Origin: Gammaproteobacteria bacterium
GTDB taxonomy: Bacteria; Pseudomonadota; Gammaproteobacteria; Arenicellales; Poriferihabitantaceae
NCBI GenBank assembly: GCA_028817405.1
Contig: JAPPPS010000105.1
Coordinates: 6,757 to 70,756, forward strand
Reading direction: 5' to 3'
Length of the DNA: 64,000 bases
Shown here piece by piece: positions 1 through 64,000 of the stretch (positions are counted from its first letter, which is position 1; every line of letters starts with the position of its first letter). The position numbers were made by a program, and so were the translations under genes. The notes under the pieces were generated by a model, which did no database searches, was not told the DNA's origin, and saw only the letters and a program-made list of their open reading frames with translations.

Positions 1-33
1 TCGTCGAAGTCGGCCGGCGACAAACCGGTCTCG

Positions 34-846
34 TCATACATGTCCAGTAAATAAACATGCTGGATGATTTGTATTTGAATTTTCCGCGGCGATTCGGTAC
101 GCGTTTTTATCCAACCGTTCTTTGGCGAAAGCGTAGTACTCTTCGACAATCTCAAACCCCATGTACCGACGTTTGCGCATCTTGCTGACCACCGCCACCT
201 GGCCGGAGCCGAGGAACGGGTCGAGAACCAAGTCGCCTTCTTCGCTGGTATAAGCGAGAATCTTTTCCACCACCTCGGCCGGCAACTTGGTCGGCGTTTT
301 CTTGTCGCCGTGCCAGTATTCCCGTTTAATCGTCCATACATCTTCCATGTCACGGTAACGCAAACTGCCGCCGTTTTCCGCCTTCGCGCTTTTGTCGAAT
401 CGCGCGTTCGGGAAAAACTTGCGCTTGGCGTCGTCCTTGCATAAAAAAATGCAGTGGTAATGCGAGGTCACAAACCGGCGGCGGCAGGCGACGCCGAACT
501 GGTATTTCCAGACGATGTGGTTGACGGTGACAAATCCAATGTCATCCGCCGCAATCAAAATATCTTTCAGGTTGTTCCAGCCGGAAAAAACGAACACGCT
601 GCCGGTCGGTTTGACGACGCGGTACACTTCCCGCATCCACGCCTGCGTAAAGTCGGCGTATTGCGACGCGGGGATTTCGTTGTAGCCGTCCATCACCCGC
701 GACGCGGTTCGGTTGTAGTTGCTTCGCTGCGCTTTGAAGTCGATGGCGAAAGGCGGGTCGGTGATGACCAAGTCCACCGCGCCGTCGGGCAAACGCCGCA
801 TCCCCGCGACGCAGTCGGCGTTGTAAATTTTGTCGGTGAATTTCAT
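34..846 (-). CDS. DNA methyltransferase, beta-class N6-adenine/N4-cytosine (N6_N4_Mtase family)
   Basis: ORF 34..867. Motif IV 'VITDPPFAIDF' lies near the N-terminus and motif I 'LVLDPFLGSGQ' near the C-terminus. Start taken at MKFTDKIYNADC (846). Visibly less GC-rich than the adjacent der. Confidence 0.85.
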   Translation of the reverse strand: MKFTDKIYNADCVAGMRRLPDGAVDLVITDPPFAIDFKAQRSNYNRTASRVMDGYNEIPASQYADFTQAWMREVYRVVKPTGSVFVFSGWNNLKDILIAADDIGFVTVNHIVWKYQFGVACRRRFVTSHYHCIFLCKDDAKRKFFPNARFDKSAKAENGGSLRYRDMEDVWTIKREYWHGDKKTPTKLPAEVVEKILAYTSEEGDLVLDPFLGSGQVAVVSKMRKRRYMGFEIVEEYYAFAKERLDKNAYRIAAENSNTNHPACLFTGHV

Positions 847-876
847 CGCGCCAATCCCCGCGGCCATCCTACCACG

Positions 877-2385
877 CTACTTCTTCCCCCGGCCCGAGCG
901 TTTCTTGGCGCGGCGTGGCGGGGCGGGCGCGGGGGCGAACGGGTTGTCGGCGTTGCGGGGGATGATGCGCACCGGGGTGCCGGTGAGGCGGAAGGCGCGG
1001 GCGAAGTGACGCGCCAGGTATCGGCGGTAGCCGGCCGAGAGTTTGCCGGCGAGGTTGCCGTGCACCACGATGACCGGCGGGTTTTTGCCGGATTGATGCG
1101 CGAACTTGAGGCGCACCGGGCGGCGTTTGTGCATTGGCGGCGGCGCGCGCGTCACCGCTTCTTGCAATGCGCGGTTGACCGGCGCGGTGGGCAAGTCGGC
1201 GAATGCGCCGTCAAAAGCGCGCAGCGCGGCCGGCATGATGCGGCCGAGGTTGGAGCCGCGCAGCGCCGAGACGAACAAGATTTCCGGATCCGGCAAAAAC
1301 GGCAGTTTGCGCTCCAATTCGCTTTCGATTTTGCGCCGCTGCCGGGCTTCCAAGCGGTCCCACTTGTTCACCACCACCACCAGCGACCTCCCCAAGTCGC
1401 GGATGATGCCGGCGATGGCGGCGTCTTGAAACCCGATTTCGCAAGTCGCGTCTAACACTAACAGCGCGACATTCGCGGCCTCGACCGCCTGCAATGCTTT
1501 GATGACCGAGAATTTCTCGACCGTCTCGCCGGCGCGCACGCGCGATTTTTTGCGCACGCCCGCGGTGTCGATGAGGATGCAGCGCCGGCCGTCGAATTCC
1601 ACCGGCACGCGCACGCTGTCGCGGGTGGTGCCGGGCGTGGCGCTGACCAGCAAGCGCGGCGCGCGCAGCAGGCGGTTGGCGAGGGTGGATTTGCCGGCGT
1701 TCGGCCGCCCGGCCAGTACGATGACCGGCCGGCCGGCATCGGCATCGGCATCGCCATCGCCATCGGCGGCCGCGGCATCCGCGTCCGCGGCGAATTCCCC
1801 GTCGTCCATGCCGCAACGCGCCAGCGCGGCCGCGAGCATTTCCGCCACCCCATCGCCGCGTTTGGCTGAGATGGCGAACGGCGCGCCCAGGCCTAATTCC
1901 TGAAACTCGGCCGCAGCCAACTCGGCCTCCACGCCTTCGCTTTTGTTCACCACCACCAGCACCCGCGCGCCGCTCGCCCGCAACCGCGCGCCGATGTCGC
2001 GGTCCGGCGCGACCAAGCCGTCCGCGGCGTCGACCATGAACAGCGTCACCTGCGCTTCGTCGATGGCGACTTCCACCTGCTCGCGAATCAACGCCGCGAA
2101 GGGATTCACGGTATCGGCATCACCGGCGGCAAAACCGTCACCGTCGCGGCCGAGAACCCCGCCGTCGCGGCCGAGAACCCCGTCGTCGCCGCCGCGGATG
2201 TCCTCCAACCCCCCGGTATCCACCGCCAAAAATTTCCGGCCGCCGAGTTGCCCGCGGCCGTACAGCCGGTCGCGGGTCACGCCCGGCTGGTCGTCGACAA
2301 TCGCATCGCGCGAGGCGGTCAGGCGGTTGAACAGCGTCGACTTGCCGACATTCGGCCGACCGACCAGGGCGAGCACCGGGAGCAT
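877..2385 (-). CDS. der: ribosome-associated GTPase Der (EngA), two tandem G domains
   Basis: Two P-loops, 'GRPNVGKSTLFNRL' and 'GRPNAGKSTLANRL', plus DTGG/DTAG and NKxD motifs and a KH-like C-terminus. Start set at MLPVLALVGRPNVGKS (ATG 2385); the ORF-track upstream extension is rejected. Confidence 0.95.
   Translation of the reverse strand: MLPVLALVGRPNVGKSTLFNRLTASRDAIVDDQPGVTRDRLYGRGQLGGRKFLAVDTGGLEDIRGGDDGVLGRDGGVLGRDGDGFAAGDADTVNPFAALIREQVEVAIDEAQVTLFMVDAADGLVAPDRDIGARLRASGARVLVVVNKSEGVEAELAAAEFQELGLGAPFAISAKRGDGVAEMLAAALARCGMDDGEFAADADAAAADGDGDADADAGRPVIVLAGRPNAGKSTLANRLLRAPRLLVSATPGTTRDSVRVPVEFDGRRCILIDTAGVRKKSRVRAGETVEKFSVIKALQAVEAANVALLVLDATCEIGFQDAAIAGIIRDLGRSLVVVVNKWDRLEARQRRKIESELERKLPFLPDPEILFVSALRGSNLGRIMPAALRAFDGAFADLPTAPVNRALQEAVTRAPPPMHKRRPVRLKFAHQSGKNPPVIVVHGNLAGKLSAGYRRYLARHFARAFRLTGTPVRIIPRNADNPFAPAPAPPRRAKKRSGRGKK
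2141..2182. repeat. perfect 21-bp tandem duplication inside der (encodes GVLGRDG x2)
   Basis: The unit ccgtcgcggccgagaaccccg occurs at 2141-2161 and again at 2162-2182. Confidence 0.9.
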
Positions 2386-2497
2386 TGGATGAGACGGTTC
2401 AACGGCCGCGGATGCAAAAACGGTAGCGGCGACAACAGCGATGACGGTGACGGCAAACCCGGCGACGGTGGCGGCGCAATAATGCAAACCGCGACGG

Positions 2498-3742
2498 TCA
2501 CTCGGCCGCGTGCAACGCCCACACGCTGAGGCGGCCGCCGGCCGAGAACACCGCGAACTGGCCCGGCCCCGCGGCCAGCGCCACCACCGCGCCGCCGCCC
2601 AAGTTGCGTTTTTCCAGCAGTTGGCCGTCGGCCGCGTCCAGCGCATACAGATTGCCGGCCGCGTCGCCGACCACCACCCGCGCGCCCCCGCCGACCACCA
2701 ACGGGCGGCTCATGCCGTGGCCGCGAAACCCCTCCTGCGTCCACAACACCTCGCCGCTGCCGGCGTCCAGCGCCACCACCGCGCCGAGGTCGGCGGTGAC
2801 CAACAGCCGCCCGCCGCCCAACGCCATCGGCAGCCGCGACGACACTTCGGCCTTCCACTGCAGCGCCGCATCCTGCAGGCGCAGCGCCGCGACATGGCCC
2901 TGGTAAGTGGCGATAAACAGCGTCGCGGCCGAGACCAGCGGCGCGCTGTCGGTGTCGGTCAGGCGCTCCAACTCGTTGCGCCCGCTGGCGAACGACACTT
3001 CGGTCTCCCAATACTCGCGCCCGGTGACCACGCTGTTGGCGACCAATTTGCCGCTTGCCAGGCCGGTGAAAACCGCGTCGCCGCTAATCAGCGGCGGGGA
3101 ATCGCCGTGGATGCTGAGCGCCGGCATGTCGCGCTCAAACGACCACACCGACTCGCCGGTGGCGGCGTCCAAGCCGGCCACCAAGCCGTCCGCGGTGCGC
3201 GCCACCACGCGCGAGATGCCGACCGCGGGAATGGCGGAAATCTGGCGGCCGAGCGGCGCCGCCCACAAGGTTTCGCCGCTCGCCGCGTCCAAGGCGATGA
3301 CGCGGCCGTCGTCCAGCGCCACCGCGACCACGCCGCCTTCGTCAACCGCGACCGCGCCGGCCATGGCGATGCCGACCCCGGAGAACACCGCCGCGCCCAA
3401 CTCCGATTCCAAGTCGCGCCGCCATTGGATTGCGCCGTCGGCCGGCGCGAGTTTGAACACGCTGCTGCGGCTGGCGACGTAGAGCGCGCCGCCGGCACCG
3501 TCGCGAACAACGCCACCGTCGCCGCCACCCCCATCACTGTAGGCCGGTTGCAGCAGCGCGTAACCGTCCTCGGGGCCGTCGCCCAAGTCGCGCCGCCACA
3601 GCATTTTCAACTCCGACAGGCCCGCGGCCCGCGGCAATTCCTGCGGCGCGACCGGCTCCTGGTAGGTGTCCCAGCGCGCCGCGCGCTCGCCGGCCTGGCA
3701 ACCCGCGAGTAGCAACCCGGCGACCGCCAACCACCGCTTCAC
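2498..3742 (-). CDS. bamB: outer-membrane assembly lipoprotein BamB (PQQ-like beta-propeller)
   Basis: Lipobox 'LLLAGC' in the signal peptide, repeated beta-propeller blades, and the conserved position between yfgM and der. Confidence 0.9.
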   Translation of the reverse strand: MKRWLAVAGLLLAGCQAGERAARWDTYQEPVAPQELPRAAGLSELKMLWRRDLGDGPEDGYALLQPAYSDGGGGDGGVVRDGAGGALYVASRSSVFKLAPADGAIQWRRDLESELGAAVFSGVGIAMAGAVAVDEGGVVAVALDDGRVIALDAASGETLWAAPLGRQISAIPAVGISRVVARTADGLVAGLDAATGESVWSFERDMPALSIHGDSPPLISGDAVFTGLASGKLVANSVVTGREYWETEVSFASGRNELERLTDTDSAPLVSAATLFIATYQGHVAALRLQDAALQWKAEVSSRLPMALGGGRLLVTADLGAVVALDAGSGEVLWTQEGFRGHGMSRPLVVGGGARVVVGDAAGNLYALDAADGQLLEKRNLGGGAVVALAAGPGQFAVFSAGGRLSVWALHAAE

Positions 3743-3743
3743 T

Positions 3744-4655
3744 TCAGCCGCCCAAGTTGTCTAATTTCAATTTGAGCAGAAAATGCCCGATGGAGTCGGC
3801 GGACAACGCGTCGAGGCCGCGCCGGTAGGCGTCGCGGGCCGCGTCGCTGTCGCCGCTTTGCAGGTGCGCGTCGCCGCGCAGTTCGTCGTAGCGCGCGGTG
3901 AATCCGGTGGTGGCGTCAACCGGCCGGCGCAGCAGTTCGATGGCGCGCTCGGCTTCATTTTGCGCCAACAACACCGACGCCAACCGCAGGCGCGCGATGT
4001 GGCGCAGCACCGCATCGTCGCCGCCGGTGTGGTCGAGAATCCACTGCAACGACTGCGCGGCCGGCGCCAACTCGCCGCGCTCCACCGACAACTTGGCTAA
4101 CGCGAAAGCGGCGTGCACCGCGTACGGCGTGGCCGCGTAGTCGGCCATTAATTCTTCCGCGGTGTCGCGGATGGCGGCGGCGGTTTCGGATTCTTCCGGT
4201 TCGGTGGATTCGTCGGTTTCGACGGTTTCGGTGGATTCGTCCGCGGTTTCGGCCGCGGTTTCTTCGGCACCGTCAGATTCGGCGGTTTCGGTTTCATCGA
4301 CGGTGGAATCGTCGCCCGCGGTTTCCTCGTCTTCGCCGGCATCGTCCTCAGCGTTTTCTTCCGCTTCTTTGGCGGCCGCGGCCGCCTCCGCTTCGGCCTC
4401 GGCCGTCGCCACTTCGGTGGCGTGGGTGGCCAGCAACTCGTGCATGGTCTCGAACAAATCGGACGCGGACTCGGCGCGAGTTTGCTCACGGTGCTGCCAG
4501 TAGTTGAAGCCGACCACGGCCGACAGGCCGATGACCGCGCCGGCCACAATCGCGCGGCCGTAGTCGCGCCACCATTCGCGCGCGCGCTCCATATCCGAGT
4601 CGGCGACTCGGGTTTTGACTCGAGGTTCGGGTTGGGGTTGGTTTGGTTCTGCCAT
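3744..4655 (-). CDS. YfgM-like membrane-anchored TPR protein (UPF0070) with a long acidic insert
   Basis: N-terminal 'EWWRDYGRAIVAGAVIGLSAVVGFNYWQ' anchor typical of YfgM, with TPR-like helices at the C-terminus. Sits at the hisS-bamB synteny position. An E/T/A/D-rich tract of about 90 aa lies in the middle. Confidence 0.8.
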   Translation of the reverse strand: MAEPNQPQPEPRVKTRVADSDMERAREWWRDYGRAIVAGAVIGLSAVVGFNYWQHREQTRAESASDLFETMHELLATHATEVATAEAEAEAAAAAKEAEENAEDDAGEDEETAGDDSTVDETETAESDGAEETAAETADESTETVETDESTEPEESETAAAIRDTAEELMADYAATPYAVHAAFALAKLSVERGELAPAAQSLQWILDHTGGDDAVLRHIARLRLASVLLAQNEAERAIELLRRPVDATTGFTARYDELRGDAHLQSGDSDAARDAYRRGLDALSADSIGHFLLKLKLDNLGG

Positions 4656-4682
4656 TTTTCGATTGGGTTGATGGGGAAAAAA

Positions 4683-5984
4683 TTAAATGTGTTTGCGGCA
4701 CCACGCCGCCAACGCGTCGATGCCGATGCGCTGCTCGTCGCCTTGGCCGCGCAACGGTTTCGCTTGCACGGTCGCGCCGGTCGATTCGCCACCGTCGCCC
4801 GGCAAACCGGTGATGACCGCGACGCGCGCGCCGCTCTGCGCCGCGCGGCGCAACTGCTTGGCGAGTTTGCCGCCGCCGCAGTGCATGGCGACAGTCAAAC
4901 CGTCGCGCCGCAGCAACTCCGACACGGTGACGGCTTCCGCGGCCGCGTCCGCCGCATCGGCCGCATCCGCCGAATCGGCCGCGCATGCGACATAAATCTG
5001 CACCGCGCCATCCGCGGCATCGCCCGGCTGCACCAGTTCCACCAGCCGCTCCAAGCCGAGCGCGAAACCCACGGCCGGGCTGGGCCGGCCGCCGCGATTC
5101 TCGACCAATCGGTCGTATCGGCCGCCGGCGCACACCGCGTTTTGCGCGCCGAGTTGGTCGCCGGCGACCCACTCAAACACCGTGGCGGTGTAGTAGTCCA
5201 AGCCGCGCACCAACCGCGGATTGACCGCGTATTCTACACCGGCGCGGCGCAGCGAATCGCATAAACCGTCGAAATGCGCCGCGGCCGCGGCGTCGAAGAA
5301 ATCGCGGATGTCCGGCGCGCCGGCGATGACTTCCCGCGTCGCCGCGACTTTGCTGTCGAGAATCCGCAGCGGATTGGTGTCCAGCCGCCGCGCGCTGTCA
5401 GCATCCAACGCGTCGCGATGCGCGGCGAAATAATCGCGCAGCGCATCGCGGTACGCGTCGGCCACGGATGGCGAGCCGAGGGTGTTGATTTGCAACTCCA
5501 CATCGGCGATGCCCAAGCGCCGCCAAATCGCGGCGCTCAAGCGAATCACTTCCGCGTCGATGTCCGGGCCGGCCCAGCCGAAAGCCTCGACGCCGAACTG
5601 GTGGAACTGACGGTACCGCCCTTTTTGCGGGCGTTCACGGCGGAACATGGGGCCCAAATACCACAGGCGCTGCTGCTGGTTGTGCAGCAGGCCGTGCTGG
5701 TTGCAGGCGCGCACGGTGCTGGCGGTGGCCTCCGGGCGCAGCGCCAAGTCCTCGCCGCCGCCGTCGATGAAGGTGTACATTTCCTTCTGCACGATGTCGC
5801 TGGACGCGCCGATGGAATGCGTGAACAGCGCGGTTTTTTCCACCACCGGGGTGCGGATTTCTTGGTAGCCGTACGCCCACGCGGTGTCGCGCAGCGCGGC
5901 CTCGACCCGATGCCACACGCCGATGCCGGCCGGCAGCAGGTCGTTCATGCCGCGCACCGATTGCAGTTTGGCGGCCGCGGTCAT
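4683..5984 (-). CDS. hisS: histidine--tRNA ligase
   Basis: 'LQSVRGMNDLLP' and class II motifs such as 'RLWYLGPMFRRERPQKGRYRQFHQ' and 'GGRYD'. The ATG at 5984 overlaps the rodZ stop by 1 nt; an alternative GTG lies at 5987. Confidence 0.95.
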   Translation of the reverse strand: MTAAAKLQSVRGMNDLLPAGIGVWHRVEAALRDTAWAYGYQEIRTPVVEKTALFTHSIGASSDIVQKEMYTFIDGGGEDLALRPEATASTVRACNQHGLLHNQQQRLWYLGPMFRRERPQKGRYRQFHQFGVEAFGWAGPDIDAEVIRLSAAIWRRLGIADVELQINTLGSPSVADAYRDALRDYFAAHRDALDADSARRLDTNPLRILDSKVAATREVIAGAPDIRDFFDAAAAAHFDGLCDSLRRAGVEYAVNPRLVRGLDYYTATVFEWVAGDQLGAQNAVCAGGRYDRLVENRGGRPSPAVGFALGLERLVELVQPGDAADGAVQIYVACAADSADAADAADAAAEAVTVSELLRRDGLTVAMHCGGGKLAKQLRRAAQSGARVAVITGLPGDGGESTGATVQAKPLRGQGDEQRIGIDALAAWCRKHI

Positions 5985-6997
5985 CACGGCGCGCCGATGC
6001 TGAAACGCGCGAACAAGCCGTCGCGGCCGGCCGTGAACGCCACCGGCTGGCCGCGGTATTCCACGCTCACGCCCGCGGGATTGCCGATGAAAACCGAGAA
6101 CGGCAACGCGCCGCGCAAGGTCACGCGCGCGCCGCGGGCCACGCTGCGGTAAATCAACCGCCGGCCGTCGCCGTCGTGGACTTCAATCCACGATTCCTCG
6201 CGCACCGCGAGAATGATTTGCTCCGGTGGGGGGTTGGTGGGGATGGGGGTTGCCGCGGCCGCCGTGGTGTTGGTGGCCGCGGAATTATCGGCCGCGACGG
6301 CCGCGACGGTAATTTGCGCGGTGGATTGCGCGGCCGCGGCATTACCGGCCGAATTCGCCGGCGAATCCACCGCGGAATCCACCGCCGATTCCGCCGCCAA
6401 CGGCACCGTCGCCTCCGACTCCGGAAAATTCGGCTCCGGCAGCACCGTCGTATCGGCGACGCCGGGGCCCGCGCCGCCCGCGGCATCGAGCGCGCCGTTC
6501 CAGGCCGGCGCGGCCGGCGGCGACTCCTCCACCGCGCCGGGCCACTTCCGCCAATCCGCGCCCGGCGACAGCGACGGCAGCGCCAAAGAAAGCCCGTCGT
6601 CCGCGCCCTGCCAGACCCACAGCGCCGCCAAAAAAACCACCGCGGCCGCGCCGAACGCCAGCGCCCACCGCTGCCGCGCCTGCTCCAACACGCCGTGCGC
6701 CTGCCGCGACTCGGCGCGCAAGGCGATGCGCGCGCCGCGCGGCGGCAGGCCGGACTTGTGCGCGTCGATGGCGTGGTCGATGGAAACGCCGAGAAGATTG
6801 GCGTAGTTCCGCCAGTAGCCGAGGATGTAGGCGCGGCCCGGCAGGTTGGCGTAGTCGTCGGCTTCCAGCGCGCGCAACTGCCGCTCGGCGAGGCACAACG
6901 CCCACGCCACTTCGGCCCGCGACCAGCCGCTCAACTCGCGCTGTTCGCGCAGCAACTTGCCGGGCGTGGCCGACCGGGGCGGGCGTTTTTTTGCCAC
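5984..6997 (-). CDS. rodZ: cytoskeleton protein RodZ-like (XRE-type HTH, TM segment, DUF4115-like C-terminus)
   Basis: HTH 'LLREQRELSGWSRAEVAWALCL', a following 'YILGYWRNYANLLGV' segment, a TM segment, a low-complexity linker and a C-terminal beta domain 'ILAVREESWIEVHDGDGRRLIY'. GTG start at 6997. Lies at the rlmN-hisS synteny position. Confidence 0.8.
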   Translation of the reverse strand: MAKKRPPRSATPGKLLREQRELSGWSRAEVAWALCLAERQLRALEADDYANLPGRAYILGYWRNYANLLGVSIDHAIDAHKSGLPPRGARIALRAESRQAHGVLEQARQRWALAFGAAAVVFLAALWVWQGADDGLSLALPSLSPGADWRKWPGAVEESPPAAPAWNGALDAAGGAGPGVADTTVLPEPNFPESEATVPLAAESAVDSAVDSPANSAGNAAAAQSTAQITVAAVAADNSAATNTTAAAATPIPTNPPPEQIILAVREESWIEVHDGDGRRLIYRSVARGARVTLRGALPFSVFIGNPAGVSVEYRGQPVAFTAGRDGLFARFSIGAP

Positions 6998-7005
6998 CGG
7001 CGGAA

Positions 7006-8313
7006 TTAGCCGGCCGCGGCGGCCGCGGGCTCGGGCGCGGTTTCATCACGCGCGGCCGGCGACGGTGTCGACATTTTCGGCCGCGACGACGGCATTTCCG
7101 GCGACGGTGCCGGCACCGCCGGCGCCGACACCCAGCGTCGCGAACGCCGGGTGCGGTCGGTGAACTTCCCCGCCAATTGGCCGCAGGCCGCGTCGATGTC
7201 GTCGCCGCGGGTTTTGCGCGTTACCGTGAACAGATTGCGGCCAATGAGAATGTCGCGGAAGCGCTCGACCGCGGCCGGCGACGGGCGACGGTAGTCGATG
7301 TCCGGCGACGGGTTGAACGGAATCAGGTTGATTTTGGCCGGCATGTCGCCGAGTAATTTCGCCAGCGCGCGCGCCTGCGCCGAACTATCGTTGACCCCGG
7401 CTAACAGCACATATTCGAAAGTGATGCGGGTGCGCGGGCGCGCCGCCGCGTACCGGCGGCAGGCCGCGAGCAATTCGGCAATCGGATATTTTTTGTTGAG
7501 CGGCACCAGTTGCTCGCGCAGCGCGTCATCCGGCGCGTGCAACGACACCGCCAAACTGACCGGGCAGGCGGATGCCAAGCGGTCGATGGCCGGCACCAAC
7601 CCCGCGGTGCTGAGCGTGACCCGCCGCTTCGACAAACCGAACGCGCAGTCGTCCAGCATGAGGCGCAGCGCGGCCACCACGGCGTCGAAGTTCAACAGCG
7701 GCTCGCCCATGCCCATGAGGACGATGTTGGTGATGGCGGTTTTGGTTTTGGTTTCGCCGCGGCCGTGGTCACCGTCACCGTCGCCGGGGTCGCCGTCGAC
7801 ACCGTCACCATCGATGTCACGGTCACCGTGGTCGCCGTCGACACCGTCACCATCGATGTCACGGTCGCCCGCCAATTCCCCCGCGGCCACCCACACCTGG
7901 CCGATGATTTCGTCCACCGTCAGGTTGCGGTTGTAGCCGTGCCGGGCGGTGGCGCAGAAGGTGCAGTTCAAGCCGCAGCCGACCTGCGACGACACGCACA
8001 AAGTGCCGCGCCCGGCCTCGGGGATGAACACGGTCTCAACGGCGTTGCCGTCGGCCAGCCGCAGCAGCCATTTGCGCGTGCCGTCCGCGGCCCGCCGGCG
8101 CGCCGCGACCGCGGGGAATTCAATCGCCGCGTCGCGGTTCAGGCGCGCGCGCAGCGCCTTGCTTAAGTCGGTGAACGCGTCCGGCGCGGTGACCCGGCGC
8201 TGGTAAATCCACCGCAGCGCCTGGCCCGCGTGGAATCGCTTCTCGCCCATGCGCGCGAAGAAGTCCTCCAACGCCGCGCGGTCGAGGGCGGCCAAGTTGG
8301 CGGCGGGTTGCAT
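7006..8313 (-). CDS. rlmN: 23S rRNA/tRNA m2A radical-SAM methyltransferase RlmN
   Basis: '[13 protein letters not shown]', the radical SAM '[10 protein letters not shown]' motif, and 'MGMGEPLLN'. Start taken at [11 protein letters not shown] (ATG 8313). Contains a Gly/Asp-rich insert. Confidence 0.93.
7789..7872. repeat. 42-bp tandem duplication inside rlmN (encodes [14 protein letters not shown] x2) within a GTCACC-type tract
   Basis: Unit gtcgccgtcgacaccgtcaccatcgatgtcacggtcaccgtg at 7789-7830. It repeats from 7831 with divergence only at the end of the unit. Confidence 0.9.
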
Positions 8314-8359
8314 GGCGGCGGCGACGGTGGTGGCGGCGAAAACGCGGGCGGCGCGCCGG

Positions 8360-8794
8360 TTAACCTCGGGTGCGCGGGCAAATCTCGTGGTCAGCGAAGA
8401 AAAACGCGATTTCCACGGCCGCGGTCTCGGCCGCATCCGAACCATGCACCGCGTTTTGCTCGACATCCGTGGCGAAGTCGGCGCGAATCGTGCCGGCGGC
8501 CGCGGCCGCCGGGTCGGTCGCCCCCATCACCTCGCGGTTGCGCGCGATGGCGTCCTCGCCTTCCAGCACCTGCGCGACGATGGGGCCGGAGGTCATGAAT
8601 TCAACCAAGTCGGCGTAGAACGGCCGCTCGCGGTGCACCGCGTAAAACTGCTCGGCTTGCTCACGGCTCAGGCGCAGCATGCGCGCCGCGACGATGCGCA
8701 GGCCCGCGTCCTCGAAGCGACGGTAGATTTGGCCGATGACATTTTTCCCGACCGCGTCGGGCTTGATGAGGGACAGCGTGCGCTGGGTCGCCAT
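8360..8794 (-). CDS. ndk: nucleoside diphosphate kinase
   Basis: '[28 protein letters not shown]' and 'NAVHGSD'. ATG at 8794; the longer ORF-track start is rejected. Confidence 0.95.
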
Positions 8795-8884
8795 GGTGGG
8801 CTCCGGGGATGCGTGGATGGCGGCGCGGCGGCCCGCGTTGCCGGGCGGCCCGCGCCCGTGGTGGCGGACGGAACAGGGGCGGCG

Positions 8885-8914
8885 ATTATAACCGTCAGGC
8901 GCGCTGCCGGGCAA
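8885..8914 (-). promoter_or_regulatory. candidate sigma70 promoter for ndk (-35 TTGCCC, 18-nt spacer, -10 TATAAT)
   Basis: A perfect TATAAT on the minus strand (plus-strand attata 8885-8890) lies immediately after the mtaB stop. A weak -35 sits at 8909-8914. A perfect -10 hexamer is conspicuous against this GC background. Confidence 0.35.
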
Positions 8915-10433
8915 TCAGCACGCCGTCGCCGAGCGCGGTGACTTCGACCGCGGCAAACTGGCCGCTCGGCGCCGGCGCGCGCGCGTCGAACAGCACCGGA
9001 AAATAGTCGGCGGCGCGGGCGCGGGTGGGGTGGCGCATGGCGGTGATTTCGGGCGCGGCGGCCGTGGCGACGCGGCCCTCGACCAACACTTCCAGCCGCG
9101 CGCCGATGCGCCGCTTGGCGACCCTTTCCCACACCGCCCGGCCCATCGCGCGCACTGCCGCGGCGCGCCGCTTGCGCTCGGCCGGCGGCACTTGGCGCGG
9201 CGGCGGAATGCGCGCCGCCGGGGTGCCGCGCCGCGGCGAATACGCAAACACATGCGGCCAGGCGATTTCCAAGTCGTCGACCGCGGCCAGGGTGCGGCGA
9301 AACTGCGCATCGGTCTCGGTGGGGAAGCCGACCAAGATGTCCGCGCTCAAGGTTAAATGCGGCGCGGCGCGGCGCAAGGCGGCGATGCGTTCATAAATCA
9401 TGTCGCGGTTGGCGCGGCGCCTCATGCGCTTGAGAATCAGCGTGTCGGCGCTTTGCAGCGAGAGGTGCAGTTGCGGGCAGAGCGCGCCGGCGGCGATGAG
9501 GTCGATGAGGGAGTCGGTGATGTGGGCCGGGTCGATGGAACTCAGGCGCAGGCGGACATCGCCGGCGATGGTTGCCAGGCGGCGCAGCAATGCGGCCAAG
9601 GGTTCGCCGCTGTCGGTGGGGAAATCCGCGCCAAAATCGTCGCCAAAATCATCGCCGTACGAGCCGACATCGACGCCGCAAATCACCACCTCGCGGAAGC
9701 CGTTCGCCGCCAACTTTTCCACTTGCGCGCATACCCTATCCGGCGGAAACGAGCGACTCGGCCCGCGCGCTTGGTGGATGATGCAAAAGGTGCAGCCGCG
9801 GTCGCAGCCCTGCTGCACCTGCACGAAGGCGCGCGCGCGGCCGTCAAAACCGCCGAGCAATTCGGACGGCAAACTGAGGTCACGGTCGAGCGCGGCGAAA
9901 TCGTCGACCACAACTTTCGGCACGCTTGGCGGCAACTCGCCGGTCGATTCGCCGGACAATTCGCCGGCTGATTCACCGGCCAATTCACCGGCGCCGGCGA
10001 GCAACGGGCGCAATAACGCCGGGATATCGAGTTTGCGCGCGTTGCCGACGACCGCGTCGACGCCGGGAATGGCGGCGCAGGCGGCCGCGTCCATCTGCGC
10101 GTAGCAGCCGGTGACCACGATGCGCGCAGATGGATGGCGGCGAATCGCGCGGCGCACCAACTGCCGCGCCTGGCGGTCGGCGGCGGCGGTGACGGTGCAG
10201 GTGTTAATCAGGCAGAGGTCGGCCGCGGCATGCGCGTCGACGCGGCGGTGGCCCTGGCGGCTGAGTTGCTGCGCGAGATGCTCCGACTCGAAACTGTTGA
10301 CCTTGCAGCCGAGGGTGAAAATGGCGAACCGCTTGGGGGCGGCGACGGTGGTGGCAGTGGCATCGGCGGCGGCCGGCGCGACGGTTGATTCCGGCGACGG
10401 CCGCAACAGCGGATTAACGGCGACGGAAACCAT
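8895..10433 (-). CDS. mtaB: radical-SAM methylthiotransferase, MtaB-like (MiaB/RimO family)
   Basis: N-terminal '[13 protein letters not shown]' (MtaB-type UPF0004 domain), radical SAM 'CDRGCTFC' and a TRAM-like C-terminus. In-frame repeats [20 protein letters not shown] and [12 protein letters not shown]. Confidence 0.85.
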
Positions 10434-10549
10434 CGTCTCAAACGGTGGGTACGGCGGCGATGCGCACGGCGGCGGGCGCGACGGTGGCGACGGTGGCGGG
10501 CGCGACCGCCAGAGCCGCGGCGGTGAATGCGGCGACCGGGCGCGGTCCC

Positions 10550-10879
10550 TTAATTAACAGTGAAACTCTCGCCGCAGCCGCACTGCTCGGTCACATTCGG
10601 GTTTTTGAAGTGGAACGCCGCCGACAGGCCGTCCTCGATGTAGTCGATTTCGGTGCCGTCGATGAATTCCAAATCCGCGGCCGCGACGATGACTTGCACC
10701 CCGCGACTCTCAAACACGCGGTCGGCGTCGCCGGCCTCGCGCGCGTAGTCGAGGTGGTACGCCAGCCCCGAGCAGCCGGAATTCTTGACGCTCAAGCGCA
10801 ACCCGCGCAACCCCCCGCCGCGCGATTGCAAGTGAGATTTAACCCGCGCAGCCGCGGGCGGAGTGAGGGTGATGGACAT
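10550..10879 (-). CDS. iron-sulfur cluster insertion protein, IscA/ErpA (HesB) family
   Basis: 109 aa with 'GCSGLAY' and the C-terminal 'CGCGESF' cysteine ligands. Confidence 0.9.
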   Translation of the reverse strand: MSITLTPPAAARVKSHLQSRGGGLRGLRLSVKNSGCSGLAYHLDYAREAGDADRVFESRGVQVIVAAADLEFIDGTEIDYIEDGLSAAFHFKNPNVTEQCGCGESFTVN

Positions 10880-11016
10880 GGGATTCGTGGAATGGCGGTT
10901 AACGATGCGCGGAAGTTACCACACCGGCGCGCGGCTGTCATGCCGGTTTGCGGCGGGGGCGCGCATCGCTTATACTGCCGCGCAAATTTCTTTTGTCCGC
11001 TTGGGGGCGGAGCGCG

Positions 11017-11448
11017 ATGCCGTTTTATGAATACCGCTGCGAATCTTGCGGCCATGAGTTGGAGGCGCTGCAGAAAATCGCCGATGCGCCGCTGGTTTAT
11101 TGCCCGGAATGCGGCGAGGCGCGGCTGAAAAAGTTGGTGTCGAAGTCGGCGTTTCGCCTGAAAGGCGGCGGCTGGTATGCGACCGACTTCAAGCACAGCG
11201 GCGCGCGGCCGGGCAAGGATGGCGCGTCCAAAGACGACTCCAAGGACGGCGACTCGGCGCACGCCGGCGGTAAAGGCGGCGACGGTGATGGCGACGGTAA
11301 AAGCGGCGGTGGCGGCGACGGTAAAACCGGCGACGGTGGCGGCGACGGTCGCGGCGGTAAAACCGGCGGCGACGGTGGCAGCGACGGTGGTGGCGGCAAA
11401 ACCGCGGGGCAGTCGACGGCCGCGGAGAAGTTGCAAAAAAGCGCGTGA
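11017..11448 (+). CDS. FmdB-family zinc-ribbon protein with a Gly/Asp-rich C-terminal tail
   Basis: 'MPFYEYRCESCGHELEALQ...YCPECG' CxxC...CxxC ribbon. ATG at 11017. The tail GDGDGDGKSGGGGDGKTGDGGGDG is encoded by a GGCGAC/GGTGAC array. Confidence 0.85.
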   Translation: MPFYEYRCESCGHELEALQKIADAPLVYCPECGEARLKKLVSKSAFRLKGGGWYATDFKHSGARPGKDGASKDDSKDGDSAHAGGKGGDGDGDGKSGGGGDGKTGDGGGDGRGGKTGGDGGSDGGGGKTAGQSTAAEKLQKSA

Positions 11449-11570
11449 CGCGGCGCGCTGAATCGTCCAAATTACCGTCGCGCCACCGCTGAACCTTTAC
11501 CTTAGCTTTCGCCAACAGCCGCCACCGTCGCCATCAAGCGTCGCCGCCCTACCCTATTTCCGCCCCCGCC

Positions 11571-13373
11571 ATGCGCACCCATTTAAGCGGCCAATTGCGC
11601 CGCGCCGACATCGGCCAGCGCGTCTCGCTGGCCGGCTGGGTGTTGAACCGCCGCGACCACGGCGGGGTGATTTTCATCGACTTGCGCGACCGCAGCGGCG
11701 TGGTGCAGGTGGTCGCGGACCCGGACGCGCCGGGGCCGTTTGCGGTGGCCGACAAGGCGCGCGCCGAGTTCGTGCTGCGCGTGGAAGGCGCGGTGCGCGC
11801 GCGGCCGGACGGCACCGTCAACCCCGACTTGCCGAGCGGCGACATCGAGGTGGCGGCGCAAACCATCGAGTTGCTGAACCGCGCCGAGCCGCTGCCGTTT
11901 CAAATCGACGACGAGGATTTGAGCGAGGCGACGCGCCTGAAATACCGCTTCCTGGACCTGCGCCGCGCGCCGATGCAAACCGCGCTGCGCCTGCGCCACC
12001 GCGTGGTCAGCGCCATCCGCGGCTTCCTCGACGCGCGCGATTTTGTCGACATCGAAACGCCGGTTCTCACCCGCTCCACCCCCGAAGGCGCGCGCGATTA
12101 TTTGGTGCCGAGCCGCACCCATCCCGGCGCGTTTTTCGCGCTGCCGCAGTCGCCGCAGTTGTTCAAGCAACTCCTGATGGTCGGCGGCTTCGAGCGCTAT
12201 TACCAAATCGCGCGCTGCTTCCGCGACGAAGACTTGCGCGCCGACCGCCAGCCGGAATTCACCCAGTTGGATGTCGAGATGGCGTTCGTCGACGAGGCCG
12301 AAGTGATGGCGTTGATGGAGGAGATGCTGCGCGAGGTTTTTGAACTCGCGGCCGGCGTCGAGTTGCCTGCGCCGTTGCCGCGCATGACTTGCGCCGAGGC
12401 GCTGGCGCGATACGGCAGCGACCGCCCGGACTTGCGCGTGGATTTGGAATTGACCGAGTTGACCGACTTGATGACGACGGTGGAGTTCAAGGTGTTCTCG
12501 GGCCCGGCCAGCGACCCGACCGGGCGCGTGGCGGCGTTGCGCGTGCCGGGCGGCGGGGCTGACGGTGGCGACGGTGGCGCCGGCATCTCGCGCGCGCAAA
12601 TCGACCACTACACCGAATTCGTCGGCCGCTTCGGCGCCAAGGGCTTGGCGTATATCAAAGTGGGCGACGCATCGGCCGGGCGCGACGGCTTGCAATCGCC
12701 GATTCTGAAATTCCTGCCGGACCAAGTGCTGGCGCAAATCCTCGAGCGCAGCGGCGCGGCCAACGGCGATTTAATCTTCTTCGGCGCGGACAAAGCGGCG
12801 GTGGTGAACGCCGCGCTCGGCGCGTTGCGGGTGGAAATCGGCCGCGACTTGTCGCTCGCCGCGCCGGGCTGGCGGCCGCTGTGGGTGGTGGACTTCCCGC
12901 TGTTGGCGTGGAACGAAGATGCGAAGCGGTTTGAAGCGCAGCACCACCCGTTCACCGCGCCGCGCGCGGCCGACATCGAGGACTTGGAAAGCGCGCCCGA
13001 GCGGGTACTGTCGCGCGCCTACGACTTGGTTTTGAACGGCGTGGAAATCGGCGGCGGCTCGATTCGCATCCACCAAGCCGAGTTGCAGCAGCGCGTCCTG
13101 GCAACGCTCGGCATCGACGCGGCGCAGGCGCGCGCGCAGTTCGGCTTTCTGCTCGACGCGCTGCAATACGGCGCGCCGCCGCACGGCGGCATCGCTTTCG
13201 GCATCGACCGCATCGCCGCCATGTTGGCCGGCGCCGACTCCATCCGCGATGTCATCGCCTTCCCCAAAACCCAAAGCGCATCGTGCCTGCTCACCGAAGC
13301 CCCGGGCGCCGTCGACGCCGGGCAATTGCGGGAGTTGGGGTTGCGGGCGGCGAAAACGCGGACCGGGAAATGA
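11571..13373 (+). CDS. aspS: aspartate--tRNA ligase
   Basis: 600 aa. OB-fold N-terminus '[22 protein letters not shown]', '[18 protein letters not shown]' and the 'GGGSIRIH' class II motif 3 region. Confidence 0.97.
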
Positions 13374-14632
13374 ATACAATGGCGCGCAAACCTGTCCCCA
13401 AAAACAAACTGTATGTCGGCGACAATTTGGATGTGATGCACGGCATGAATAGTTGCACGGTGGATTTGATTTATCTCGACCCGCCGTTTAATTCCAAGCG
13501 CATGTATCGCGCCCCCATCGGCAGTTCGGCGGACAAAAAGGCCGCAAAGAAAGGCCGACAAGTCGGCTTCCACGACATTTGGGTGTGGGAGAAGGATGTC
13601 GACATTCGACTGCTGTCTTTTTACGAGAGTCATCCCGACTTGTTCACCTACATCGATTTGGTGGGCAAGATGAACGGCGCGTCAATGAAAACCTATTTGA
13701 CTTTTATGGCGCAGCGGTTGATTGAAATGCACCGCATTCTTAAGGACACCGGCAGCGTCTATTTGCACTGCGACCCTTATGCCAGTCACTATCTGAAACT
13801 TTTGATGGACGAGATTTTCGGCAAGCACAATTTTCTCAACGAAATGATTTGGTACTACACCAACGCGTCCCGCGGCAAAAAGAAACTGGCAAATTCCCAT
13901 GATGTGATTTTCTGGTATTGCAAAAACAACGCTCAATACACTTTCAACCGGGACCGCATCCTGCAGGAATTCGCCAGCGGCATGACCGAGTGGCGGTACA
14001 GCAAAGGCGGGCAGGCCGGGCAAAAAATGCCGAAAGGGAAAACCCCCGACGATGTGTTCATCTTGCCGTCGCTGAACGCGATGTCAAAAGAACGCACCGG
14101 TTACCCAACGCAAAAACCGCTGGCGTTGCTCGACCGCATTATTCAAGCGTCGAGCGTTGAGGGCGACATGGTGATGGACCCGTTCTGCGGCTGCGCGACC
14201 ACTTGCGTGTCGGCGCAAAATCACCACCGCAATTGGATTGGCATCGATTTGGAGGATGTGGCAATCGATTTGGTGGTTGACCGGCTGAGCGAAACCGACA
14301 ACGGTCAAACCACGATTCAGTTCAACGATTTCATCGCCAGCAAAACGCCGCCGGTGCGCACCGACCTTGAGACATTGACCTGGACCAAGAAACGCATTCA
14401 CGCGCACTGCTTCGACAAACAAAGCGGCCGTTGCAACGGCTGCAAGAAACCATTCGAGGCGTATCACTTGGAAATCGACCACATCTACCCTAAGTCGCTC
14501 GGCGGGGCGTGGCTGCTGGAAAACTTGCAACTGTTATGCGGCAACTGCAACCGCATCAAAGGCGACCGCCCGATGGAATACTTGCGCGCGCGACTGGCCG
14601 AACGCCGCGAACGGCAAAAAGCGGTTTTCTAA
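13370..14632 (+). CDS. DNA methyltransferase (beta-class, DPPF) fused to a C-terminal HNH nuclease domain
   Basis: Motif IV '[12 protein letters not shown]' and motif I '[12 protein letters not shown]'. C-terminal HNH: '[25 protein letters not shown]...[14 protein letters not shown]'. The ATG at 13370 overlaps the aspS TGA (ATGA); an alternative ATG lies at 13379. About 50% GC by eye. Confidence 0.85.
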
Positions 14633-14636
14633 ACGG

Positions 14637-15380
14637 TTAACCGTCGCCGCATTCCGCGCACTGTGGATTCTTCGGCAGTTGCATGCGTTGCCATTCCATG
14701 GCGCGGGCGTCGAACAGCCATACCACGCCGTGCAGTTGACCGTTGCCGAGCAGAATGTTGACGCCTTCCATGGCTTGCATCGCGCCGATGACGCCGACCA
14801 ACGGGGAAATCACGCCTTCCATTGCGCAGGTGGCGGTGTCGACCGAATCGTCCGGATACATGCACCTGTAGCACGGGCTGGCCGGCGCGCGCGGGTCGAA
14901 AGCGGTGACCTGGCCCTCCCAGCGAATCGCGGCCCCGGACACTAACGGCGTGCGGGTTTGCAGCGCCACCCGGTTCATCTCGAATCTGGTGGGGAAGTTG
15001 TCGGTGCAGTCAAGCAGCAGGTCGGCGGCGGCCGCGCCGTCGCGCAAGTCGCCGGCGTCCAGCGAGTAGTCGAGCGTGGCGATGTCGACTTGCGGGTTGA
15101 GCGCGCGCAGGGTGGCGGCGGCCGACGCGGCTTTGAGTTCGCCGATGTCGGCGTGGGCGTGGATGATTTGCCGCTGCAGGTTGGATTCGTCGACGCGGTC
15201 GAAGTCGGCAAGGGTCAAATGGCCGACCCCGGCCGCGGTTAAGTACATCGCGGCCGGCGCGCCGAGGCCGCCCATGCCGACGATGAAAACCCGCGCCTCG
15301 CGCAGTTTTAATTGCCCGGCCTCGCCCACCTGCGGCAGACGAATCTGGCGGCTGTACCGGGTGTGAAAATCGCTTGCCAT
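14637..15380 (-). CDS. MoeB/ThiF-family adenylyltransferase (molybdopterin-synthase adenylyltransferase-like)
   Basis: 'YSRQIRLPQVGEAGQLKL', Rossmann 'VGMGGLGAPAAMYL' and two CxxC pairs (CYRC, CAEC). ATG at 15380; an alternative GTG lies at 15398. Confidence 0.85.
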   Translation of the reverse strand: MASDFHTRYSRQIRLPQVGEAGQLKLREARVFIVGMGGLGAPAAMYLTAAGVGHLTLADFDRVDESNLQRQIIHAHADIGELKAASAAATLRALNPQVDIATLDYSLDAGDLRDGAAAADLLLDCTDNFPTRFEMNRVALQTRTPLVSGAAIRWEGQVTAFDPRAPASPCYRCMYPDDSVDTATCAMEGVISPLVGVIGAMQAMEGVNILLGNGQLHGVVWLFDARAMEWQRMQLPKNPQCAECGDG

Positions 15381-15414
15381 CGAAGCAGTATGCCACACGG
15401 CGCGGGCGCGGGCG

Positions 15415-15423
15415 TGGCATAAT
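15415..15423 (+). promoter_or_regulatory. candidate extended -10 element (TGgCATAAT) upstream of secA
   Basis: tggcataat at 15415-15423, about 47 nt upstream of the secA ATG. No convincing -35 was found. Confidence 0.3.
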
Positions 15424-15469
15424 GCGCGCCAATTAAGCGCGCCACCTAAGCGCGCCGCCCGACGCCTCC

Positions 15470-18223
15470 ATGTTTCAACACGCCCTCAAACGCCTGTTCG
15501 GCGACCGCAACCAGCGCCTGCTGAAAAACATCGGCAAAACCGTCGAGCGCATCAACGCGCTGGAAGCCGGCATGCAGCAGTTGGACGACGCGGCGTTGGC
15601 CGCCAAGAGCGTCGAGCTGCGCGCGCGCATCGCCGACGGCGCGAACAAAGACGACTTGTTGGTCGACGCTTTCGCGGTGGTGCGCGAGGCCTCGGTGCGC
15701 GCGTTGGGCCTGCGTCATTTCGATGTGCAGTTGGTCGGCGGCGTGGCGTTGAACAGCGGCAAAATCGCCGAGATGAAAACCGGCGAGGGCAAAACTTTGG
15801 TCGCGACGCTGCCGGCGTATTTGAACGCGGTGGCCGGGGTGCCGGTGCATATCGTCACCGTCAACGATTACCTGGCGCGCCGCGACGCCGAATGGATGGG
15901 CGCGATTTACCGTTTCCTGGGCTTAAGCGTCGGCGTTATCGTGCCGGGCCAGGACGCGGAGGAAAAACGCGCCGCATACCAATCCGACATCGTCTACGGC
16001 ACCAACAACGAATTCGGTTTCGACTACCTGCGCGACAACATGGCGTTCACCGCCGCGGAACGGTTTCAACAAGGCCTCGGTTTCGCCATCGTCGACGAAG
16101 TCGATTCCATTCTCATCGACGAAGCGCGCACACCGTTGATTATCTCCGGGCCGGCCGAAGAGAGCACCGGCTTATACACCCGCCTCGACAAAATCGCGCC
16201 GCGCCTAGCGCGCCAGCACGGCGAAGACCAGCCCGGCGACTTCACCGTCGATGAAAAAACCCGCCAAGTGTATTTAACCGAACAAGGTTATGAGAACGCC
16301 GAGAAGTTGTTGGTCGACGACGGTCTCCTTCCGCAGGGCGGGAGTTTGTATGAAATCGGCAACATCGGTTTGGTGCATCACTTGTATGCGGCGTTGCGCG
16401 CGCATCACTTGTTTAACAAAGATGTCGCATACATCGTGCGCGACGGCCAGGTGGTGATTATCGACGAATTCACCGGGCGCATGATGGCCGGGCGACGGTG
16501 GTCGGACGGTTTGCACCAAGCCATCGAGGCGAAGGAAGGCGTCGCCATTCAGCAGGAAAACCAAACCTTGGCGTCGATAACTTTCCAAAACTATTTTCGC
16601 TTGTATGACACGCTGTCCGGCATGACCGGCACCGCCGACACCGAGGCCCCGGAGTTTTTGCAAATCTACCGTTTGGAAGTGGTGATTATCCCGACCAACC
16701 GGCCGATGATTCGCCGCGACGACGCCGACTTGGTGTACCGCAGCGTCGATGAAAAGTTCGCCGCGATTATCGACGGCATCAAAGCATGCCGCGCGCGCAA
16801 CCAGCCGGTGTTGGTCGGCACCGCGTCGATTGAATCCTCCGAACGGCTGTCGTCGCTGCTGCGCGCCGCAAACATCGCTCACCAAGTGCTGAACGCCAAA
16901 CATCATGACCGCGAAGCGCAAATCATCGCCGAGGCCGGCCGGCCCGGCAGCGTGACCATCGCCACCAACATGGCCGGGCGCGGCACCGACATCGTGCTCG
17001 GCGGCAACCTCGAACTGGAACTGGCGGCGCTGGAAGACGACGCGCAACAAACCGCGGCGGCCGCGGCGAAGGCGGCGTGGGAAGAGCGCCACGCCCAAGT
17101 CATCGCCGGCGGCGGCCTGCATGTGCTCGGCACCGAGCGCAACGAATCGCGGCGCGTCGACAACCAGTTGCGCGGTAGGTGCGGCCGCCAAGGCGACCCC
17201 GGCTCGAGTCGATTTTATCTGTCGCTGGAAGACAACTTGATGCGCATCTTCGGCTCCGAGCGCATCGCGGGCTTGATGCAAAAACTCGGCATGGAAGAAG
17301 GCGAGGCCATCGAGCATCCGTGGGTGACGCGCGCCATCGAGAACGCGCAGACCAAAGTCGAGGGCCACAACTTCGACGCGCGCAAACAACTCCTTGAATA
17401 CGACGATGTCGCCAACGAACAGCGCAAAGTGATTTACCAGCAGCGCGACATGCTGATGGAAACCGACGACATCGCCGACACCGTCGCCGACATGCGCGGC
17501 GAAGTGTTGGGCGGCGTCATCGCGCGCGGCATTCCGCCCGGCAGCATGGCCGAGCAGTGGGATGTCGCGGCGCTGGAACGCGACTTGGAAACCGAGTTCG
17601 GCATGAAGTTGCCGTTAACCGACTGGCTCGACAACGACGATTCGCTGCACGAAGAAACATTGCGGCAAAAAATCGAGACCGAAGTCGACGCCATGTTCGC
17701 GGCAAAGGAATCGCAAGTCGGGGCCGCGGACATGCGGCATTTCGAAAAGGCGGTGATGCTGAAAGTGCTGGACGAGCAGTGGAAGGAGCATCTGTTTAAC
17801 ATGGACCACCTGCGCCAGGGCATTCACTTGCGCGGTTATGCGCAGAAGAATCCGAAGCAGGAATACAAGCGCGAGGCGTTCGAGATGTTCACCGCGTTGA
17901 TGGACAATGTGAAGTTTGAAGTGACTTCGCTGCTGGCGCGTTTGCATATCCCAAGCGAAGAAGAAATTCGCGCGCTCGAAGCGCGGCGGCGATTGCAGTC
18001 GATGCGTTTCATTCACGCCGACGCCGAAGCGCCGGCCGCGGATGCGGGGAACGCCGGCGCGTCGCCGCGCATGGCCCGGCCGGCCGGCGCGCGCGCCGCC
18101 ATGCCGTCACAAACCGCGCAGCCGGCGCAACCATTCGTGCGCGGCGGCAAAAAAATCGGCCGCAACGCGCCGTGTCCATGCGGCTCGGGGAAGAAGTACA
18201 AACAATGCCATGGGAAAATGTGA
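15470..18223 (+). CDS. secA: preprotein translocase ATPase SecA
   Basis: 917 aa. Walker A 'MKTGEGKTL', DEAD-like '[19 protein letters not shown]', and the C-terminal zinc motif '[14 protein letters not shown]'. Confidence 0.98.
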
Positions 18224-18263
18224 TGATGTTTTGTCAAGCGTTTTTTAACCGCCACTCCGGCGA

Positions 18264-18327
18264 CAGCCGGAGTCCAGCGTCTTTGCCTTCCATGGCGTCT
18301 GGATTCCCGCGTCCCAGCGGGAATGAC
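18264..18327 (+). repeat. REP/MITE-like palindromic element, short form
   Basis: cagccggagtccagcg ... cgtctggattcc form imperfect inverted arms. They are followed by a perfect 8-bp stem attcccgc (18303-18310) / gcgggaat (18317-18324) and then TGACGG. It shares its termini with the element at 48992-49103. Confidence 0.6.
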
Positions 18328-19603
18328 GGCGGGGGCAACCGTCGTGAATAAATCCCCGCTCGCGCCGGACGCGTTTCCCGACCTGCCGGCGGTTGCCGGG
18401 GTGCGCTTGGCGACGCTTGAGAGCGGCGTGAAATATCATGGCCGCGATGATTTGCTGCTGGCGGTGGTGGACCAAGGCGCGGCCGCGGCCGGGGTGTTGA
18501 CCAAGTCGAGCACGCCCGGCGCGCCGGTGGTGTGGTGTCGCGAGCGGCTGCAAGCCGGCAACGCGCCGCGCGCGCTGCTGGTGAACGCCGGCAACGCCAA
18601 CACTTTCACCGGCGCCAACGGCGCGCGCCATGTGTATGAGACTTGCGCGGCCGCGGCGAAACAATTGAACTGCAGCCCGGAGCAAGTGCTGGCGGCGTCG
18701 ACCGGCGTCATCGGCGAACCGTTGCCGGTAAAAAAAATCATCGACGCGATGCCGCGCTTGGCGAAGGCGCTCGCCGCCAATTCCGATTCCGCCGACTCGG
18801 CCGCCCCCGCCGACTCGGCCGCCTGGTCGCGCGCCGCCGCGGCGATTCTGACCACCGACACTTTCGCCAAAGGCGCGACCGCCACCGCCGCCATCGACGG
18901 TGTTAAGGTAACCATCAACGGCATCGCCAAAGGCTCCGGCATGATTGAGCCGAACATGGCAACCATGTTGGCGTTCGTTTTCACCGACGCGGCCGTTGAG
19001 CCGCCGGCGTTGGACGCTTGTTTGCGCGCGGCGGTGGCCCAATCATTTCACTGCATCACGGTCGACGGCGACACTTCCACCAGCGACACCGTGCTGCTGT
19101 TCGCCACCGGTGCGGCCGCCAACCAACTCGCGACCGGCGTCGCGCTTGACGATTTCCAACTCGCGTTGAATCGAGTATGCGCCGACCTCGCGGTGCAAGT
19201 GGTGCGCGACGGCGAAGGCGCGAGCAAGTTAATCACCGTGCAAGTGCGCGGCGGCGAAGACGATGCCGCGGCGCAGCGCATCGCCAAGTGCATCGCCAAC
19301 TCGCCGCTGGTGAAGACCGCCATCGCCGGCGGCGACGCCAACTGGGGGCGCGTGGTCATGGCGGCCGGCAAGTCCGGGCAGCGACTCGACCCGGCGCGCT
19401 TGCGCGTCGCCATCGGCGGCGTCACGGTGGCCGCGCATGGCGCGCGCGTCGATGACTACAACGAAGCGCCGCTGAACCAACACTTGCGCGGCGACGAAAT
19501 TCTCATCGAAGTCGATGCCGGGGTCGGCGACGGCCGCGCATGCGTTTGGACTTGCGACTTGACCCGCGGCTACATCGACATCAATGCCGACTACCGCTCC
19601 TGA
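18323..19603 (+). CDS. argJ: bifunctional ornithine acetyltransferase / N-acetylglutamate synthase ArgJ
   Basis: 'GMIEPNMATMLAFVFTDA' autoprocessing region and 'SCDLT.GYI.INA.YRS'-type C-terminus. The start is uncertain: the ATG at 18323 lies inside the repeat element, and an alternative GTG lies at 18344. Confidence 0.9.
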   Translation: MTAGATVVNKSPLAPDAFPDLPAVAGVRLATLESGVKYHGRDDLLLAVVDQGAAAAGVLTKSSTPGAPVVWCRERLQAGNAPRALLVNAGNANTFTGANGARHVYETCAAAAKQLNCSPEQVLAASTGVIGEPLPVKKIIDAMPRLAKALAANSDSADSAAPADSAAWSRAAAAILTTDTFAKGATATAAIDGVKVTINGIAKGSGMIEPNMATMLAFVFTDAAVEPPALDACLRAAVAQSFHCITVDGDTSTSDTVLLFATGAAANQLATGVALDDFQLALNRVCADLAVQVVRDGEGASKLITVQVRGGEDDAAAQRIAKCIANSPLVKTAIAGGDANWGRVVMAAGKSGQRLDPARLRVAIGGVTVAAHGARVDDYNEAPLNQHLRGDEILIEVDAGVGDGRACVWTCDLTRGYIDINADYRS

Positions 19604-20048
19604 TTCCCGGCTGCATGTCGCGGTCGGCGTGCTGCGGCGCGGCCGCCGTTATCTGGTCCAACGCCGCGCGCCCGGCACACCGTGCGCCGGGCAGTGGGAA
19701 TTCCCCGGCGGCAAGGTCGAGGCCGGCGAGTCGACGCGCGATGCATTGGCGCGCGAGTTGGCGGAGGAACTCGGCGTCGCTGCATCCCCGTTATGCGCGC
19801 GCCCGCTGCTCAAGTTGCCGTTTGACTACGCGCATGCGCGGGTGTGGCTGGAAGTTTTTGTGGTCGATGAATTCGCCGGCGAAGCGAGCGGCATGGAGGG
19901 CCAGCAAACGCGATGGCGAACCTTGGATGAAATCCGCGGCATGCATGTACTGGCCGCGGTGCCGGCGATTGTGGATGCACTGTCGAGCGATGCGGCCGCG
20001 CAAAACGATTCCCCGCCGGCGCGGAATCAGGAAAACATCGCGGTATAA
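19584..20048 (+). CDS. mutT: NUDIX hydrolase, MutT-like 8-oxo-dGTP diphosphatase
   Basis: Nudix box 'GQWEFPGGKVEAGESTRDALARELAEELGV'. Sits at the secA-(argJ)-mutT synteny position. Confidence 0.85.
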   Translation: MPTTAPDSRLHVAVGVLRRGRRYLVQRRAPGTPCAGQWEFPGGKVEAGESTRDALARELAEELGVAASPLCARPLLKLPFDYAHARVWLEVFVVDEFAGEASGMEGQQTRWRTLDEIRGMHVLAAVPAIVDALSSDAAAQNDSPPARNQENIAV

Positions 20049-20629
20049 GTTGCGTGCAGTCGCCGCACTTGCGGTTGCAGTTCGTCGATGCCGCGGTTGT
20101 TGTCGATAACATCATCGGCCGATTTCAAACGCGCGGCGTCGTTGACTTGGCTGTTCATCACGCGCTGGATGTCGGCGCGGCTCATGCGGTTGCCGGCGCG
20201 TTGTTCGATGCGGCGCACGCGCTCGTCGCGCGCGCAAGTGACGACTAACACCCGGCGCATGTCGAGATGCCAGCCGCTCTCGATGAGCAGCGGAATGTCG
20301 AGGATGCAATACGGCCGCGCATCATCGCGCGCGCGCGCATTCATCTCGGCGCGAATCGGCGGGTGCAAAATCGCCTCCAGTTGGCGGCGTTTTTGTTGCG
20401 AGGCGAATACCATGCGGCCGAGTCGGCGGCGGTCGATGCGGCCTTGCGCATCCAAAATCTCGGCGCCGAATTGCGCCGCGATGGCGTCGAAAGCCGCGCC
20501 GCCCGGTTGGCTGAGTCGCCGGGCGATGCGGTCGGCGTCGATGACCGTCACGCCAAGCGCGGCGAACGCTTCAGCCACGGCCGATTTGCCGCTGCCGATG
20601 CCGCCGGTGAGTCCGACCTTGGCCGCCAT
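20027..20629 (-). CDS. coaE: dephospho-CoA kinase
   Basis: 'VGLTGGIGSGKSAVAEAF' P-loop. ATG at 20629. Converges on mutT and overlaps it by 22 nt. Confidence 0.92.
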   Translation of the reverse strand: MAAKVGLTGGIGSGKSAVAEAFAALGVTVIDADRIARRLSQPGGAAFDAIAAQFGAEILDAQGRIDRRRLGRMVFASQQKRRQLEAILHPPIRAEMNARARDDARPYCILDIPLLIESGWHLDMRRVLVVTCARDERVRRIEQRAGNRMSRADIQRVMNSQVNDAARLKSADDVIDNNRGIDELQPQVRRLHATYTAMFS

Positions 20630-20819
20630 GGTTGTCTCCGAGTCGCGTGCGCGATTGCACAATTGCCGAGGCCCGATAATGCCAGAAATCCGGCCGCGCC
20701 AGTCGCGCAAAAGTACAGCGCGCGAAATGAATCGAACAACCGACCGCGGTTGGGGGTAAAATCGCGCCCACCGTCACCACCGCAACCGTCGCCAAACCGT
20801 TCCGCGCCGCCGCGCCCCG

Positions 20820-22631
20820 ATGCTCGCCGCTGACCAATCACACATCCGCAACTTCGCCATCATCGCGCATGTCGACCACGGCAAGTCGACCCTGGCCGAC
20901 CGTTTCATTCAGTTGTGCGGCGGCTTGGATGCGCGCGAGATGAAAGCGCAGGTTCTCGACTCCATGGACTTGGAGCGCGAGCGCGGCATCACCATCAAGG
21001 CGCAGAGCGTGATGCTGAACTACACCGCCGCGGACGGTCGCGCGTACCAATTGAATCTCATCGACACGCCGGGCCATGTGGATTTCTCGTACGAAGTGTC
21101 GCGCTCGCTGAACGCATGCGAGGGCGCGTTGTTGGTGGTCGACGCCACGCAGGGCGTCGAGGCGCAGACCGTCGCCAACTGTTACGCGGCGGTGGACTTG
21201 GGTCTCAGCGTGATTCCGGTGTTGAACAAAATCGACTTGGATGCGGCGCAGCCCGAGCGCGTGTTGAAGGAAATCGAAGATGTCATCGGCTTGGACTGCG
21301 GCGGCGCGCTGGCGGTCAGCGCGAAGACCGGGCAGGGCGTGGAAGCGGTGCTGGAATGCATCGTCGAGCGGTTGCCGGCGCCGGGCGGCGACCCGGACCG
21401 GCCGCTGCGCGCGTTGGTGCTCGACTCATGGTTCGACAACTACCTCGGCGTGATTTCATTGCTGCGCGTGGTCGACGGCGCGCTGCCGTCCGACAAAAGC
21501 AAAGTGCGCATGATGTCCACCGGCCGCGACGCGCAGGTTGAACGCGTCGGCGCGTTCACGCCCAAGGCCGTCGATGTGCCGCAACTGCCGGCCGGCAGCG
21601 TCGGCTTTATGGTCGCGGGTTTGAAGAATGTCGCGGCGGCGCGGGTCGGCGACACGGTGACATCGAGTCGCGAACCGGCCGCGGAACCTTTGCCCGGGTT
21701 TCAAGAAATCAAACCGACCGTGTTCGCCGGTTTGTATCCGGTCGACAACGCGCAGTTCGAAGCGTTTCGCGTGTCGCTCGATAAACTCGCGCTGAACGAC
21801 GCGGCGCTGGCGTTCGAGCCGGAATCCTCCGCGGCGCTGGGTTTCGGTTTCCGCTGCGGCTTTCTCGGCATGCTGCACATGGAAATCGTGTGCGAGCGTT
21901 TGGAGCGCGAATACGGTTTGAACCTCATCGCCACCGCGCCCACGGTGGTCTACGAAGTCCTTCTGAAAAACGGCGAGACGCGCCGCCTCGACAACCCCGC
22001 GCAGTTGCCGGAAGCGTCGGCCATCGAGGAAATCCGCGAGCCGCGCATCGCCGCGCGCATCCTCGCGCCGCATGACTTCGTCGGGCCGGTGCTGTCGTTG
22101 TGCGTGGAAAAGCGCGGCGCGCAGCGCAACATGCGCTATCATGGGCGGCAGGTGATGCTGGAATTTGACATGCCGCTGAACGAAGTGGTGCTGAATTTTT
22201 TCGACCGGTTGAAGTCGGTGAGCCGCGGCTACGCGTCGCTGGACTACGACTTCACCGGCTTCGCCGCCGCGCCGATGGTCAAGGTGGATGTGCTGATTAA
22301 CGGCGACCGGGTGGAGCCGCTGGCGGTGCTGGTGCACCGTGAGCAGAGTCAGTATCGCGCGCGCGAGTTGGTGAAGCGCATGCGCGAATTGATTCCGCGC
22401 CAACTGTTTGATGTCGCGATTCAAGCGGCCATCGGCGGGCGCATCATCGCGCGCGAGACGGTGCGCGCGCTGCGCAAGAATGTCACCGCCAAGTGCTACG
22501 GCGGCGACGTCTCGCGCAAGCGCAAGTTGCTGGAAAAGCAAAAGGCCGGCAAGAAGCGCATGAAACAAATCGGCGCGGTGTCGATTCCGCAAGAGGCGTT
22601 TCTGTCGGTGCTGCAGGTGGAGCGGGAGTAA
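20820..22631 (+). CDS. lepA: elongation factor 4 (LepA)
   Basis: '[20 protein letters not shown]', 'DTPGHVDF', 'NKID', and the LepA-specific C-terminal domain. Confidence 0.98.
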
Positions 22632-22731
22632 GCGGTCGCGCGGTTAATGATTCATCGATTCAGTATGCGTGGCCGATTTAAGCCGCGCCAAACTGAACCA
22701 TCGAAACCATCGAAATGAAAACGGAGGACGC

Positions 22732-23532
22732 GTGGATTTTTCCTTAGTGCTGTTCGTGTTCGTGGTCGTCACCGGCGTGATTTCGCTGGGCTACCGGTTC
22801 ATCGAGCGCCGCCGCATGGCAGCAGAGGCCGCGGCCGCATCGCCGGCCGCCGGCGACGCCCCGGCGATGCGCCGCCCGCCGACTTTGGTGGAGTATGCGC
22901 GCGCGCTGTTTCCGGTGGTGTTGGCGGTGTTTCTGCTCAGGTCATTCGTGGTCGAGCCGTTTCGCATTCCGTCCGGCTCGATGCTGCCGAGTTTGCACAT
23001 CGGCGATTTCATTTTGGTGAACAAGTTCTCATACGGCATTCGCTTGCCGGTGATTCACAGCAAAGTCGCATCGGTCGGCGGCCCGGCGCGCGGCGATGTC
23101 ATGGTGTTTCGCTACCCGAAGGACCCGGCCTTGAACTTCGTCAAGCGCGTGGTCGGCTTGCCCGGCGATGTCATCGAATACCAGGACAAGGAATTGTTCA
23201 TCAACGGCGCGATGGTGGCGCGCGCCGCGGCCGGCGAATTCCCGTTCAACGCGTACGGCCGCAAAGGCGAAAGTTACTTGGAGCGCATCGACGACGCCAC
23301 GCACGCCATCGTCATCGACCCGGCGGTGCGCGGGCGGGACATGCGGGTGACGGTGCCGGCCGAGAGTTATTTCGTCATGGGCGACAACCGCGACCACAGC
23401 AACGACAGTAGGTACTGGCGGTTCGTGCCGGAAGACCATGTGGTGGGGAGGGCGTTCTTCATCTGGTTCAGTTGGAAAGGCTGGGGCCAGGGCGGCGTGC
23501 ATTGGAGTCGCATCGGCAGTCGCATTCAGTGA
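22732..23532 (+). CDS. lepB: signal peptidase I
   Basis: 'PSGSMLPSL' catalytic Ser box, 'VKRVVGLPGD' Lys box and 'GDNRDHSNDSRYW'. GTG at 22732 follows a GGAGGA sequence (22723-22728); the ORF-track ATG at 22669 is the alternative. Confidence 0.9.
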   Translation: MDFSLVLFVFVVVTGVISLGYRFIERRRMAAEAAAASPAAGDAPAMRRPPTLVEYARALFPVVLAVFLLRSFVVEPFRIPSGSMLPSLHIGDFILVNKFSYGIRLPVIHSKVASVGGPARGDVMVFRYPKDPALNFVKRVVGLPGDVIEYQDKELFINGAMVARAAAGEFPFNAYGRKGESYLERIDDATHAIVIDPAVRGRDMRVTVPAESYFVMGDNRDHSNDSRYWRFVPEDHVVGRAFFIWFSWKGWGQGGVHWSRIGSRIQ

Positions 23533-23690
23533 GCGCCGACAACGACAACGCCAGCGCCAGCGACAACGCCGGTAGCGTCGACGCTACCGATGCCGGCGCC
23601 GCCGCGACGGTCGCCCACGGCCATGGCCACGGCCACGCTCACGGTGCCGCGCCGACAACCTACGGTGTCGCGCCGGCCGCGCGCGCCGCC

Positions 23691-24389
23691 ATGCCCGGCT
23701 CCACTTGGTCGTCGACCTTGGAATCAAAACTCGGCCACCGTTTCGATGACCGCCGTTTGTTGGCGCGCGCGCTGACCCACCGCAGTCGTTCGGCGGCGCA
23801 CAACGAGCGCCTCGAACATCTCGGCGACAGCGTGCTGGGTTTCATCATCACCGATGCGTTGTATGCGCGGTTTCCGGACTCCGCGGAAGGCGACTTGACC
23901 CGCATGCGCGCGCAGTTGGTGCGGCGCGAAGAGTTGGCGGCGCGCGCGCGCGAGTTGGAATTGCAGCCGTGCTTGCGACTCGGCGGCAGCGTGGCCGGCA
24001 ATGTCGCGCGCAACCAAGGCGGCGACGCCGGCGACGCCATGTTGGCCGACGCTTTCGAGGCGGTGCTCGGCGCGGTGTATTTGGACGGCGGTTTGGAGAC
24101 GGTGAAGCGCGTGATATTCGACTTGTTCGCGGCCGCGCTGGCGCATATCTCGCCGCACAGCCCGAAGGACGCCAAGACGCGCCTGCAGGAGTTGCTGCAA
24201 AAACGCGGCTGGCCGCTGCCGCAATACGAAGTCACCGACTGCGCCGGCAAGTCGCATGCGCCGGTGTTCACGGTGGCATGCACGGCGCGCGGTTTGGCGG
24301 AGCCGGTAACCGCCATCGGCGACAGCCGCCGCGCCGCCGAGCAGCGCGCCGCGCAGGGCGTATTGGAGCGCCTGGCCGGCGATGCCTGA
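23691..24389 (+). CDS. rnc: ribonuclease III
   Basis: 'ALTHRS', the 'NERLEHLGDSVLG' signature and a C-terminal dsRBD. ATG at 23691. A GTG at 23529 that overlaps the lepB stop would add a 54-aa low-complexity N-terminus. Confidence 0.9.
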   Translation: MPGSTWSSTLESKLGHRFDDRRLLARALTHRSRSAAHNERLEHLGDSVLGFIITDALYARFPDSAEGDLTRMRAQLVRREELAARARELELQPCLRLGGSVAGNVARNQGGDAGDAMLADAFEAVLGAVYLDGGLETVKRVIFDLFAAALAHISPHSPKDAKTRLQELLQKRGWPLPQYEVTDCAGKSHAPVFTVACTARGLAEPVTAIGDSRRAAEQRAAQGVLERLAGDA

Positions 24390-25371
24390 GCCGCACCGCT
24401 TCGGCGTCATCGCGCTGTCCGGTCCGCCCAACGCCGGCAAGTCGACGCTTCTCAACCGCATCATCGGCGAGAAGATTTCCATCATGTCGCGGCGCGCGCA
24501 GACCACCCGCCACCGCATTCTCGGCATTAAAACCCTGGCCGCGGCGCAACTGGTTTTTGTCGACACCCCGGGTTTGCAACGCCGGCCGCCGAAAGGTTTG
24601 AACCGCGTCATCAACCGCACCGCGCTCAACAGTTTGGCTGATGTGGATTTGATTTTGTTCATGATTGACGGCCGCGGCTGGACACCGGAACTGGAGCAAC
24701 TGTTCGCGCAAGTCGCGCGCGCCGGGCGCGCCGCCGGGGCCGGCGCGGCCGGTGGCGCCAACGCTAACGGCGACGGTGGCGCCAACGTCAACGCCGACTC
24801 AAACAGCGCGCCGGTGATTCTTCTCATCAACAAAATCGACCGGTTGAAAGACCGCGCGCGCCTGCTGCCGATTATCAAACACTCGGCCGAGTTGCATCCG
24901 TTCAAACAAATCATTCCGATTTCGGCGCGCAAGTTCAGCGATGTCGACAACTTCCTCAACCTCATCGCCGCGGAGTTGCCGGAAGGCGGGCCGGGTTTTC
25001 CCGCTGACCAGTTCACCGACCGCAGTCAGCGATTTTTGGCCGCGGAACTGGTGCGCGAACAAACGCTTAACTTGTTGGGCCATGAGTTGCCGTACGCCAG
25101 CGCGGTGGAAGTGACGCGGTTTGAATACCGCGGCGACAACCTGCTGCATGTCGCGGTGATTGTCTGGGTGGAAAAAACCAGTCAGAAGTCCATCGTCATC
25201 GGCCGCGGCGGCCGCCAACTCAAAGCCATCGGCCAGGCCGCGCGCAAGCAGATGGAAAAAGCGTTCGGCGTGCAGGTTTATCTCGAACCGTGGGTGAAAG
25301 TACAAAGCGGCTGGGCCGGCAACGCCGCGATGCTGCGCACGCTCGGCTACTTGGAAGAAGAACGCGCTTAG
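24382..25371 (+). CDS. era: GTPase Era
   Basis: 'GPPNAGKSTLLN', 'DTPG', 'NKID' and a KH domain C-terminus. Carries a low-complexity insert, ARAGRAAGAGAAGGANANGDGGANVNADSNS. Confidence 0.95.
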   Translation: MPEPHRFGVIALSGPPNAGKSTLLNRIIGEKISIMSRRAQTTRHRILGIKTLAAAQLVFVDTPGLQRRPPKGLNRVINRTALNSLADVDLILFMIDGRGWTPELEQLFAQVARAGRAAGAGAAGGANANGDGGANVNADSNSAPVILLINKIDRLKDRARLLPIIKHSAELHPFKQIIPISARKFSDVDNFLNLIAAELPEGGPGFPADQFTDRSQRFLAAELVREQTLNLLGHELPYASAVEVTRFEYRGDNLLHVAVIVWVEKTSQKSIVIGRGGRQLKAIGQAARKQMEKAFGVQVYLEPWVKVQSGWAGNAAMLRTLGYLEEERA

Positions 25372-25389
25372 AAACATGAAATCGCAACC

Positions 25390-26229
25390 ATGAAAGTGCA
25401 CCAACAACCGGCGTACTTGCTGCGCGCGCGGCCGTTCGCCGAGAGCAGTTTGATGGTGGATTTGTTCACGCGCGAACACGGCCGCCTGACGGTGCTCGCC
25501 AAAGGCGCGCGGCGCGGCAAGTCGCGGGTGCGCGGCGTGCTGCTGCCGTTCCTGCCGCTGTTAGTGAGTTGGAGCGGCAAGGGACAGTTGCCGACGCTGA
25601 CTTCGGTGGAAACTCGCGCGGCCGGCCCGGCCGGCGACGGCGCGACGGTGAACGGCGCGACGGTAAATAACTCGACGGTGAGCGGCGGCGCGATGAAAGG
25701 CGAAACCTTGGCCAGCGGTTTTTACCTGAATGAATTGCTGCTGCTGTTGCTGCACCGTCACGACGCGCATGAGGCGTTGTTCGAGCATTACCACGACGCG
25801 GTCGCGCAACTCGCGGCCGCGCCGTCGCCGCGCCAGGTGCTGCATGCGTTGCGCGTGTTCGAGAAACATTTTCTTCGCCACATCGGTTTCGGCGCGATGT
25901 TCGACCGCGACGCCGACACCGGCCAAGCCATCGACGCGCAAGGGCAATACCGTTATCTGCCGGAGCGCGGCCCGGTGCGCGCGCGCGCATCGCATGAGGC
26001 GGATGCGGTGGCTGAGACCGATGCGTTGCCGGTCAGCGGCCGCACTTTGCATGCGCTGCGCGACGAAGACTTCCGGTCCGATGTCGAGTTGCGCGAGGCG
26101 CAGCGGTTGACGCGCGCGCTGATTGAGCGTCAGTTAGGCGGCCGCCAGTTGCGCTCGCGGCGGGTGCTGCGGGAGATGAGTCGCTACGGTGGCGGCAACG
26201 GTGGCGGCGGCGGCAACGGTGGCGGTTGA
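25390..26229 (+). CDS. recO: DNA repair protein RecO
   Basis: 'AYLLRARPFAESSLMVDLFTREHGRLTVLAKGARR' OB-fold N-terminus at the era-recO synteny position. Carries internal GATVN-type repeats and a GGGNGGGGGNGGG tail. Confidence 0.9.
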   Translation: MKVHQQPAYLLRARPFAESSLMVDLFTREHGRLTVLAKGARRGKSRVRGVLLPFLPLLVSWSGKGQLPTLTSVETRAAGPAGDGATVNGATVNNSTVSGGAMKGETLASGFYLNELLLLLLHRHDAHEALFEHYHDAVAQLAAAPSPRQVLHALRVFEKHFLRHIGFGAMFDRDADTGQAIDAQGQYRYLPERGPVRARASHEADAVAETDALPVSGRTLHALRDEDFRSDVELREAQRLTRALIERQLGGRQLRSRRVLREMSRYGGGNGGGGGNGGG

Positions 26230-26272
26230 TTCCCGGCCGCGGACCGTCCATGATGGCGGCAACCGGAGAGCA

Positions 26273-26380
26273 ATGATGAACCTGAAACGATTCTGGTCCG
26301 ACTTGAGCGTCTGGAACAAGTTCGGCGTTTGTTTTGTGTTGGCGGTGGTGGCGTTGTTGTTGGCGTTGCTGGCGATTTAA
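26273..26380 (+). CDS. hypothetical 35-aa single-pass membrane peptide
   Basis: MMNLKRFWSDLSVWNKFGVCFVLAVVALLLALLAI. GGAGAG lies 3-8 nt upstream of the ATG, and there is a clear hydrophobic helix. It converges on the aceF stop. I recognised no homology. Confidence 0.3.
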   Translation: MMNLKRFWSDLSVWNKFGVCFVLAVVALLLALLAI

Positions 26381-26383
26381 CCG

Positions 26384-27814
26384 CTACAAAAACAACCGCC
26401 GCACATCGGCGAACGCGCGCGCCAGATACGCGGCGAAGCGCGCCGCCGCCGCGCCGTCGATGGCGCGGTGGTCGTACGACAAATCCAGCGGCAGCATCAA
26501 GCGCGGTTGAAACTTCTCGCCGTCCCACACCGGCGTCATGCGCGCGCGGGTGATGCCGAGGATGGCGACTTCCGGGGCGTTGACAATCGGCGTGAACGCG
26601 GCCCCGCCGATGCCGCCGATGCTGGAGATGGTCATGCAGCCGCCGCGCATCTCCTCGGCTTTCAGCCGCCCGGCGCGCGCGCGTTCGCTCAACTCGGCCA
26701 TCTCCGCGGCCAACTCGAACAGCCGCTTGCGCTCCGCATCCCGGATGACCGGCACCACCAAGCCGTGCGGGGTGTCCACGGCGATGCCGATGTTGCAGTA
26801 TTTTTTGACGATGAGATGCGCGCCGTCGGGGTGCAATGAGGCGTTGAAAGCGGGGAACTCGGCAAGCGCGCGCGCCAGGATTTTCACCGCGAAGCCGAGC
26901 ACGGTGACGCGCACCCCGGCCTTCTCGGCCTCGCCTTTCAGCGACCGGCGGAACGCCTCCAAGTCGGTGATGTCGGCGTCCTCGTGGTGCGTGACATGCG
27001 GGATGTTGAGCCACGCGCGCTGCAAGTGCGGGCCGGACAACTTGGCGATGCGCGACAACTTCTGCAGTTCCACCGCGCCGAACTGGCTGAAATCGACTTC
27101 CGGAATCGGCGGAATGCCGCCGCCGGCCGGCCCCGGCCCCGGCGCGCCCGGCGCGCCCGGCGCGCCGCCGAGCGACTCCCGCACCCACGATTTAACATCG
27201 TCCTCGACGATGCGCCCTTTGCCGCCGCTGCCGTGAATCTGCGCCAGCGGCGCGCCCAATTCGCGGGCGAAACGGCGCACCCCCGGGCTGGCATGCGGCG
27301 GCGCGACCCCGGCGCGCTCGACCGGCGGCGGTAGCGTCGGCGGCGGACGGTGGGAATCGGCGGACGATTTTTCCGGCGACGGTTGCGGTGACGGTGCCGC
27401 CGCCGACGGTGCTGGCGTCGATGCGGCATCGGCGGTCGGCAGTGATTCCGCCGCCGGCGATTCGGGTTGCGCCGGCGGCTGCGACGGTTGCGGCGACGGT
27501 GCCGCCGTGTCCTCAGCCGGCGCGGCCCCGGCATCGGTCGTGTCCTCAGCTGGCGCGGCCCCGGCATCGGCCGGCCCCGCCCCCTCCGCCAACACCGCCA
27601 CCGGCGTCCCCTGCGCCACCATTTCCCCGACCGCCACGCGCAACTCGGTGATGACGCCGGCGCACGGCGCGGGAATATCCATGGTCGCTTTGTCGCTTTC
27701 CAGCGTGACCAGCGGGTCTTCCGCGGCCACCGTCTGCCCGGCGCTGACCAGCACCTCGATGACTTCGACTGCGTCGAAATCACCGATGTCCGGCACTGTT
27801 ATTTCGGTCGGCAT
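26384..27814 (-). CDS. aceF: pyruvate dehydrogenase E2, dihydrolipoyllysine acetyltransferase (single lipoyl domain)
   Basis: Lipoyl site 'LESDKATMDIPAP', Ala/Pro linkers, an E3-binding domain and the catalytic 'DHRAIDGA' motif. Confidence 0.95.
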   Translation of the reverse strand: MPTEITVPDIGDFDAVEVIEVLVSAGQTVAAEDPLVTLESDKATMDIPAPCAGVITELRVAVGEMVAQGTPVAVLAEGAGPADAGAAPAEDTTDAGAAPAEDTAAPSPQPSQPPAQPESPAAESLPTADAASTPAPSAAAPSPQPSPEKSSADSHRPPPTLPPPVERAGVAPPHASPGVRRFARELGAPLAQIHGSGGKGRIVEDDVKSWVRESLGGAPGAPGAPGPGPAGGGIPPIPEVDFSQFGAVELQKLSRIAKLSGPHLQRAWLNIPHVTHHEDADITDLEAFRRSLKGEAEKAGVRVTVLGFAVKILARALAEFPAFNASLHPDGAHLIVKKYCNIGIAVDTPHGLVVPVIRDAERKRLFELAAEMAELSERARAGRLKAEEMRGGCMTISSIGGIGGAAFTPIVNAPEVAILGITRARMTPVWDGEKFQPRLMLPLDLSYDHRAIDGAAAARFAAYLARAFADVRRLFL

Positions 27815-27856
27815 GATATTGAACTTGCGGATTGTTAAAAATGCGTTTCGGCCATT

Positions 27857-29020
27857 CTACAACAATTTTTTCAGCAGTCCATATTGGTCAGCGTTCGCAT
27901 CGCTTGCATTAACGATGAATAGTCCAAACCCGTTCTTGTCGGCCTCGGCGACAATTTCCGAAATGAAAGTCCGGTCGGCGGCGCCGGCGTTGTTGTCGGC
28001 CAAGAATTGATTAATCTCGGCGTCGCTCATCGCGCTGTGCAAACTCCCCCGCACAACATCCGAAGTCAATCCAACGGCGGTTCGGTGCGGCATGCGTTTG
28101 CCGTTTATCATCAGCGTTTTAATGTTGCAAAACAGCGCTGATTTAATAAACGCGTCTTTGATGTCGATGCGCGACGGCAACCATTTATTTCGGGAGTGTT
28201 TTTTCTCAATCAAGAACACATGGCCAGACACAACGGTGCATTCATCGGCGGTCCAGTTATACAAACCGCCAATCAGGTTTTTCATGGTGACCGTGGCTTT
28301 GCGCGCCACGGTTTTCTCCTTGGGCTGGTCGGTTAAGCGCTCGCGGTTTTGCGCGTTTTCCGCCAACGCGCGCGACAATTGTTTAAATTTTGCGACATCG
28401 TCGGCGATGATTTGGATTCGCTTTTTAATGCCGCCTTCCCCGTGCAGGCGCACCCCGGTACGACGGGCAATATTACGATAGGAATCCAAAGTTAATCGGG
28501 CGATTTCGGACAATTGGTCCATCTGCAACAAATTCCAGTGCAAAGCGCTGGAATGATAATTGCTTAACTCACAAATTTTCTTGTGCACATGTTGGTAGTC
28601 CATGACTTGTTTGGTGATTTTATTTTTACGCGTCTGCCCGGGGCGCGTCGTTTTTTCCGCTTCCACATAATAGCAGGGGATTACATAAACATTCAGCACG
28701 CTCATCAGCGACACCGTGTCCCATTGCAAAAAATCACGGTCGCCGTCCGCGCCTTCATCTTTGCAGAACGGGATGAGAGTGACGCGGTTTTTCATGCGCA
28801 GCGTGTCGTAGACGCGCGCATAAGGAAAGGTGCGCGTCCTTTTAGGGGACAACCATTGGCTGACGGCAAATTTATTGCCGTTGCAATCAAGCAGAAACGC
28901 GCCTTTTGACTTCAGATTGCCCGCAAGCAAGTCGCCCGCCGTATATGATTCCAGTTCGACCGGAATGCGAGGTTCATATGTGACCTCTTGGAGTTCGGCA
29001 AAAATATTGACAAAATTCAT
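27857..29020 (-). CDS. putative restriction endonuclease (unassigned family; candidate PD-(D/E)xK site in the C-terminal half)
   Basis: 387 aa in low-GC sequence. It is the last gene of the M-M-R cassette, 9 nt after the Dam-like gene. Candidate catalytic motif 'WTADECTVVSGHVFLIEKKHS' (D259...E272-x-K274; nt about 28199-28246). I recognised no other family signature. Confidence 0.55.
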   Translation of the reverse strand: MNFVNIFAELQEVTYEPRIPVELESYTAGDLLAGNLKSKGAFLLDCNGNKFAVSQWLSPKRTRTFPYARVYDTLRMKNRVTLIPFCKDEGADGDRDFLQWDTVSLMSVLNVYVIPCYYVEAEKTTRPGQTRKNKITKQVMDYQHVHKKICELSNYHSSALHWNLLQMDQLSEIARLTLDSYRNIARRTGVRLHGEGGIKKRIQIIADDVAKFKQLSRALAENAQNRERLTDQPKEKTVARKATVTMKNLIGGLYNWTADECTVVSGHVFLIEKKHSRNKWLPSRIDIKDAFIKSALFCNIKTLMINGKRMPHRTAVGLTSDVVRGSLHSAMSDAEINQFLADNNAGAADRTFISEIVAEADKNGFGLFIVNASDANADQYGLLKKLL

Positions 29021-29029
29021 ATCGACCTC

Positions 29030-29884
29030 CTATGCGCTTGCAGGCGTTTGGTCCGCCTTTGTCGCATAGTCCCGACTCATGATGAGAACTTCGTTGGAAA
29101 CTTTGCTCGCATTCATGCCGTACGTCCATGTCGGCGTCTTAAACGGATAGCCGTTGTACAGTTCGCGCACCGTCTCGCAGTCGTTATACGACAGTAGCCA
29201 GTTGTCGTGTTGAGACAGCAGTTTGGCGAGGCCTTCATGGTCAAAATCCTGGTGATGGTCGCCGCGCGTGCCGTATAGTTTGGATGCGATGCAGTACGGC
29301 GGGTCCAGGTACAAAAAATCGGCGCGGTGGCGGGGAATGGATTCGCTGAAGTCGGCTTTGGCGACCTGCAGGTTCTGCAACTTAAAATCGCCCAGTCTGT
29401 TGATGCATGCGACGGTAAAACGCGGATGCCCTGGCGACATGCCCCCGGACAAAGTGGTGCCGGAAAAAGAGCAGCGGTTGAGGGCGAAGAACGCGGCCGC
29501 CGATTCGACGGGGTCGGCGATGTCGGAATGCCGTTTCTGCAGGGCGTAAAAGGCGTCCTTTTTCATCGGATAGTATCGCCGCACGGTGTCTGCCAAACCG
29601 GCCGCGTCTTCCAACAGCGTCCGCCAAAAATTAACCAGAGGTTGGAAGGCGTCGTAAGCGAAAACTTCAACGCCGCGCGCGGCCAGCGCCAACTCGACCG
29701 AGCCGCCGCCGATAAACGGCGAGCAGAGTCGCTCAATGCCGGGCGGCAACGCATCGAGAATGCAGTTGACGGCGCGAGATTTGCCGCCCGGATAACGCAA
29801 CGGCGATTTGGCTGTCGCGCGTTCCTGTTCGCCCCATGCAGGCGGCAGCATGGACGATTGTTTAAGCGGGGCGACGCTGTTCAT
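29030..29884 (-). CDS. Dam-like (D12-class, alpha) N6-adenine DNA methyltransferase
   Basis: 'PLRYPGGKSR', motif I 'SPFIGGGSVEL' and motif IV 'FLYLDPPY'. ATG at 29884, with 29851 as an alternative. The ORF-track N-terminal extension to 30058 overlaps the upstream gene and is rejected. Confidence 0.88.
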   Translation of the reverse strand: MNSVAPLKQSSMLPPAWGEQERATAKSPLRYPGGKSRAVNCILDALPPGIERLCSPFIGGGSVELALAARGVEVFAYDAFQPLVNFWRTLLEDAAGLADTVRRYYPMKKDAFYALQKRHSDIADPVESAAAFFALNRCSFSGTTLSGGMSPGHPRFTVACINRLGDFKLQNLQVAKADFSESIPRHRADFLYLDPPYCIASKLYGTRGDHHQDFDHEGLAKLLSQHDNWLLSYNDCETVRELYNGYPFKTPTWTYGMNASKVSNEVLIMSRDYATKADQTPASA

Positions 29885-31025
29885 CTTGTTGTCCGGTTGA
29901 CGGTTTTGTTTGGCCGGCGTGGTTCGCGCAGGAAATGATTTTTGCGGCGTAATCGATGTATTCTTTTTCGGTTTCCATGCCGATATGCCGGCGTCCAAGT
30001 TTTTCCGCCGCCAGATTGGTAACCCCGCTGCCGGCGAAGATATCCAAAACAACGTCATTCATGTAGGAATAATAACGGATGACGCGGCTGGCCAGTTCTT
30101 CAGGGAACGGGCATGGGTGGATATTTTCGCGCGGCGCCACCGGGCGAATATTCCACACATTCTTGCTCTGCTCTTGATAACCGGTCAAGTCCATCCGGTT
30201 CGCGCGCTTTTCAGCCGCCGTTCGGTCATGGTAGATGTTGTTTTTGGATTTTTCACCGGCCGGTTTTTGGAAGACGAAAACATACTCCACGGATAAACTC
30301 GGGTAGTAGTAGCCGGGATAAGGGTGTTGCATGAGAACGCCGCTGCGCTTGTCTTTGACAATGCCCTTTTCCCAGACAATATCTTCCTTGAACTGCCAGC
30401 CCAGTTCCTCCATCCAACAGACAAAATGAAACGGCAACGCCATGCGTTTTCCGCCCCAGGCCACCGGAGAAATGTTGACTACATTGTGTCCGCCGGGTTT
30501 GAGCACGCGATACAACTCTTTGAATCGGTCCACCAGGAACACTTTGTAAAATTGATATGATTGCTCTTTGCGCTCCCAATAGCGCACCTCGCCGCCGAGT
30601 TTTTTAATATGGTCGGCGTAGTTGATGGCGTTGTGGTAAGGCGGCGAAGTGAACGCCAGTATGATGCTGTTGTCGGCAAGCGTTTTTAGCCCGTCCAAAC
30701 AATCGCCGTGGATAAACTCCCCGCGCCCCGCCGAATACGTCTTCAGTTTTTCCCGGGTGGTTCTGAATCGCCCGCCCAACTCCAGCGCGGAAATGATTTG
30801 TAACGCCTTGTTTTTGCCGACTCCGTTAAATTTTGTCAAATCTCCCACGGTAACTTTCGTACCCAGGTTGGCGCGCAGATAATCCACCAACTCCCGGCTC
30901 AAGTTTTTGATGCTGTTATTTTTGGCCCCGGTGCCGAGCAAAACTGAAATCAACTCCTCCGTTGATAACTCGGACGGCGGATTTTCCAGCAGTTTCTCGC
31001 GGGGCTGTTGGGATGCGGAGGTCAT
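29862..31025 (-). CDS. beta-class DNA methyltransferase (SPPY, possibly N4-cytosine) with a RadC-N-terminal-like HhH domain
   Basis: The N-terminal 90 aa, 'PREKLLENPPSELSTEELISVLLGTGAKNNSIKNLSRELV...FNGVGKNKALQIISALELGGRF', resemble the RadC/UPF0758 N-terminal HhH region. Then come motif IV 'LAFTSPPYHNAINY' and motif I 'VVLDIFAGSGVT'. ATG at 31025; the ORF track uses a TTG at 31034. Confidence 0.85.
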   Translation of the reverse strand: MTSASQQPREKLLENPPSELSTEELISVLLGTGAKNNSIKNLSRELVDYLRANLGTKVTVGDLTKFNGVGKNKALQIISALELGGRFRTTREKLKTYSAGRGEFIHGDCLDGLKTLADNSIILAFTSPPYHNAINYADHIKKLGGEVRYWERKEQSYQFYKVFLVDRFKELYRVLKPGGHNVVNISPVAWGGKRMALPFHFVCWMEELGWQFKEDIVWEKGIVKDKRSGVLMQHPYPGYYYPSLSVEYVFVFQKPAGEKSKNNIYHDRTAAEKRANRMDLTGYQEQSKNVWNIRPVAPRENIHPCPFPEELASRVIRYYSYMNDVVLDIFAGSGVTNLAAEKLGRRHIGMETEKEYIDYAAKIISCANHAGQTKPSTGQQDEQRRPA

Positions 31026-31048
31026 GTTATCCAATGCAGTAGATGCGT

Positions 31049-33730
31049 TTATACCGTAACCGGATTTGGTTTATCCGGATTAATGCCGTATTTTTCCAGC
31101 GCCGTGCGGCAGGCGTCGGCCGGGAGCAGTTCGTCTTCGACCAATGCGTGCAGCGCTTGCGCCGTGACATGCGCGCTGTCGACTTCGAAGAATTTGCGCA
31201 GTTGCGCGCGGGTGTCGGAGCGGCCGAAGCCGTCGGTGCCGAGCACATAATACTTGCGCGGCACGAACGCGCGAATCTGCTCCGCATACAAACGGATGTA
31301 GTCGGTGGCGGCGATGACCGGGCCGGCGGCGTTTTCCAAACACATGCCGACGAACGATTGGCGCGGCGCAACATCTTTCGCGCCTTGATGCCGCGCGTTG
31401 TGACGGGCCGCGGCCTGGCCGTCGCGCGCCAGTTCGTTAAAACTGGTGACGCTCCAGATGTCCGAGGTGACTTGATATTCCGCGTCCAACATCTCGGCCG
31501 CGGCCTCCACTTCGCGCAAAATCGCGCCGCCGCCGAGCAGAGTGACTTTCAGACGGTTGTCCGGCTTGCCGACGCTGCGCAGCAGATACATGCCGCGCAC
31601 GATGCCTTCCTCGGCGCCGGCCGGCATGGCCGGATGCGGGTAGTTTTCGTTCATCACCGTGATGTAGTAGTAGATGCTCTCCTGCTCTTGGTACATGCGC
31701 CGCAAGCCGTCGTGAATGATGACCGCCAACTCGTAACCGTACGCCGGGTCGTATGAGACGCAGTTCGGCACCGTGGACGCTAACACTAAACTGTGACCGT
31801 CCTGATGCTGCAAGCCTTCGCCGGCCAAGGTGGTGCGCCCGGCGGTGCCGCCTAAGATAAACCCGCGCGCGCGGCTGTCGCCGGCCGCCCAGCACAAATC
31901 GCCGATGCGCTGGAAGCCGAACATGGAATACAAAATGTAGAACGGAATCGCGCACACATCGTGGTTGCTGTACGCGGTGGCCGCGGCAATCCATGACGAC
32001 ATCGCGCCGGCCTCGTTGATGCCTTCCTGCAGCACTTGGCCTTCGCGGCTCTCACGGTAGAACATCAACTGGTCGGCGTCTTCCGGCTCATAAAGTTGGC
32101 CCTTCGGCGAGTAGATGCCGAGTTGCCGGAACATGCCTTCCATGCCGAAAGTGCGCGACTCGTCCGGGATAATCGGCACGATGTGGCGCTTCAAATTCGG
32201 CTCGCGCACCAGCGCCGAGAGGATGCGCACGAACGCCATGGTGGTGGAGATGTTGCGCTTGCCGCTGCCGTCGAGTTGCGACTGGAACAGCGACAGCGGC
32301 GGTACTTCGAACGGCGGTTTGCTGAAAGTCCGGCGCGCCGGCAGAAAGCCGCCCAAGGCGCGCCGGCGCTCCAGCAAATACTGCGTCTCCGGCGAATCTT
32401 CCGGCGGACGGTAGAACGGCGCGCGCGCCACCTCCTCGTCGGTCAGCGGAATGTTGAACCGGTCGCGGAACGCCAACATCGCGTCCTCGCCCATTTTTTT
32501 CTGCTGGTGGGTGGTGTTCTGGCCCTCGCCGGCCTCGCCCATGCCGTAGCCCTTGACGGTCTTGGCGAGAATCGCGGTCGGCTGGCCGCGGTGCTGCACC
32601 GCGGCCGCGTAGGCTGCGTAAATTTTATGCGGGTCATGGCCGCCGCGGTTCAGCCGCCACACATCGGCGTCGGTCATGTTGGAGACCATCTCGCGCAGTT
32701 CCGGGTATTTGCCGAAGAACTTCTCGCGCACGAAGCCGCCGTCCTTGGCTTTGAACGCCTGGTATTCGCCGTCCACCGCTTCTTCCATGCGCTGCTTCAG
32801 CAAGCCCTTGTCGTCGCGCATGAGCAGCGGGTCCCAGTAGGAACCCCAGATGACTTTGATGACATTCCAGCCGGCGCCGCGGAACTCGCTCTCCAATTCT
32901 TGGATGATTTTGCCGTTGCCGCGCACCGGGCCGTCCAAGCGTTGCAGGTTGCAGTTGACCACGAAAATCAGGTTGTCGAGGTTCTCGCGCCCGGCCAGCG
33001 ACAGCGCGCCGATGGACTCCGGCTCGTCCATCTCGCCGTCGCCGGGGAACGCCCACACCTTGCGGTCGCCGGCGTCCACCAGGCCGCGGTGGTGCAGGTA
33101 TTTCATAAACCGCGCCTGGTAAATCGCCATGAGCGGCCCCAAGCCCATGGACACGGTCGGGAACTGCCAGAAGTCCGGCATCAGCCACGGATGCGGGTAC
33201 GACGAGACGCCGTCGCCGCCGACCTCCTGGCGGAAGTTGCGCAGATGCTCCTTGTTCAACCGCCGCTCCAGATACGCGCGCGCGTAGATGCCCGGCGCGG
33301 AGTGGCCCTGGATGAACAGCATGTCGCCGAGTTGCGCGTCGTTCGGCGCGCGCCAGAAGTGGTTGAAGCCGACATCGTACAGGGTCGCGGCCGAGGCGAA
33401 ACTGGCGATGTGGCCGCCCAACTCGCTGGAGACGCGGTTGGCGCGCACCACCATGGCCAGCGCGTTCCAGCGAATCAGCGCGCGGATGCGCCGTTCCAGC
33501 GCGTGGTCGCCGTCGCTGCGCTGCTCCAGATGCACCGGAATGGTGTTCAGATACGCGGTGTTGGCGCGGTACGGAATGTGCGCGCCGGAGCGCCGCGCGT
33601 GGTCGATGAGTTGCTCGATGAGGTAGTGCGCGCGCGCGTGGCCCTCGCGCTCGATGACCGCGCTCAGCGCGTCGAGCCATTCGCCGGTCTCGACGGCATC
33701 GACATCGGGCGGCGGCTGGTTTTCGGACAC
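31049..33730 (-). CDS. aceE: pyruvate dehydrogenase E1 component (homodimeric type)
   Basis: 'DVDAVETGEWLDALSAVIEREG' N-terminus like E. coli AceE, ThDP motif 'GDGEMDEPES' and length near 890 aa. GTG start at 33730 is preferred over the ORF-track start at 33850. Confidence 0.95.
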   Translation of the reverse strand: MSENQPPPDVDAVETGEWLDALSAVIEREGHARAHYLIEQLIDHARRSGAHIPYRANTAYLNTIPVHLEQRSDGDHALERRIRALIRWNALAMVVRANRVSSELGGHIASFASAATLYDVGFNHFWRAPNDAQLGDMLFIQGHSAPGIYARAYLERRLNKEHLRNFRQEVGGDGVSSYPHPWLMPDFWQFPTVSMGLGPLMAIYQARFMKYLHHRGLVDAGDRKVWAFPGDGEMDEPESIGALSLAGRENLDNLIFVVNCNLQRLDGPVRGNGKIIQELESEFRGAGWNVIKVIWGSYWDPLLMRDDKGLLKQRMEEAVDGEYQAFKAKDGGFVREKFFGKYPELREMVSNMTDADVWRLNRGGHDPHKIYAAYAAAVQHRGQPTAILAKTVKGYGMGEAGEGQNTTHQQKKMGEDAMLAFRDRFNIPLTDEEVARAPFYRPPEDSPETQYLLERRRALGGFLPARRTFSKPPFEVPPLSLFQSQLDGSGKRNISTTMAFVRILSALVREPNLKRHIVPIIPDESRTFGMEGMFRQLGIYSPKGQLYEPEDADQLMFYRESREGQVLQEGINEAGAMSSWIAAATAYSNHDVCAIPFYILYSMFGFQRIGDLCWAAGDSRARGFILGGTAGRTTLAGEGLQHQDGHSLVLASTVPNCVSYDPAYGYELAVIIHDGLRRMYQEQESIYYYITVMNENYPHPAMPAGAEEGIVRGMYLLRSVGKPDNRLKVTLLGGGAILREVEAAAEMLDAEYQVTSDIWSVTSFNELARDGQAAARHNARHQGAKDVAPRQSFVGMCLENAAGPVIAATDYIRLYAEQIRAFVPRKYYVLGTDGFGRSDTRAQLRKFFEVDSAHVTAQALHALVEDELLPADACRTALEKYGINPDKPNPVTV

Positions 33731-33917
33731 GGGCGGGACGGTGGCGGCGGGTTTGGCGTTCGGGGACGGCGGGGACGGTCGGGGAGCGACGGCCGGGATT
33801 GTAGCGGAATTTTTGGTCGCGGGGCCGGGGCGGCCGGGGGCCGGGGCCAACGGCGGTTACGGGGATGGCGGCGGGCCGGGGCCGCGGCCGGCCGCGCCGG
33901 GCCGTGGCCGGCCGTGG

Positions 33918-35366
33918 TTATGCGGCCGCGGTCGCGGTGATGGCCTCCATGGCGCGCAGAAAAACCGCGACTTCATCGGCCGAGTTGTAGTGCGCCAGCG
34001 ACACGCGCACGCAGGTTTCCAAGCCCAGCGGGTCCAGGATGTTGGCGGAAAAATAGTCGTTTTTGCGGGTGTGGACGCGCACCCCGCGGTCGCCGAGTTG
34101 GCGCACCACTGTCGCCGCCGGCGCGCCGTCCACCGCCAGCGACACCAAGCCCTCGCGGCGCGGATTGGCGGCGCCGCCGATGACGGTGACGCCGGGCATG
34201 GTCGCCAAACCGCGCCGCCCGCCGCCGCCGTTCAGCATGCAGTCCACCAGGTGTTTTTCATGCGCGGCGATGGCGCGGCCGGCGGCGACGATGCGCGCGC
34301 GGCGGCTCGCCGCGGCGGCGTCGACTTGCCCGCCCAACCAGTCGAGGTAATCCACCACCGCGCTGAAACTGGCGTACGCCGCGGCGTCGCGGGTGCCGAG
34401 TTCCCAGAAGTCGTCCGCGGTGCCGTCGAGATGCTCGTGCGGCGCGCGACTCAAGCGCGGCGACAACCACGCGAAACCGTAGTTGTGGCGCGAAAAAACC
34501 TTGTAGCCGGAGACCGCGTACGCGTCCGCGTCGATGCCGGCGGCCGCGACCCCGCCGTGCGGCGCGTGCTGGATGCCGTCGACGATGATGAAACACTCCG
34601 GCGATGCCGCGCGAATTTCCGCCGCCACCGCCGCGACATCCACCGCCATGCCGCTCACCGGGCTGGTGTGGATGACGGTGGCGACCCGGGTGTCGGCGAA
34701 ACCGTCGCCCAAGCGCGCGCGGTAGGCGGCGGCGTCGACGCTGCCGGTGCGCGGGTCGTGGGCGACGGCGGTGTAGCGCGCGCCGACATGCGCGGCCCAG
34801 CGGCGGGCCGCGCTGGCGGTGGCCGGGTGTTCCAGGGTGGAGCCGAGGACTTGCCATTTTTTGCCGTGCTCACCGTCGCGGCCCCGGCCCCGGTCGCGGG
34901 CGGCGGCGGCCAACACCGCGGCGCGGATGACCCGGAACAAACATTCGGTGCCGGATTCGCCGACGAAGATGACACCGTCGCCGGGGTCACCGTCACCGCC
35001 CCCGCTTAACGGACTGCGGGGGTGACGAGGGGGGGCATCACCGCCCCCGCTTAACGGACTGCGGGGGTGACGAGGGGGAGCATCACCGTCACCATCACCG
35101 TCACCGTCGCCGCCGACACCGAGGAAAGTCGCCATATCGGCCCGCCCGCGCGCAATCAACCGCCCCATTTCGGCCGAGGCCGGGTTGTCGCGCCCTTGGT
35201 TATCCGGAATCGCCGCCAACTTTGCCGCGACCTCGACCACCGATTTCAGCGTCAGCGAGCCGCCGGCGTTCTCGAAGAAAATCCGCGGGCCCTGGTACGG
35301 ACAACGCTCGACATGATGAAACCGCGCGCGAATTTCCTGCAGCAACTGGGCGTCGAACGCGCTCAT
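33918..35366 (-). CDS. class-V aminotransferase-fold PLP enzyme, cysteine desulfurase/desulfinase-like
   Basis: 'FFENAGGSLTLKSVVE' and the PLP-lysine region 'SGYKVF'. The ATG at 35366 overlaps the tctA TGA (ATGA). Interrupted in frame by the palindromic element at 34981-35110. Confidence 0.8.
   Translation of the reverse strand: MSAFDAQLLQEIRARFHHVERCPYQGPRIFFENAGGSLTLKSVVEVAAKLAAIPDNQGRDNPASAEMGRLIARGRADMATFLGVGGDGDGDGDGDAPPRHPRSPLSGGGDAPPRHPRSPLSGGGDGDPGDGVIFVGESGTECLFRVIRAAVLAAAARDRGRGRDGEHGKKWQVLGSTLEHPATASAARRWAAHVGARYTAVAHDPRTGSVDAAAYRARLGDGFADTRVATVIHTSPVSGMAVDVAAVAAEIRAASPECFIIVDGIQHAPHGGVAAAGIDADAYAVSGYKVFSRHNYGFAWLSPRLSRAPHEHLDGTADDFWELGTRDAAAYASFSAVVDYLDWLGGQVDAAAASRRARIVAAGRAIAAHEKHLVDCMLNGGGGRRGLATMPGVTVIGGAANPRREGLVSLAVDGAPAATVVRQLGDRGVRVHTRKNDYFSANILDPLGLETCVRVSLAHYNSADEVAVFLRAMEAITATAAA
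34999..35078 (+). repeat. two tandem 45-bp copies of the palindromic element CCCCCGCTTAACGGACTGCGGGGG-TGACGAGGGGG
   Basis: Identical hairpins at 34999-35022 and 35044-35067 (7-bp GC stems, 10-nt loop). Each is followed by TGACGAGGGGG and flanked by GTCACC arrays. Read in frame on the minus strand as DAPPRHPRSPLSGGG x2. Confidence 0.9.
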
Positions 35367-36871
35367 GCGGGGCCGGCCCCGCCCGCGGATTTTTTGAAGA
35401 ACGCGCGGTAGATGCTGGCGAACAATGTGATGAAGCCGGCGATGAGAAGAACCAACGCAATCGGCCGGCCGATGAATCCGCTCCATTCAAAATGCAACAT
35501 CTGCATCGCCTGGGCGAAGGTTTGCTCGCCGATTTTGCCGAGAATTAAACCGAGCACGATGCCGGCCACCGAGTAACCGGAGCGGCGCAAAAAGAATCCG
35601 ACCACGCCGGCCACGAACATGGCGATGATGTCGACGGTCAGGCCGCGCACCGCGTACGCGCCGACCGTCGCCAACAACAAAATCAACGGCGCGAGAAACT
35701 GAAACGGCACCCGAAGGAGGTTGATGATGGTGCGCGTCTCCAAATAGCCGATGAGGAGAATCGACAGGTTGGCGAAGAACATCGCGGCGAACACCACCCA
35801 CACCAAGTCGGCGCTGTTGAGGAACACCAGCGGGCCCGGCTCCATGTCGTGCATCTGAAACACGCCGACCATCATCGCGGTCAGCGCGCCGCCGGGCAAG
35901 CCCAGCGCGAGAAGCGGAATCATGGCCGCGCCGGTGGCCGCGTTGTTGGCGGTCTCGGAGGCGATGACGCCTTCCATTTTGCCGCGCCCGAACTCGCGGC
36001 GGTTGCGCGACCAACGCACCGCTTCGTTGTAGCCCATGAACGCGGCCAAAGTGGCGCCGATGCCGGGCAGGATGCCGCAGAAAAAACCGATGAAGATGGA
36101 GCGGATGATGGCGATTTTGTGCGCGACCAACTCGGCAAGCGTGGGGAAGTCGACGCTCATCTTCGGCGCGCGGTAGACGCCGCGCGCTTTCTTTTCCGCC
36201 TGAATGAAAATCTCCGAGACCGCGAAGAAGCCGAGGATGGTGGGGATGAAATGAATCCCCGCGAGCAGATACGGCATGTTGAAATCATACCGCGCGATGC
36301 CGCCGACCGGGTCCAAGCCGACCACGGCGATGGTTAGCCCCGCGAGAATCGACAGCCAGCCTTTCCAAAAAGTCTTCGCGCCCACCGACGCCGCCACCGC
36401 CAAGCCGAAGAACACCAGCGCGAAAATCTCCGGCGGGCCGAACGCGGAAATCGCCCACGCGGCAATCGGCGCGGTCGCGGCCATCATCACCACGGCCGAC
36501 AAACAGCCGCCGATGGCCGAGCACATGACCGCGGCCCCGACCGCTTTGCCGGCGCGGCCGTTCTGCGTCATCGGATAACCGTCGAACGCGGTCGGGGCGT
36601 TTTCCGGCGCGCCGGGAATGTTGAACAAAATCGCGGTGATGGCGCCGCCGTAGACGCCGGTGCAGTAAATCACCGAGAACAGCATAATGCCGTGCTCGGC
36701 CGACAGATGCGCGGTGAACGGAAGGAGAATCGCGGCCAAGGTGAGCATGCTCACCCCGGGAATCGCGCCGAACAGCATGCCGCCGATGACGCCGCCGAGG
36801 AACACCAACACGCCGACCGGGTCGCTGAACAACGCGACCGTGCCGCCGATGAAGTTGGAGAAGGTTTCCAT
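35363..36871 (-). CDS. tctA: tripartite tricarboxylate transporter large permease TctA
   Basis: 502 aa, polytopic. 'FGAIPGVSMLTLAAILLP' and 'FNIPGAPENAPTAFDGYPM', typical of the TctA/DUF112 family. Confidence 0.9.
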   Translation of the reverse strand: METFSNFIGGTVALFSDPVGVLVFLGGVIGGMLFGAIPGVSMLTLAAILLPFTAHLSAEHGIMLFSVIYCTGVYGGAITAILFNIPGAPENAPTAFDGYPMTQNGRAGKAVGAAVMCSAIGGCLSAVVMMAATAPIAAWAISAFGPPEIFALVFFGLAVAASVGAKTFWKGWLSILAGLTIAVVGLDPVGGIARYDFNMPYLLAGIHFIPTILGFFAVSEIFIQAEKKARGVYRAPKMSVDFPTLAELVAHKIAIIRSIFIGFFCGILPGIGATLAAFMGYNEAVRWSRNRREFGRGKMEGVIASETANNAATGAAMIPLLALGLPGGALTAMMVGVFQMHDMEPGPLVFLNSADLVWVVFAAMFFANLSILLIGYLETRTIINLLRVPFQFLAPLILLLATVGAYAVRGLTVDIIAMFVAGVVGFFLRRSGYSVAGIVLGLILGKIGEQTFAQAMQMLHFEWSGFIGRPIALVLLIAGFITLFASIYRAFFKKSAGGAGPA

Positions 36872-36887
36872 GTTTTTGCGCGCGCGA

Positions 36888-37661
36888 TTATTGCAGAATC
36901 GTTACCAAGCCGGTACCGATTTCATAAAACGGACTCACATTGCCGGTCGGCAAGCCGACATACAACACGCTGACGAACAGCAGCAGCAGCACGCCGAGAA
37001 TCACCGCGGCCACCAACGCCATCGGGCCGCCGCGCCGCTCGCCCAACAAAAACATCACCGCCAGAATAAAAAACGGCGCCAGCGCATAAAAGCCGAAGTC
37101 CTGCATGAACGCGGCGAACAACACCGGCAACGCCAACATCGCGCCGACGCGGTTGGCGCGCGCGCCGAGCAAGTAAAGCGCGATGACGGCGGCGGCGGTG
37201 GTTAACTTGACGGTGTGCAGCGCGCCGCTTTGCTCGGCCGTCAACCAACCCGGCAGCAACAGATACAAAAACGGTAGCGCGAGAATGCCGAAGGTCGAGG
37301 CGTACCATTTAACGCCGGCCATGCCGTCCGCGCCGGTGTGATGCGATTCACGCGCCGCGGTCTCGGCGCCGTCATCCGAGGCCGCCGCCAACATATCGCG
37401 CGCGCGCGCGGCGGTTTCACCGTCGCCACCGTCACCGTCACCGTCACCATCGCCGCCGCGCCGGTCGACTTTCCAGTGATAAAGCAGTTGCCCGACCGCG
37501 GCCACGGCAATCAACAGCAGCACCGCGCGCGGCCACGCCGAGGCGCCGAACCGGTAGATTTCGATTGCCTTGTCGAAACGAAACGAATAGGCGTACAACA
37601 ACCCGGCCAACGCCAGCCACAGCGCGGCCTCGACCAGATGACCGGTTTTTAAGTTGCCCAT
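36888..37661 (-). CDS. tctB: TctB-like small permease, enlarged by a hydrophilic Gly/Asp-rich insert
   Basis: Lies between tctC and tctA and has multiple TM helices. ATG at 37661. Insert '[24 protein letters not shown]...HHTGADG' at nt about 37325-37469. Confidence 0.7.
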   Translation of the reverse strand: MGNLKTGHLVEAALWLALAGLLYAYSFRFDKAIEIYRFGASAWPRAVLLLIAVAAVGQLLYHWKVDRRGGDGDGDGDGGDGETAARARDMLAAASDDGAETAARESHHTGADGMAGVKWYASTFGILALPFLYLLLPGWLTAEQSGALHTVKLTTAAAVIALYLLGARANRVGAMLALPVLFAAFMQDFGFYALAPFFILAVMFLLGERRGGPMALVAAVILGVLLLLFVSVLYVGLPTGNVSPFYEIGTGLVTILQ

Positions 37662-37749
37662 GGTGTTGATGCGGCGAGTATCGCAACGCCACCGCCGCGG
37701 TTGCAATAACAACGCGCGGCGATGGCGGGATTCAATTCAAACGACGCTG

Positions 37750-37778
37750 TTGCGCGACGCGCGTTGCTTGTCGCGCAA
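37750..37778 (-). terminator. intercistronic stem-loop after tctC (9-bp perfect stem); attenuator or mRNA stabiliser rather than a strong terminator
   Basis: ttgcgcgac (37750-37758) pairs with gtcgcgcaa (37770-37778) around an 11-nt loop. Only a weak U tract (GUUUGAAUU) follows on the minus strand. Confidence 0.4.
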
Positions 37779-37786
37779 AACAACCG

Positions 37787-38818
37787 TCACTTCACATCCA
37801 AACCCATCTGTTGATACACCGCGCGGTATTGGCCGATGGTGTTGGCGATTAACTCGCGACTGCCGGCGGTGTCGCGGAAACTTTCGATGAGCGTCATGTA
37901 TTTGCTCTCGTTGAAGTCCTGATAACTGTCCTCGCAGTACGCTTTTTGGAACGCCCACTGCAGCCACGCCACGCGCTCGGCCGGCACGCCCTTATGCACG
38001 AAGAATCCGCGGAAGCGGTACAGCGGCTCGAAGTCCAGCCCGGCGTCGAGCAAACTCGGCGTCGCGGCGAACGCGCTCGGCCGTTCTTTCAAGATGGTGA
38101 GAATCGGCTTGAACAAACCGGAGTCGAGAAACTTGCGCACATCGCCCGGCTGCTCGAACAACGCATCGACTTGGCCGCCGGCCAATGAGCCGTACCGCGG
38201 CGCGCCTTTGTCGAAAGAAATCTGCTGGATTTTCATGCCGGTGGCGTCGGTGATGAACTTCATCAACACGCGCTCCATCGAACCTTCTTTGGACACATTG
38301 GCGATGGTCGCTTTGCCGTTCTGCGCTTTAACCCAGGCGACAAACGAATCCCAGTCGGTGTAACGCGTCTCGTTGGCGCGGATGTAAATCTGGTTGAAGG
38401 TGATTTGCGAAGTGACCAGCGGGATTAAATCCTGCGCCGGGTTGGGGCGCGACGAGTCGAGCGCGTGCGCGCTGGAAGCGTCGTCGATGTGCTCCAGCAC
38501 GCTGTAACCGTCGGCCGGGGTGGCCATATACGCGGTCATGCCGACGGTGCCGGAGCCGCCCGGTTTGTGGTCGCGGTTGATGGCCACGCCGGTCAGGTCG
38601 GTGACCGCCTGCGCCATCGCCTGCGCCACCTGGCCGGAGCCGCCGGCCGGGCCGTACGGCACGACCATGGTCAGCGCGCGGGCCGGGAATCCGCCCGGAC
38701 GGTTGACCGCGCCGGGCAAGTCATCGGTGGCGCAAGCGGCATGCGCGGCCGCGCCGGACAACAACATGACGGCGGCGGTGGCGGCCGCGACGGTGGCGGT
38801 GAAGTTGCGGAGTTTCAT
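37787..38818 (-). CDS. tctC: tripartite tricarboxylate transporter substrate-binding protein TctC (Bug family)
   Basis: Signal peptide 'MKLRNFTATVAAATAAVMLLSGAAAHA' and 'LTMVVPYGPAGGSGQVAQAMA'. ATG at 38818 with GAGGA upstream. Confidence 0.88.
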   Translation of the reverse strand: MKLRNFTATVAAATAAVMLLSGAAAHAACATDDLPGAVNRPGGFPARALTMVVPYGPAGGSGQVAQAMAQAVTDLTGVAINRDHKPGGSGTVGMTAYMATPADGYSVLEHIDDASSAHALDSSRPNPAQDLIPLVTSQITFNQIYIRANETRYTDWDSFVAWVKAQNGKATIANVSKEGSMERVLMKFITDATGMKIQQISFDKGAPRYGSLAGGQVDALFEQPGDVRKFLDSGLFKPILTILKERPSAFAATPSLLDAGLDFEPLYRFRGFFVHKGVPAERVAWLQWAFQKAYCEDSYQDFNESKYMTLIESFRDTAGSRELIANTIGQYRAVYQQMGLDVK

Positions 38819-38918
38819 CGGTGGTTCCTCGGTGGGTGTTGTTGGGTTGCGTGTACACAGTGTACGCGTTGGGCGGGTCGGCGGCGCGGCCGTGCAACCT
38901 GCGGCGACGGCGGCGCGC

Positions 38919-39755
38919 TCAGCCCCACGCCCGCGCCAGTATAACACCGCCGGAGCAGACCAGAACCGCCAAAATCAAGCGGCGGAAGCGATGCTCGCTG
39001 ACGAACCGGCGCAGCGCCGTGCCGGCCGCCATGCCGAGCGCCACCGGCAGCACCGCGGCGGTGGAATACAGCAGCAGTTGGTTGTCCATGATGCCGTGGT
39101 AATACAGCAGGATTGCCCACGGAATCACCGCGCCGGCGTACAAAAAACCAATCGCGCCGATGAACTGCTCCTTGCGCAAATCGGTGAGCGAAATCAAATA
39201 AATAATCAGCATCGGCCCGAAGAACGAGCACACCCCGCCGATGACGCCGGCGGCGAAACCGAAGCCCAGGCCGGCCGGTTTTTCCCACGCCGCCGGAATG
39301 CGCAGCCGCCAGCCCAAGCCGTGCGCCAGCGCGAACACGATGGCGGCCGCGCCGACCACCGCCATCAGCGCCTTCTCGTCGATGCGCGTGAGAATGCCGA
39401 CGCCCAGATACATGCCGGCCAACAACGCCGCGAACGCGGGCAAGAACCGCCCGGTCAGCCGGTCGGCGCGCGGCGCGCGCAGCGTCTGCCACACATTGGC
39501 CGCCACCACCGGCATCGCCATCAGCACAATCGCGGTCTGCGGCGGCAGCGCCAGCGCCATCAACGGCACCGGCAACAACGGCGTGCCGACCCCCAGCGCG
39601 CCCTTCAGCAACCCGCCGCAAGCCAGCGCAAACGCGCACCAGAGAACAAGAGGAAGGTCGAATTCGTTGATGGGGAACTCCTGGGAATGGGGTTTCAAGC
39701 GGGCCGATACCGGAGTATGGCAAGTTGAGTCGGGTTTATCCACTTGCGGATTCAT
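38919..39755 (-). CDS. TauE/SafE-family (DUF81) anion/sulfite exporter
   Basis: Polytopic, with 'GGLLKGALGVGTPLLPVPLM' and a second 'G.GGG' half. The start is uncertain: the first 40 aa are non-hydrophobic, and an AGGAG lies before the codon for I29. Confidence 0.75.
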   Translation of the reverse strand: MNPQVDKPDSTCHTPVSARLKPHSQEFPINEFDLPLVLWCAFALACGGLLKGALGVGTPLLPVPLMALALPPQTAIVLMAMPVVAANVWQTLRAPRADRLTGRFLPAFAALLAGMYLGVGILTRIDEKALMAVVGAAAIVFALAHGLGWRLRIPAAWEKPAGLGFGFAAGVIGGVCSFFGPMLIIYLISLTDLRKEQFIGAIGFLYAGAVIPWAILLYYHGIMDNQLLLYSTAAVLPVALGMAAGTALRRFVSEHRFRRLILAVLVCSGGVILARAWG

Positions 39756-39879
39756 GCGCTTCGCCCCGGACGGAATCTTGCCGGAAACCGGCGGACGGAG
39801 GCGGTAATAAAGGCGGAGGTTTGCAAAGATGGTAGCATTCAGGTTATCAACTTAATCGGTTGTTGGACCGAGGGGCAAC

Positions 39880-41457
39880 ATGAATCTCAAGCGAAACATG
39901 CGCGCCGCGCGCATTGGCAAAGCGTGGGCCGTATTCCCCGTCATCTTTTTCCTCGCCCTCGCCGGTTGCGCGACCAATCCGGTGACCGGCAAGAGCGAAA
40001 TTATGCTGTATTCCACCGCGGATGAGATTGCGCTCGGCGCGCGACATTATCCGGCATCGCAGCAAGCCGGCGGCGGGTTGTATACGGCGGATGCGGCGCT
40101 TGGCGAATATGTCGCTGCGGTCGGGCGGCGGGTGGCGGCGGTCAGCGACCGGGCGTTGCCGTACGAATTTGTCATCGTCAACAACGGCACGCCCAACGCG
40201 TGGGCGTTGCCCGGCGGGAAAATCGCGGTCAGCCGCGGATTGCTGGTGGCGCTGGAAAACGAAGCCGAACTGGCCGCCGTGCTCGGCCATGAAATCGTGC
40301 ATGCCGCGGCGAAACACGGCGCGCACGCGCAGCAGCGCGGCGCGTTGTTCAACCTCGTGCTACTCGGCGTGGCGCATGCCGGCCGCGACTCGGAGCATCG
40401 CAACCGAGTGGTCGGCGGCGCCGAGGTGGCGCTGCAGTTGACCGGGCAAAAATACGGCCGCGACGCCGAGCGCGCGGCGGATTACCACGGCATCAAATAT
40501 ATGCACGCCGCGGGCTACGACACGGCGGCGGCGGTGACGCTGCAGGAAAAGTTCGTGGCGTTGTCCGAGGGCCGCAAAAGCAACTGGCTCGACGGGTTGT
40601 TCGCCAGCCATCCGCCGTCAACCGAGCGCGTCGACAACAACCGGGACGCGCTCGCCGCATTTCCGGCCGGCGGCGACCTCGGTCGGGCGCGTTATCAAGA
40701 ACGCCTCGCGTATCTGCGCGCGCGCAACGACGCGTACGAGCGGGCGGACCGCGCTCAACGGTTGCTCGACACCGACCCCGCCGCCGCCCTGCGCGACATC
40801 GACGCCGCCATCAAACGCGAGCCGCGCGAGTCGCTGTTTTACGGAATCAAGGGCGACATCCTTTTCGCCCAGGCGCGCTACGCGCAAGCCGCGCGCGAAT
40901 ACGATGCGGCGATTGCGCGCGGCCCAAATTATTACGCGCACTTCCTCGGCCGCGGCCGCGCCCATAATCTCCTCGGGCAACCGGCGCAGGCGAGGCGCGA
41001 CCTCGAGCGCAGCAACCAACTGCTGCCCAACGCGGTCGCGTCATACATCCTCGGCGGCATCGTGCTGGCGGACGGCGAGCGCGCCTACGCCAAGCGACTG
41101 TTCAAGGAAGCGGGCGCAGCCGGCGGTGAAATCGGCGGCGCGGCCGCCAAGGCTTACGCCCGGCTGGACATCGCCGATGCGCCGCACGACTATGTGCGCG
41201 TCGCGCCGTCGTTCAAAAACGACGGCAACGGCGACGGTGAAATCGTCGTCAAGGTGGAAAATCCGACCGGTTATGCGTTGCGCGGCATCGTCATCCGCGT
41301 CAGCGCCAACATCAACGCGCAACCGGTCCGCCGCCGACTGGCGGTCGACCGTCTTGCCCCCGGCGCGGCCAAAGTCGTGTCCAGCCGCATCCGCTACCGG
41401 GCGGAAGATGAAGCGGATGTCAAAGCGAGCGTTATCCAAGCGGCGGTCGACAGTTAG
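39880..41457 (+). CDS. M48-family zinc metalloprotease lipoprotein with TPR repeats (BepA/YfgC-like)
   Basis: Lipobox 'LALAGC', 'HEIVHAAAKHG' HExxH motif, and TPR-like C-terminal half. Confidence 0.85.
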   Translation: MNLKRNMRAARIGKAWAVFPVIFFLALAGCATNPVTGKSEIMLYSTADEIALGARHYPASQQAGGGLYTADAALGEYVAAVGRRVAAVSDRALPYEFVIVNNGTPNAWALPGGKIAVSRGLLVALENEAELAAVLGHEIVHAAAKHGAHAQQRGALFNLVLLGVAHAGRDSEHRNRVVGGAEVALQLTGQKYGRDAERAADYHGIKYMHAAGYDTAAAVTLQEKFVALSEGRKSNWLDGLFASHPPSTERVDNNRDALAAFPAGGDLGRARYQERLAYLRARNDAYERADRAQRLLDTDPAAALRDIDAAIKREPRESLFYGIKGDILFAQARYAQAAREYDAAIARGPNYYAHFLGRGRAHNLLGQPAQARRDLERSNQLLPNAVASYILGGIVLADGERAYAKRLFKEAGAAGGEIGGAAAKAYARLDIADAPHDYVRVAPSFKNDGNGDGEIVVKVENPTGYALRGIVIRVSANINAQPVRRRLAVDRLAPGAAKVVSSRIRYRAEDEADVKASVIQAAVDS

Positions 41458-41480
41458 CGCAAACTAACCGCCGGTGACCG

Positions 41481-42935
41481 TCACTGCCCGGCCACGGTCA
41501 TGCGTTCAATTAAGATGGAGCCGGCGCGGAGGTTGCTGCGGTGGTCGGTGTCAGCGCCGGTGGCGGTTAGGCGTTGGAACATGTCGGATAAGTTGCCGGC
41601 GATGGTGAATTCTTGCACCGGGTGGCGAATCGCGCCGCCTTCCACCCAGAAGCCGAAGGCGCCGCGCGAGTAGTCGCCGGTGACGGTGTTGACACCGAAG
41701 CCGATGAGTTCGGTCACCACCAAGCCGCGTTCCATGCCGGCGATGAATTCCGCCAAGCCATCCGAGGTGGTCGGCGCGATTTCCAAGTTATGCACGCCGC
41801 CGGCGTTGGCGGTGGTTTGCAAGTTGAGTTTGCGCGCCGCGTAACTGTCGAGGACATAGCCGCGCAACACGCCGTCGGCGACCAAGTCGCGCGCCGCGGT
41901 GCGCACGCCCTCGCCGTCGAAAACCGCGCCGCCGGCCGACTTGCGTAAGTGCGGTTGTTCGTGGATGCGGATGTTGTCGGGGAAGAGTTGCGCGCCGGCT
42001 TTGTCCAACAAAAACGACGCGCGCCGGTACAAGTTGCCGCCGCTGACGGCGCTGACCAAGTGCGACAAGATGCTGCGCGCGACGGTCGGGTGGAACAGCA
42101 CCGGATACTCGCCGGTGCGCGCTTTTTGCGCGCCGAGTCGCTGCACGGTGCGCCGCCCGGCTTCGGCGCCGATGGCGCGCGGCGGCGCCAAGTCGGCGGC
42201 GTCGCGCGCCGTGTCGTACCAGAAGTCGCGCTGCATGGCGTCGCCTTCGCCGGCGATGACCTGGCAGGAGACGCTGTGGCGGGAACTGCGGTGGAAGCCG
42301 CGGAAGTCGTTGGAGTTGGCGTATAAATCGACGCCTTGGTGGCTGGCCACGGTCGCGCCCTCGGTGTTGCTGATGCGCGGGTCGAACGCCAGCGCCGCGG
42401 CCTCGCAACCGGTCGCGATGGCCATGGCTTCCTCCATGCCGAGCGGCCACGGATGATACAAGTCGAGGTCGGGGAATTCGGCCGCCAACAGCGCCGGGTC
42501 AGCCAAACCGTTGCAGTCGTCTTCCTCGGTGAGTTTGGCGATGGCGCAGGCCGATTCCACGCTGCGGCGAATCGCGTCCGGCGCGAAGTCGGTGGTGCGC
42601 GCGCTGCCGCTGCGCTTGCCGAAATACACCGTCACCGACAAGCCCTTGTCGCGGTTGTGCTCGACGGTCTCGACCGCGGCGTTGCGCACCGTGACCGACA
42701 TGCCCTGCTCCTGGCCGACTTCCACCTCGGCCGCGGACGCGCCGGATGCGCGCGCCTGCTTCAGCGCGATGTCCGCGACTGCGGCGATGCGGCGTTGCAG
42801 TTCTTCCGCGGCCTCCGTCGTTGATTGGCCGGTGTCGGCGTTGGCGATGGTGCCGGCGGCCGCGGTCGCCGCAACGGGTTCCGCGGTCGCCGCAATGTGT
42901 TCCGCCGCCGCAGTTTCCGCGCGCCTTGCGCTCAT
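41481..42935 (-). CDS. pmbA: metalloprotease PmbA (TldE)
   Basis: PmbA/TldD fold with 'GGVHNLEIAP' and a 'TGDYSRGAFGFWVEGG' C-terminus. The ATG at 42935 shares 1 nt with the tldD stop. Confidence 0.9.
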   Translation of the reverse strand: MSARRAETAAAEHIAATAEPVAATAAAGTIANADTGQSTTEAAEELQRRIAAVADIALKQARASGASAAEVEVGQEQGMSVTVRNAAVETVEHNRDKGLSVTVYFGKRSGSARTTDFAPDAIRRSVESACAIAKLTEEDDCNGLADPALLAAEFPDLDLYHPWPLGMEEAMAIATGCEAAALAFDPRISNTEGATVASHQGVDLYANSNDFRGFHRSSRHSVSCQVIAGEGDAMQRDFWYDTARDAADLAPPRAIGAEAGRRTVQRLGAQKARTGEYPVLFHPTVARSILSHLVSAVSGGNLYRRASFLLDKAGAQLFPDNIRIHEQPHLRKSAGGAVFDGEGVRTAARDLVADGVLRGYVLDSYAARKLNLQTTANAGGVHNLEIAPTTSDGLAEFIAGMERGLVVTELIGFGVNTVTGDYSRGAFGFWVEGGAIRHPVQEFTIAGNLSDMFQRLTATGADTDHRSNLRAGSILIERMTVAGQ

Positions 42936-44416
42936 CAAACCGCCACGCCGCCGACCGTCAGGCGGTCGATTTTCATGGTCGGCTGGCCGACGCCGACCGG
43001 CACGCTCTGGCCGTCCTTGCCGCACACGCCGACGCCGCTGTCCAACTCGAGGTCGTCGCCGAGCATCGACACCCGGGTCAGCACTTCCGGCCCGTTGCCG
43101 ATGAGGGTCGCGCCCTTGACCGGATGCGCGACTTTGCCGCCCTTGATGCGGTACGCCTCGGCCGCGGAGAACACGAACTTGCCGGAGGTGATGTCGACTT
43201 GCCCGCCGCTGAAATTGACCGCGTATAAACCGTCGTCGACCGAGGCGATGATGTCGCCGGGGTGGTGCTTGCCGGCGAGCATAAAAGTGTTGGTCATGCG
43301 CGGCATCGGCAAGTGCGCGAACGATTCCCGGCGGCCGTTGCCGGTCGGCGGCATGTTCATCAGGCGGGCGTTGAGTTGGTCTTGCATGTAACCTTTCAGG
43401 ATGCCGTTCTCGATGAGCACGGTGCGGCCGGTCGCTTCGCCTTCGTCGTCGATGGACAGCGAGCCGCGACGGTTTTCCAAACTGCCGTCGTCGACCACGG
43501 TGCAGAGTTCGGACGCCACTTGGTCGCCGATGCGACCGCTGAACGCGGAAGTCTTTTTGCGGTTGAAGTCGCCTTCCAGGCCATGGCCGATGGCTTCGTG
43601 CAGCAAAATGCCGGGCCAGCCGGGGCCCAGCACCACGGTCATCTCGCCGGCCGGCGCGTCCTGCGCTTCCAACTGCACCAGCGCCTGCGCCACCGCCTGG
43701 CGCGCGTAGTCGGCGGCGCGGTCGGAGTCGCGGTCGGTCAAATACGGGTAACCGTATCGGCCGCCGCCGCCCCAGAATCCCTGCTCGCGCTTGCCGTTTT
43801 CCTCGACGATGACCGAGACATTGAGGCGCACCAGCGGACGGATGTCGGCCGCCAAGTGACCGTCCGAGCGCGCCACCAGAATCACATCGTGCGCCGCCGC
43901 CAAACTGACCATCACTTCGCTGACGCGCGGGTCGGCGTCGCGGGCGACTTGTTCCACGCGGCGCAGCAACTGCACTTTTTCCGCGTCGGCGAGCGACGCC
44001 AACGGGTCGAGCGGCGCGTAGCGGGCCGGGGCGACGCTGTCGCCGCCACCGTTGCCGGCGCCGGCGCGTTTGACCGCCACCCCGCGGGCCGCAGAGTCGG
44101 ACGGATGCCGGGCGATGGCGCGCGCCGCGTCGGCCGCGTCGGTCAACGCCGGCAGGCGCAATTCATCCGAGTAGGCGAAGCCGGTTTTGTCGCCGCTGAC
44201 CGCGCGCACGCCCGCGCCCTGCTCGATGCCGTAACTGCCGGACTTGACCGTGCCTTCCTCCAACGCCCACGACTCGCGGCGCGCATACTGGAAATACAAA
44301 TCGGCGTAGTCGACGCGCGCGGTGAGCAGCCGGCCGAGTACGCGGTCGATTTCCGGCGCGCCGATGCCGGCCGGCTCCAGCAGGGTTTCGCGGGCGTTTT
44401 GCAGGGCGTTGGTCAT
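42935..44416 (-). CDS. tldD: metalloprotease TldD
   Basis: '[15 protein letters not shown]' motif and the C-terminal '[18 protein letters not shown]'. Confidence 0.95.
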
Positions 44417-44500
44417 GGCGACGGTGATGGTGACGGTGACGGTGGCGGTGACGGCGATGCCCCCCTCGTCACCCCCGCAGTCAGTTAAGCGGGGGCGGGG
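44417..44500 (-). repeat. intergenic composite: GGTGAC/GGCGAT array plus one inverted copy of the palindromic element
   Basis: Array at 44417-44460. CCCCCTCGTCA follows at 44461-44471, then the hairpin cccccgcagtcagttaagcggggg at 44472-44495. This matches the reverse complement of the 34999 copy with 1 loop mismatch. Confidence 0.9.
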
Positions 44501-44502
44501 AT

Positions 44503-45435
44503 TTAAGCGGGAACGCCGGCGCGGCTATCGACGGTGTCGACGCTGCCGGCGTGGTGGTGTTCGGCGCCGGCACGGTTGTGTTCGGCGACGGTGGCGGCGC
44601 AATCATCGACAAAAACATCGGCGAAAACATCCGGGCGACGGTGCGACAAACTCGGCAACTGCGCGCGGATGTTGGCCACGCGGCGGTCGTCGATGTCGGC
44701 GAAAACCACGCCGGGGCCAGCCGCGCGCTCGGCAAGCACCTCGCCCCACGGGTCGATGACGACGCTGTGGCCGTAGGTGACGCGCCCGTTGGAATGCGCG
44801 CCGACTTGCGCCGGCGCGATGACATAACAGGCGTTTTCAATCGCGCGCGCGCGCAACAGCGTCTCCCAATGCGCGCGCCCGGTCAGCGCCGTGAACGCCG
44901 ACGGTACCAACAGTACGGTCGCGCCGGCCGCGGCCAAGCGGCGGTACAGTTCCGGGAATCGCAGGTCGTAGCAGACGCTCAAACCCAACACCCCGGCCGG
45001 GCTGGCTTGGGTCACGCAGGCGCGGCCCGGCATGGTGTAGTCGGATTCGTGGTGCTGTTCGCCGTCCTTCAAGTCGATGTCGAACAGGTGGATTTTGTCG
45101 TATCGGGCGCGGCAGTCACCGTGGTCGTCAAACACCAACAGCGCGTTGCACACTCGCGACGCATCGGCGCTGCGCAGCGGCACGCTGCCGGCGATGAGCC
45201 ACAAGCCGGACTCGCGCGCTAACCGCCGCATGAAATCTTGAATCGCGCCGCCGCCGAAGTCCTCCGCGCAGGCGCGCAGTTGGCGTTTGTCGCGCGCCAT
45301 TAGCGCGAAGCATTCCGGCAACGCCGCCAGCGTCGCGCCGCCGGTTTTGGCGGCATCGACCAACTCGGCGGCCGCGTCCAGGTTGCGCGCGATGTCATCG
45401 CCGGAGGTGGTTTGCAGCGCGGCGATGCGGGTCAT
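44503..45435 (-). CDS. carbon-nitrogen hydrolase (nitrilase superfamily, Nit/omega-amidase-like)
   Basis: 'RIAALQ', 'LPECF' Glu, 'YDKIHLFD' Lys region and '[12 protein letters not shown]' Cys. Confidence 0.88.
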
Positions 45436-45537
45436 GCGAAGATCCCCGGTTGCGCCGCCGGCTGCCGCGCCGGCCGCCCCGGCCGCCCCTGCCGCCCCCG
45501 TCGCGCCGGCCGCACCCGCCGCATCAACCGTCGCGAC

Positions 45538-46137
45538 TCAAAGCGCATAAAACACATGCTTGCCAATCATCACCAGCGCCGGGATGTTCTTGCTCCAAAA
45601 CGGCTGCACATCGACCGTGTGGTAGTGCGTCGCCTCGCTGACCAGCGCCAGGCGCGCGCCGCCCAAAAACAACTGGGCGATGTTCATGGCGCGCCGCCAC
45701 GCCTGCGCGTCGTCGATGACATGGTGGCGCGAGTGCAGCAGCGTCCAACTGAACTGCTTGCGCTGCCACACCACCTGGCACACGCTGTTCGGATACCGCG
45801 GACTGCGCAGACGGTTCATGGTCACGGCCGCAATCGCGGCCTGGCCGCGCGCCGATTCGCCGCGGCCCTCGTGGTAGATATTCATCGCCAGGCAGACCAA
45901 ATCGCGCTGCTGCGAGAGGATGAGAGAGGCCGGGGCGGCGACGGCCGAGACTCTCGAATTGCTCGCGGCCGCGGTGGATGCGGTGACGGTGGCGGCGCTG
46001 CCGGCCGCGTGGGCGGTCACGGTCAAACCGCTCCCCGAGGCGAAAATCAGCGCGCCGGCCGCGCCGATGAGAGCCGCCTGCGCGGCCGAACGCAAGCGTC
46101 GGCGGCGCAGTGACGGCGCGGTTCGTGGGAATGTCAT
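45538..46137 (-). CDS. SleB/CwlJ-family cell wall hydrolase, secreted
   Basis: 'NIYHEGRGESARGQAAIAAVTMNRL..YPNSVCQVVWQRKQFSW'. Arg-rich signal 'RRRRLRSAAQAALIGAAGALIFA'. ATG at 46137. Confidence 0.85.
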   Translation of the reverse strand: MTFPRTAPSLRRRRLRSAAQAALIGAAGALIFASGSGLTVTAHAAGSAATVTASTAAASNSRVSAVAAPASLILSQQRDLVCLAMNIYHEGRGESARGQAAIAAVTMNRLRSPRYPNSVCQVVWQRKQFSWTLLHSRHHVIDDAQAWRRAMNIAQLFLGGARLALVSEATHYHTVDVQPFWSKNIPALVMIGKHVFYAL

Positions 46138-46240
46138 GATGAAACGTCTCGTTGGTGGGCGCGCAAGGTGAAGCGAATCGCGGTTGCGCCGGTTGGAAAA
46201 CGCGCACCATACCCGCAACCGGCGCGCAATGCAAATCCGA

Positions 46241-46343
46241 TGGCGATGGCGGTGACGGTGATGACGGTGGTGACGGTGATGACGGTGGTGACGGTGATGA
46301 CGGTGCTGGCGGCGATGACGGTGATGACGGTGCTGGCGGCGAC
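46241..46343 (+). repeat. intergenic nested tandem array of GGTGAC/GGTGAT units
   Basis: gtgacggtgatgacggtg (18 bp) occurs three times at 46252-46305. It is followed by ctggcggcgatgacggtgatgacggtg (27 bp) and a partial second copy. Confidence 0.9.
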
Positions 46344-46401
46344 CAAATCCGGAATCCGCCGCGCCGACGGTGACCCGCGGCCGCGCGCGCGGAATCGAGA
46401 A

Positions 46402-46620
46402 TTATCGCGCCCGGAAAGTGATTCGGCCTTTGGATAAATCGTACGGCGTGAGTTGCACGGTCACCTGGTCGCCGCGCAGAATGCGGATGTAGTGCTTGCG
46501 CATCTTGCCGGAGATATGCGCGATAACCTCGTGGCCGTTTTCCAGTTTCACGCGGAAACGGGTGTTCGGCAGGGTCTCGATAATCGTCCCCGTCATTTCG
46601 ATGCTCTCTTCTTTTGCCAT
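46402..46620 (-). CDS. infA: translation initiation factor IF-1
   Basis: 72 aa: '[70 protein letters not shown]'. Confidence 0.98.
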
Positions 46621-46670
46621 GCGTCGGTTGCGGTCGGTTGCGCGCTGGCGCGCGGTGATGGAAATCTCGG

Positions 46671-46730
46671 ACTCTACGCGCAATCTGCGCGCATTGCAAA
46701 CCCGCGGCGCGCATTGCAAACCCGCGGCGC
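46671..46730 (-). promoter_or_regulatory. candidate infA promoter (-35 TTGCAA, 17-nt spacer, -10 TAGAGT) embedded in a 20-bp tandem duplication
   Basis: On the minus strand, TAGAGT is plus-strand actcta at 46671-46676 and TTGCAA lies at 46694-46699. The unit gcgcgcattgcaaacccgcg occurs at 46687-46706 and 46707-46726, which creates a second TTGCAA at 46714-46719. Confidence 0.4.
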
Positions 46731-46745
46731 GCGATGGGGCCGCGG

Positions 46746-47798
<1,053 letters not shown>

Positions 47799-47805
47799 AA
47801 CTCAC

Positions 47806-48477
47806 ATGCGAAAAAACGGGCAAGTGCGAATCATCGGCGGGCGGTGGCGCAGCCGCCGGTTGCGTTGCGCGGCGGTGCGCGGTTTGCGCCCGTCGCCGGA
47901 CGCGCTGCGCGAAACCTTGTTTAACTGGTTGGCGGCGCGCTTGCCCGGCGCAGCCTGCCTTGACTTGTTCGCCGGCAGCGGCGCGCTGGGTTTTGAAGCG
48001 GCCTCGCGCGGCGCCGCGCATGTCGCGCTGGTGGAATCGCATCCGCGCGCGGTGGCGGCGTTGCGCGCCAACCGCGCCGCGCTGCAAGCCGAGGGGCAGG
48101 TCGATATTTTCCCCGGCCGGGCGATGCGGTTTTTGCGTGGTGGCGGCGACGGTAATGGCGGCGACGGTGACGGTCGCGGCGAGTCCGGCGAAAGCAATCA
48201 AACCGGCGACGACGGTGACGGTCACAGCGCGCGCAACCAAACCGACAAAAGCAACGACACCCCCGGCCGCCGCTTCGACATCATCTTCCTCGACCCGCCG
48301 TTCGCCGCGCCCGGCCTGCTGGCGGCGGCGTGCCAAAACTTGCGCCCGCATCTGAATCCGCGCGCGCTGATTTACATCGAATCGCCGCCCGCGGCCGCGT
48401 TACCGTTGGCCGCGGATTGGCGTATCATTCGCCGCAAACGCCGCGGCGCGGCGCAATCCACGCTGATTCAGACATGA
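47806..48477 (+). CDS. rsmD: 16S rRNA m2G966 methyltransferase RsmD with a 43-aa low-complexity insert
   Basis: '[12 protein letters not shown]', '[18 protein letters not shown]', 'IIFLDPPF'. Divergent from ftsY as in E. coli. Insert at nt 48139-48267. Confidence 0.9.
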
Positions 48478-48965
48478 AAAAAACCGCCGTTTATCCCGGC
48501 ACCTTCGACCCGGTCACCAACGGCCACAGCGACTTGGTGTTCCGCGCCGCGCGCATGTTCGACCGCATCATTCTCGCGGTCGCCGACAACCCGGAAAAGC
48601 AGCCGCTGTTCTCGTTGGACGAGCGCATCGAGTTGGCGGCCAAGGCGCTGCACGGCGCGGCCAATGTCGAGGTGGTGGGCTTCTCCGGCTTGCTCACCGA
48701 CTTCGCCCGGCAGCGCGGCGCCGCGGTCATTCTGCGCGGACTGCGCGCGGTGTCCGACTTCGAATACGAGTTCCAATTGGCGTCCATGAACCGCCGCCTG
48801 CAGCCGCAGTTGGAGACCGTATTCCTCGCCCCGGCCGAGCAATACACCTTCGTCTCCGCGTCCCTGGTCAAAGAAATCGCCCGCCACGCCGGCGATGTCA
48901 GCGCCTTCGTCCACCCCGACACCCTGCGCGCATTAAGCAAAAAATTCAGCCACGCCGGCGGCTGA
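48474..48965 (+). CDS. coaD: phosphopantetheine adenylyltransferase
   Basis: '[18 protein letters not shown]'. ATGA overlap with the rsmD stop. Confidence 0.96.
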
Positions 48966-48991
48966 CTGAACGCAAAAGACAGACAACACAA

Positions 48992-49103
48992 CAGCCGGAG
49001 TCCAGAGTTTTTTTACTTCTGGCCGGGCCAATTAAAGCCAAAGCCTGCCCGCCCACGAGCGGGGACTCTGGATGCCCGCTCAACAGACTGCGAGCGTGAC
49101 GGC
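48992..49103 (+). repeat. REP/MITE-like palindromic element, long form (about 110 bp)
   Basis: Terminal arms ggagtccagagt (48997-49008) and actctggatgcc (49065-49076), with an internal cccgc/gcggg stem. The 3' module cccgctcaacagactgcgagcgTGACGG has a loop matching 8/10 with the loop of the CCCCCGC...GCGGGGG element. Confidence 0.6.
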
Positions 49104-49114
49104 GCGTAGCGTGG

Positions 49115-50671
49115 TTACCGCATCCAGTCGGCGGCGCGTTTGACGGCTTGGGTGAAGCGGGCGGTGTGGCCGGTCAAATCTTCGGTCGGTTCGTAGATGT
49201 GGTCGGCGGTTGCGTTGGGCGGCATGGCCACCGCCAATTCCCCGTCGCCGCCGGTCGCCAGGTCGCGGCCGTGCGCCGCCAATTGCGCTGCGCCTAATGC
49301 GGTCAGTTCGGCGAAGTTGCGCGCCACGATGCGGCGCGCCAACACATTGGCGAGGAATTGGCAGAAATAGCGGTTGGCGGACACGCCGCCGTCGATGGAT
49401 AGGGCGTCGGTCAACGACGCGCCGCCGGCCCCATCAGCCCCACCGGCCCCGGCGGCCGCGGCAATTCCATCGGCCCCAGTCGCGCCGGCAATTCCACCGG
49501 CCCCGACCACCCCCGCCATCGCGTTGATGACTTCCGCGGTGCGGAAGGCGATGCCTTCGAGCAGCGCTTGCATGAGGTCGGGCGCGCGCGTGTCCAGCGA
49601 CAGGCCGAGCCACATGCCGCGGGCGCGCGCGTCCCAGTGCGGGCAGGCGAGGCCGGTCAGCGCCGGCACGAACACCAAGTCGCGGGCAATCGCCGGTGGG
49701 CGCGTGAAGGCATCGATGTCGGCGAATGACTTGAACAAGCCCAATTCCCGCGCCCAATTGACCGCCGCGCCGGCGCAATGCACGCCGCCTTCCAGCGCGT
49801 AGATTGGCGCGCGCCCAGCCAACTGCCAGGCCACGGTCGGCGTTAGCCCGCACAGCGGCGCGACCGCTGGCGCGGGGCCGCTGACCGCCAACGCAAAAGC
49901 GCCGGTGCCGAAGGTGATTTTGGTGTCGCCGGGGGCGCGGCAGCCGTGGCCGACCAACGACGCTTGCTGGTCGACCACGGACGCGGTCACCGGTATTTTT
50001 CGCCGGCCCCGGCCCGGCCCGCCGCCTGGCGCGACCGCGCCGAAATCGCCGGTGGTGGCGGTGATTTCCGGCAGCGCCTGCAGCGGCACGCCGAACAATT
50101 CGCACAAATCGGTGTCCCACTTGCCGGCGCGCAAATTGAGCAGCGAAGTGCGCGAGGCGGTGCTGAGGTCGGTGACAAAACGCCCGGTCAGGCGGTCGAG
50201 AAAGAACGCGTCGGTGGTGCCGAGGCGGAGTTTGCCGCGGCGGTGCAGGGCTTTCGCTTCCGGCAAGCGCGCCAGCCACGCCAACTTCGATGCCGAAAAA
50301 TACGGGTCCAGCGGCAGGCCCGCGCGCTCGGCAACCAACGCTTCCGCGCCGTCCTGCCGCAGTTGCTCGACCGCCGCGCGGCTACGGTCATCCTGCCAGG
50401 TAATCACCGGCGACACCGGCTGGCCGTTGTCCGCGCTCCACGCCACACAACTCTCGCCTTGGTTGGCGATGCCGAGCGCGGCCGCGCCGACGCAGGCGTC
50501 GATGCAGGCGCGGACATTGCGCAGCAATTCCTCGGCGTCCTGCTCGACCCAGCCGGGCCGCGGGTAAAACTGACGGTGTTCGATGGCGCGGACGATGCGC
50601 GCGCGCCCGCCGCTGACCACCAGCGCGCGGCTGCTGGTGGTGCCTTGGTCGATGGCGGCGACGGCGGGCAT
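49115..50671 (-). CDS. glpK: glycerol kinase (FGGY family)
   Basis: 'VAAIDQGTTSSRALV' and 'GDQQASLVGHGC'-like 'VDQQASLVGHGC'. ATG at 50671. Gly/Ala-rich insert near nt 49430-49520. Confidence 0.88.
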   Translation of the reverse strand: MPAVAAIDQGTTSSRALVVSGGRARIVRAIEHRQFYPRPGWVEQDAEELLRNVRACIDACVGAAALGIANQGESCVAWSADNGQPVSPVITWQDDRSRAAVEQLRQDGAEALVAERAGLPLDPYFSASKLAWLARLPEAKALHRRGKLRLGTTDAFFLDRLTGRFVTDLSTASRTSLLNLRAGKWDTDLCELFGVPLQALPEITATTGDFGAVAPGGGPGRGRRKIPVTASVVDQQASLVGHGCRAPGDTKITFGTGAFALAVSGPAPAVAPLCGLTPTVAWQLAGRAPIYALEGGVHCAGAAVNWARELGLFKSFADIDAFTRPPAIARDLVFVPALTGLACPHWDARARGMWLGLSLDTRAPDLMQALLEGIAFRTAEVINAMAGVVGAGGIAGATGADGIAAAAGAGGADGAGGASLTDALSIDGGVSANRYFCQFLANVLARRIVARNFAELTALGAAQLAAHGRDLATGGDGELAVAMPPNATADHIYEPTEDLTGHTARFTQAVKRAADWMR

Positions 50672-50684
50672 CGGCGACGGCGGT

Positions 50685-51644
50685 TCAGGCGGCCGGCAAC
50701 CGGCCGGCCAAGTCCAACTGTACATGGCGCGCGACCGCAACACCGTCGCGCCAGCACTGGCCGGCGGTTTTCAGCGGCGGGCGGGCGTTGCCGGCGGCGA
50801 AATAGGCCGGGTCCGAGCATCGCCCGAAGCGGTCAACCGCCGGCCCGCCGCCGCGCCGGTCGATTTGGAGATGGCCGCTTTGCGCCAACGCCGACTCCGG
50901 GGTGAACTGGCCGGTGAACAGCACACCGTCGCAGTCCAGCCGCCGGACCGCGCCGGCCGCGTCGGCGACGCATACGCCGGTCACGCGCGCCGCGCCTCGG
51001 ATGTCGAGCAGGCGGGTGCGCCGGTACAACGGTACGCCGAGCATTCTGGGCAGGAGCGCCGCGCCGCGCCAGGCGGTGATGCGCGCGCCGGATTCGATGA
51101 GCGCGACCGGGCGGATGCCGGCGTGCCGGCAGGTGAGAAGCGCCGAGAACGCGACTAATTCGCTGCCGACGATGAGCGGGCGGGTGAAGGGGATTTGCAG
51201 TTGCAGATAGACCAACGCCTGCAGCGCGCCGGTGGTGAGCACGCCCAACGGCCGCGCGCCGGACACCAGCCGCGCGCCGCGCGGGGTCTCGCGCGCGCCG
51301 GTGCAGAGGATGACTCGGTTGGCGCGCAGTTGGGTTGCGCCGGCGGCGGTGGCGACAGTTAAGATGCCGCGGGGCGCGGCCGCGGCGACGGTGGTGCCGG
51401 CGCGGATGTCGACCCCGGCCTGGCGCGCGCGGGATGCCAATTTCGCCGCGTATGTTGGCCCGCGGTGGACGCGCCGCAACTCGCGCATGCCGAACCGTGA
51501 ATGCCCGCAGTGGCGCGGGATGCCGCCGGCCTCGGCCTCGCGCTCCAGCAGCACCACGCCGCGCACGCCGGCGCGCGCCAACGCGGTGGCCGCCGCAAGG
51601 CCGGCCGGCCCGCCGCCGATGACGGCGACGCGGCAGGTTTCCAT
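50685..51644 (-). CDS. NAD(P)/FAD-dependent oxidoreductase (pyridine nucleotide-disulfide oxidoreductase family)
   Basis: 'RVAVIGGGPAGLAAATALARAG' dinucleotide fold directly after the ATG at 51644, plus a second Rossmann-like 'VGSELVAFSA'. Lies between the glpD-like gene and glpK. Confidence 0.75.
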   Translation of the reverse strand: METCRVAVIGGGPAGLAAATALARAGVRGVVLLEREAEAGGIPRHCGHSRFGMRELRRVHRGPTYAAKLASRARQAGVDIRAGTTVAAAAPRGILTVATAAGATQLRANRVILCTGARETPRGARLVSGARPLGVLTTGALQALVYLQLQIPFTRPLIVGSELVAFSALLTCRHAGIRPVALIESGARITAWRGAALLPRMLGVPLYRRTRLLDIRGAARVTGVCVADAAGAVRRLDCDGVLFTGQFTPESALAQSGHLQIDRRGGGPAVDRFGRCSDPAYFAAGNARPPLKTAGQCWRDGVAVARHVQLDLAGRLPAA

Positions 51645-51687
51645 GCGGCCGGGGACGGTGGCCGCGGGAGCGGCCGGCGCGGCGAAA

Positions 51688-53184
51688 TCAACCACGGTCG
51701 GCGGGCCAGGCGAGCGGCGCGGCGAAATGCCCGCGGGTCAATTCAGCCAACGCCGCGGCGCAGTAAAAACCTTGGCATCTCCCCATGCCGGCGCGGGTGC
51801 GGCGTTTCAGCGCGCCGAGACCGGCGGCGCGCAGGGGGCCGTCCAGCGCGCGCAGGATTTCGCGGCGGGTGACCCGTTCGCAGTGGCAGACGATGCCGCC
51901 GTTGCCGGGGGTCTGCCAGTCGCGGGTTTGGTTTTCCGCCAAGGCGCTGGTTTGCGGCCAGGATGGCGGGGGCGGGCGGCCGCGGCCGGCGCGGTCGCGG
52001 TCGCCGCCATCGAAATCAGCGCAGGCATTAAAAACATGCCCGGCGATGCCGAGCGCGGCGCTCAGGCCGGTCGAGCGAATGCCGCCGACGCTGACATAAC
52101 GGCGCGCCGGGTGCGCGGCGATGCGGTAGTCGGCGGATTCGGTGGCCGGGCGGATGCCCGCGTAGGCGGCGGTGACGGCGTGGCTTGCCAACGCCGGCAG
52201 CCGCCGCTCGCCGATGGCGCGCAGTTCGCGCAGCATGGCGGCGGTGGTCGCGGCGTCGTCGCGGCTGTTTTGCGGCTCGGAGGACGGCCCGACCAACACA
52301 TTGCCGAACACCGTGCGGCAGATGATGACGCCCTTGCTCGCCGCGCCCGGCGGCGGGTAGAGCGCCGCGCGCAGCAGGCGGTAGGCGGATTTGTCATAGA
52401 CCAAAAACTGCCCCTTGCGCGGGCGGATGCGGAACGCGGCGCGGCCGAGCAACGCGGCGTCTACGCGGTCGCCGTACAAGCCCGCGCAGTTGATAACGCA
52501 AGCGGCGCGCAACCGGCCGCGGGAGGTGCGCAGCGTCCAGTCGCCGTCGAAGCGTCCGCCGGTCACCGCGCAGTCGCGCAGCAATTTCGCGCCGTTGCCG
52601 AGCGCCTGCAGCAGATAGGCGTGCGGCGCGCTCCACGGGTCGATGACGGCCTCGCCGGGGATGTCGAGCGCGGCCCGGACATCGGCGGCGAGGCGCGGTT
52701 CGCGGGCGCGGACTTGCTTGGCGGTGAGCAGTTTGGCGCCGGCGATGCGGTTGGCGCGCGCGCGTTGCAGCGCCGGGTCGAGGCGCGCCGATTCGTCGCC
52801 GTTCCACGCCAACACCAGCGCGCCGGTTGCCAGCAGCGGCAGGTTGAGGCGGGCGCGGATGCGCAAATATTCTTCGCGCCCGGCGACGATGCAACGGTGC
52901 TCCAGCGAGTCGGGCCGGGCGTCGAAGCCGGTGTGCAAAATCGCGGTGTTGGCTTTACTCGCGCCGTCGAGGATGTCCGCGGCTTTCTCGACGCACAACA
53001 CCTTCGCGCCTTCCAACGCAAACCGCCGCGTCACCGCGCAACCGACCACGCCGGCGCCGATGACGATGACATCGAATGCCTCGGATGACGGCGCGGCCGG
53101 CGCATCGGACGGTGAAGCGGCGGCCGATGGCGCAACAAACGCCGGCGCGGCCGGCGGCGGTGAATGAGAATCGCGAGTTGGCAT
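51688..53184 (-). CDS. FAD-dependent glycerol-3-phosphate dehydrogenase/oxidase-like enzyme with a C-terminal BFD-like [2Fe-2S] domain
   Basis: 'DVIVIGAGVVGCAVTRRFALEG' and 'ASKANTAILHTGFD'. C-terminal 'CHCERVTRREI...GMGRCQGFYC'. Confidence 0.8.
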   Translation of the reverse strand: MPTRDSHSPPPAAPAFVAPSAAASPSDAPAAPSSEAFDVIVIGAGVVGCAVTRRFALEGAKVLCVEKAADILDGASKANTAILHTGFDARPDSLEHRCIVAGREEYLRIRARLNLPLLATGALVLAWNGDESARLDPALQRARANRIAGAKLLTAKQVRAREPRLAADVRAALDIPGEAVIDPWSAPHAYLLQALGNGAKLLRDCAVTGGRFDGDWTLRTSRGRLRAACVINCAGLYGDRVDAALLGRAAFRIRPRKGQFLVYDKSAYRLLRAALYPPPGAASKGVIICRTVFGNVLVGPSSEPQNSRDDAATTAAMLRELRAIGERRLPALASHAVTAAYAGIRPATESADYRIAAHPARRYVSVGGIRSTGLSAALGIAGHVFNACADFDGGDRDRAGRGRPPPPSWPQTSALAENQTRDWQTPGNGGIVCHCERVTRREILRALDGPLRAAGLGALKRRTRAGMGRCQGFYCAAALAELTRGHFAAPLAWPADRG

Positions 53185-53336
53185 GGCGCGGGCGGGCGCA
53201 TGAAGTGCGGCGGCGTTTGCGATGATAGCATTTAGGGTATATTCGCGGCGTAGATTTTGTTGTTCTGCCGTTTTACATTTTGCCGCCGCCGAATTCACCG
53301 CGCGCCGCGCGCATCGACGCCGGCCGGAATCATCGC

Positions 53337-53873
53337 ATGCCCAAGTTCATCCGCGTTTATGTCAAGACCGTCGATGCCGCGTCGACTGCAGTCGGGCGGC
53401 TGGCGATGCTGGCGATATTTTTGATGATTGGCACGCTGCTGCTCGGCGCCGTCACGCGCAACATACTTAACCTGCCGCTGTCGTGGACGGTGGAGATGGC
53501 GCAGTTCACCATGACCGCTTACTACATCGTCGGCGGCGCGTATTCCATGCAACTGAACAGCCATGTGCGCATGGACTTGTTCTACGACCGGTTGTCGGAC
53601 AAAACCAAAGCGCGGTTGGACAGTTTCACCAGCGTGTTCCTGGTCGTTTATTTGGTCTGCCTGCTCATCGGTTCGATTTCCAGCACGCTGTACGCGATTG
53701 AATACGGCCAGCGCAAGTTCTCGCAGTGGAATCCGTCGCTGGTGCCGATTAAAGTGATGATGGTCGCGGGCATCGTGTTGATGCTGCTGCAGGCGGTGTC
53801 CACGATGTTCAAGGACTACGCCAAATCCAAAGGCGTCGATTTGCAACAAGACAACGACAACGCGCGCGCATGA
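53337..53873 (+). CDS. TRAP transporter small permease (DctQ-like)
   Basis: 178 aa with 4 TM helices. ATGA overlap with the following DctM gene. ATG at 53337. Confidence 0.8.
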   Translation: MPKFIRVYVKTVDAASTAVGRLAMLAIFLMIGTLLLGAVTRNILNLPLSWTVEMAQFTMTAYYIVGGAYSMQLNSHVRMDLFYDRLSDKTKARLDSFTSVFLVVYLVCLLIGSISSTLYAIEYGQRKFSQWNPSLVPIKVMMVAGIVLMLLQAVSTMFKDYAKSKGVDLQQDNDNARA

Positions 53874-55195
53874 GTTACGAAGCCATCGCCATCTTGATGT
53901 TCGCGTCGATGCTGCTGTTGCTGCTGACCGGGCAGCGCGTGTTCGCCGCCATCGGTTTTGTGTCCGCGGCCGCGGCGCTGTTGTTGTACGGCGAAGGCGC
54001 GGTGGAGATGCCGTTCAACGCCGCGTTCAAACTGTTCAACTGGTATCCGGTGCTGACCCTGCCGCTGTTTATTTACATGGGTTACATCCTGTCCGAGTCC
54101 GGCATCGCCAACGATTTATACCGCATGTTTCATGTGTGGTTCGGCGGACTCAAAGGCGGCTTGGCGGTCGGCACCATCGGATTGATGGTGGTCATCTCGG
54201 CGATGAACGGTTTGAGCGTCGCCGGCATGGCCATCGGCGCCACCATCGCGCTGCCGGAAATGCTGCGGCGCGGTTATGACAAGGTGATGATTACCGGCGT
54301 GGTGCAGGCCGGCAGTTCGCTGGGGATTCTGGTGCCGCCCAGCGTGGTGCTGGTTTTATACGGCATGATTGCGCGCCAGCCGGTCGGCCAACTGTGGCTG
54401 GCCGGCGCGCTGCCCGGTTTGATGATGGCGCTGCTGTTCATCATTTATATCGTGGTGCGATGCAAAGCGCAGCCGCATCTCGGACCCACGGTGGCGCGCG
54501 AAGAATTAACCATGCCGCTCGGCGAGAAACTGAAACTGCTGCGCGCCGGCATCATTCCGTTTTTGATTTTCTTCTTCATGACCGGCTTGTTCGTCATGGG
54601 CATCACCAGTTTGGTCGAGAGTTCCGCGGTCGGCGCCACCGCGGCCACGCTCGCGGCGCTGGCGAAGCGCCGGCTGACGCGCAAAGTCATGGAAGAGACC
54701 ATGCGCAAGACGCTCGGCATCTCGTGCATGTTCATGTGGATTATCCTCGCCGCGCTGTGTTTCGGCGCGGTGTTCGACGGCATCGGCGCGGTGCGCGCGA
54801 TTGAGTCGCTGTTCATCACCAAGTGGGATTTGAGTCCGTGGGAAGTGCTGATTATGATGCAGTTGTCGTATCTGTTCATGGGCATGTTCCTTGACGACAC
54901 CGCGATGTTGGTCATCGTCGCGCCGTTGTATGTGCCGCTGGTGATTACGCTCGGATTCGACCCGATTTGGTACGGCGTGTTGTATACCATCACCTGCCAA
55001 ATCGCGTATATGACGCCGCCGTTCGGCTATAATCTGTTCTTGATGCGCGCGATGGCGCCGAAGGAAATTCAGTTGGCGGACATCTACCGCTCGATTATAC
55101 CGTTCGTGTTGGTCATGGTATGCGCGCTGATTTTGGTCATGGCGTTCCCGCCCATCGCGTTGTGGTTGCCGGAGTTGGTTTACAGCAAAGGTTGA
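53870..55195 (+). CDS. TRAP transporter large permease (DctM family)
   Basis: 441 aa, polytopic, with typical DctM segments 'GLSVAGMAIGATIALPEM' and 'VIVAPLYVP'. Confidence 0.9.
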   Translation: MSYEAIAILMFASMLLLLLTGQRVFAAIGFVSAAAALLLYGEGAVEMPFNAAFKLFNWYPVLTLPLFIYMGYILSESGIANDLYRMFHVWFGGLKGGLAVGTIGLMVVISAMNGLSVAGMAIGATIALPEMLRRGYDKVMITGVVQAGSSLGILVPPSVVLVLYGMIARQPVGQLWLAGALPGLMMALLFIIYIVVRCKAQPHLGPTVAREELTMPLGEKLKLLRAGIIPFLIFFFMTGLFVMGITSLVESSAVGATAATLAALAKRRLTRKVMEETMRKTLGISCMFMWIILAALCFGAVFDGIGAVRAIESLFITKWDLSPWEVLIMMQLSYLFMGMFLDDTAMLVIVAPLYVPLVITLGFDPIWYGVLYTITCQIAYMTPPFGYNLFLMRAMAPKEIQLADIYRSIIPFVLVMVCALILVMAFPPIALWLPELVYSKG

Positions 55196-55200
55196 ACGCC

Positions 55201-55262
55201 GTCACCGTCACTTTCACCGTCACCGTCACTTTCACCGTCGCCGTCGCCGCCATCATCGTCAT
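55201..55262 (+). repeat. intergenic GTCACC-type array between the TRAP permease and binding-protein genes
   Basis: gtcaccgtcactttcacc (18 bp) occurs at 55201-55218 and 55219-55236. A degenerate gtcgccgtcgccgccatcatcgtcatc follows. Confidence 0.9.
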
Positions 55263-55304
55263 CGAACAGTTCAACTTTGTCTCACCATTCACCGGAGAAT
55301 CGTC

Positions 55305-56384
55305 ATGAAACCCAATCGAAGCAACGCCGATGCGGTCGCAAACCAGCGCCGCGACTTCATCAAAAAAGCCGGCGCCGGCAGCGCCGGCATCCTCGCGGCC
55401 GCGACCGCGCCGTACGCGTATTCCGCGACCAATCCCATCCGATGGCGGCTGCAAACTTACTCCGGCGCGCCGCTCGGCGCGCATGTCATCAAGCCGCAAA
55501 TCGAGGCCTTCAACCGCGCCGCGCACGGTCAGATGGAAATCGATTTGTACTACGCCGACCAATTGGTGCCGACCGATGAGTTGTTCCGCGCCATGCAAAA
55601 CGGCACCATCGATGCGGTGCAGAGCGACGATGCGACCATGGCGTCGCCGGTCGACATCAATGTGTTCGGCGGCTACTTTCCGTTCTCGACCCGATACAGC
55701 CTCGACCTGCCGGTGCTGTTCAAGTATTACGGCATGGACGAAATCTGGGCCGAAGCGTACGGCGAAGTCAGGGGCGTGGAATGGTTGGGCGCCGGCGCCT
55801 GGGACCCGTGTCACATCTTCACCAAGAAACCCATTCGCAGCATCAAAGACATGAGCGGCAAGCGCGTGTTCGGCGTGCCGACCGCCGGGCGGTTCTTGTC
55901 GCGGTACGGTTTGGTACCGGTGACGCTGCCGTGGGATGATGTCGAAGTCGCGCTGCAAACCGGCGAGTTGGACGGCGTCGCGTGGTGCGGATTCACCGAA
56001 GCGTACGAAGTCGGCTGGGCCGATGTATGCGACTACGCGCTTCTCAACAATGTCACCGGCGCATGGTGCGGTTCGTATTTCGCCAACACCCGCAGTTGGG
56101 AGGCGGTGCCGCCGCACTTGCAGGAGTTGTTCAAGTTGTCGATGGACAGTTCGCACTACTACCGCCAAGTGTGGTATTGGGGCGGCGAAGCCAAACTGCG
56201 CGCCGAGGGCAAGAAGATGGAACTGACCACGATTCCCGCCAACGAGTGGGAGCAAGTGGTCAAGGACGCGGAAGCGTTCTGGGATGAAATCGCCTCCATC
56301 AGCCCGCGCGCGGCCCGCGTGGTGCAGATTTTTAAGGACTACACCGCGGTGATGGAACAAGTCGGCGTGCCGTATCGATATTGA
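55305..56384 (+). CDS. TRAP transporter substrate-binding protein with a Tat signal
   Basis: 'RRDFIKKAGAGSAGILAAATAPYAYS' twin-arginine signal. DctP-type fold adjacent to the Q and M genes. Confidence 0.85.
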   Translation: MKPNRSNADAVANQRRDFIKKAGAGSAGILAAATAPYAYSATNPIRWRLQTYSGAPLGAHVIKPQIEAFNRAAHGQMEIDLYYADQLVPTDELFRAMQNGTIDAVQSDDATMASPVDINVFGGYFPFSTRYSLDLPVLFKYYGMDEIWAEAYGEVRGVEWLGAGAWDPCHIFTKKPIRSIKDMSGKRVFGVPTAGRFLSRYGLVPVTLPWDDVEVALQTGELDGVAWCGFTEAYEVGWADVCDYALLNNVTGAWCGSYFANTRSWEAVPPHLQELFKLSMDSSHYYRQVWYWGGEAKLRAEGKKMELTTIPANEWEQVVKDAEAFWDEIASISPRAARVVQIFKDYTAVMEQVGVPYRY

Positions 56385-56415
56385 CGGTGGTTATGGCGCG
56401 CGGCACACCGCGGTT

Positions 56416-57171
56416 TTACAACCGTCGCAGTCGGTACACTTTTTCGTTCAACGAATCCAGGCCGCGGTCGGCGAGGTTGCCGACGATGTCGGGGCCGGAT
56501 GACTGGGTGATGATGTCGATGGCGAAGTCGGCGGCGAACAACCGTCGCACTTCCGCTTCCGGCACCGAGAACGGGGGGCCTTTCATTTGGCGCTCATCGT
56601 AGTCCATGCTGATGAGAAAGACTTGCGCGCGCGGTTGCAGCAGCGCGGCGAGATGCGCGGCGTAGTCGCCGCGCATCGGTTGCGGCAGCGCAATCAACGC
56701 GGCGCGGTCGTAAACCAAGCGCGCGCGCTCCAAGTCGCCGGGTCGCAAGTCAAACCAATCGCCGCACCATAACTCGATGTCGATGCCGGTGCTTTCGATG
56801 TTGCCGTCACCGTCGTCACCGTCGCCCCCGCTTAACAGAACGCGGGGGTGACGGGGATGAGTGTCGTCGCCACCGTCGCCAACATAACGCGCAAACCGCG
56901 CACCGTCGATAACTTCATAACGCAACCCGTTCTCGGCGAAGAAGTCGCGGCAGGCGACGGCGCTGACTTCCACGCCGATGACATGGTGGCCGGCACGCGC
57001 CAACCACAGCAGGTCCAGCGACTTGCCGCATAACGGCGCCAACACCGTCGCGCCTGGTTCCGCCTCCGCCGCAAACGCGCGCCAGAATTTCTTCAGCCGC
57101 GAGTTAACCTTGACTTGATGAAACCCCAGCCGCCGCTCGGCCCACCGTTGATGCCAGAAGTCGATGTCCAT
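56416..57171 (-). CDS. tpm: thiopurine S-methyltransferase (Tpm) carrying an in-frame palindromic-element insert
   Basis: 'FWHQRWAERRLGFHQ', 'VLAPLCGKSLDLLWLARAGHHVIGVEVS'. Insert 'DDTHPRHPRVLLSGGDGDDGDG'. Confidence 0.88.
   Translation of the reverse strand: MDIDFWHQRWAERRLGFHQVKVNSRLKKFWRAFAAEAEPGATVLAPLCGKSLDLLWLARAGHHVIGVEVSAVACRDFFAENGLRYEVIDGARFARYVGDGGDDTHPRHPRVLLSGGDGDDGDGNIESTGIDIELWCGDWFDLRPGDLERARLVYDRAALIALPQPMRGDYAAHLAALLQPRAQVFLISMDYDERQMKGPPFSVPEAEVRRLFAADFAIDIITQSSGPDIVGNLADRGLDSLNEKVYRLRRL
56801..56880 (+). repeat. palindromic element copy (cccccgcttaacagaacgcggggg-TGACGGGGA) with a flanking GTCACC array, inside tpm
   Basis: Hairpin at 56825-56848 with the same 7-bp stems as the 34999 copy; the loop differs at 3 positions. 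Preceded by gtcaccgtcgtcaccgtcg. Confidence 0.9.
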
Positions 57172-57199
57172 GCGATTACGTCGCTGCGGCGGCGATAAC

Positions 57200-58048
57200 T
57201 TACGGTTTGTCGCCGCGCTTCAAACGCGCTTCGATGTCGTCCAAGCACGGCATCAAATCGGCGATGCTGTCGATGACATAGTGCGCGCCGCGCTGGTACA
57301 TGCTGGGATAGATTCGGTCGCGGTGTTTTTGTTTTGCCGCATCGGACAGCGCGTTCCATTGGTCCAGTTGCATGCCGACTTCGTTGCCGGAAATCGCCAA
57401 GCCGATGGCCCAGCAGCCGGCGTTCAAGCCTTCCTCGATGCCGGTCAGCGTGTCGTCGATTTTGACCGCCGACTGCACCGGCGAGATGTCGAGTTCGACC
57501 AAGTTGCGCAGCACCATGTGCGGGAACGGCCGGCCGCGCGCGACATCGCCGGCGCCGAAAGTGGCGTCCGGAACATAGCCTTGCTTCTCGGCGTCGGCTT
57601 GGTTAATCGCCAACATGCCCGGCAAGTAGCCGGAGGTGGAGCCGATTTTATAACCGCGGTTGCGGCATTCGGCGATGGTCTCAAGCGTGCCGGGAATGAG
57701 TTGCGAATAATCCGACAAACACGCCTCCTGCATCGGCACGAAGTCCTCGAACATGCGACTGACATCATCGTCGGTCGGCTCGGCGCCGTGCGCTTCCACC
57801 CACCGTCGGCGCACGCTGGGAATCTCGCAAATCAAACCGATGTGCACTTTCTTGTGCGCGCCCATCGGAACGCGCGCTTCCTCGACGCTGATGGGGACGC
57901 CGGCCTTCTCGAACACCTGGCAGAACACCACGGCCGGCGCAAGGCAGCCGAAGTCCATGGTGGTGCCGGCCCAGTCGAGAATGACGCAGCGCAGCGGGCC
58001 GCGGTATGCGCGACTGTAGGTAAACTCTCTCTCATGTGTGAATTGCAT
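57200..58048 (-). CDS. phnX: phosphonoacetaldehyde hydrolase (HAD superfamily)
   Basis: 'VILDWAGTTMDFGCLAPAVVFCQVFEKAGVPISVEEARVPMG' matches the PhnX N-terminal catalytic region. ATG at 58048. Confidence 0.85.
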   Translation of the reverse strand: MQFTHEREFTYSRAYRGPLRCVILDWAGTTMDFGCLAPAVVFCQVFEKAGVPISVEEARVPMGAHKKVHIGLICEIPSVRRRWVEAHGAEPTDDDVSRMFEDFVPMQEACLSDYSQLIPGTLETIAECRNRGYKIGSTSGYLPGMLAINQADAEKQGYVPDATFGAGDVARGRPFPHMVLRNLVELDISPVQSAVKIDDTLTGIEEGLNAGCWAIGLAISGNEVGMQLDQWNALSDAAKQKHRDRIYPSMYQRGAHYVIDSIADLMPCLDDIEARLKRGDKP

Positions 58049-58085
58049 CGTGAACACCTGTCGGTTGAAGGTTGGATGGGAAGTT

Positions 58086-58127
58086 AACGAATCGAAATAA
58101 AACAAATCGAAGTCAACGAATCGAAAT
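58086..58127. promoter_or_regulatory. direct repeats AACGAATCGAAAT x2 (AATCGAA x3) in the AT-rich phnX upstream region
   Basis: The 13-mer occurs at 58086-58098 and 58115-58127, and the AATCGAA core also at 58105-58111. The repeats lie 38-79 nt upstream of the phnX ATG. An A7 run at 58130-58136 next to a GC-rich palindrome (cggccg) may serve as the queG terminator on the minus strand. Confidence 0.35.
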
Positions 58128-58236
58128 TTAAAAAAAGCGGCCGGGCAACGGCGCATCCGCGCGCGGCCGGCGGAAACGCAAAGTAGCGCAAAACCGCGCC
58201 GGCCGCAAATGGATATTTCGCGCGTTTGATATTGCC

Positions 58237-59478
58237 TTAATCAATACCGGCCGGCGGCGAGCGGTCACACGGCGGGCGGCGGGCGGCGACCGCGGTGCGT
58301 GGCGGCGCAATCATGCGCGTTGTTGCCGCGCAATCATCCGCTATCGTCGCCGCCGCCCGGCCGGCATGCTGCGCCAACGCCCAGTCGACATGCTCGCGCA
58401 CCAGTTCGCTTGGATGCGTTTGGCGGCTGCGCAGCGCGTCGATGATTGCGCCGTCACCGCGCGCATCGTCTTCGTCGCGCGCATTTTGGTCGTGTGCTTT
58501 TTGGTCGCGCGCATTCCCCAACGCCACCGCGATGTTGCGCAGCCATCTGACATGGCCGATGCGGCGAATCGCCGAGCCTTCGGTGTACCGTTCGAAGTCG
58601 CGTTCATCCCAAGCGAACAACGCGGTTAACGCGCGCGCATCGAGTCCATGGCGAATGACGAAGTCCGGTTGCGCGGTAACTTGCGCGTAACGATTCCACG
58701 GGCAGACCAGTTGACAGTCATCGCAGCCGAAGATGCGGTTGCCGACATGTTTGCGCAGATGCGTTGGAATGCTGCCGTGCAGTTCGATGGTGAGATACGA
58801 GATGCACCGTCGCGCGTCGAGTTGGTACGGCGCGACGATGGCGCGGGTCGGGCAGATGTCGATGCAGGCCGCACAACTGCCGCAGTGCGCGGCGACCGGC
58901 GCGTCCACCGGCAGCGGCAAGTCGGTGTACAGTTCGCCGAGGAAGAACCACGAGCCGCTTTCCCGGTTCAACAAGTTGGTGTGTTTGCCAATCCAACCGT
59001 GGCCGGATTTTTGCGCCAGCGCTTTTTCCATCACCGGCGCGCTGTCGCAGAACGCGCGATAACCGAAGTCGCCGACTTCGCCGCTGATTCGCGTCGCCAA
59101 CTGTTGCAGTTTGCGGCGCATGACTTTGTGGTAGTCGCGCCCCAACGCATAGCGCGAGATGTATCCGATGCGCGAATCATTCAACGCCGCCTGCGCCGCG
59201 TCCATGCGCTGCGGCAAGTAGTCCATGCGCGCGGTGATGACGCGCAGCGTGCCGTCCACCAACGCGGCCGGCCGCGTACGCTTGCGGCCGTGCTTCGACA
59301 TATACGCCATCTCACCGTGAAACCCGCGCGCCAGCCAGTCGCCAAGATGCCGCTCGGCCTCAGCCAAGTCGACATCGCTGACCTTGATGCGCGCAAACCC
59401 CAACTGCGCGCCCCAGGCTTTAATCAACTCGGCCAGCGCGCGGTGGTCGATGGAATGACGGGTTGCCGGTTGATGCAT
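58237..59478 (-). CDS. queG: epoxyqueuosine reductase QueG
   Basis: Two 4Fe-4S motifs 'CGSCAACIDICP' and 'CDDCQLVCPWN', plus 'CISYLTIE'. ATG at 59478. Divergent from nnr as in E. coli. Long low-complexity C-terminus. Confidence 0.9.
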   Translation of the reverse strand: MHQPATRHSIDHRALAELIKAWGAQLGFARIKVSDVDLAEAERHLGDWLARGFHGEMAYMSKHGRKRTRPAALVDGTLRVITARMDYLPQRMDAAQAALNDSRIGYISRYALGRDYHKVMRRKLQQLATRISGEVGDFGYRAFCDSAPVMEKALAQKSGHGWIGKHTNLLNRESGSWFFLGELYTDLPLPVDAPVAAHCGSCAACIDICPTRAIVAPYQLDARRCISYLTIELHGSIPTHLRKHVGNRIFGCDDCQLVCPWNRYAQVTAQPDFVIRHGLDARALTALFAWDERDFERYTEGSAIRRIGHVRWLRNIAVALGNARDQKAHDQNARDEDDARGDGAIIDALRSRQTHPSELVREHVDWALAQHAGRAAATIADDCAATTRMIAPPRTAVAARRPPCDRSPPAGID

Positions 59479-59607
59479 GAGATGCGTTGATGTTTTGTAA
59501 CCGTGCGGCCGCTTTTTGAGTTGTTGCAATTTTTGCAACAACTGGTCGCCCGGTCGCCGTTTGATTCCATGGTAGTGTAAAGTAAAACGCGCGCGAACTT
59601 AACCACC

Positions 59608-61101
59608 ATGCTCCCCGCGGAAATTTACCAAGCGCATCAGACGCGCGAACTGGACCGCTTTGTCATCGAACAATGCGGCGTGCCGGGGCTCGAGTTAATG
59701 CGCCGCGCCGGCGAGGCCGCGTTTGCGCGCATGATGGAACGGTACAGCGGCGCCGGTTGCATGGTCGTGGTGTGCGGGCCGGGCAACAACGGCGGCGACG
59801 GTTATGTGGTCGCCGAATGCGCGCGGCGAATCGGCATGCGCGTGACCGTGTTGGCCGCGGCCGCGCCGGCCACCGCCGATGCCGCGGCCGCGGCCCGCGG
59901 TTACCGCGGCGCCGGCGGCGACATCATCGCAATCAAAAACACAAACGATTGTGCCGCGCTCGACGATGCGGACCTAATTGTCGACGCGCTGTTCGGCACC
60001 GGCTTGAGTCGCGCGCCGCAGGGCCTCGCCGCGGACTTGATTCGGCGCATCGAAAACGCGCCCGGCGCGGTGCTCGCGCTCGACATGCCGTCCGGTTTGC
60101 ACAGCGACACCGGCGCGGCGTTTGAGCCGTGCGTCGCCGCCGACCTGACGGTCACCTTCATCGGCGTAAAACTCGGCTTGCTGACCGGGCGGGGGCGGGC
60201 GCGCGCCGGCGAAATCGTGTTTGAAGACTTGCGCATCCCCGTGGAGGCGCGCAACGCGGTGCCGCCGGCCGCGCGTCTCATCGCGCCGCCGAAGTTGCCG
60301 CCGCGCGCGATGGATGCGCACAAAGGCGACGCCGGCCGGGTGTTGGTGGTCGGCGGCGAAAGCGGCATGTTGGGCGCGACGCTGCTGGCCGGGGAAGCGG
60401 CGCTGCGCTGCGGCAGCGGCTTGGTGACGGTCGCCGGCCCCGAGGCGCACCTCGACTTGCCGGCGTTGCGCTGCGCTGAGTTGATGAGCGCCGATGCGGT
60501 GGTACTGGGGCCCGGCCTCGGCCAGTCCGACTGGAGCGCGCAAGTATTCGCGCGTTTTATCGACAGCAAATCGCCGCTCGTGGTCGATGCCGACGCCCTC
60601 AATCACCTGGCTCACCCGGCGCGCGCGCCGCGCGATGCCAGCCGCGGCCCGGACCGGATTCTCACCCCGCATCCCGGCGAGGCCGCGCGCCTGCTACAAC
60701 TCGCGCCGGCCGACATCGAGGCCGACCGGCCCGCGGCCGCGCGCGCCATCGCCGAACAATTCGGCGGCGTCTGCGTCCTCAAAGGCGCGGGGACGCTGGT
60801 CGCGGCGGCCGAAGAGTCGGGGGCGGGGGCGGCGTTGTTGGTCTGCGACCGCGGCAATCCGGGCATGGCGAGCGCGGGCATGGGCGATGTGTTGTCGGGC
60901 ATCGCCGGCGCGTTGTTGGGCCAGGGAATGCCGGCCCTCGACGCGGCCGCGGCCGCGGTGTGGCTGCACTCAACCGCGGCCGATGTCGCGGCGGAAACAA
61001 CCGGCCAGCGCGGCTTGTTGGCGCGGGATGTCATCGCCGGCCTGCCGCGGTTGCTGCGGCACATCGAGACCGCCGGGCGGCGCGAACGACGCGCACGGTA
61101 G
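59608..61101 (+). CDS. nnr: bifunctional NAD(P)H-hydrate repair enzyme Nnr (epimerase + ADP-dependent dehydratase)
   Basis: YjeF-N 'GPGNNGGDGYVVA' and YjeF-C 'KGDAGRVLVVGG', 'GMASAGMGDVLSG'. Confidence 0.92.
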   Translation: MLPAEIYQAHQTRELDRFVIEQCGVPGLELMRRAGEAAFARMMERYSGAGCMVVVCGPGNNGGDGYVVAECARRIGMRVTVLAAAAPATADAAAAARGYRGAGGDIIAIKNTNDCAALDDADLIVDALFGTGLSRAPQGLAADLIRRIENAPGAVLALDMPSGLHSDTGAAFEPCVAADLTVTFIGVKLGLLTGRGRARAGEIVFEDLRIPVEARNAVPPAARLIAPPKLPPRAMDAHKGDAGRVLVVGGESGMLGATLLAGEAALRCGSGLVTVAGPEAHLDLPALRCAELMSADAVVLGPGLGQSDWSAQVFARFIDSKSPLVVDADALNHLAHPARAPRDASRGPDRILTPHPGEAARLLQLAPADIEADRPAAARAIAEQFGGVCVLKGAGTLVAAAEESGAGAALLVCDRGNPGMASAGMGDVLSGIAGALLGQGMPALDAAAAAVWLHSTAADVAAETTGQRGLLARDVIAGLPRLLRHIETAGRRERRAR

Positions 61102-61170
61102 CGGCGGCCGCCGACAAAAACGCCCGCGCCCCCCGGCGAAAACAATCCCCGCCGCAGCGCCAAAACCCCG

Positions 61171-61899
61171 TCAGTTTAAACTCGCCCTGAGCGCCGCGAC
61201 TATGGTCAGCGGCGCGAACGCCAGCGCCAACAGCAGCAACGCGCCGAGCCACAACAGCGGCGCGGCGACCAAATCCCCGCCGTCGCCGATGCCTCCGGCC
61301 GCGGCCGCCGCATTCACCGCGCCCGCGCCGAAAATCAAAACCGGCAGCGTCAGCGGCAGCACCAACAACGCCAGCAGCGCGCCGCCGCCGCGCGCCGCCA
61401 ACGTCAGCGCCGCGCCGACCGCCCCGACCAAACTCAGCGCCGGCGTGCCGAGCAATAAACTCGCCAACAGCGCCGGCCAGGCGTGGCGCGGCAGGCCCAA
61501 CATTTCCGCCAACAGCGGCGCGCTCAACACCAGCGGCGCGCCGCTCAGCAGCCAGTGCAGCAGGGTTTTGGTCAGCGCCAACACGGTCGGCGGATGCGGG
61601 CTGAGCAGGAGTTGTTCGAGCGCGCCGTCGCGGTAGTCATCCGCGAACACGCGCGGTAACGCCAGCAGCGTCGCCAGTAGCGCGCCGACCCAAATCACCG
61701 CCGCCGCGACCTCCGCTAACAACGCCGCATCCGGCCCCGCGGCGAACGCGAACAACGCCGCGACGATGACGAAGAACAGTAGCGGCTGCAGGATTTCGCC
61801 GCGCCGCCGCCAGGCGACGCTCAAGTCGCGGCGCAGTAGCGCGGCGCAGGCGGCGCAGGCGGCGGACGCGCCCGGAGAAAACGATGCCGGCGCGCTCAT
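61171..61899 (-). CDS. ccmB: heme exporter protein CcmB
   Basis: 'LLRRDLSVAWRRRGEILQPLLFFVIV', six TM helices, and an ATGA overlap with ccmA. Confidence 0.9.
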   Translation of the reverse strand: MSAPASFSPGASAACAACAALLRRDLSVAWRRRGEILQPLLFFVIVAALFAFAAGPDAALLAEVAAAVIWVGALLATLLALPRVFADDYRDGALEQLLLSPHPPTVLALTKTLLHWLLSGAPLVLSAPLLAEMLGLPRHAWPALLASLLLGTPALSLVGAVGAALTLAARGGGALLALLVLPLTLPVLIFGAGAVNAAAAAGGIGDGGDLVAAPLLWLGALLLLALAFAPLTIVAALRASLN

Positions 61900-62513
61900 G
61901 TGAAATCCGCCAAGCGCAGTTGCCGCGCCCGCCCGGCCGCCAACTCGCGGTGGCTGGTGAAAACCGCCATGCCGCCGCTTGCGGCCTGCGCGGCGAGGAT
62001 TTCATCCAGTTGCCGCAGCGCGGAGTCGTCCAGCGCGGCGGCCGGCTCGTCCAGCAGCCAAACGCCGCCGGGCCGCAGCAACAGCCCGGCGATGGCGGCG
62101 CGCCGGCGCTGCCCGGCCGACAACGCGCGGCACGGCAAATGCAGGCAGCCGCCCAACCCCATGCGCCGCAACGCCGCGCGCGCGTCCAAGTCCGGCGCGG
62201 CGCGGCCGGCCAACGCGCAGGCCGCGCGCAAGTTTTCCAGCGCGCTCAAGTCGCCGTTCAACGCGTCGCGGTGGCCGATGTAGACGAGCGCGCGGTGGAA
62301 GTCGGCGCGGTTTTTGCCAATCGGCGCGCCGCCCCACCGCACCTCGCCGGCCTCCGGCAAACTCAAGCCGCACAAGAGTCGCAGCAGCGAAGTTTTGCCG
62401 CTGCCGTTTTCGCCGCGGATGTGCAGCAAATCGCCGCCTTCCAATTTGCAACTCAGGCCGCTAAACAACCGCCGCTGGCCGCGCACGCATTCCAGACCGC
62501 TGGCTTCAAGCAT
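61896..62513 (-). CDS. ccmA: heme ABC exporter ATP-binding protein CcmA
   Basis: Walker A 'GENGSGKTSLLR', signature 'LSAGQRRR', Walker B 'LWLLDEP'. ATG at 62513; the ORF-track TTG at 62531 is the alternative. Confidence 0.92.
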   Translation of the reverse strand: MLEASGLECVRGQRRLFSGLSCKLEGGDLLHIRGENGSGKTSLLRLLCGLSLPEAGEVRWGGAPIGKNRADFHRALVYIGHRDALNGDLSALENLRAACALAGRAAPDLDARAALRRMGLGGCLHLPCRALSAGQRRRAAIAGLLLRPGGVWLLDEPAAALDDSALRQLDEILAAQAASGGMAVFTSHRELAAGRARQLRLADFT

Positions 62514-62692
62514 GAGTTGGATGCGGCGCAAGCGCGCCGGATGACGGCGACAAGATTCGACAACGGCGCCCGGCGGGCCCCCAGAACCGCATAGTGTAGG
62601 GCGGCCACCGGCGTCGATTCAAGCGCCCGGCGCTGAACTCCGGGCGATGCCTTTGTTGCAATTCAAGCCGCGTGTTTGGCGCGGTGTTGGGG

Positions 62693-63727
62693 TCAATCCA
62701 ACTTCAAATTATCAATCAGCCGCACTTTGCCGATGGTGGCGGCGATTAGGGCGCGGGCTTGGGGGGGCGGGGCCGGCGGGGGGTGTTCGCTCCAGTTGGC
62801 GGGGTCGCGGACGGTGGCGTAGTCGAGGGCGATTTGCGGGTGTTGCAGGCGGGCGCGCATGACGGATTCGAGGGCGGCGGGGGCGCGCGCGCCGGATTGC
62901 CATGCCGCTTTCGCCGCGAGTAGCGCTTGATAAATTTGCGCCGCGGCGTCGCGCCCGGCGGCGTTCAGGCGGCGGTTGCGCGACGACAATGCCAGGCCGG
63001 AGGCGTCGCGCACGGTCGGGCAGACGCGCACTTCGATGCCGCTGAAGCGCCGCGCGAGGTGCGCGACCACGAGGGTTTGCTGGAAGTCCTTCTCGCCGAA
63101 ATAGGCGCGGCAGGGGCCGACCGTGGCGAACAACCGCGCGACGATGCGGCACACGCCTTGCAGGTGGCCGGGGCGGAATTCGCCTTCCAAGCCGCGCGCG
63201 CCGGGGCCGGGGTCGATGGCGGCGGCGGAGTCCAGCGCGCCGGGGGCGGGGTCGATGGCGGCGCTTGCGTCAGCGCCGGAGTCCAGCGCGCCGGGGCCGG
63301 GGTCGATGGTGGCGGCGGAGTCCAGCGCGCCGGGGCCCACGCCAGAATCCGGGCCGGGGTCGACGCTACCGTCGATGTCGCCACCGCCGCCACCGTCGCC
63401 ACCGTCGCCGCCTGCGCCATCCGCGTCCGGGAAAAATTCCGCCGGCGTGCCGGTGAAAACCATCGCGCAGCCGGCGCGGTTGAGCAGGGCGGTGTCGCGT
63501 TGCCAGTCGCGCGGGTAGTCGCGCAGGTCGGCGCGGTCGTTGAACTGCAAGGGGTTGACGAAAATGCTGGCGCAGGCGGCGGCGTTCTCGCGCACCGCGC
63601 GCTCCACCAGCGATAGGTGGCCGGCGTGCAGCGCGCCCATGGTGGGGACATAGCCGAGCGTCACGCCGCGCGCGCGTTGTTCAGCGCACCATTTCGATGC
63701 GCGTTGCGGCGACGGCAGTTCAATCAT
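62693..63727 (-). CDS. panC: pantoate--beta-alanine ligase with an insert of about 85 aa built from tandem repeats
   Basis: 'GYVPTMGALHAGHLSL', 'SIFVNPLQF', 'FRPGHLQGV'. Insert spans nt about 63150-63420. Confidence 0.92.
   Translation of the reverse strand: MIELPSPQRASKWCAEQRARGVTLGYVPTMGALHAGHLSLVERAVRENAAACASIFVNPLQFNDRADLRDYPRDWQRDTALLNRAGCAMVFTGTPAEFFPDADGAGGDGGDGGGGGDIDGSVDPGPDSGVGPGALDSAATIDPGPGALDSGADASAAIDPAPGALDSAAAIDPGPGARGLEGEFRPGHLQGVCRIVARLFATVGPCRAYFGEKDFQQTLVVAHLARRFSGIEVRVCPTVRDASGLALSSRNRRLNAAGRDAAAQIYQALLAAKAAWQSGARAPAALESVMRARLQHPQIALDYATVRDPANWSEHPPPAPPPQARALIAATIGKVRLIDNLKLD
63197..63340. repeat. 39/51/39-bp tandem repeats inside panC (encode IDPGPGALDSxA units)
   Basis: Units at 63197-63235, 63236-63286 (with 12 extra nt) and 63287-63325, then a partial fourth copy. 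Each contains ggagtccagcg, an 11-mer also present in the left arm of the 18264 element. Confidence 0.85.
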
Positions 63728-64000
63728 CGAGTCACGGTGTTGCGGCCGGTACCGTCACGGTCACGGTCACGGTCACCGTCACCGGCATCGTCACCGGCAC
63801 CGCGGTCACCACCGTCACCACCGTCACCGACATCGCCACCGTCACCGGCATCGACATCGCCGGCGACACCGTCACCGTCATCACAACCATCGCCGCGGCC
63901 GGCATCTTCGCCGAGTCCACCGTCACCGTCGCCCCCACCCGCATCCAACCACCGCCCGATATCCTCGACGCTGCCGACCACCGCGCTCGCGCCCCAGTCG
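63724..64000 (-). CDS. 3' end of an unidentified upstream gene (panB/folK position) with a Gly/Asp-rich tail of about 75 aa
   Basis: The frame stays open to the window edge (...DWGASAVVGSVEDIGRWLDAGGGDGDG...). Its TGA overlaps the panC ATG (ATGA at 63724-63727). The tail is encoded by a GTCACC array at 63735-63960. Confidence 0.5.
   Translation of the reverse strand, partial: DWGASAVVGSVEDIGRWLDAGGGDGDGGLGEDAGRGDGCDDGDGVAGDVDAGDGGDVGDGGDGGDRGAGDDAGDGDRDRDRDGTGRNTVTR

Follow-up and report, generated by a model that had tools for sequence, protein, structure and literature searches.

Arrays of GGTGAC-type hexamers are scattered through genes and spacers of the window, i.e., the whole 64-kb stretch of DNA that was analysed. 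These arrays were probably born in place, change in length and are sorted by selection according to what they encode; the probability of this reading was estimated at roughly 0.6. The arrays are genuine, and their abundance is far above chance. The window contained 16 exact (GGYGAY)≥2 arrays (0.25/kb), as compared with 14 such arrays per 509 kb (0.028/kb) in proteobacterial loci with a GC content above 0.62. The overall tandem-repeat density was 0.58/kb versus a median of 0 across 37 GC-rich loci. Arrays were detected with TRF and exact regular-expression scans, with an extension allowing one mismatch, and the census covered approximately 82 kb of one genome and orthologous regions. The units were arranged head to tail, with 2-5 exact GGYGAY units per array and longer runs when one mismatch was allowed. 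The core unit was GGTGAC/GGYGAY, and its derivatives had periods of 9, 12 and 42 nt, all multiples of three. The nine coding and four spacer arrays listed in the first-pass annotation of this DNA were all recovered at or near their positions. The following arrays, two of which (in aspS and TPMT) had been overlooked there, were located in or across genes.

1738..1767, minus strand: GCCGAT/GGCGAT array in the inter-domain linker of der, read ADGDGDADAD; 6 nt shorter in a relative with 95% identity
7744..7872, minus strand: rlmN insert of ~40 aa, ending in GDGDGD preceded by a twice-repeated peptide; splits the radical-SAM domain; orthologues are without it
11266..11400, plus strand: G/D/K-rich C-terminal tail of the FmdB-type Zn-ribbon protein; 6- and 12-nt indels in the relative
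12549..12583, plus strand: weaker Gly-Asp array of aspS, (GGCGACGGT)n; 9-nt indel versus the relative
26187..26226, plus strand: C-terminal tail of recO, (GGCGGCGGCAACGGTGGC)2, read GGGNGGGGGNGGG, i.e., Gly/Asn and not Gly/Asp
27375..27398, plus strand (gene on the minus strand): imperfect G-strand array antisense to the linker of the E2 acyltransferase, read PSPQPSP
34974..35120, minus strand: insert in the PLP (Aminotran_5) enzyme, consisting of (GD)5, two 45-nt palindromic units and then GDGD
37416..37460, minus strand: loop array of tctB; 6 nt shorter in lineage L118 and absent in L117
48136..48255, plus strand: rsmD insert splitting the methyltransferase domain; 131, 143, 122, 134 or 137 nt depending on the strain
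56791..56883, minus strand: TPMT insert of GD units and one palindromic unit (56819-56865 on the plus strand), read GDGGDDTHPRHPRVLLSGGDGDDGDG
63194..63430, minus strand: panC insert of ~78 aa, with the G/D part (63377-63400) being GDGGGGGD, followed by GPGALDSAA-type repeats
63727..63945, minus strand: G/D-rich C-terminal tail of ~70 aa of a HAD hydrolase, whose stop codon overlaps the panC start (ATGA)

Gene identities were obtained from Pfam and from the genes called on public contigs of nearly the same sequence (der, rlmN, FmdB-type Zn ribbon, recO, Aminotran_5 PLP enzyme, tctB, rsmD and panC); in an exact look-up, ccmB, a methyltransferase, erpA and infA were matched and panC gave no match. 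As the first-pass annotation had noted, the hosts lie on both strands (fmdB, rsmD and recO on the plus strand; der, rlmN, the PLP enzyme, tctB, TPMT, panC and HAD on the minus strand). Of the ~56 genes, 17 contained a G/D-rich tract of 6 aa or more, frequently in housekeeping enzymes, and the inserts interrupt Pfam domains in rlmN, rsmD, panC and TPMT. The tracts are presumably translated, as their reading frames suggest. In the AlphaFold model of TPMT, residues 101-128 had a pLDDT below 50 and formed a loop joining two strands, the remaining fold being confident; the insert is thus modelled as a disordered loop.

All 17 overlapping 12-mer hits inside genes of the window were on the sense strand in codon phase 0, which reads Gly-Asp. 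Codon shuffling predicted 1.0 hit in the Gly-Asp frame (1.04, a value itself inflated by the array codons), 0.35 in the sense Val/Ala-Thr frame and 0.68 in the antisense Val/Ile-Ala/Thr frame. Since proto-arrays of the Val-Thr type are expected about as often as Gly-Asp ones and none has expanded, selective filtering is needed. Weak antisense matches (16/18) in bamB, secA, tctC, pmbA, sleB, ftsY and panC were ordinary Val/Ile-Ala/Thr codons and not arrays. Additionally, GGT made up 44% of the Gly codons within G/D tracts versus 8% elsewhere, and therefore the repeat is a DNA-level unit and not a protein-level preference.

The first-pass annotation had stated that every in-gene array is read from the sense strand as Gly-Asp and that no other reading survives in proteins. 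All of the 12-mers agreed with the former statement; the recO tail, however, is Gly/Asn, the der tract is chiefly GCC-GAT (Ala-Asp) with two Gly-Asp units, and the E2 linker is read from an opposite-strand array. The latter statement did not hold. Opposite-strand arrays survive with a Ser-Pro reading in the E2 linker and at the ends of two proteins encoded in the 10 kb that follow (the N-terminus of SufS and the C-terminus of EamA), and the E2 array is itself length-polymorphic, with 33- and 12-nt indels in a relative. In a 78%-identical relative, (CGTCAC)2-3 within the PLP enzyme is read as Arg-His. No VTVT, SPSP or HRHR peptide was present in the window proteome. The HAD tail is in the Gly-Asp frame, as set by the upstream domain and the ATGA overlap with panC; GC3-based gene picking put the tail at 63732-63998 in a Val-Thr frame, which was excluded once HAD was called as a gene and its stop was seen to overlap the panC start. 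The GTG-ACG frame is rich in G and C at third codon positions, and for this reason gene callers place spurious Val-Thr mini-ORFs over the arrays; a census based on annotation would therefore mislead.

The first-pass annotation had proposed comparisons between strains and with orthologues. Orthologous arrays in three lineages differed in length by 3-27 nt (3, 6, 9, 12, 18 or 27 nt) with their orientation kept, and the rsmD array differed by 6 nt within the species (L112). Whole units were gained or lost between strains and lineages, in genes and spacers alike. With respect to the 95% relative, 20 of 24 indels were multiples of three; all four exceptions lay in spacers, several of the indels were within arrays, and the pattern in L118 was the same. 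Orthologues with at most 80% identity were without arrays, and the RlmN, TPMT, PLP enzyme and TctB orthologues lacked the inserts. The nearest GTDB relative (L001) carried other in-frame hexamers that encode Gln-Thr, Glu-Ala or Ser-rich tracts, one of them in the very RlmN loop that bears the insert here; this suggests a lineage-wide propensity to form repeats. The host lineage is uncultured and known from metagenome assemblies only; some sample labels suggest sponges.

Between genes, the following arrays were found.

2400..2470, plus strand: G-rich motif in the der-bamB spacer; the sense strand of the flanking minus-strand genes carries CCACCGTCGCC / GCCGTCACCGTCATCGC
8314..8337, plus strand: array in the rlmN-ndk spacer abutting the rlmN ATG; C-rich on the gene sense strand
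10440..10510, plus strand: array in the erpA-miaB-like spacer; sense strand CCACCGTCGCCACCGTCGC; 18 nt longer in the relative
44417..44458, plus strand: array abutting the tldD ATG; tldD sense strand (GTCACC)n; 86, 98 or 104 nt depending on the lineage
46241..46343, plus strand: 9-nt-period array (GGTGATGAC)n in the infA / sleB-like spacer; C-rich on the gene sense strand
55199..55262, minus strand: dctM-dctP intercistronic array; sense (plus) strand GTCACCGTCACTTTCACC...; 6 nt shorter in the relative

The infA/sleB-like array is situated upstream of a promoter-like site, TTGCAT-17-TATGGT, and the rlmN-ndk spacer of the 95% relative contains an additional 99 nt of GGTGAC-type array. For the four intergenic arrays listed in the first-pass annotation, the flanking genes indeed have GTCACC on their sense strand. 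Its generalisation that arrays between genes face the opposite way was extended to five further spacers (2386-2497, 8314-8359, 8795-8894, 11449-11570 and the one upstream of lepA) and met at least one exception in the next 10 kb of the genome, where the spacer array at 13710-13839 of L101 is oriented oppositely. At 45436-45537, the sense strand of the spacer has a G-rich 9-mer of another kind. Nearly all spacer motif counts were antisense. On independent loci, the C-rich strand was the sense strand in 10 of 12 motif-bearing spacers (p ~0.04), and the bias is only suggestive on this basis. Just beyond the window, a sense-oriented spacer array is in phase with the next gene, of which it is a possible Gly-Asp extension; together with the FmdB and HAD tails, this agrees with the earlier proposal that sense arrays near gene ends become Gly-Asp tails.

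The C-rich sense of the spacer arrays matches the leaders of this host, which are C-rich, G-poor and poor in Shine-Dalgarno motifs: fully intergenic leaders (n = 34) contained 41.8% C and 24.5% G, and a Shine-Dalgarno-like motif was present in 9 of 55 genes. The orientation bias could merely repeat the C-skew of the leaders, to which the arrays themselves add. A replication-strand cause of the orientation was rejected, as the arrays flip with gene direction and the window has no skew switch.

A 45-nt palindromic unit, which the first-pass annotation had overlooked, is embedded in arrays at three loci: the PLP enzyme, TPMT and the region upstream of tldD. In the PLP enzyme its cores occupy 34999-35033 and 35044-35078 on the plus strand. 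Two spacer copies are as follows.

44459..44502, minus strand: 45-nt palindromic unit CCCCCGCTTAACTGACTGCGGGGGTGACGAGGGGGG upstream of the tldD array; conserved in all lineages
49075..49102, plus strand: degenerate palindromic copy GCCCGCTCAACAGACTGCGAGCGTGACGG between the convergent coaD and FGGY genes

Four close copies were present in the window at three loci, three of the four inside genes, and diverged copies were found at 49075 and in L101. Palindromic copies were not obtained in 100 shuffles of the sequence. In the PLP enzyme and TPMT, the unit is translated as PRHPR(S/V)(P/L)LSGG, a peptide that orthologues with at most 80% identity lack. A role as an intrinsic terminator was rejected because no T-run follows the palindrome.

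It is proposed that G-rich repeats whose period is divisible by three would arise in place and change in length via slippage or unequal recombination, slippage being the probable mutational mechanism, and that the 45-nt unit in some arrays would be amplified in tandem with them. Within folded domains, only the sense Gly-Asp frame would persist, where it may form a small, acidic, disordered surface loop; the disfavoured frames would introduce a TGA stop, a hydrophobic and beta-branched Val-Thr repeat or a highly basic His-Arg repeat. Arrays of the reverse orientation would persist as well where they encode Ser-Pro stretches of linkers and protein termini. The orientation favoured in untranslated spacers would be the C-rich one, from which start codons, stop codons and GGUGA Shine-Dalgarno-like motifs are absent. 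Selection on peptide properties and translation signals would accordingly cause the sorting, but the argument from spurious initiation is weakened by the fact that sense arrays in genes are tolerated despite their GGUGA and GUG motifs. The idea of the first-pass annotation, an expanding microsatellite filtered by selection, is in line with the DNA-level unit, the whole-unit length changes and the lack of Val-Thr expansion; it did not take account of the palindromic unit.

A possible but doubtful alternative is that the arrays belong to, or were left behind by, a small mobile element that is palindromic and MITE- or RPE-like and that would be inserted or copied into new loci together with its GTCACC/GGTGAC flanks. 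The frame and orientation of in-gene arrays would then reflect the open frames of the unit. Of its six frames, two are open, one on the top strand and the Gly-Asp frame on the bottom strand, and it is the latter that occurs at both in-gene loci. The 35-nt core is nearly identical at three unrelated loci and always within arrays, the diverged spacer copies have a conserved loop, TTAAC(A/G/T)GA(C/A)(T/C), with one compensatory change in the stem, and the PLP site of the 78% relative contains just a GGTGAC/GTCACC palindrome. Furthermore, a GGT-rich unit common to unrelated loci is not predicted by purely local birth from native GGC-GAC codons, and therefore some exchange between loci, or element-like spread, is implied. 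However, the majority of arrays (those of der, rlmN, fmdB, tctB, rsmD, panC and HAD and of most spacers) lack the palindromic unit in every lineage examined. The three sites are orthologous and occupied in the 95-96% lineages, and only the tandem copy number varies, from 1 to 5 between strains (1, 2, ~4 or 5 in TPMT; 1 or 2 in the PLP enzyme). Neither terminal inverted repeats, target-site duplications nor a transposase were found, and no empty sites were seen in these lineages. A scan of JGI metagenome contigs with the exact hairpin pattern CCCCCGCTTAACNNNNNGCGGGGG returned two unrelated matches and no further copies. There was no Rfam match at gathering thresholds, with chance-level hits only at E<1, and the 49-aa insert peptide had no match at E<=0.001 among 5.8 billion proteins, probably owing to composition filtering.

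That the Gly-Asp tracts are themselves selected for as protein features (e.g., because they bind cations, aid solubility or make the surface acidic for life in the sea or in a host) appears very unlikely. The tracts are always acidic, are kept at orthologous sites in the 95-96% lineages and recur in the 17 genes mentioned above, frequently of housekeeping enzymes; nevertheless, the overuse of a rare GGT codon indicates DNA-level copying, length and exact sequence drift freely among strains, and the host proteins are unrelated and the loops non-homologous. The different tracts of the closest GTDB relative and the low model confidence of the TPMT insert, with no defined structure, also argue against it. 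RTX repeats were not detected: the period is two residues, (GD)n, with no 9-residue GGxGxDxUx motif in the tracts and no RTX/HemolysinCabind domain by Pfam. It is similarly improbable that there is no filtering and that native Gly-Asp codons in loops, or C-rich leaders, seed the arrays and fix frame and strand at birth. Orthologous loops are Gly-rich (GGGG or NAGGD in TPMT, GA-GEG in the PLP enzyme) and leaders are generally C-rich, but the summed shuffle seeds of the two alternative frames approximate those of Gly-Asp with none expanded, and native Gly codons are overwhelmingly GGC, whereas the arrays are GGT-rich.

Selective sorting of locally born arrays is the preferred reading, and the phenomenon is a variant of coding microsatellites and in-frame palindromic repeats, both already known. 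Tri- and hexanucleotide repeats are enriched in coding sequences of prokaryotes (genomes of 117,861 organisms; PMC12699852). The arrays likewise consist of head-to-tail, frame-preserving units that are multiples of three, enriched in coding sequences and variable in length between strains by whole units, with DNA-level identity beyond codon usage. They differ in their density, with about a fifth of genes affected, including core housekeeping enzymes; in one GGT-rich unit common to many loci, with the palindromic unit physically linked; and in strict frame sorting in domains with reverse orientation in spacers. They do not behave as a phase-variable locus, as the units (6, 9, 12, 42 and 45 nt) and every in-gene indel were multiples of three. 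Rickettsia palindromic elements (RPEs) are dispersed palindromic repeats of ~150 nt lying in-frame in genes (PMC10969869). Like RPEs and intragenic MITEs (ERIC etc.), the palindrome is dispersed in-frame in unrelated metabolic genes, and like RPEs it encodes a conserved peptide, is missing from orthologues and is compatible with the host fold. Unlike RPEs, the unit is 45 nt versus ~100-150 nt, is tandemly amplified and always lies within hexamer arrays; no similarity to RPEs or any Rfam family and no new insertion sites between lineages were found, and the host is a GC-rich gammaproteobacterium, not Rickettsia. REP/BIME elements, which go with a RAYT transposase gene, are strictly extragenic, in contrast to the in-gene copies described here.

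In Plasmodium and Dictyostelium, repeat expansion driven by base composition gives rise to non-globular inserts that are tolerated at the surface of conserved housekeeping enzymes. The present inserts are alike as tolerated non-globular loops, but those are eukaryotic, AT-rich and Asn/Lys-rich, and these are bacterial, GC-rich and Gly/Asp-rich with a defined hexamer. Mycobacterial MIRUs, with units of 40-100 nt, lie between the genes of operons and are uniformly oriented with respect to transcription; in some, a small ORF overlaps the stop codon on one side and the start codon on the other. PGRS repeats (CGGCGGCAA) encode Gly-Gly-Asn/Ala and are limited to a dedicated gene family (PE_PGRS). 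The pgsA-DAO2 array resembles MIRUs with such ORFs, the suggestive orientation bias of the spacers may recall that of MIRUs, and the recO tail recalls the PE_PGRS reading. However, units of 6-12 nt in ordinary genes and spacers are unlike both. Searches of plasmids with megablast/blastn gave nothing relevant, and literature searches (accessions, hexanucleotide repeats, low-complexity sequence in sponge symbionts) did not retrieve any account of it.

The arrays make an unusually clear case, yet one with precedent, of the probable sorting of a microsatellite by selection. The arrays provide a natural experiment on which frames proteins tolerate: Gly-Asp in domains, Ser-Pro only in linkers and at termini, and Val-Thr and His-Arg almost never. 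They also widen the range of in-frame palindromic "selfish" repeats, so far a feature of Rickettsia, to a GC-rich lineage that is uncultured. It is unlikely that the arrays and the 45-nt unit together form a self-propagating coding module, a counterpart of the RPEs, that would spread between arrays by recombination, be read in one frame as disordered loops of enzymes and supply a C-rich, unstructured, Shine-Dalgarno-independent leader in a host largely without Shine-Dalgarno-led initiation. As regards translation in this host, its C-rich, Shine-Dalgarno-poor leaders may outweigh the arrays in importance.

An exact scan of the window, whose G+C content is 65.5%, detected 16 arrays with two or more GGYGAY units. 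This corresponds to 0.25 arrays per kb; 36 further proteobacterial loci whose G+C exceeds 0.62 had 0.028 per kb. The exact (GGTGAC)2 sequence was found five times in the window and in none of 80 comparison loci. Tandem Repeats Finder, together with a scan that tolerated mismatches, widened these exact arrays to the tracts listed in the first-pass annotation. Gene models were based on Pfam hits and on the genes called in near-identical public contigs. Both sources agreed with the earlier gene names der, rlmN, FmdB-type, recO, class-V PLP enzyme, tctB, rsmD and panC. The region at 63735-63960, described previously as a tail, encodes the last ~70 residues of a HAD hydrolase; because the stop codon of this gene overlaps the panC start, the Gly-Asp frame of the tail is fixed. 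The earlier list lacked an array in TPMT (56791-56883), as well as a weaker aspS array. The census covered about 82 kb of one genome together with orthologous regions.

Within genes, all 17 overlapping (GGYGAY)2 hits lay on the sense strand in codon phase 0 (Gly-Asp), whereas within-gene codon shuffling predicted approximately 1.0 hit for Gly-Asp, 0.35 for sense Val/Ala-Thr and 0.68 for antisense Val/Ile-Ala/Thr. No VTVT, SPSP or HRHR peptides were present among the window's proteins. Since the host genes are located on both strands and base skew revealed no replication-strand switch, array orientation follows the gene. Two details of the first-pass annotation were incorrect: the recO tract encodes Gly/Asn, and the der tract mostly Ala-Asp.

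The coding density of the window is approximately 95%. Nine spacers between co-directional genes carried the motif, almost wholly on the antisense strand.

Examples of motif counts in these spacers, strand against strand
8314-8359: 7 against 0
10434-10549: 8 against 1
44417-44502: 8 against 1
46138-46745: 17 against 2
55196-55304: 0 against 5 (genes on the + strand)

In the spacer at 45436-45537, the sense strand contained a G-rich 9-mer that differs from this motif. The antisense spacer motif matches a general C-rich property of leaders: the sense strand of 34 fully intergenic leaders contained 41.8% C and 24.5% G, and a Shine-Dalgarno-like motif was found within 30 nt upstream of the start in only 9 of 55 genes. 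Such C-rich, G-poor leaders are unusual for a gammaproteobacterium and suggest that initiation is largely independent of Shine-Dalgarno pairing. Many starts were preceded by ...ACC ATG. The leaders surveyed include those at 8314-8343 (rlmN) and 46621-46650 (infA). Upstream of the infA gene (46402-46620, - strand), which the first-pass annotation does not mention, a 20-nt sequence is perfectly repeated in tandem (GCGCGCATTGCAAACCCGCG x2.3) at 46687-46732.

Flanking DNA of the same genome, reached by look-ups with the edge genes, served as a held-out test. The 7.9 kb on the right (L093) contained nothing new, and the 10 kb on the left (L101) violated both the frame rule and the spacer-orientation rule. 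A C-orientation array encodes the SufS N-terminus, MPPVAQPSPSSPPPSPSSPSSSPPSP. This array is predicted to be translated as Ser-Pro, since no in-frame start codon is present downstream of it and homology to solved SufS structures starts at F27. The C-terminal tail of EamA, rich in Ser-Pro, likewise derives from a C-orientation array. Inside the window, the linker of the E2 acyltransferase contains an imperfect, length-polymorphic opposite-strand array read PSPQPSP, and in the PLP enzyme of a 78% relative GGTGACGGTGGTGACGGTGAG is followed by CGTCACCGTCAC, read Arg-His. The claim that Gly-Asp is the only surviving reading was therefore contradicted. On the sense strand of the pgsA-DAO2 spacer in the left flank, the array is in the G orientation. 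The opposite orientation was seen at 10 of 12 spacer loci, which is a statistically modest bias. Read as Gly-Asp, the pgsA-DAO2 array is in phase with the start of DAO2; a gene caller made it into a Val-Thr ORF of 44 residues whose start and stop codons overlap the neighbouring genes. Public gene calls place Val-Thr-repeat "proteins" of 44 to 65 residues over spacer arrays (L101:13706-13840, and L107:10184-10381 and L108:1170-1310 on other public contigs). They are probably artefactual, a product of the high GC3 in the GTG-ACG frame. The L101 ORF, whose start and stop overlap the neighbouring genes, could be real.

A 45-nt palindromic unit that the first-pass annotation lacks, CCCCCGCTTAACNGACTGCGGGGGTGACGAGGGGG, was present in two tandem copies inside the PLP gene and one upstream of tldD, with a variant inside the TPMT gene; every copy was embedded in hexamer arrays, and a degenerate copy was located at 49075-49102. 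In genes it reads D(A/T)(P/H)PRHPR(S/V)(P/L)LSGG; it has only two open frames out of six, one of them being the Gly-Asp frame. TPMT alleles carried 1, 2, about 4 or 5 units, those of the five-copy allele being clean 45-nt repeats. The PLP enzyme has two units in the window and one in relatives at 95-97% identity, and the site upstream of tldD was occupied in all lineages. Variants in the spacer left of the window have the stem GCCCGC/GCGGGC, an identical TTAACAGACT loop and one compensatory pair. The hairpin folded significantly better than shuffles for the TPMT copy only (z = -3.6). No matching family was found in Rfam, and no further palindrome copies in an exact-pattern scan of JGI metagenomes. 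The 49-aa insert peptide gave no match at E<=0.001 among 5.8 billion proteins, probably owing to composition filtering.

A second dispersed repeat, GGAATCCAGAGTCTTTA, occurred in four or five copies, one inverted, in the efp-eamA spacer (L101:17204-17962). Two inverted hairpin variants, GCCCGC-TTAACAGACT-GCGGGC, separated by ~550 nt, flanked it in the manner of the termini of a composite MITE-like element. Within the window, a related motif, CCGGAGTCCAGCGTCTTTG, was present between secA and argJ (compare 18224-18322).

The repeat unit belongs to the DNA level, and mutation adds or removes whole units. GGT accounted for 44% of Gly codons inside the Gly/Asp tracts and for 8% outside. Comparison with a 95%-identical relative revealed 24 indels, several of them within arrays; 20 had lengths divisible by three, and the other four were all located in spacers. 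The rlmN-ndk spacer of this relative contained a new 99-nt GGTGAC-type array, and a second relative showed the same indel pattern. Orthologous arrays across three lineages kept their orientation and varied in length. Within the species (>99% identity), arrays were mostly stable.

Lengths of orthologous arrays in different lineages or strains
Array upstream of tldD: 86, 98, 104 nt
Array upstream of the sleB-like gene: 136, 109, 133 nt
rsmD insert: 131, 143, 122, 134, 137 nt
dctM-dctP spacer array: 109, 103 nt

The most labile repeat seen was a 12/24-nt repeat in the miaB-like gene (9933-9992), with a 12-nt difference even between 99.8%-identical strains. The nnr gene (60488) showed an in-frame 39-nt indel polymorphism within the species (497 or 510 aa), which is not a hexamer array.

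The Gly/Asp tracts are inserts in loops. They interrupt Pfam domains in rlmN, rsmD, panC and TPMT, and were not present in RlmN, TPMT, the PLP enzyme and TctB of more distant relatives. In the AlphaFold model of TPMT (mean pLDDT 77.7), insert residues 101-128 form a loop between two strands at pLDDT below 50. To judge from sequence, the tracts would be translated.

The best reading of these data is a microsatellite sorted by selection, a weaker form of the filtering originally proposed. On this reading, Gly-Asp alone persists within folded domains, and Ser-Pro in linkers and termini. Untranslated spacers retain the C-rich orientation, which contains neither start nor stop codons and no GGUGA motif there and fits the C-rich leaders. 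The codon-shuffle result argues against a frame set purely at the birth of each array. A purely adaptive role of acidic loops is unlikely because the tracts drift freely and the sister lineage has different ones. Two features, the GGT-rich unit common to the loci and the palindrome with its dispersed copies, speak for some exchange between loci. This leaves room for an element-like component, improbable as it appears.

Prokaryotic coding regions are enriched in tri- and hexanucleotide repeats (PMC12699852), and in-frame palindromic repeats in metabolic genes are a hallmark of Rickettsia palindromic elements (RPEs), occurring sporadically for ERIC and other MITEs (PMC10969869). The present case behaves like RPEs, but does not match them in size, sequence or transposition evidence. 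A likeness to MIRUs would lie in the orientation bias only, and PE_PGRS repeats resemble the recO tail only. Coding microsatellites and in-frame palindromic repeats are the known kinds closest to the present case.

A strain-level presence/absence difference was also seen. A CRISPR-Cas locus (Cas1, Cas2, Cas4 and a 1356-aa Csx12-like protein; L108:17434-20219 and L118:1-5496, contigs of 95% relatives) adjoins tauE-tctCBA, where the window has an M48 peptidase gene. Four DNA methyltransferase genes occurred in the 64 kb (34-867, 13370-14632, 29030-31034), one fused to an HNH nuclease domain; this HNH-methylase (13370-14632) was missing from the 95% relative.

Among GTDB species representatives, RlmN identity to the closest genome was only 66-69%. 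The window had a tandem-repeat density of 0.58 per kb, whereas the median for 37 GC-rich loci was 0. The closest relative, a sea-cave MAG (L001), was richer still at 1.05 per kb, but with other hexamers (in-frame arrays at L001:1217-1253 and 3445-3587). Its RlmN contains (GCAAAC)n, n=6, read Gln-Thr, at the loop that holds the Gly-Asp array in the window, and its YfgM contains (GAAGCC)n, n=8, read Glu-Ala, followed by D-rich 21/42-nt repeats. Because both the window and this relative are repeat-rich with different hexamers, in-frame repeat expansion seems to be a general tendency of the clade, with GGTGAC as the dominant unit of the window's species.

Follow-up and report, generated by a model that had tools for sequence, protein, structure and literature searches.

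The locus raises the question of why a gene for a DNA methyltransferase joined to an HNH nuclease domain lies between aspS and moeB, and of what its product does. In the window, by which we mean the whole 64,000-nucleotide stretch of gammaproteobacterial DNA that was analysed, aspS (aspartyl-tRNA synthetase; Pfam tRNA-synt_2/GAD/OB, E 5e-122) occupies positions 11571..13373 on the + strand, with its TGA at 13371-13373. The convergent downstream neighbour is moeB (molybdopterin-synthase adenylyltransferase; Pfam ThiF; NCBIfam MoeB subfamily, 292 bits against a cut-off of 266), at 14637..15398 on the − strand. The gap between them is entirely occupied by the fusion ORF (13370/13379-14632, + strand), which ends in TAA at 14630-14632 and leaves a spacer of 4 nt (14633..14636) between the convergent stop codons. 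The preliminary description had given this layout, with an ATGA at 13370-13373 and 4 nt to the moeB stop, and all of these coordinates are confirmed. The GC content of the fusion gene is 52.7% (GC3 0.71), against 67.9% (GC3 0.87) for aspS and 65.5% for the window. A 12-bp palindrome, ACGGTTAACCGT, spans the stop-stop spacer; it was rejected as a signal because the window has 82 perfect 12-bp palindromes.

The start codon is ambiguous between 13370 and 13379. An ATG overlapping the aspS stop, as previously proposed, is indeed present (13370..13372, + strand) and would append Met-Asn-Thr; a second start at 13379, 5 nt past the aspS stop, is also possible, and it is the one used in the NCBI call (P0001, 417 aa, 13379..14632 on the + strand), which starts MARKP there. 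Two homologues, P0002 and P0003, likewise start MARKP, matching ATG 13379. Two of the gene calls within the 90%-identity cluster start at the upstream ATG (MSTMARKP and MNTMARKL), whereas more distant homologues and the NCBI call do not use it. It consists of an aspS Lys codon and the TGA, and this may be the sole cause of its conservation. A Shine-Dalgarno-like GGGAA (13365..13369, + strand), recognized from the letters within the final aspS codons, stands 9 nt 5′ of ATG 13379. A σ70 promoter scan 5′ of the fusion gene found no promoter-like site, and the two genes either overlap or stand 5 nt apart, which makes co-expression with aspS plausible; co-transcription would be the most likely arrangement.

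The N-terminal part of the protein has the features of a complete β-class methyltransferase. Pfam N6_N4_Mtase (PF01555) matches residues 31-302 with an E of 1.1e-48 (166.6 bits; cut-off 26.7), and the match spans profile positions 1-219 of 221 and thus the full domain. The permuted order of the β-class is present: the catalytic motif IV, DPPF (13478..13489, + strand, residues 37-40), precedes the target-recognition domain (TRD; 13859..14089, + strand, about residues 164-240 in the 420-aa numbering), a cassette-like segment that is hypervariable across the family, and motif I, which binds SAM and reads DPFCGCATT (14177..14203, + strand, residues 270-278), follows at the C-terminal side. D-P-P-F is invariant in 34 aligned sequences, its conservation in the set of 120 is 90% or higher, and the P-F-x-G-x-A of the SAM-binding motif is invariant in the 120. 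Residues ~10-305 match M.RsrI, M.BceJIV, M.MboIIA, CcrM and Type III Mod in both fold and sequence, Foldseek comparison with β-class methyltransferases giving an E of 5e-17 and TM scores of 0.74-0.83 (normalised to target); the Type II/III MTase models of PADLOC also match the fusion protein. An Asp in DPPF is typical of N6-adenine enzymes, those acting on N4-cytosine usually having SPPY/F, and by this analogy the base methylated is probably adenine, at N6. The window's TRD is only ~30% identical to the TRD region of M.RsrI, and a recognition motif assigned by TRD similarity was thus rejected. As for a Type III arrangement, no res helicase-nuclease gene adjoins the gene in the window, its neighbours being aspS and moeB, and no res-like gene adjoins the family members examined. 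The same window holds a second solitary β-class methyltransferase gene, directly after der.

The methyltransferase is followed by a linker and pre-HNH helix (14285..14431, + strand, residues ~306-354) with a conserved R-T-D motif and low pLDDT at residues 309-315, in a model (AF2) whose mean pLDDT is 81.6 and pTM 0.82. The HNH domain (14432..14587, + strand) is recognized by Pfam HNH/HNH_5 at residues 355-406 with an E of 1e-13 (PF14279, 49.8 bits against a cut-off of 27.5; PF01844, 48.3 bits against 21.4), and residues ~335-410 match the HNH domains of Cas9, IscB, group II intron En and McrA in the PDB. Its layout is a CxxC (C355, C358), D370-H371 at 14477-14482, N385 and a CxxC-N (C390, C393, N394), in which the two CxxC pairs are the expected zinc ligands, the His after the Asp the expected general base, and the Asn residues those expected to be structural and metal-binding; the HNN variant of HNH is the one found in Cas9 and endonuclease VII. 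All eight of these residues are invariant in the 34 sequences and, save for C355 at 90% or more, across 120 family clusters. The domain thus looks intact and its residues are not degenerate, degeneracy having been named beforehand as the finding that would undermine it, and a zinc finger with a structural role only is hard to square with the invariant D-H/N/N. The earlier claim that one chain carries both a complete β-class methyltransferase and a zinc-finger HNH is borne out by the Pfam matches and by conservation in the 120 clusters.

Both domains are present in every one of the best 120 database clusters (50-80% identity), so by these comparisons the family is a large, uncharacterised and conserved single-chain methyltransferase-HNH fusion. 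Within it, the TRD behaves differently from the rest of the protein. The 120 sequences contain 39 TRD clusters; among pairs with at least 80% core identity, 308 of 468 have a TRD identity below 30%, while 501 pairs with less than 62% core identity nonetheless share at least 60% in the TRD, and core and TRD identity are uncorrelated (r = 0.14). Together, these alignments show that the TRD is swapped like a cassette across the family, which would change specificity. Type IIC/IIG genes are likewise solitary, and allelic TRD substitution that alters specificity is known in Type IIG genes (PMC2853133). Diversification of the TRD is typical of restriction systems and thus supports reading the protein as a single-polypeptide restriction-modification (R-M) enzyme; of the options put forward in the preliminary description, this one is best supported, by the conserved fusion and the solitary contexts as well as TRD exchange. 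We found no description of a fusion of this architecture in the searchable literature, including a 2014 Type II review and a 2025 R-M biology review checked for it, and no characterised enzyme built this way in the PDB; any proposed mechanism thus rests on analogy.

How long has the gene been beside aspS? Two related genomes, L001 (aspS 76% identical) and L003 (aspS 86%), carry the same fusion gene directly after aspS. The fusion core is 82-88% identical between the window and L003 and 74-83% between the window and L001, thus diverging in parallel with aspS, which shows vertical descent in this clade; on these alignments the gene is old and vertically inherited in the lineage. There are 11 sequence variants of it at 90% identity or more, and its GC lies 12-15 points under that of its flanks in all three lineages, despite the long residence. 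It is, on the other hand, found after none of 80 aspS loci from other GTDB representative genomes, among them L004 (aspS 75%), the closest genome without it, whose slot holds a Schlafen-group-3 helicase and whose intergenic DNA is too diverged to align for an empty-site comparison. Exact-sequence context look-ups with the window's fusion protein and AspRS returned nothing on record. In relatives, the slot after aspS carries other defence-type genes, with a C5-MTase cluster in L001. The gene is thus inherited within the clade, which goes part of the way towards the vertical inheritance named beforehand as refuting the insertion reading, but it is not a core gene; judged from its distribution, it is a clade-restricted accessory gene. 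For this window alone the outcome is fairly ordinary: a defence-type accessory gene of long standing, in a slot behind aspS whose content varies.

This history changes the reading of the tight fit. In L001 and L003, aspS is the sole neighbour kept beside the fusion gene, moeB adjacency is absent, and the spacer from aspS measures 72-106 nt. The tight wedging is thus due to later spacer loss and to a rearrangement that exchanged yebC-ruvC for moeB: since yebC-ruvC are the ancestral downstream neighbours, the flush fit to moeB results from a later event, and the 4-nt spacer between the stop codons is the breakpoint relative to relatives with yebC-ruvC at that place. The notion of a precise, scar-free recent insertion is thus not supported, given relatives that carry the gene with congruent divergence, and the relatives' long spacers speak against a designed translational coupling to aspS. 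Nor do the data favour an HNH homing nuclease acting at this site, as other members lie at unrelated sites and, among the contexts examined, aspS adjacency was never seen outside the window's clade. As the 80 aspS loci elsewhere show no recurrence, we rejected homing to a specific site at the 3′ end of aspS.

Elsewhere in the family, copies are solitary, without a partner or mobility gene, amid unrelated housekeeping genes. The contexts include sufB|sufC, OYE|DUF1638, clpB|CxxCxxCC, sulfatase|COQ7 and ADH|HDAC, as well as the purM side next to pgsA, gdh, ribE, murI and a cysteine desulfurase. Tandem or triple arrays occur in some genomes, and sponge-associated Candidatus Spongiihabitans is among those with several copies, some of them in tandem; ENA genomes of 1.7-2.7 Mb have 2-3 copies. 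The flanks of six loci, searched for target duplications and TIRs as direct or inverted repeats, gave chance-level short matches only, and no recombinase was found among the neighbours of the examined copies save an IS1595 transposase by one IMG/VR copy.

We consider it reasonably probable that the gene product is a stand-alone, single-polypeptide restriction-modification-type enzyme that follows Type IIC logic. The N-terminal 300 residues would act as a β-class, probably N6-adenine, DNA methyltransferase; the central TRD would read a specific DNA sequence, one TRD steering both activities; and a linker of ~45 residues would tether a zinc-stabilised HNH nuclease of the ββα-metal type. Sites in host DNA would stay methylated, and unmethylated sites in incoming DNA would be nicked by the HNH domain or, alternatively, cut nearby after dimerisation or two-site cooperation, in a scheme drawn by analogy from Type IIC/IIG and Type III logic. 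A lone HNH site cuts one strand; double-strand restriction would thus need an oligomerisation step. As to the origin of the copy, an ancestor of the clade gained it in a variable slot between aspS and yebC-ruvC, and transmission has been vertical since; in the window's lineage the spacer contracted to at most 5 nt, and moeB was set against the stop codon by a rearrangement.

Long vertical retention next to an essential gene would be equally compatible with a housekeeping or epigenetic function, and so would the TRD type of the window, which is the commonest (48 of 120) and, at 62-78% identity across phyla, better conserved than the core (~55%). The protein could then be a solitary epigenetic or repair methyltransferase, its HNH serving a purpose other than restriction, such as methylation-coupled nicking (as in a fused Dam/MutH-like unit), or acting as a zinc-finger DNA-binding module. 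Stable inheritance beside aspS in three diverged lineages, with 11 variants at 90% identity or more, the probable co-transcription with a housekeeping gene and the second solitary methyltransferase after der all fit this proposal. We nevertheless regard it as unlikely: a conserved regulatory mark would not be expected to come with 39 TRD types, rampant cassette exchange and arrays, L004 and 79 further aspS loci lack the gene, the invariant catalytic D-H/N/N does not suit a purely structural zinc finger, and the slot carries defence-type genes in relatives.

Movement across the family invites two further explanations. Insertions of a bare ORF, lacking integrase, transposase or repeats, would be accounted for by a selfish homing-type element, whose HNH cuts unmethylated chromosomes that lack the gene, so that repair copies the gene in, while its methyltransferase shields the carrier. 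Bare ORFs do occur where housekeeping genes are closely packed, the suf operon included, two Candidatus Spongiihabitans genomes have near-identical cores (93%) at different loci, paralogue arrays exist, and the HNH is closest to those of mobility and guide nucleases (group II intron En, IscB/Cas9); PMC2853133 and PMC4760077 also document R-M genes moving and rearranging genomes without mobility genes. However, every context examined differs, with no recurrent target site, and the aspS adjacency is confined to one clade with divergence fitting vertical descent. Furthermore, a variable TRD implies cut sites that differ from copy to copy, the opposite of the fixed long target of a homing enzyme, and searches of 72,556 plasmid and 50,697 phage records gave methyltransferase-only relatives and not one full-length copy, while just 3 of the 80 best IMG/VR matches are full-length; we thus think a homing element quite improbable. 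Three IMG/VR contigs with the full fusion, in one case next to tail-fibre genes, speak for the proposal of a phage remnant, in which a phage anti-restriction methyltransferase gained a free-standing HNH homing endonuclease gene at its 3′ end and the two stayed in the chromosome as a prophage scar or moron. Many phage methyltransferases share 33-45% identity with the methyltransferase core (best PHROG, phrog_67), and the HNH module is also found as many small stand-alone proteins. Yet phage genes adjoin neither the window copy nor any of the 14 chromosomal contexts that were examined, the cultured-phage records lack the fusion, and the gene is a one-unit fusion with an intact reading frame that is conserved in 120 clusters, which leaves a phage scar very hard to credit.

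The restriction-modification reading calls for comparison with known enzymes. In characterised Type IIC/IIG enzymes, 900-1300 aa long, the nuclease is of the PD-(D/E)XK type and N-terminal, and the methyltransferase is γ-class. Like MmeI, Eco57I, TstI and BpuSI, the window's protein joins a nuclease, a methyltransferase and a single TRD in one chain; unlike them, it has 417 aa, with a β-class methyltransferase first and the HNH at the C-terminus. The fusion could work like Type IIC, but its build is not homologous to the MmeI/Eco57I type. M.RsrI, M.BceJIV, M.MboIIA, CcrM (an orphan methyltransferase) and EcoP15I Mod share its fold, IV-TRD-I order, DPPF-type motif and central TRD, but have no nuclease domain, the nucleases being separate (R.RsrI, R.MboII, Res). 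R.MboII is HNH-type according to PMC4081073. The HNH domains of the restriction and modification-dependent nucleases KpnI, MnlI, Hpy99I, McrA and TagI and those of Cas9/IscB have the same Cys4-zinc ββα-metal fold with D-H...N...N, and McrA and TagI also join a C-terminal HNH to a separate DNA-recognition module; in these nucleases, on the other hand, recognition falls to a specialised reader module or to a complex with guide RNA rather than to a catalytically complete methyltransferase. The mobile R-M genes of Furuta et al. 2010 (PMC2853133) and Zheng et al. 2016 (PMC4760077) have no transposase or integrase, insert at gene starts and stops and within operon-like clusters, are linked to synteny breaks and proliferate in symbiont genomes, all of which resemble the present family; most of those cases, however, are Type II systems of two genes, and long target duplications often accompany them. 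The window copy, in contrast, has no flanking duplication that we could find and is old rather than recent.

If active, the fusion would be smaller than any other known kind of complete restriction-modification unit and the first studied one to combine a β-class methyltransferase with an HNH nuclease. For the family as a whole we tentatively suggest, from the comparison of its members, a compact class of R-M enzymes (~400-450 aa) that exchanges TRD cassettes of ~75-120 residues, spreads as bare ORFs into housekeeping loci and forms multi-copy arrays in some genomes, those of a sponge-associated lineage among them; it is a possibility that we hold with less than even confidence. If the enzyme is active, its natural library of interchangeable cassettes, 39 TRD types in 120 sequences, would offer a compact scaffold for new DNA specificities, and the family would serve as a model for the evolution of defence specificity through the exchange of modules. 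How R-M genes relocate and restructure genomes in the absence of mobility genes is a question touched by the bare-ORF insertions, of which one lies within the suf operon, by the tandem arrays and by the break in synteny at the end of the gene. If breaks made by the HNH domain bring about both the insertion of the gene itself and the rearrangements next to it, it would be a self-mobilising one-gene R-M element.

The methyltransferase-HNH gene between aspS and moeB is best read as encoding a one-protein restriction-modification enzyme, a reading that draws on its architecture, its invariant catalytic residues, a diversifying target-recognition domain (TRD) and solitary defence-slot contexts. As the preliminary description had it, the gene fills the whole aspS-moeB gap: the ORF list, the raw sequence and Pfam place it on the + strand, from an ATG at 13370, over the aspS TGA, or at 13379 to a TAA at 14630-14632. 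It follows aspS (11571-13373, +; 3′ end ...GGG AAA TGA; class II aspartyl-tRNA synthetase in Pfam), and 4 bases of raw sequence separate its TAA from the stop codon (from 14637) of the convergent moeB (− strand; ThiF-family adenylyltransferase in Pfam, above the NCBIfam cut-off for the MoeB subfamily). Either ATG may be the start codon. The NCBI protein of this gene, P0001 (417 aa, 100% identical), begins at the second, 13379 (MARKP...), as do its homologues P0002 (80% relative) and P0003 (73-78% relative), and a GGGAA motif lies 9 nt 5′ of that ATG in the raw sequence; the upstream ATG is chosen in 2 gene calls (MSTMARKP, MNTMARKL) among the 11 members of a 90% cluster. Since the upstream ATG is composed of the last base of an aspS Lys codon and the TG of the aspS stop, its conservation is possibly incidental. 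The suggested expression through aspS stands in part: co-transcription is probable, given that no promoter-like site was found for the fusion gene and that the spacing is at most 5 nt, but the coupling is not conserved in the clade. A perfect 12-bp palindrome, ACGGTTAACCGT, lies across the spacer between the convergent stop codons (14633-14644) and is probably due to chance, because the window has 82 such palindromes. On the strand opposite the fusion gene there are terminator-like hairpins followed by T-runs (14029-14050 and 14093-14112, − strand), which could terminate the moeB transcript, as the convergent genes leave no room for a terminator between them; the scan returned 7 such hairpins against a shuffled expectation of 4.6, a slight excess only.

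The protein carries a full-length N6_N4_Mtase domain (Pfam, residues 31-302, E 1e-48) followed by HNH/HNH_5 (residues 355-406, E 1e-13). Motif IV (DPPF) lies close to the N-terminus, then comes a variable segment, then motif I (DPFCGCATT) near residue 270, the order typical of the beta class. PDB entries matched by the family profile are M.RsrI, M.BceJIV, M.MboIIA, CcrM and Type III Mod subunits, and the AlphaFold2 model (mean pLDDT 81.6, pTM 0.82) superposes on these same structures (Foldseek E about 1e-16; target-normalised TM 0.74-0.83); no solved structure spanning both domains was found among the profile and Foldseek matches. Over its last ~90 residues the protein matches HNH domains from Cas9/IscB, McrA, T4 endonuclease VII and the En domain of the group II intron maturase; this part carries CxxC ... 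D-H ... N ... CxxC-N, an HNN variant. The preliminary description called this HNH canonical and named degeneracy on alignment as a refuting result; instead, alignments of the window protein with 33 and then 119 clusters of the family (50-80% identity) showed D-H and both Asn to be invariant throughout, together with all four Cys among 34 sequences and three Cys among 120, the first Cys being kept in at least 90% of the latter. From residue conservation, the nuclease domain looks catalytically intact and under purifying selection.

A search of 5.8 billion proteins returned the same two-domain architecture in all of the best 120 clusters, with sources including Candidatus Spongiihabitans, Candidatus Halichondribacter symbioticus, Treponematales, Planctomycetaceae, Ignavibacteria and Rickettsiales MAGs. 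Several clusters fall on one megabase-sized contig; some genomes therefore hold several copies. Querying with the linker and HNH gave 401 representative clusters at E ≤1e-10, comprising fusions of 400-470 aa and many small stand-alone HNH proteins. Most informative is the central TRD, which forms 39 clusters among 120 sequences; its identity is essentially uncorrelated with that of the core (r = 0.14): of 468 pairs with cores at least 80% identical, 308 have TRDs below 30%, and 501 pairs with cores below 62% have TRDs at least 60% identical. The window's TRD is of the commonest type (48/120), and a Rickettsiales protein with a core of only 56% identity matches it at 78%. The closest relatives, P0003 and P0004, have cores at 86-90% and unrelated TRDs.

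Two metagenomic loci, L001 and L003, carry the fusion gene at the same place, in the order Bax1-I, NTP_transferase, Zn_ribbon_8, aspS, fusion gene. In the window, the Zn_ribbon_8 (FmdB-type) protein 5′ of aspS (10948-11448, +) has a long Gly/Asp/Lys-rich low-complexity tail, and most of the 80 related loci keep the synteny of its gene with aspS. Between window and L003, AspRS is 86% identical and the fusion 82-88% in its conserved parts, the TRD region only 20%; for L001 the values are 76% and 74-83% across three segments. These parallel identities, together with similar identical-codon fractions at conserved residues, indicate that the fusion gene diverged in step with aspS. The pattern fits one acquisition before the three lineages split; one in-situ TRD replacement followed in L003. 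The fusion gene has 52.7% GC (GC3 0.71), against 67.9% (0.87) for aspS and 65.5% for the whole window, and lies 12-15 points below its flanks at window 13379-14632, L001 6001-7254 and L003 6001-7311; as this gap was kept while AspRS diverged by 14-24%, composition was not ameliorated despite long residence. Another low-GC methyltransferase is pressed against a housekeeping gene at window 34-867 (−): a solitary beta-class N6_N4 enzyme of 277 aa, lacking HNH, with CcrM/YhdJ-like models as its nearest in NCBIfam, below cut-off. It has 54.8% GC versus 69% for der/engA (877-2646, −; bamB-der cluster), which ends 9 nt upstream.

Across GTDB representative genomes (AspRS ≤75%), none of 80 aspS loci has the fusion gene 3′ of aspS. 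Sixteen of them, as well as L001, L003 and L004, the closest relative without the fusion gene, have yebC-ruvC within 0.5-5 kb of aspS, and this variable filling makes the interval a variable slot for accessory genes. In the nearest of these genomes, L004, it is occupied by a Schlafen-group-3 (DUF2075) helicase (5957-7954). The fusion gene is followed in L003 by yebC-ruvCAB, and in L001 by genes for a C5 DNA methyltransferase, a 750-aa protein and a DUF6339 protein (7474-11520) and then by yebC-ruvC. In the window's clade the occupants (this helicase, the fusion gene and the C5-methyltransferase cluster) are of defence type. The spacer between aspS and the fusion gene is 5 nt in the window, and the two relatives have 72 and 106 nt there; yebC-ruvC is absent from the 64-kb window, which is why moeB abuts the fusion gene. 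What had seemed a precise, scar-free insertion is therefore later deletion and rearrangement, with a breakpoint at the 3′ end of the fusion gene.

Elsewhere, family members are solitary genes with no recurring partner in the contexts examined. In two Candidatus Spongiihabitans genomes, copies are flanked by an OYE oxidoreductase and DUF1638 or by the purM side and a CDP-alcohol phosphatidyltransferase, or sit inside the suf operon (L245 5001-6236; sufB 19 nt upstream, sufC 61 nt downstream), where no other foreign DNA is present. A tandem pair sits between clpB and a CxxCxxCC gene; two further copies, one with a sulfatase and COQ7 as neighbours and one with an alcohol dehydrogenase and a deacetylase, each end 16-18 nt short of a convergent stop; and metagenome copies adjoin glutamate dehydrogenase, riboflavin synthase, glutamate racemase, cysteine desulfurase and acyl-CoA dehydrogenase. 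One array holds three paralogues within 6 kb (L252 3607-4929, 5001-6329, 8110-9351) and another two (L246 3575-4846, 5001-6323). Both arrays are in ENA genomes of 1.7-2.7 Mb, and their paralogues have nearly identical N- and C-termini and different TRDs.

Family members clearly do get to new loci as bare ORFs, whatever the route. The proposal of a self-mobilising homing-type element, in which an HNH homing nuclease carries the methyltransferase, nevertheless fails its main test, because no recurrent target site was found among the contexts examined, and we consider it improbable. No flanking repeats were found at six family loci, and no res-like gene, integrase or transposase adjoins family members, the one exception being an IS1595 transposase next to an IMG/VR copy. 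Known mobile elements seldom carry the family: none of 72,556 plasmid and 50,697 phage records contains a full fusion, the relatives there being methyltransferase-only, and only 3 of the best 80 IMG/VR matches are full-length. One of these adjoins tail-fibre genes, as a phage remnant might, yet with no full fusion among the phage records such an origin is very improbable indeed. An orphan methyltransferase whose HNH has a non-restriction role is somewhat less remote, though still unlikely, as one would not expect TRD cassette exchange in a methyltransferase with a conserved regulatory task. Such swapping of the specificity module is documented for restriction systems of Type IIG, Type I and Type III (PMC2853133).

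Under the restriction-modification reading, the TRD would recognise a DNA site, the DPPF active site, of a type found in adenine-N6 enzymes, would methylate it on host DNA, and the tethered HNH would nick unmethylated DNA nearby, or cut with a second protomer or second site, on the same principle as enzymes of Type IIC/IIG and Type III. N6_N4 methyltransferases and HNH domains are textbook families and single-chain restriction-modification enzymes are well known; those characterised are large gamma-class/PD-(D/E)XK proteins, whereas the window fusion is compact, with a beta-class methyltransferase and a C-terminal HNH. No published description of this combination was found in the literature searched, and NCBIfam and PADLOC recognise only parts of the protein. 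The window instance is on its own fairly ordinary; the family is of moderate interest for its compact build, cassette-like specificity, arrays and operon insertions.

Follow-up and report, generated by a model that had tools for sequence, protein, structure and literature searches.

The DpnII system of Streptococcus pneumoniae (dpnM, dpnA, dpnB) acts at GATC, with m6A as the modified base. CbeI and M.CbeI of Caldicellulosiruptor bescii form a Type IIP system for GGCC with m4C modification, the methyltransferase being available as PDB 7M6B (PMC3425538, PMC3679861); the cbeI gene is ~1 kb long and the order is R-then-M (PMC3679861). In archaea, GGCC is the site of SuaI/M.SuaI and PhoI/M.PhoI, whose methyltransferases are beta-class m4C enzymes (PMC5809426, PMC3425538). 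Furuta, Abe and Kobayashi (2010; PMC2853133) described restriction-modification (R-M) gene complexes that behave as mobile units and insert into operon-like clusters.

Here we analyzed a cassette of three genes (M1, M2 and R) that lies between aceE and aceF in a 64-kb stretch of gammaproteobacterial DNA, hereafter the window. The cassette resembles CbeI in that M2 and M.CbeI are homologous over their full length (both alpha-class with a D12 fold and DPPY; E 2.5e-32), many relatives of R are directly followed by a methyltransferase 46–51% identical to M.CbeI, and carriers of the R family avoid GGCC; R itself was compared with R.CbeI by size and order alone (gene of ~1–1.2 kb, R-then-M in the relatives). 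Unlike CbeI, the cassette has the order M-M-R and an additional beta-class M1 with a RadC-type N-terminal domain, its M2 shares only 34% identity with M.CbeI, and its own host does not avoid GGCC. A beta-class SPPY-type methyltransferase beside a predicted GGCC enzyme recalls SuaI and PhoI in general description, but M1 has an extra N-terminal domain. As in DpnII, two methyltransferases, one of the alpha class (D12) and the other of the beta class (N6_N4), accompany one putative nuclease with, probably, a single palindromic site; R, however, lacks a DpnII domain and appears to belong to another nuclease family, and the gene order differs. Like the cases in PMC2853133, a Type II R-M unit appears to occupy a gene boundary in an operon-like structure, with intact flanking genes and no linked integrase or transposase. 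Unlike those cases, it has neither a long target duplication nor flanking inverted repeats, only a doubtful 8-bp repeat; its target is the essential aceE-aceF pair, and it has persisted across the divergence of two lineages (dS ~0.55–0.6).

Layout and transcription of the locus

All five genes lie on the minus strand in the order aceE, M1, M2, R, aceF (Table 1). Consecutive genes are separated by 23 nt (aceE-M1), an overlap of 23 nt (M1-M2), 9 nt (M2-R) and 42 nt (R-aceF); use of an alternative M2 start codon (ATG at 29851) would turn the overlap into a gap of +10 nt. On identical contigs AceE is called at 893 aa, and a longer TTG open reading frame extends to 33850; the AceE C-terminus aligns with the end of AceE in relatives. 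The aceF gene is intact and encodes one lipoyl domain. The coordinates, spacings and 387-aa size given in the original prediction were all reproduced from the sequence, and the motifs that it had called (SPPY in M1, DPPY in M2, ExK in R) were each found in the gene named. Elsewhere in the window, the aspS stop codon and the start codon of a gene for a methyltransferase-HNH fusion overlap.

Table 1. Features at the aceE-aceF locus, in the direction of the coding strand (positions in the window)
Feature	Position	Strand	Description
aceE	31049..33730	(-)	Pyruvate dehydrogenase E1; TIGR00759 1448 bits; Pfam PDH_E1_M, Transketolase_N, Transketolase_C; stop codon ends at 31049
8-bp direct repeat AAACGCAT, left copy	31043..31050	(-)	Overlaps last two bases of aceE stop codon
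Left junction spacer	31026..31048	(-)	aceE stop to M1 start; 23 nt, read from the sequence
M1	29862..31025	(-)	387-aa beta-class N4/N6 DNA methyltransferase; ATG 31025, stop 29862
M2	29030..29884	(-)	284-aa alpha-class (D12) DNA methyltransferase; ATG 29884, stop 29030
GGAGG Shine-Dalgarno	29026..29030	(-)	5 nt upstream of R start; overlaps M2 stop codon
R	27857..29020	(-)	387-aa predicted Type II restriction endonuclease; PADLOC profile match
Sigma-70-like pair TGGACT-16-TAGAAT	27854..27881	(-)	R 3' end, ~40 nt upstream of aceF; candidate aceF promoter
8-bp direct repeat AAACGCAT, right copy	27841..27848	(-)	8 nt past R stop codon
Right junction spacer	27815..27856	(-)	R stop to aceF start; 42 nt
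aceF	26384..27814	(-)	Dihydrolipoyllysine acetyltransferase E2, 476 aa; PF00364, PF02817, PF00198; TIGR01348 E 3e-160; ATG at 27814

The shared strand, the tight or overlapping spacing, the GGAGG before R and an R-aceF interval whose coding strand shows no terminator-like site are consistent with predicted co-transcription of the cassette with aceE and aceF. No promoter, controller gene or terminator belonging to the cassette was recognised, and its expression would most likely depend on transcripts that start at the pyruvate dehydrogenase promoter and read through aceE, M1, M2, R and aceF in turn. Since M1 and M2 precede R in such a transcript, the methyltransferases would be made before the nuclease.

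Alternatively, the cassette and aceF could be transcribed apart from aceE, from promoters in the 3' ends of aceE and R. The sigma-70-like pair in R (9/12 matches) stops 40 nt short of the aceF ATG, as this arrangement would have it. However, three such sites occur in the scanned region versus 2.0 expected by chance, the sister lineage L015 lacks a conserved -35 hexamer and has an R-aceF spacer of only 17 nt, and no promoter-like site was reported in the 23-nt aceE-M1 gap. We consider separate transcription unlikely and favor read-through from aceE.

Composition, borders and inheritance of the cassette

The GC content of the cassette is 0.53, compared to 0.66 in the rest of the window, and GC at third codon positions is 0.62–0.71 in its genes versus 0.85 in aceE and aceF. 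Sampled 60-nt lines gave GC values of 0.48 at 28081 and 0.78 at 26401, as had been noted earlier. The host also avoids the tetramers GATC, AGCT, ACGT and CTAG extremely.

Scans for signs of mobility agreed with the initial view that integrase, transposase, tRNA and long terminal repeats are missing: tRNA and Rfam scans of the whole 64 kb returned zero matches, no integrase or transposase domains were found in neighbouring genes, and neither terminal inverted repeats nor direct or inverted repeats of ≥14 nt bracket the cassette. With no linked transposase or integrase, no tRNA target and no terminal repeats of ≥14 nt, we rejected a transposon, an integron cassette or an integrative island. The 8-bp repeat AAACGCAT occurs at both borders (shuffle P ~0.018), but this 8-mer has 8 copies in the window; the repeat is degenerate in L015, and flanking repeats were not found in L016, L017 and L180. 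Because P is only ~0.02, the word is common and those three have no flanking repeats, we do not claim a target-site duplication. The left junction spacer is 98% conserved in L009 and recognisable in L015, and the aceF-proximal part of the right junction spacer is similar to the empty aceE-aceF spacer of the relative L182.

Identical junctions were present in 14 contigs from 14 metagenome samples, which rules out an assembly artefact or chimera, and R was intact in every contig. The sister lineage L015 (85% nucleotide identity) also carries the cassette. Quantification of divergence from L015 revealed dS values of 0.56–0.59 for the cassette genes, 0.53 for aceE and 0.66 for aceF, and dN/dS values of 0.08 for M1, 0.15 for M2 and 0.18 for R (R dS 0.58). 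Since the cassette has the same dS as aceE and aceF and its dN/dS is 0.08–0.18, the insertion is old, vertically inherited and probably functional. The aceE-aceF junction is empty in 79 other species, and among close relatives the empty spacer is 4 nt (L181), 34 nt (L182) or 6 nt (L187); in one sister genome the same spacer is filled by an unrelated low-GC gene with an alginate-lyase domain. The original prediction had named relatives with the cassette and no empty site anywhere as evidence against itself; because empty sites exist in those three relatives and the 79 species, this is not the pattern found. The insertion would have taken place in the common ancestor of the host lineage and its sister lineage of sponge-associated gammaproteobacteria, whose nearest named relatives are Candidatus Poriferihabitaceae (Arenicellales).

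The foreign R-M module that had been proposed within the aceE-aceF unit thus finds support in domain and profile matches, empty junctions elsewhere and low GC. Taken as a whole, we consider it probable that the cassette is a compositionally foreign, horizontally acquired Type II R-M unit in the aceE-aceF spacer.

The encoded proteins and their predicted specificity

M1 has SPPY at residue 127 and FAGSG at residue 330, the order of the beta class, and matches PF01555 (E 2.9e-41) and PADLOC MTase_II (E 7.6e-55); its N-terminus carries a RadC-type UPF0758_N helix-hairpin-helix domain (PF20582, E 7.8e-15), and its best PDB relative is 2zie. M2 has the alpha-class order, with FIGG at residue 57 and DPPY at residue 194, and matches PF02086 (E 1.1e-29) and PADLOC MTase_II (E 3e-49). 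The best PDB relative of M2 is M.CbeI (7M6B), with 34% identity by tblastn (residues 26–263 versus 3–251). By sequence, M2 is homologous to M.CbeI, but base and site specificity do not follow at this level of identity. M.CbeI is an alpha-class N4-cytosine GGCC methyltransferase that itself contains DPPY (PMC3425538), so DPPY in M2 need not mean m6A. This makes the expectation of one m6A and one m4C motif doubtful, and more generally a D12-class methyltransferase with DPPY should not be assigned to m6A automatically. Most likely, M1 and M2 are two redundant N4-cytosine methyltransferases that would guard one site.

R matches the PADLOC profile REase_II PDLC03572 (E 4.6e-75, residues 30–304) and has no match in Pfam (E ≤0.01) or NCBIfam. 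An alignment of R homologues (n = 49) contains 53 invariant columns, including D259, E272 and K274, which form the motif D259...E272-x-K274 (EKK at residues 272–274). In an AlphaFold2 model of R (pLDDT 92–93) these three residues lie on consecutive beta strands. Foldseek with the R models gave weak top matches (E 0.005–0.4) enriched in PD-(D/E)xK nucleases (e.g., DUF4297, McrC, Exo5), and nothing significant against the PDB with either full-length or C-terminal domain models; a PDB sequence search with R gave nothing relevant (best E 1.3), and tblastn of R against 72,556 plasmids gave no match. A homologue search from L144, a low-GC member of the R family, returned only 'hypothetical protein' entries and no named Caldicellulosiruptor or Sulfolobus protein. 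The family exceeds 4000 members, all labelled 'hypothetical protein' in public databases, and has no Pfam or NCBIfam model. As part of the explanation that we hold probable overall, R is predicted to be a Type II restriction enzyme in which a conserved N-terminal region for DNA recognition is followed by a PD-(D/E)xK-like core at the C-terminus.

Among 82 related loci, R occurs with a beta-class methyltransferase alone (e.g., L017, L186, L101–L111), with an alpha-class methyltransferase alone (e.g., L117, L135, L138, L142–L144), or with both, and in at least 70 of the related loci R always adjoins a methyltransferase. In ~30 loci R is followed by the M.CbeI-like enzyme mentioned above; about half have a beta-class methyltransferase upstream of R, several of those being low in GC, and M1 is only 30–35% identical to the beta-class partners. 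Homologous cassettes were observed within an operon for a liv-type transporter, behind ccoNOQP and behind nuoJKL. Since relatives of R occur with either class alone, one methyltransferase is enough, which fits a palindromic site. GGCC is the recognition site of HaeIII. Counts of all 256 tetramers in the host flanks of 36 carriers placed GGCC first in depletion (pooled observed/expected 0.24), with a median observed/expected ratio of 0.17 versus 0.84 in 76 controls (Mann-Whitney p = 8.6e-14). We conclude that the R family most likely recognises the palindrome GGCC. The host of the window, however, shows no GGCC depletion (680 observed versus 733 expected; 0.92), and the closest cassette relatives are only moderately depleted (0.2–0.64), so the specificity of this subclade may differ. 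High GC was discarded as the cause, because carriers at a GC of 0.54–0.58 are still depleted (0.04–0.26). Together, the comparisons suggest that the system is Type IIP, with GGCC as its site and two methyltransferases that are redundant and probably form m4C.

An asymmetric, Type IIS-like site of the MboII kind, where each methyltransferase would modify its own strand and one would make m6A, the other m4C, had been offered earlier as an analogy. Two methyltransferases of different class, with SPPY versus DPPY as motif IV, and a host that is not depleted of GGCC speak in its favor, but R occurs with either class alone among the 82 loci, and DPPY is also found in the m4C enzyme M.CbeI (PMC3425538). 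The analogy does not fit relatives of R that occur with a single class, and we judge it improbable. Somewhat less probable still is that the cassette is a domesticated remnant, in which the methyltransferases would serve epigenetic or housekeeping roles, the nuclease would be inactive and the position would reflect neutral fixation, not defence or addiction. The lack of GGCC avoidance in the host and of a regulator in a cassette locked in a metabolic operon would agree with this, but R is intact in all contigs, is under purifying selection (dN/dS 0.18 over a dS of 0.58) and retains each of the 53 residues that are invariant in the family, the predicted catalytic triad among them. Least probable is a DpnII/MboI-type GATC system of Dam-like and DpnA-like methyltransferases and a nuclease: its architecture (alpha-class, beta-class, R) resembles dpnM-dpnA-dpnB and GATC is very rare in the host (2 observed versus 245 expected) and does not occur in the cassette (0 versus 11), but R matches neither the DpnII endonuclease family nor any Pfam family, M2 matches M.CbeI (E 2.5e-32) much better than it does DpnM (E 1.7e-8) or E. 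coli Dam (E ~1e-4), GGCC depletion in carriers (0.24) is stronger and more consistent than that of GATC (0.46), and GATC is low in relatives irrespective of the cassette. From the DpnII comparison in the original prediction, the idea of two methyltransferases for one palindrome stands, but R is not a DpnII-family protein.

Retention in the operon and wider meaning

Judged from its genes, the putative GGCC cassette would restrict unmethylated incoming DNA. It would also be hard to lose, because loss of methylation would be lethal while R persists, and because only a clean excision would leave aceF expressed, a second barrier to loss. This kind of system is known; its place inside an essential metabolic operon is unusual.

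In a broader and rather speculative reading, which we put forward as a minority possibility, promoterless low-GC defence genes would be captured repeatedly in the housekeeping operons of this sponge-symbiont clade, with permanent methylation as a consequence. Highly expressed housekeeping operons would take up such genes at their 3' ends or in internal spacers, without a transposase and without repeats left behind. Besides aceE-aceF, which holds the R-M cassette here and the alginate-lyase gene in a sister genome, the homologous cassettes at the liv-type, ccoNOQP and nuoJKL loci and the methyltransferase-HNH gene at aspS would be instances. Methyltransferases locked in the pyruvate dehydrogenase operon might then keep GGCC permanently methylated and remove selection against GGCC sites, which would account for the loss, in this host only, of the GGCC avoidance that its relatives and other carriers show.

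The locus provides a natural example of an R-M unit between two genes of an essential operon, kept through the divergence of two lineages, and bears on how 'selfish' defence modules may stabilise themselves and become coupled to host transcription. For the R family, the analysis proposes a function and a testable GGCC specificity for more than 4000 unannotated proteins. For sponge symbionts, the avoidance of GATC, AGCT, ACGT and CTAG in this host, along with several low-GC R-M genes joined directly to housekeeping genes, suggests that their genomes are strongly shaped by restriction pressure.

The occupied aceE-aceF spacer

Five co-oriented genes, aceE, M1, M2, R and aceF, occupy positions 26384-33730 on the minus strand, flanked by tctCBA, an aminotransferase gene, recO, era and rnc. 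M1 is a beta-class SPPY methyltransferase, M2 an alpha-class (D12) DPPY methyltransferase and R a predicted Type II restriction endonuclease. An alternative ATG of M2 at 29851 would replace its overlap with M1 by a 10-nt gap. Both aceE and aceF are intact, and their identities are unambiguous by profile and domain matches. The three-gene cassette described between them in the original prediction was confirmed, with matching gene coordinates and spacings, and its sampled GC values were reproduced exactly (0.48 at 28081; 0.78 at 26401). The GC content of the cassette was 0.53 vs. 0.66 in the remainder of the window, and the GC3 of its genes was 0.62-0.71 vs. 0.85 for aceE and aceF, M2 being slightly more GC-rich than M1 and R. 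The reported lack of integrase, transposase, tRNA and long terminal repeat also held: neither an integrase nor a transposase was found among the genes neighbouring the cassette, tRNA and Rfam scans of the full 64-kb window gave no match, and no repeats of 14 nt or longer were found bracketing the cassette. Within the window, only an 8-bp direct repeat, AAACGCAT (shuffle P about 0.018), is a candidate insertion scar; the word is common there, and the repeat is degenerate in L015, a contig of a sister lineage.

Coordinates of the features discussed (window positions unless a contig is named)
Feature	Position	Strand	Details
aceE	stop at 31049	-	TIGR00759, 1448 bits
M1	31025-29862	-	387-aa ORF
UPF0758_N domain of M1	about 30795-31010		residues 6-77
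M2	29884-29030	-	284-aa ORF; 23-nt overlap with M1
R	29020-27857	-	387-aa ORF; 9 nt after M2; GGAGG ahead of start
aceF	ATG at 27814	-	42 nt after R; lipoyl, E3-binding and catalytic domains
aceF inter-domain linker	27100-27700		very GC-rich (0.75-0.77), repetitive
Tandem duplication in linker	27506-27571		33 nt
Direct repeat	31050-31043 and 27848-27841		8 bp
Sigma-70-like pair	27881-27854		weak; at R end
Methyltransferase-HNH gene	13370-14632	+	GC 0.49-0.55; N6_N4 DNA methyltransferase (DPPF) with C-terminal HNH nuclease domain
Spacer gene of L180	L180:9710-11029		439 aa; alginate-lyase domain; hydrophobic N-terminal stretch; 15-nt gaps on both sides
Extra R-M-type genes of L017	L017:16417-17865, L017:657-1199

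Eleven contigs encode an identical R protein, and six others a 98% variant. The order aceE-M1-M2-R-aceF was present in all 14 contigs examined, from 14 different samples (98-100% nucleotide identity), and in the more distant L015 (85%). Conversely, aceF directly follows aceE in 79/79 species-representative genomes (AceE 63-78% identical), the nearest named being Candidatus Poriferihabitaceae, sponge symbionts in Arenicellales. Among closer relatives (AceE 83-87% identical), the spacer is empty in L181, L182 and L187 (4, 34 and 6 nt, respectively), and that of L182 resembles the aceF-proximal part of the 42-nt spacer of the window. The low GC and these empty sites support the main proposal of the original prediction, a foreign R-M module within the aceE-aceF unit. 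The closest complete relative is L180 (AceE 87% identical), whose spacer is filled by a different gene, also of low GC (0.50 vs. 0.62-0.65 in its neighbours). Since this gene is unrelated to the cassette, at least two independent insertions have struck the aceE-aceF spacer.

Between the window and L015, host and cassette genes were equal in dS (aceE 0.53, M1 0.59, M2 0.56, R 0.58, aceF 0.66), and therefore the cassette was already present in the common ancestor of the two lineages. It has been inherited vertically, with M1, M2 and R all under purifying selection (dN/dS 0.08, 0.15 and 0.18; aceE 0.15, aceF 0.29). Because L015 clusters with the window (85%) rather than with L180-L182 (about 77-79%), the insertion postdates the split from the latter. 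GATC (11 expected), AGCT and CTAG are missing from the cassette, which parallels the host's own extreme avoidance of these words and agrees with long residence.

The length of the aceF linker varies among strains (AceF 456 vs. 476 aa in a comparison with L009, a contig of the window's own lineage). Downstream, lpd (E3) lies 3' of aceF in four close relatives (L180-L182 and L187); in the window a 34-aa ORF directly follows aceF, then recO on the opposite strand, and no lpd homologue was found in the 64 kb.

The cassette proteins and their probable recognition site

The N-terminus of M1 is a RadC-type UPF0758_N helix-hairpin-helix domain (E 7.8e-15), followed by an N6_N4_Mtase domain (E 2.9e-41) in beta-class motif order, SPPY (residue 127) before FAGSG (330). 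This fusion is common to the sponge-symbiont subclade and some others (L016, L017, L101, L105, L183-L186). Since many otherwise close R partners (60-66% identical) lack UPF0758_N, it is an optional module. M2 is a D12-class enzyme in alpha order (FIGG at 57, DPPY at 194). R had no match in Pfam, NCBIfam or PDB sequences and matched the PADLOC Type II restriction-enzyme profile PDLC03572 (E 4.6e-75, residues 30-304). An alignment of 49 homologues (identity down to 42%) contained 53 invariant columns, among them D259, E272 and K274 and, towards the N-terminus, a basic cluster (K60, R61, R63, R69) in the first half of the protein. In the AlphaFold2 model (pLDDT 92), D259 and E272-K274 fall on successive beta strands with a helix after them. 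Foldseek against the PDB returned no significant neighbour for full R or its C-terminal domain alone (pLDDT 93); its weak top matches were enriched in PD-(D/E)xK nucleases (DUF4297, McrC, Exo5, Holliday-junction resolvase). Profile, motif and gene context thus make the prediction that R is a nuclease well supported, and the structural model is only suggestive of a PD-(D/E)xK fold.

Among solved structures, 7M6B is closest to M2 (E 2.5e-32; DpnM 1.7e-8; E. coli Dam about 1e-4). This entry is M.CbeI, which belongs to the alpha class and bears DPPY; although its annotation is D12 adenine methylase, experiments showed that it makes N4-methylcytosine in GGCC (PMC8616854, PMC3425538); the predicted pairing of m6A with m4C was thus not supported. 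Inspection of 82 loci encoding R relatives revealed three arrangements of methyltransferase partners: upstream beta-class only, downstream alpha-class only, or both. At about 30 loci a methyltransferase with 46-51% identity to M.CbeI comes after R. The cbeI locus has the same order, M.CbeI lying 45 bp downstream of a gene of about 1 kb (PMC3679861). Because R may be accompanied by either methyltransferase alone, its site is most likely a palindrome protected by both, and the Type IIS system first suggested is disfavoured.

As an independent check, tetramer frequencies in 486 kb of host DNA flanking the cassettes of 36 carriers were compared with those expected from a second-order Markov model. 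GGCC was the most depleted of 256 tetramers (pooled observed/expected 0.24), with a median of 0.17 in carriers vs. 0.84 in 76 control loci (Mann-Whitney p 8.6e-14); 31/35 carriers fell below 0.5 vs. 5/76 controls. The residual sites include all NGGCCN contexts, which points to a site of 4 bp. Most likely, then, the R family recognizes GGCC, and M1 (SPPY) and M2 (M.CbeI-like) would both be N4-cytosine methyltransferases for it. For the host of SuaI, another GGCC/m4C system (beta-class methyltransferase), no more than 570 methylated GGCC sites have been reported across the genome (PMC5809426).

In the window, however, GGCC is not depleted in host DNA (680 observed vs. 733 expected, excluding 27857-31025) and only mildly so in the cassette (12 vs. 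20); the L015 cassette shows no depletion (23 vs. 23.6). Hosts of the closest cassette relatives are moderately depleted (0.2-0.64), and the related genomes L180 (0.15) and L182 (0.27) are depleted. High GC alone does not account for this, as carriers at 0.54-0.58 GC remain depleted. Either the window subclade has a different specificity, or GGCC avoidance has relaxed in the lineage; on balance we lean towards GGCC as the site of the window's own R.

Four other palindromic tetramers hardly occur in the same host DNA (GATC 2 vs. 245 expected, AGCT 3 vs. 74.5, ACGT 7 vs. 107, CTAG 1 vs. 16). L180 and L182 avoid GATC and AGCT likewise, but are also GGCC-depleted.

Expression, other insertion sites and relation to known systems

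No controller gene was found in the cassette and no promoter-like site in the 23-nt aceE-M1 gap, and the R-aceF interval has no terminator-like site on its coding strand. In the simplest model, transcripts from the pyruvate dehydrogenase promoter would read through the cassette. The overlap of M1 and M2 would couple their translation, R would rely on a strong ribosome-binding site of its own, and aceF would be re-initiated 42 nt after R. As aceF begins 4-6 nt after aceE in the empty relatives L181 and L187, the insertion swapped tight coupling for a 3.2-kb detour. The sigma-70-like pair, of a kind expected by chance and not conserved in L015, could give aceF a candidate promoter of its own. 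Post-segregational killing and the need to keep aceF expressed may stabilize the cassette.

Homologous cassettes (R 53-60% identical) occupy other loci of related symbionts: within a liv-type ABC transporter operon (L016, Candidatus Spongiihabitans), 34 nt after ccoNOQP (L183/L184 and L182, a genome with an empty aceE-aceF spacer), 37 nt after nuoJKL and ahead of ilvBNC (L186), after a polyprenyl synthase gene (L017), and adjoining an IS1595 transposase with M2 truncated (L185). Since R is far more diverged than AceE between the same genomes (53% vs. 83%), these represent separate acquisitions. Placement directly 3' of a housekeeping gene and in its orientation recurs among the cassettes, although six cases are too few to prove a pattern.

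The methyltransferase-HNH gene is a second low-GC gene of the window; its ATG overlaps the aspS TGA (ATGA), and it is therefore joined to a housekeeping gene much like the aceE-aceF cassette. L017, which has an M1-R version of the cassette, carries an extra N6_N4 methyltransferase beside a gene for an HNH nuclease, together with a fragment of a third methyltransferase, all within 20 kb. Genomes of this kind have a high density of R-M-type genes.

DpnII is a known case of a single palindrome served by two methyltransferases. GGCC/m4C systems with alpha- or beta-class methyltransferases are likewise known (CbeI, SuaI, PhoI; PMC3425538, PMC5809426), and R-M units have been described as mobile elements, including one Type II unit inside an operon-like structure, as for the cassette here (Furuta et al., 2010; PMC2853133). 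The cassette thus adds a member to a known kind of system. Its distinctive features are the presence of both methyltransferase classes within one unit, the RadC-type N-terminal domain on M1, its exact placement between the E1 and E2 genes of pyruvate dehydrogenase, its retention there through the divergence of two lineages, and the independent use of the same spacer by another foreign gene.

Follow-up and report, generated by a model that had tools for sequence, protein, structure and literature searches.

A putative Type II restriction endonuclease with a predicted C-terminal PD-(D/E)xK site and two unrelated methyltransferase partners at a gammaproteobacterial pyruvate dehydrogenase locus

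A stretch of 64,000 nucleotides from Gammaproteobacteria bacterium (GCA_028817405.1, JAPPPS010000105.1:6757-70756), hereafter called the window, carries a three-gene operon on its minus strand in the order M1-M2-R. The last gene, R, was identified by ORF calling as a 387-amino-acid reading frame with an ATG start (27857-29020, minus strand). A perfect GGAGG Shine-Dalgarno sequence (29030-29026, minus strand) lies 5 nt before this ATG and overlaps the M2 stop codon. These features agree with the original prediction, which had placed a 387-aa protein at 27857-29020, in the R position of an M-M-R operon; in Pfam, the two partners match N6_N4_Mtase (M1) and MethyltransfD12 (M2). M2 (29030-29884, minus strand) has its true start at ATG 29884 and its stop at 29030, and encodes an alpha-class, D12-fold DPPY methyltransferase of the M.CbeI clade, probably a GGCC N4-cytosine enzyme (PF02086; PDB match 7m6b). 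The start of M2 overlaps the end of M1 by 23 nt. M1 (29862-31034, minus strand), which begins either at TTG 31034 or at ATG 31025, encodes a beta-class methyltransferase with an additional N-terminal UPF0758_N domain (PF01555 and PF20582) and a motif IV that reads TSPPYHN. Translational coupling of the three genes is probable to the same degree as the overall explanation of which it forms a part, which is set out below.

The cassette occupies 3.2 kb between aceE (stop at 31049) and aceF (start at 27814), and its G+C content is 50-57%, compared with 63-72% in the background. Only 14 nt separate the aceE stop from the M1 start and 42 nt the R stop from the aceF start, spacings that make read-through transcription from the pyruvate dehydrogenase operon likely. 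Two copies of an 8-bp direct repeat, AAACGCAT, mark off the cassette exactly: the upstream copy (31050-31043, minus strand) overlaps the aceE stop codon, and the downstream copy (27848-27841, minus strand) lies between the R stop codon and the aceF start codon. No integrase, transposase, or terminal inverted repeats were found around the cassette. Three metagenome samples hold a 98%-identical copy of R with the same gene neighbourhood, aceE-M-M-R-aceF-recO, and an 82%-identical copy, at locus L092, also lies between aceE and aceF, the products of these two L092 genes being themselves ~82% identical to their window counterparts. When the window is compared with L092, R, M1, M2, aceE, and aceF all have dS values of 0.47-0.62, and dN/dS is 0.18 for R, 0.16 for M2, 0.07 for M1, 0.20 for aceE, and 0.33 for aceF. 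The shared site and the equal dS values indicate that the cassette has been inherited vertically since before the window and L092 lineages split. Purifying selection acts on R about as strongly as on the housekeeping genes next to it, and the L092 protein keeps ADE...LIEKKHS.

R contains the peptide WTADECTVVSGHVFLIEKKHS, in which a candidate nuclease motif consisting of D259, E272, and K274 had been proposed (codons at 28244-28246, 28205-28207, and 28199-28201, respectively, minus strand). In an alignment of 59 homologs with 42-82% identity to the window protein, D259, E260, E272, K273, and K274 are all invariant, a degree of conservation that, judged from the alignment, is far above chance. 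The proposed motif was thereby borne out, its residues being invariant and lying on consecutive beta-strands of the predicted model described below. The description of the first 240 residues as showing nothing recognisable did not hold up in the same way, as the densest invariant block of the whole protein in alignments A1 and A2 is found there, at S54-S107 (28700-28861, minus strand). Its consensus, SQWxSPKRTRxxPYxRVY...IPFxKDEGxxGDxDFxQWDxxSLMS, is rich in Arg/Lys and Asp/Glu, and the block may constitute a DNA-recognition element.

An AlphaFold2 model of R, based on the 59-sequence alignment (pLDDT, 92.3; pTM, 0.89), contains a mostly beta N-terminal domain (residues 1-140), long helices (residues 142-229), and a C-terminal alpha/beta domain (residues 240-387); residues 190-387 modelled alone gave a pLDDT of 91.8. 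The C-terminal elements follow one another as a helix with the invariant E227, beta1 with K241, beta2 with D259 and E260, beta3 with E272-K273-K274, a further helix, and beta4, and as modelled this order is that of the canonical alpha-beta-beta-beta-alpha-beta PD-(D/E)xK core. D259 is placed on the predicted strand 253-264, and E272 and K274 on the predicted strand 267-276. Invariant residues, models, Foldseek matches, and a PADLOC profile (PDLC03474, see below) delimit the predicted catalytic core to residues ~209-305 (28106-28396, minus strand).

Foldseek searches with the whole R model against the PDB and BFVD gave no significant match (best E value, 0.21), and none of the matches of the isolated C-terminal domain against the PDB was individually significant (best E value, 0.011). 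About 22 of the top 50 domain matches, by our own classification and none of them individually significant, are PD-(D/E)xK nucleases, including DUF4297, McrC, VC1899, human Exo5, BbvCI, Cas4 SSO0001, Hjc, AF1548, OkrAI, RecU, AdnAB, Avs4, DdmD, and the R2 endonuclease. Taken together, conservation and predicted topology provide good support for D259/E272/K274 as a putative active site, at a level short of a rigorous fold match. As for the predicted division of labour within the protein, the modelled PD-(D/E)xK core does lie at the C terminus, behind an N-terminal domain and a helical linker, while recognition by the N-terminal domain stays a suggestion.

R belongs to a family for which a profile already exists. 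The PADLOC profile PDLC03572 (REase_II, Type II restriction enzyme) matches R with an E value of 4.6e-75 (251 bits), aligning R residues 30-304 with profile positions 30-301 of 371. Ten further family members score 121-335 bits against it; the highest score, 335 bits over nearly the full length, belongs to a ~350-aa thermophile/archaeal branch, which is thus the one nearest to the seed of the profile. R residues 257-341, the putative catalytic core, align specifically with another REase_II profile, the short PDLC03474. We take the PADLOC restriction-modification profiles, PDLC03572 among them, to be derived from REBASE reference enzymes; if so, the R family has a catalogued prototype. The suggestion that R might represent a new restriction endonuclease family accordingly had to be given up, since a profile of presumably REBASE origin already covers it.

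Describing the family as unrecognised was nevertheless right in one respect, as it has no Pfam or NCBIfam model and no solved structure; the PDLC03572 match is what the description missed. Searches of Pfam, NCBIfam, and PDB sequences with the single R sequence and with a family profile returned nothing, or coiled-coil noise only, and R alone had no Pfam match at an E value of ≤1. Every R homolog named in its source is labelled "hypothetical protein", and a tblastn search of R against annotated plasmids and phages, which sought a named homolog, gave no match. No named, biochemically characterised member was found in an archaeal-only profile search, in clusters of divergent representatives, or in the PADLOC scan. 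The family itself is very large. A single-sequence search with R yielded 955 matches, the family comprises 363 representatives at the 50% identity level, a profile of its archaeal members matched at least 4,255 proteins at an E value of ≤1e-10, and GTDB species representatives hold at least 545 family loci in many bacterial phyla and in archaea. Archaeal carriers include Haloquadratum, Methanoperedens, Archaeoglobus, Woesearchaeota, and Nitrosopumilales. In essentially all of ~90 related loci, bacterial and archaeal, the R homolog adjoins a DNA methyltransferase. On these sequence comparisons, R is a putative Type II restriction endonuclease and a member of a very large, already profiled family.

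The methyltransferases provide the first indication of a target site. In M1, a RadC-like helix-hairpin-helix domain (UPF0758_N, PF20582; residues 6-77) precedes the N6_N4_Mtase domain (PF01555), and the SPPY form of motif IV that it carries is typical of N4-cytosine methyltransferases. M1 is 77-79% identical to the beta-class methyltransferases of loci L005, L094, and L001, 63-67% identical to those of Ignavibacteria and of locus L003, and 59% identical to the one beside an R-family member in Haloquadratum walsbyi. REBASE-derived tables list a beta-class methyltransferase of H. walsbyi, possibly this same one, as a GGCC N4-methylcytosine (m4C) enzyme, and the beta-class m4C enzymes M.SuaI and M.PhoI also protect GGCC. 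M2, with its D12 fold (PF02086) and DPPY motif, is nearer to M.CbeI than to Dam-type adenine methylases: its best PDB match is 7m6b, which is M.CbeI (E value, 2.5e-32), compared with 1.7e-08 for DpnM and ~1e-4 for Dam. M.CbeI of Caldicellulosiruptor bescii is itself an alpha-class enzyme of D12 fold with DPPY and produces N4-methylcytosine in GGCC (PMC8616854, PMC3425538), and its relatives DmtB and M.Ssp6803II are GG(m4C)C enzymes by experiment (PMC3425538, PMC6105098). Full-length identity to M.CbeI is 44-52% for the D12 partners of R-family members, compared with 57% between the two characterised enzymes M.CbeI and DmtB. M2 itself shares only 34% identity with M.CbeI and forms, with its nearest D12 relatives, a divergent branch (34-38%); its identity to the D12 enzyme of locus L096, where that enzyme is the only methylase, is 68%. 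At 34% identity, GGCC can be put forward as the specificity of M2 by extrapolation, and m4C chemistry is likewise presumed for both M1 and M2.

How the two methyltransferase classes are distributed over the family was read from six-frame ORFs of 84 related loci, searched with the window M1, M2, and R, and from called genes inspected in further loci. R is accompanied by a beta-class methyltransferase alone, directly upstream, in ~30 loci, including all archaeal ones; by a D12-fold methyltransferase alone, directly downstream, in ~35 loci, mostly of Bacteroidota, Ignavibacteria, and Acidobacteriota; and by both in ~15 loci. The same variation is seen within the ~60%-identity subclade of the window protein, where L005 has the beta-class enzyme only, L096 the D12 enzyme only, and L094 the arrangement beta-R-D12. 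As R occurs with either class alone, one enzyme of either kind appears to be enough. A palindromic site would lead one to expect this, and an asymmetric site, each strand of which has to be protected separately, would not allow it. M1 and M2 are thus most likely redundant protectors of a single site, most probably the palindrome GGCC.

These architectures bear directly on the Type IIS-like enzyme that had been inferred from the pairing of R with two different methyltransferases, that is, an enzyme with N-terminal recognition, C-terminal cleavage, and an asymmetric site protected by one methyltransferase per strand. The window does hold two different methyltransferases, and the R model does show a pair of globular domains with long helices between them and the nuclease motif in the C-terminal one, as such an enzyme might. 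Many loci, however, make do with one methyltransferase, of whichever class, an economy that an asymmetric site would not permit, and for both partner classes the matching enzymes act on the palindrome GGCC. We consider a Type IIS enzyme highly improbable.

Tetranucleotide counts in the flanks of R-family-bearing loci, compared with expectations from a second-order Markov model, point to the same site. Across 55 loci and 334 kb of flanking sequence, no other of the 256 tetranucleotides is as depleted as GGCC (206 observed, 907 expected; observed/expected ratio [O/E], 0.23); CTAG (O/E, 0.48) and GATC (O/E, 0.57) come next. GGCC lies below expectation in 53 of 53 loci. The most avoided word around the family is hence a palindrome rather than an asymmetric word, which again speaks against a Type IIS enzyme. 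The nearest relatives of the window cassette conform to this pattern: observed and expected counts in their flanks are 0 and 10 for L005, 0 and 4 for L007, 0 and 11 for L009, 13 and 72 for L094, 10 and 87 for L096, and 2 and 33 for L097. Such avoidance in the relatives' hosts implies real cutting. Two other palindromes were weighed as targets. CTAG, the site of BfaI/MaeI/MthZI-like systems, was considered on account of the m4C-like M1 and the occurrence of the family in haloarchaea and Bacteroidota, and was dropped because M2 is M.CbeI-like and because GGCC, not CTAG, is the outlier in the avoidance test. GATC, suggested by a DpnII-like architecture, was rejected given that R has no DpnII Pfam match, that M2 is M.CbeI-like, and that GATC is nearly absent from the host.

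The window lineage differs from every other host examined in that GGCC is not avoided. The window contains 680 GGCC sites against 732 expected (O/E, 0.93), and the flanks of the 98%- and 82%-identical R orthologs (L089-L092) likewise show no avoidance (O/E, ~0.9-1.0 for the window, L089, and L092). A recent horizontal arrival of the cassette, which could have explained this, is weakened as a cause by the 82% ortholog between aceE and aceF and by dS values equal to those of the flanking genes; having been inherited vertically, the cassette is no newcomer on which the missing avoidance could be blamed. Avoidance does vary with architecture, the O/E of GGCC being 0.07 in loci with the D12 enzyme only, 0.27 in those with the beta-class enzyme only, and 0.54 in those with both. 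This trend, in which the presence of both methylases goes with milder avoidance, suggests that a host with redundant methylation pays less for self-restriction, although L094, which also has both, avoids GGCC strongly and runs counter to it.

The absence of avoidance could also mean that, within the same endonuclease family and fold, specificity has drifted in the window lineage, leaving a Type IIP enzyme that acts on another palindrome. In favour of this, the window, L089, and L092 lack GGCC avoidance even though the system is functional and old, and M2 and its nearest D12 relatives are indeed divergent, with 34-38% identity to M.CbeI. In addition, the host is nearly devoid of GATC (2 sites in 60 kb), AGCT, CTAG, and ACGT, a sign of strong restriction pressure on other 4-bp sites. 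These four rare palindromes, however, are not consistently depleted around other R-family members, and orthologs as close as 60% identity for R, 77-79% for M1, and 68% for M2 reside in genomes that avoid GGCC five- to tenfold. The putative DNA-reading N-terminal block is invariant across the family, and the generally weaker avoidance at loci with both methyltransferases (O/E, 0.54) could account for the anomaly in another way. Altered specificity, although the main rival reading for this lineage, thus appears unlikely to us.

The same anomaly could be accommodated if R were not an active nuclease at all. It might then be a partner of the methyltransferases that binds DNA in a methylation-sensitive manner or has a regulatory role, or an endonuclease that has decayed. 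Besides the host's indifference to GGCC, the lack of a significant structural match to a solved nuclease and of any traced family member with biochemistry would be compatible with an inactive R. Yet neither the catalytic-type triad nor the accessory acidic residues vary, L092 included, dN/dS is 0.18, PDLC03572, a profile built from restriction enzymes, matches R, and GGCC is strongly avoided in the hosts of its relatives. We regard loss or absence of nuclease activity as very unlikely.

Comparison with known systems helps to place the cassette. The SuaI/M.SuaI system of Sulfolobus acidocaldarius (GG/CC) probably resembles it in its GGCC target and in protection by N4-methylcytosine. Orlowski and Bujnicki (2008) assigned a "SuaI" subfamily to the PD-(D/E)XK enzymes of Type IIP (PMC2441816), the same fold and type that are predicted for R. 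Published suaI primers place TSPPYYN ~800 bp upstream of suaI, where M1 has TSPPYHN, and the beta-class methylase lies directly upstream of suaI, in the same orientation and with an ORF stop at the junction, which is the geometry of the R family. Unlike the SuaI system, the window adds a second, alpha-class methylase and the RadC-like helix-hairpin-helix domain on M1. No Sulfolobus entry was present among the R-family matches listed in the archaeal profile search and the cluster look-ups, and of two metagenome scans with DNA rebuilt from the suaI primers, one returned nothing and the other three unrelated methylase loci. SuaI, likened to R through its published description and primers, would be the best candidate for the named prototype of the family.

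The CbeI system is similar to the window family in its methyltransferase type, M2 being 34% and the D12 partners 44-52% identical to M.CbeI, and in its gene order, as R followed by a D12 methyltransferase in ~50 loci corresponds to cbeI followed by M.CbeI. The endonucleases, in contrast, are unrelated. CbeI is a 326-aa RE_HaeIII protein (PF09556; E value, 7e-109; 364 bits), R has no match to RE_HaeIII in Pfam, and CbeI was ruled out as the named prototype once the C. bescii locus had been retrieved via M.CbeI, with a BLASTP E value of 63 between R and CbeI. DpnII/MboI/LlaDCHI-type cassettes (GATC) share with the window a three-gene operon of D12 and N6_N4 methyltransferases and one endonuclease. 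They differ in that R has no match to DpnII (PF04556), M1 carries SPPY rather than DPPY, and M2 is far nearer to M.CbeI (E value, 2.5e-32) than to DpnM (1.7e-08); with 2 GATC sites in 60 kb, moreover, this host would offer a GATC system next to nothing to protect. PhoI/M.PhoI of Pyrococcus horikoshii (GGCC) probably shares its target with the window system and has a beta-class m4C methyltransferase, the class of M1. R.PhoI, however, is reported to carry a degenerate "PI-ERL" motif and to have just one homolog (PMC2441816), whereas the window R has a canonical D...ExK motif and thousands of homologs, so that PhoI is a less likely prototype.

Our preferred explanation, which we hold to be probably correct, is that R is an orthodox Type IIP-like endonuclease with a C-terminal PD-(D/E)xK site and a GGCC target, guarded by M1 and M2. 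D259, E272, and K274, probably aided by E227 and E260, would hydrolyse DNA with Mg2+, while the invariant charged N-terminal block and the long helices would read DNA and form the dimer. The site cut would most probably be the palindrome GGCC, and M1 (beta class, SPPY) and M2 (alpha class, D12, M.CbeI-like), which are unrelated to each other, would redundantly N4-methylate cytosine in the GGCC sites of the host. The cassette would probably be expressed by read-through from the pyruvate dehydrogenase operon. In this scheme we infer the nuclease chemistry, the dimerisation, the GGCC specificity of the window copy, and the co-transcription.

The cassette reveals no new kind of defence system. Thousands of proteins in genomes and metagenomes that now carry the label "hypothetical", including those of archaea and sponge symbionts, can be annotated as Type II restriction endonucleases and probably as isoschizomers of HaeIII, in a large family that has neither a Pfam or NCBIfam model nor a crystal structure. 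The family would also illustrate how two unrelated classes of N4-cytosine methyltransferase can be swapped or stacked on one endonuclease. A bolder combined proposal is possible though doubtful, namely that the R family joins a PD-(D/E)xK core to an N-terminal DNA-reading domain of a fold absent from solved structures, and that the window cassette has become a stable fixture of the pyruvate dehydrogenase locus in which double methylation removes selection against the target site. The case also lends itself to asking, in a naturally occurring system, whether avoidance of the target site is relaxed when methylation is redundant.

The 3.2-kb cassette, carrying the genes for the methyltransferases M1 and M2 and the 387-amino-acid endonuclease R, is flanked exactly by an 8-bp direct repeat, AAACGCAT, with one copy at each edge (window 31043-31050 and 27841-27848). 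The cassette lies after the aceE stop and before the aceF start, and excision of the cassette together with one copy of AAACGCAT would leave a 34-nt aceE-aceF spacer. No mobility gene was found near the cassette. In the 82% ortholog between aceE and aceF (L092), the downstream copy of the 8-bp repeat is intact but the upstream copy is not. Relatives of the cassette also sit within operons, as an insertion in a Liv-type ABC transporter operon at locus L001 and as an insertion between carboxyltransferase and biotin carboxylase genes at locus L003. Elsewhere in the window, the stretches 13001-15000, 16001-18000, and 53001-60000 have a G+C content of 0.56 to 0.63, 5 to 10 points below the local background of 0.65 to 0.72, and may be further horizontally acquired segments.

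The characterized CbeI/M.CbeI pair of Caldicellulosiruptor bescii (CP001393; L085:3057-5840) has a phage-type integrase gene directly upstream and adjoins a DnaB-like helicase gene as well as genes for several HTH regulators; this pair is therefore carried by an integrated mobile element.

In M1, the beta-class methyltransferase domain is preceded by a helix-hairpin-helix domain of the RadC type (UPF0758_N; residues 6-77, window 30804-31019). This fusion occurs in the subclade of the window and in a small number of further relatives (L001, L005-L007, L009, L015, L020, and L094) but was not seen in most single-methyltransferase relatives. Endonuclease paralogs of ~1000 amino acids (proteins P0137, P0138, and P0152 belong to this group) are encoded directly upstream of an ordinary family member and a D12 methylase at L023:3153-6131, L050:3-2696, L062:2113-4920, and L073:842-3958. 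They consist of an unassigned N-terminal region, a von Willebrand factor A domain (residues ~365-470), and a C-terminal complete copy of the endonuclease, which shares 36% identity with R and retains the D...ExK motif as TCDE...LIEDKHS.

GGCC, the probable target of the endonuclease family, is not avoided in the host lineage, with an observed/expected ratio of 0.93 to 1.0 in the window (680 sites) and in the flanks of loci L089-L092, which include the 98% and 82% orthologs; it is avoided in all 53 of the other hosts examined. GGCC is not avoided even though the system was already present in the host lineage before a split at ~85% nucleotide identity and has been maintained by selection.

Palindromes were counted in the window with the cassette left out (1-27800 and 31100-64000), with expectations from a second-order Markov model. 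Four were nearly missing: GATC (2 observed, at 1287 and 45441; 245 expected), AGCT (3, at 11504, 15615, and 27548; 74 expected), CTAG (1, at 16205; 16 expected), and ACGT (7; 107 expected). Ratios for the remaining twelve 4-bp palindromes were 0.7 to 1.6. The same scarcity extends to the L089-L092 flanks and is partial in L006 ("Ca. Poriferihabitaceae") and in the ~60%-identity relative L094. The near absence of these four palindromes from the window implies that GATC, AGCT, CTAG, and ACGT have long been under intense restriction pressure in the host, or that some other mechanism acts on them.

Within the cassette (27857-31034), GATC (11 expected), AGCT (4 expected), and CTAG were absent, ACGT occurred 3 times versus 9 expected, and GGCC occurred 12 times versus 20 expected. 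Because it shares the tetranucleotide avoidance of its host, the cassette has been moulded by the same pressures, despite a persistently low G+C content, 10 to 15 points under that of the genome.
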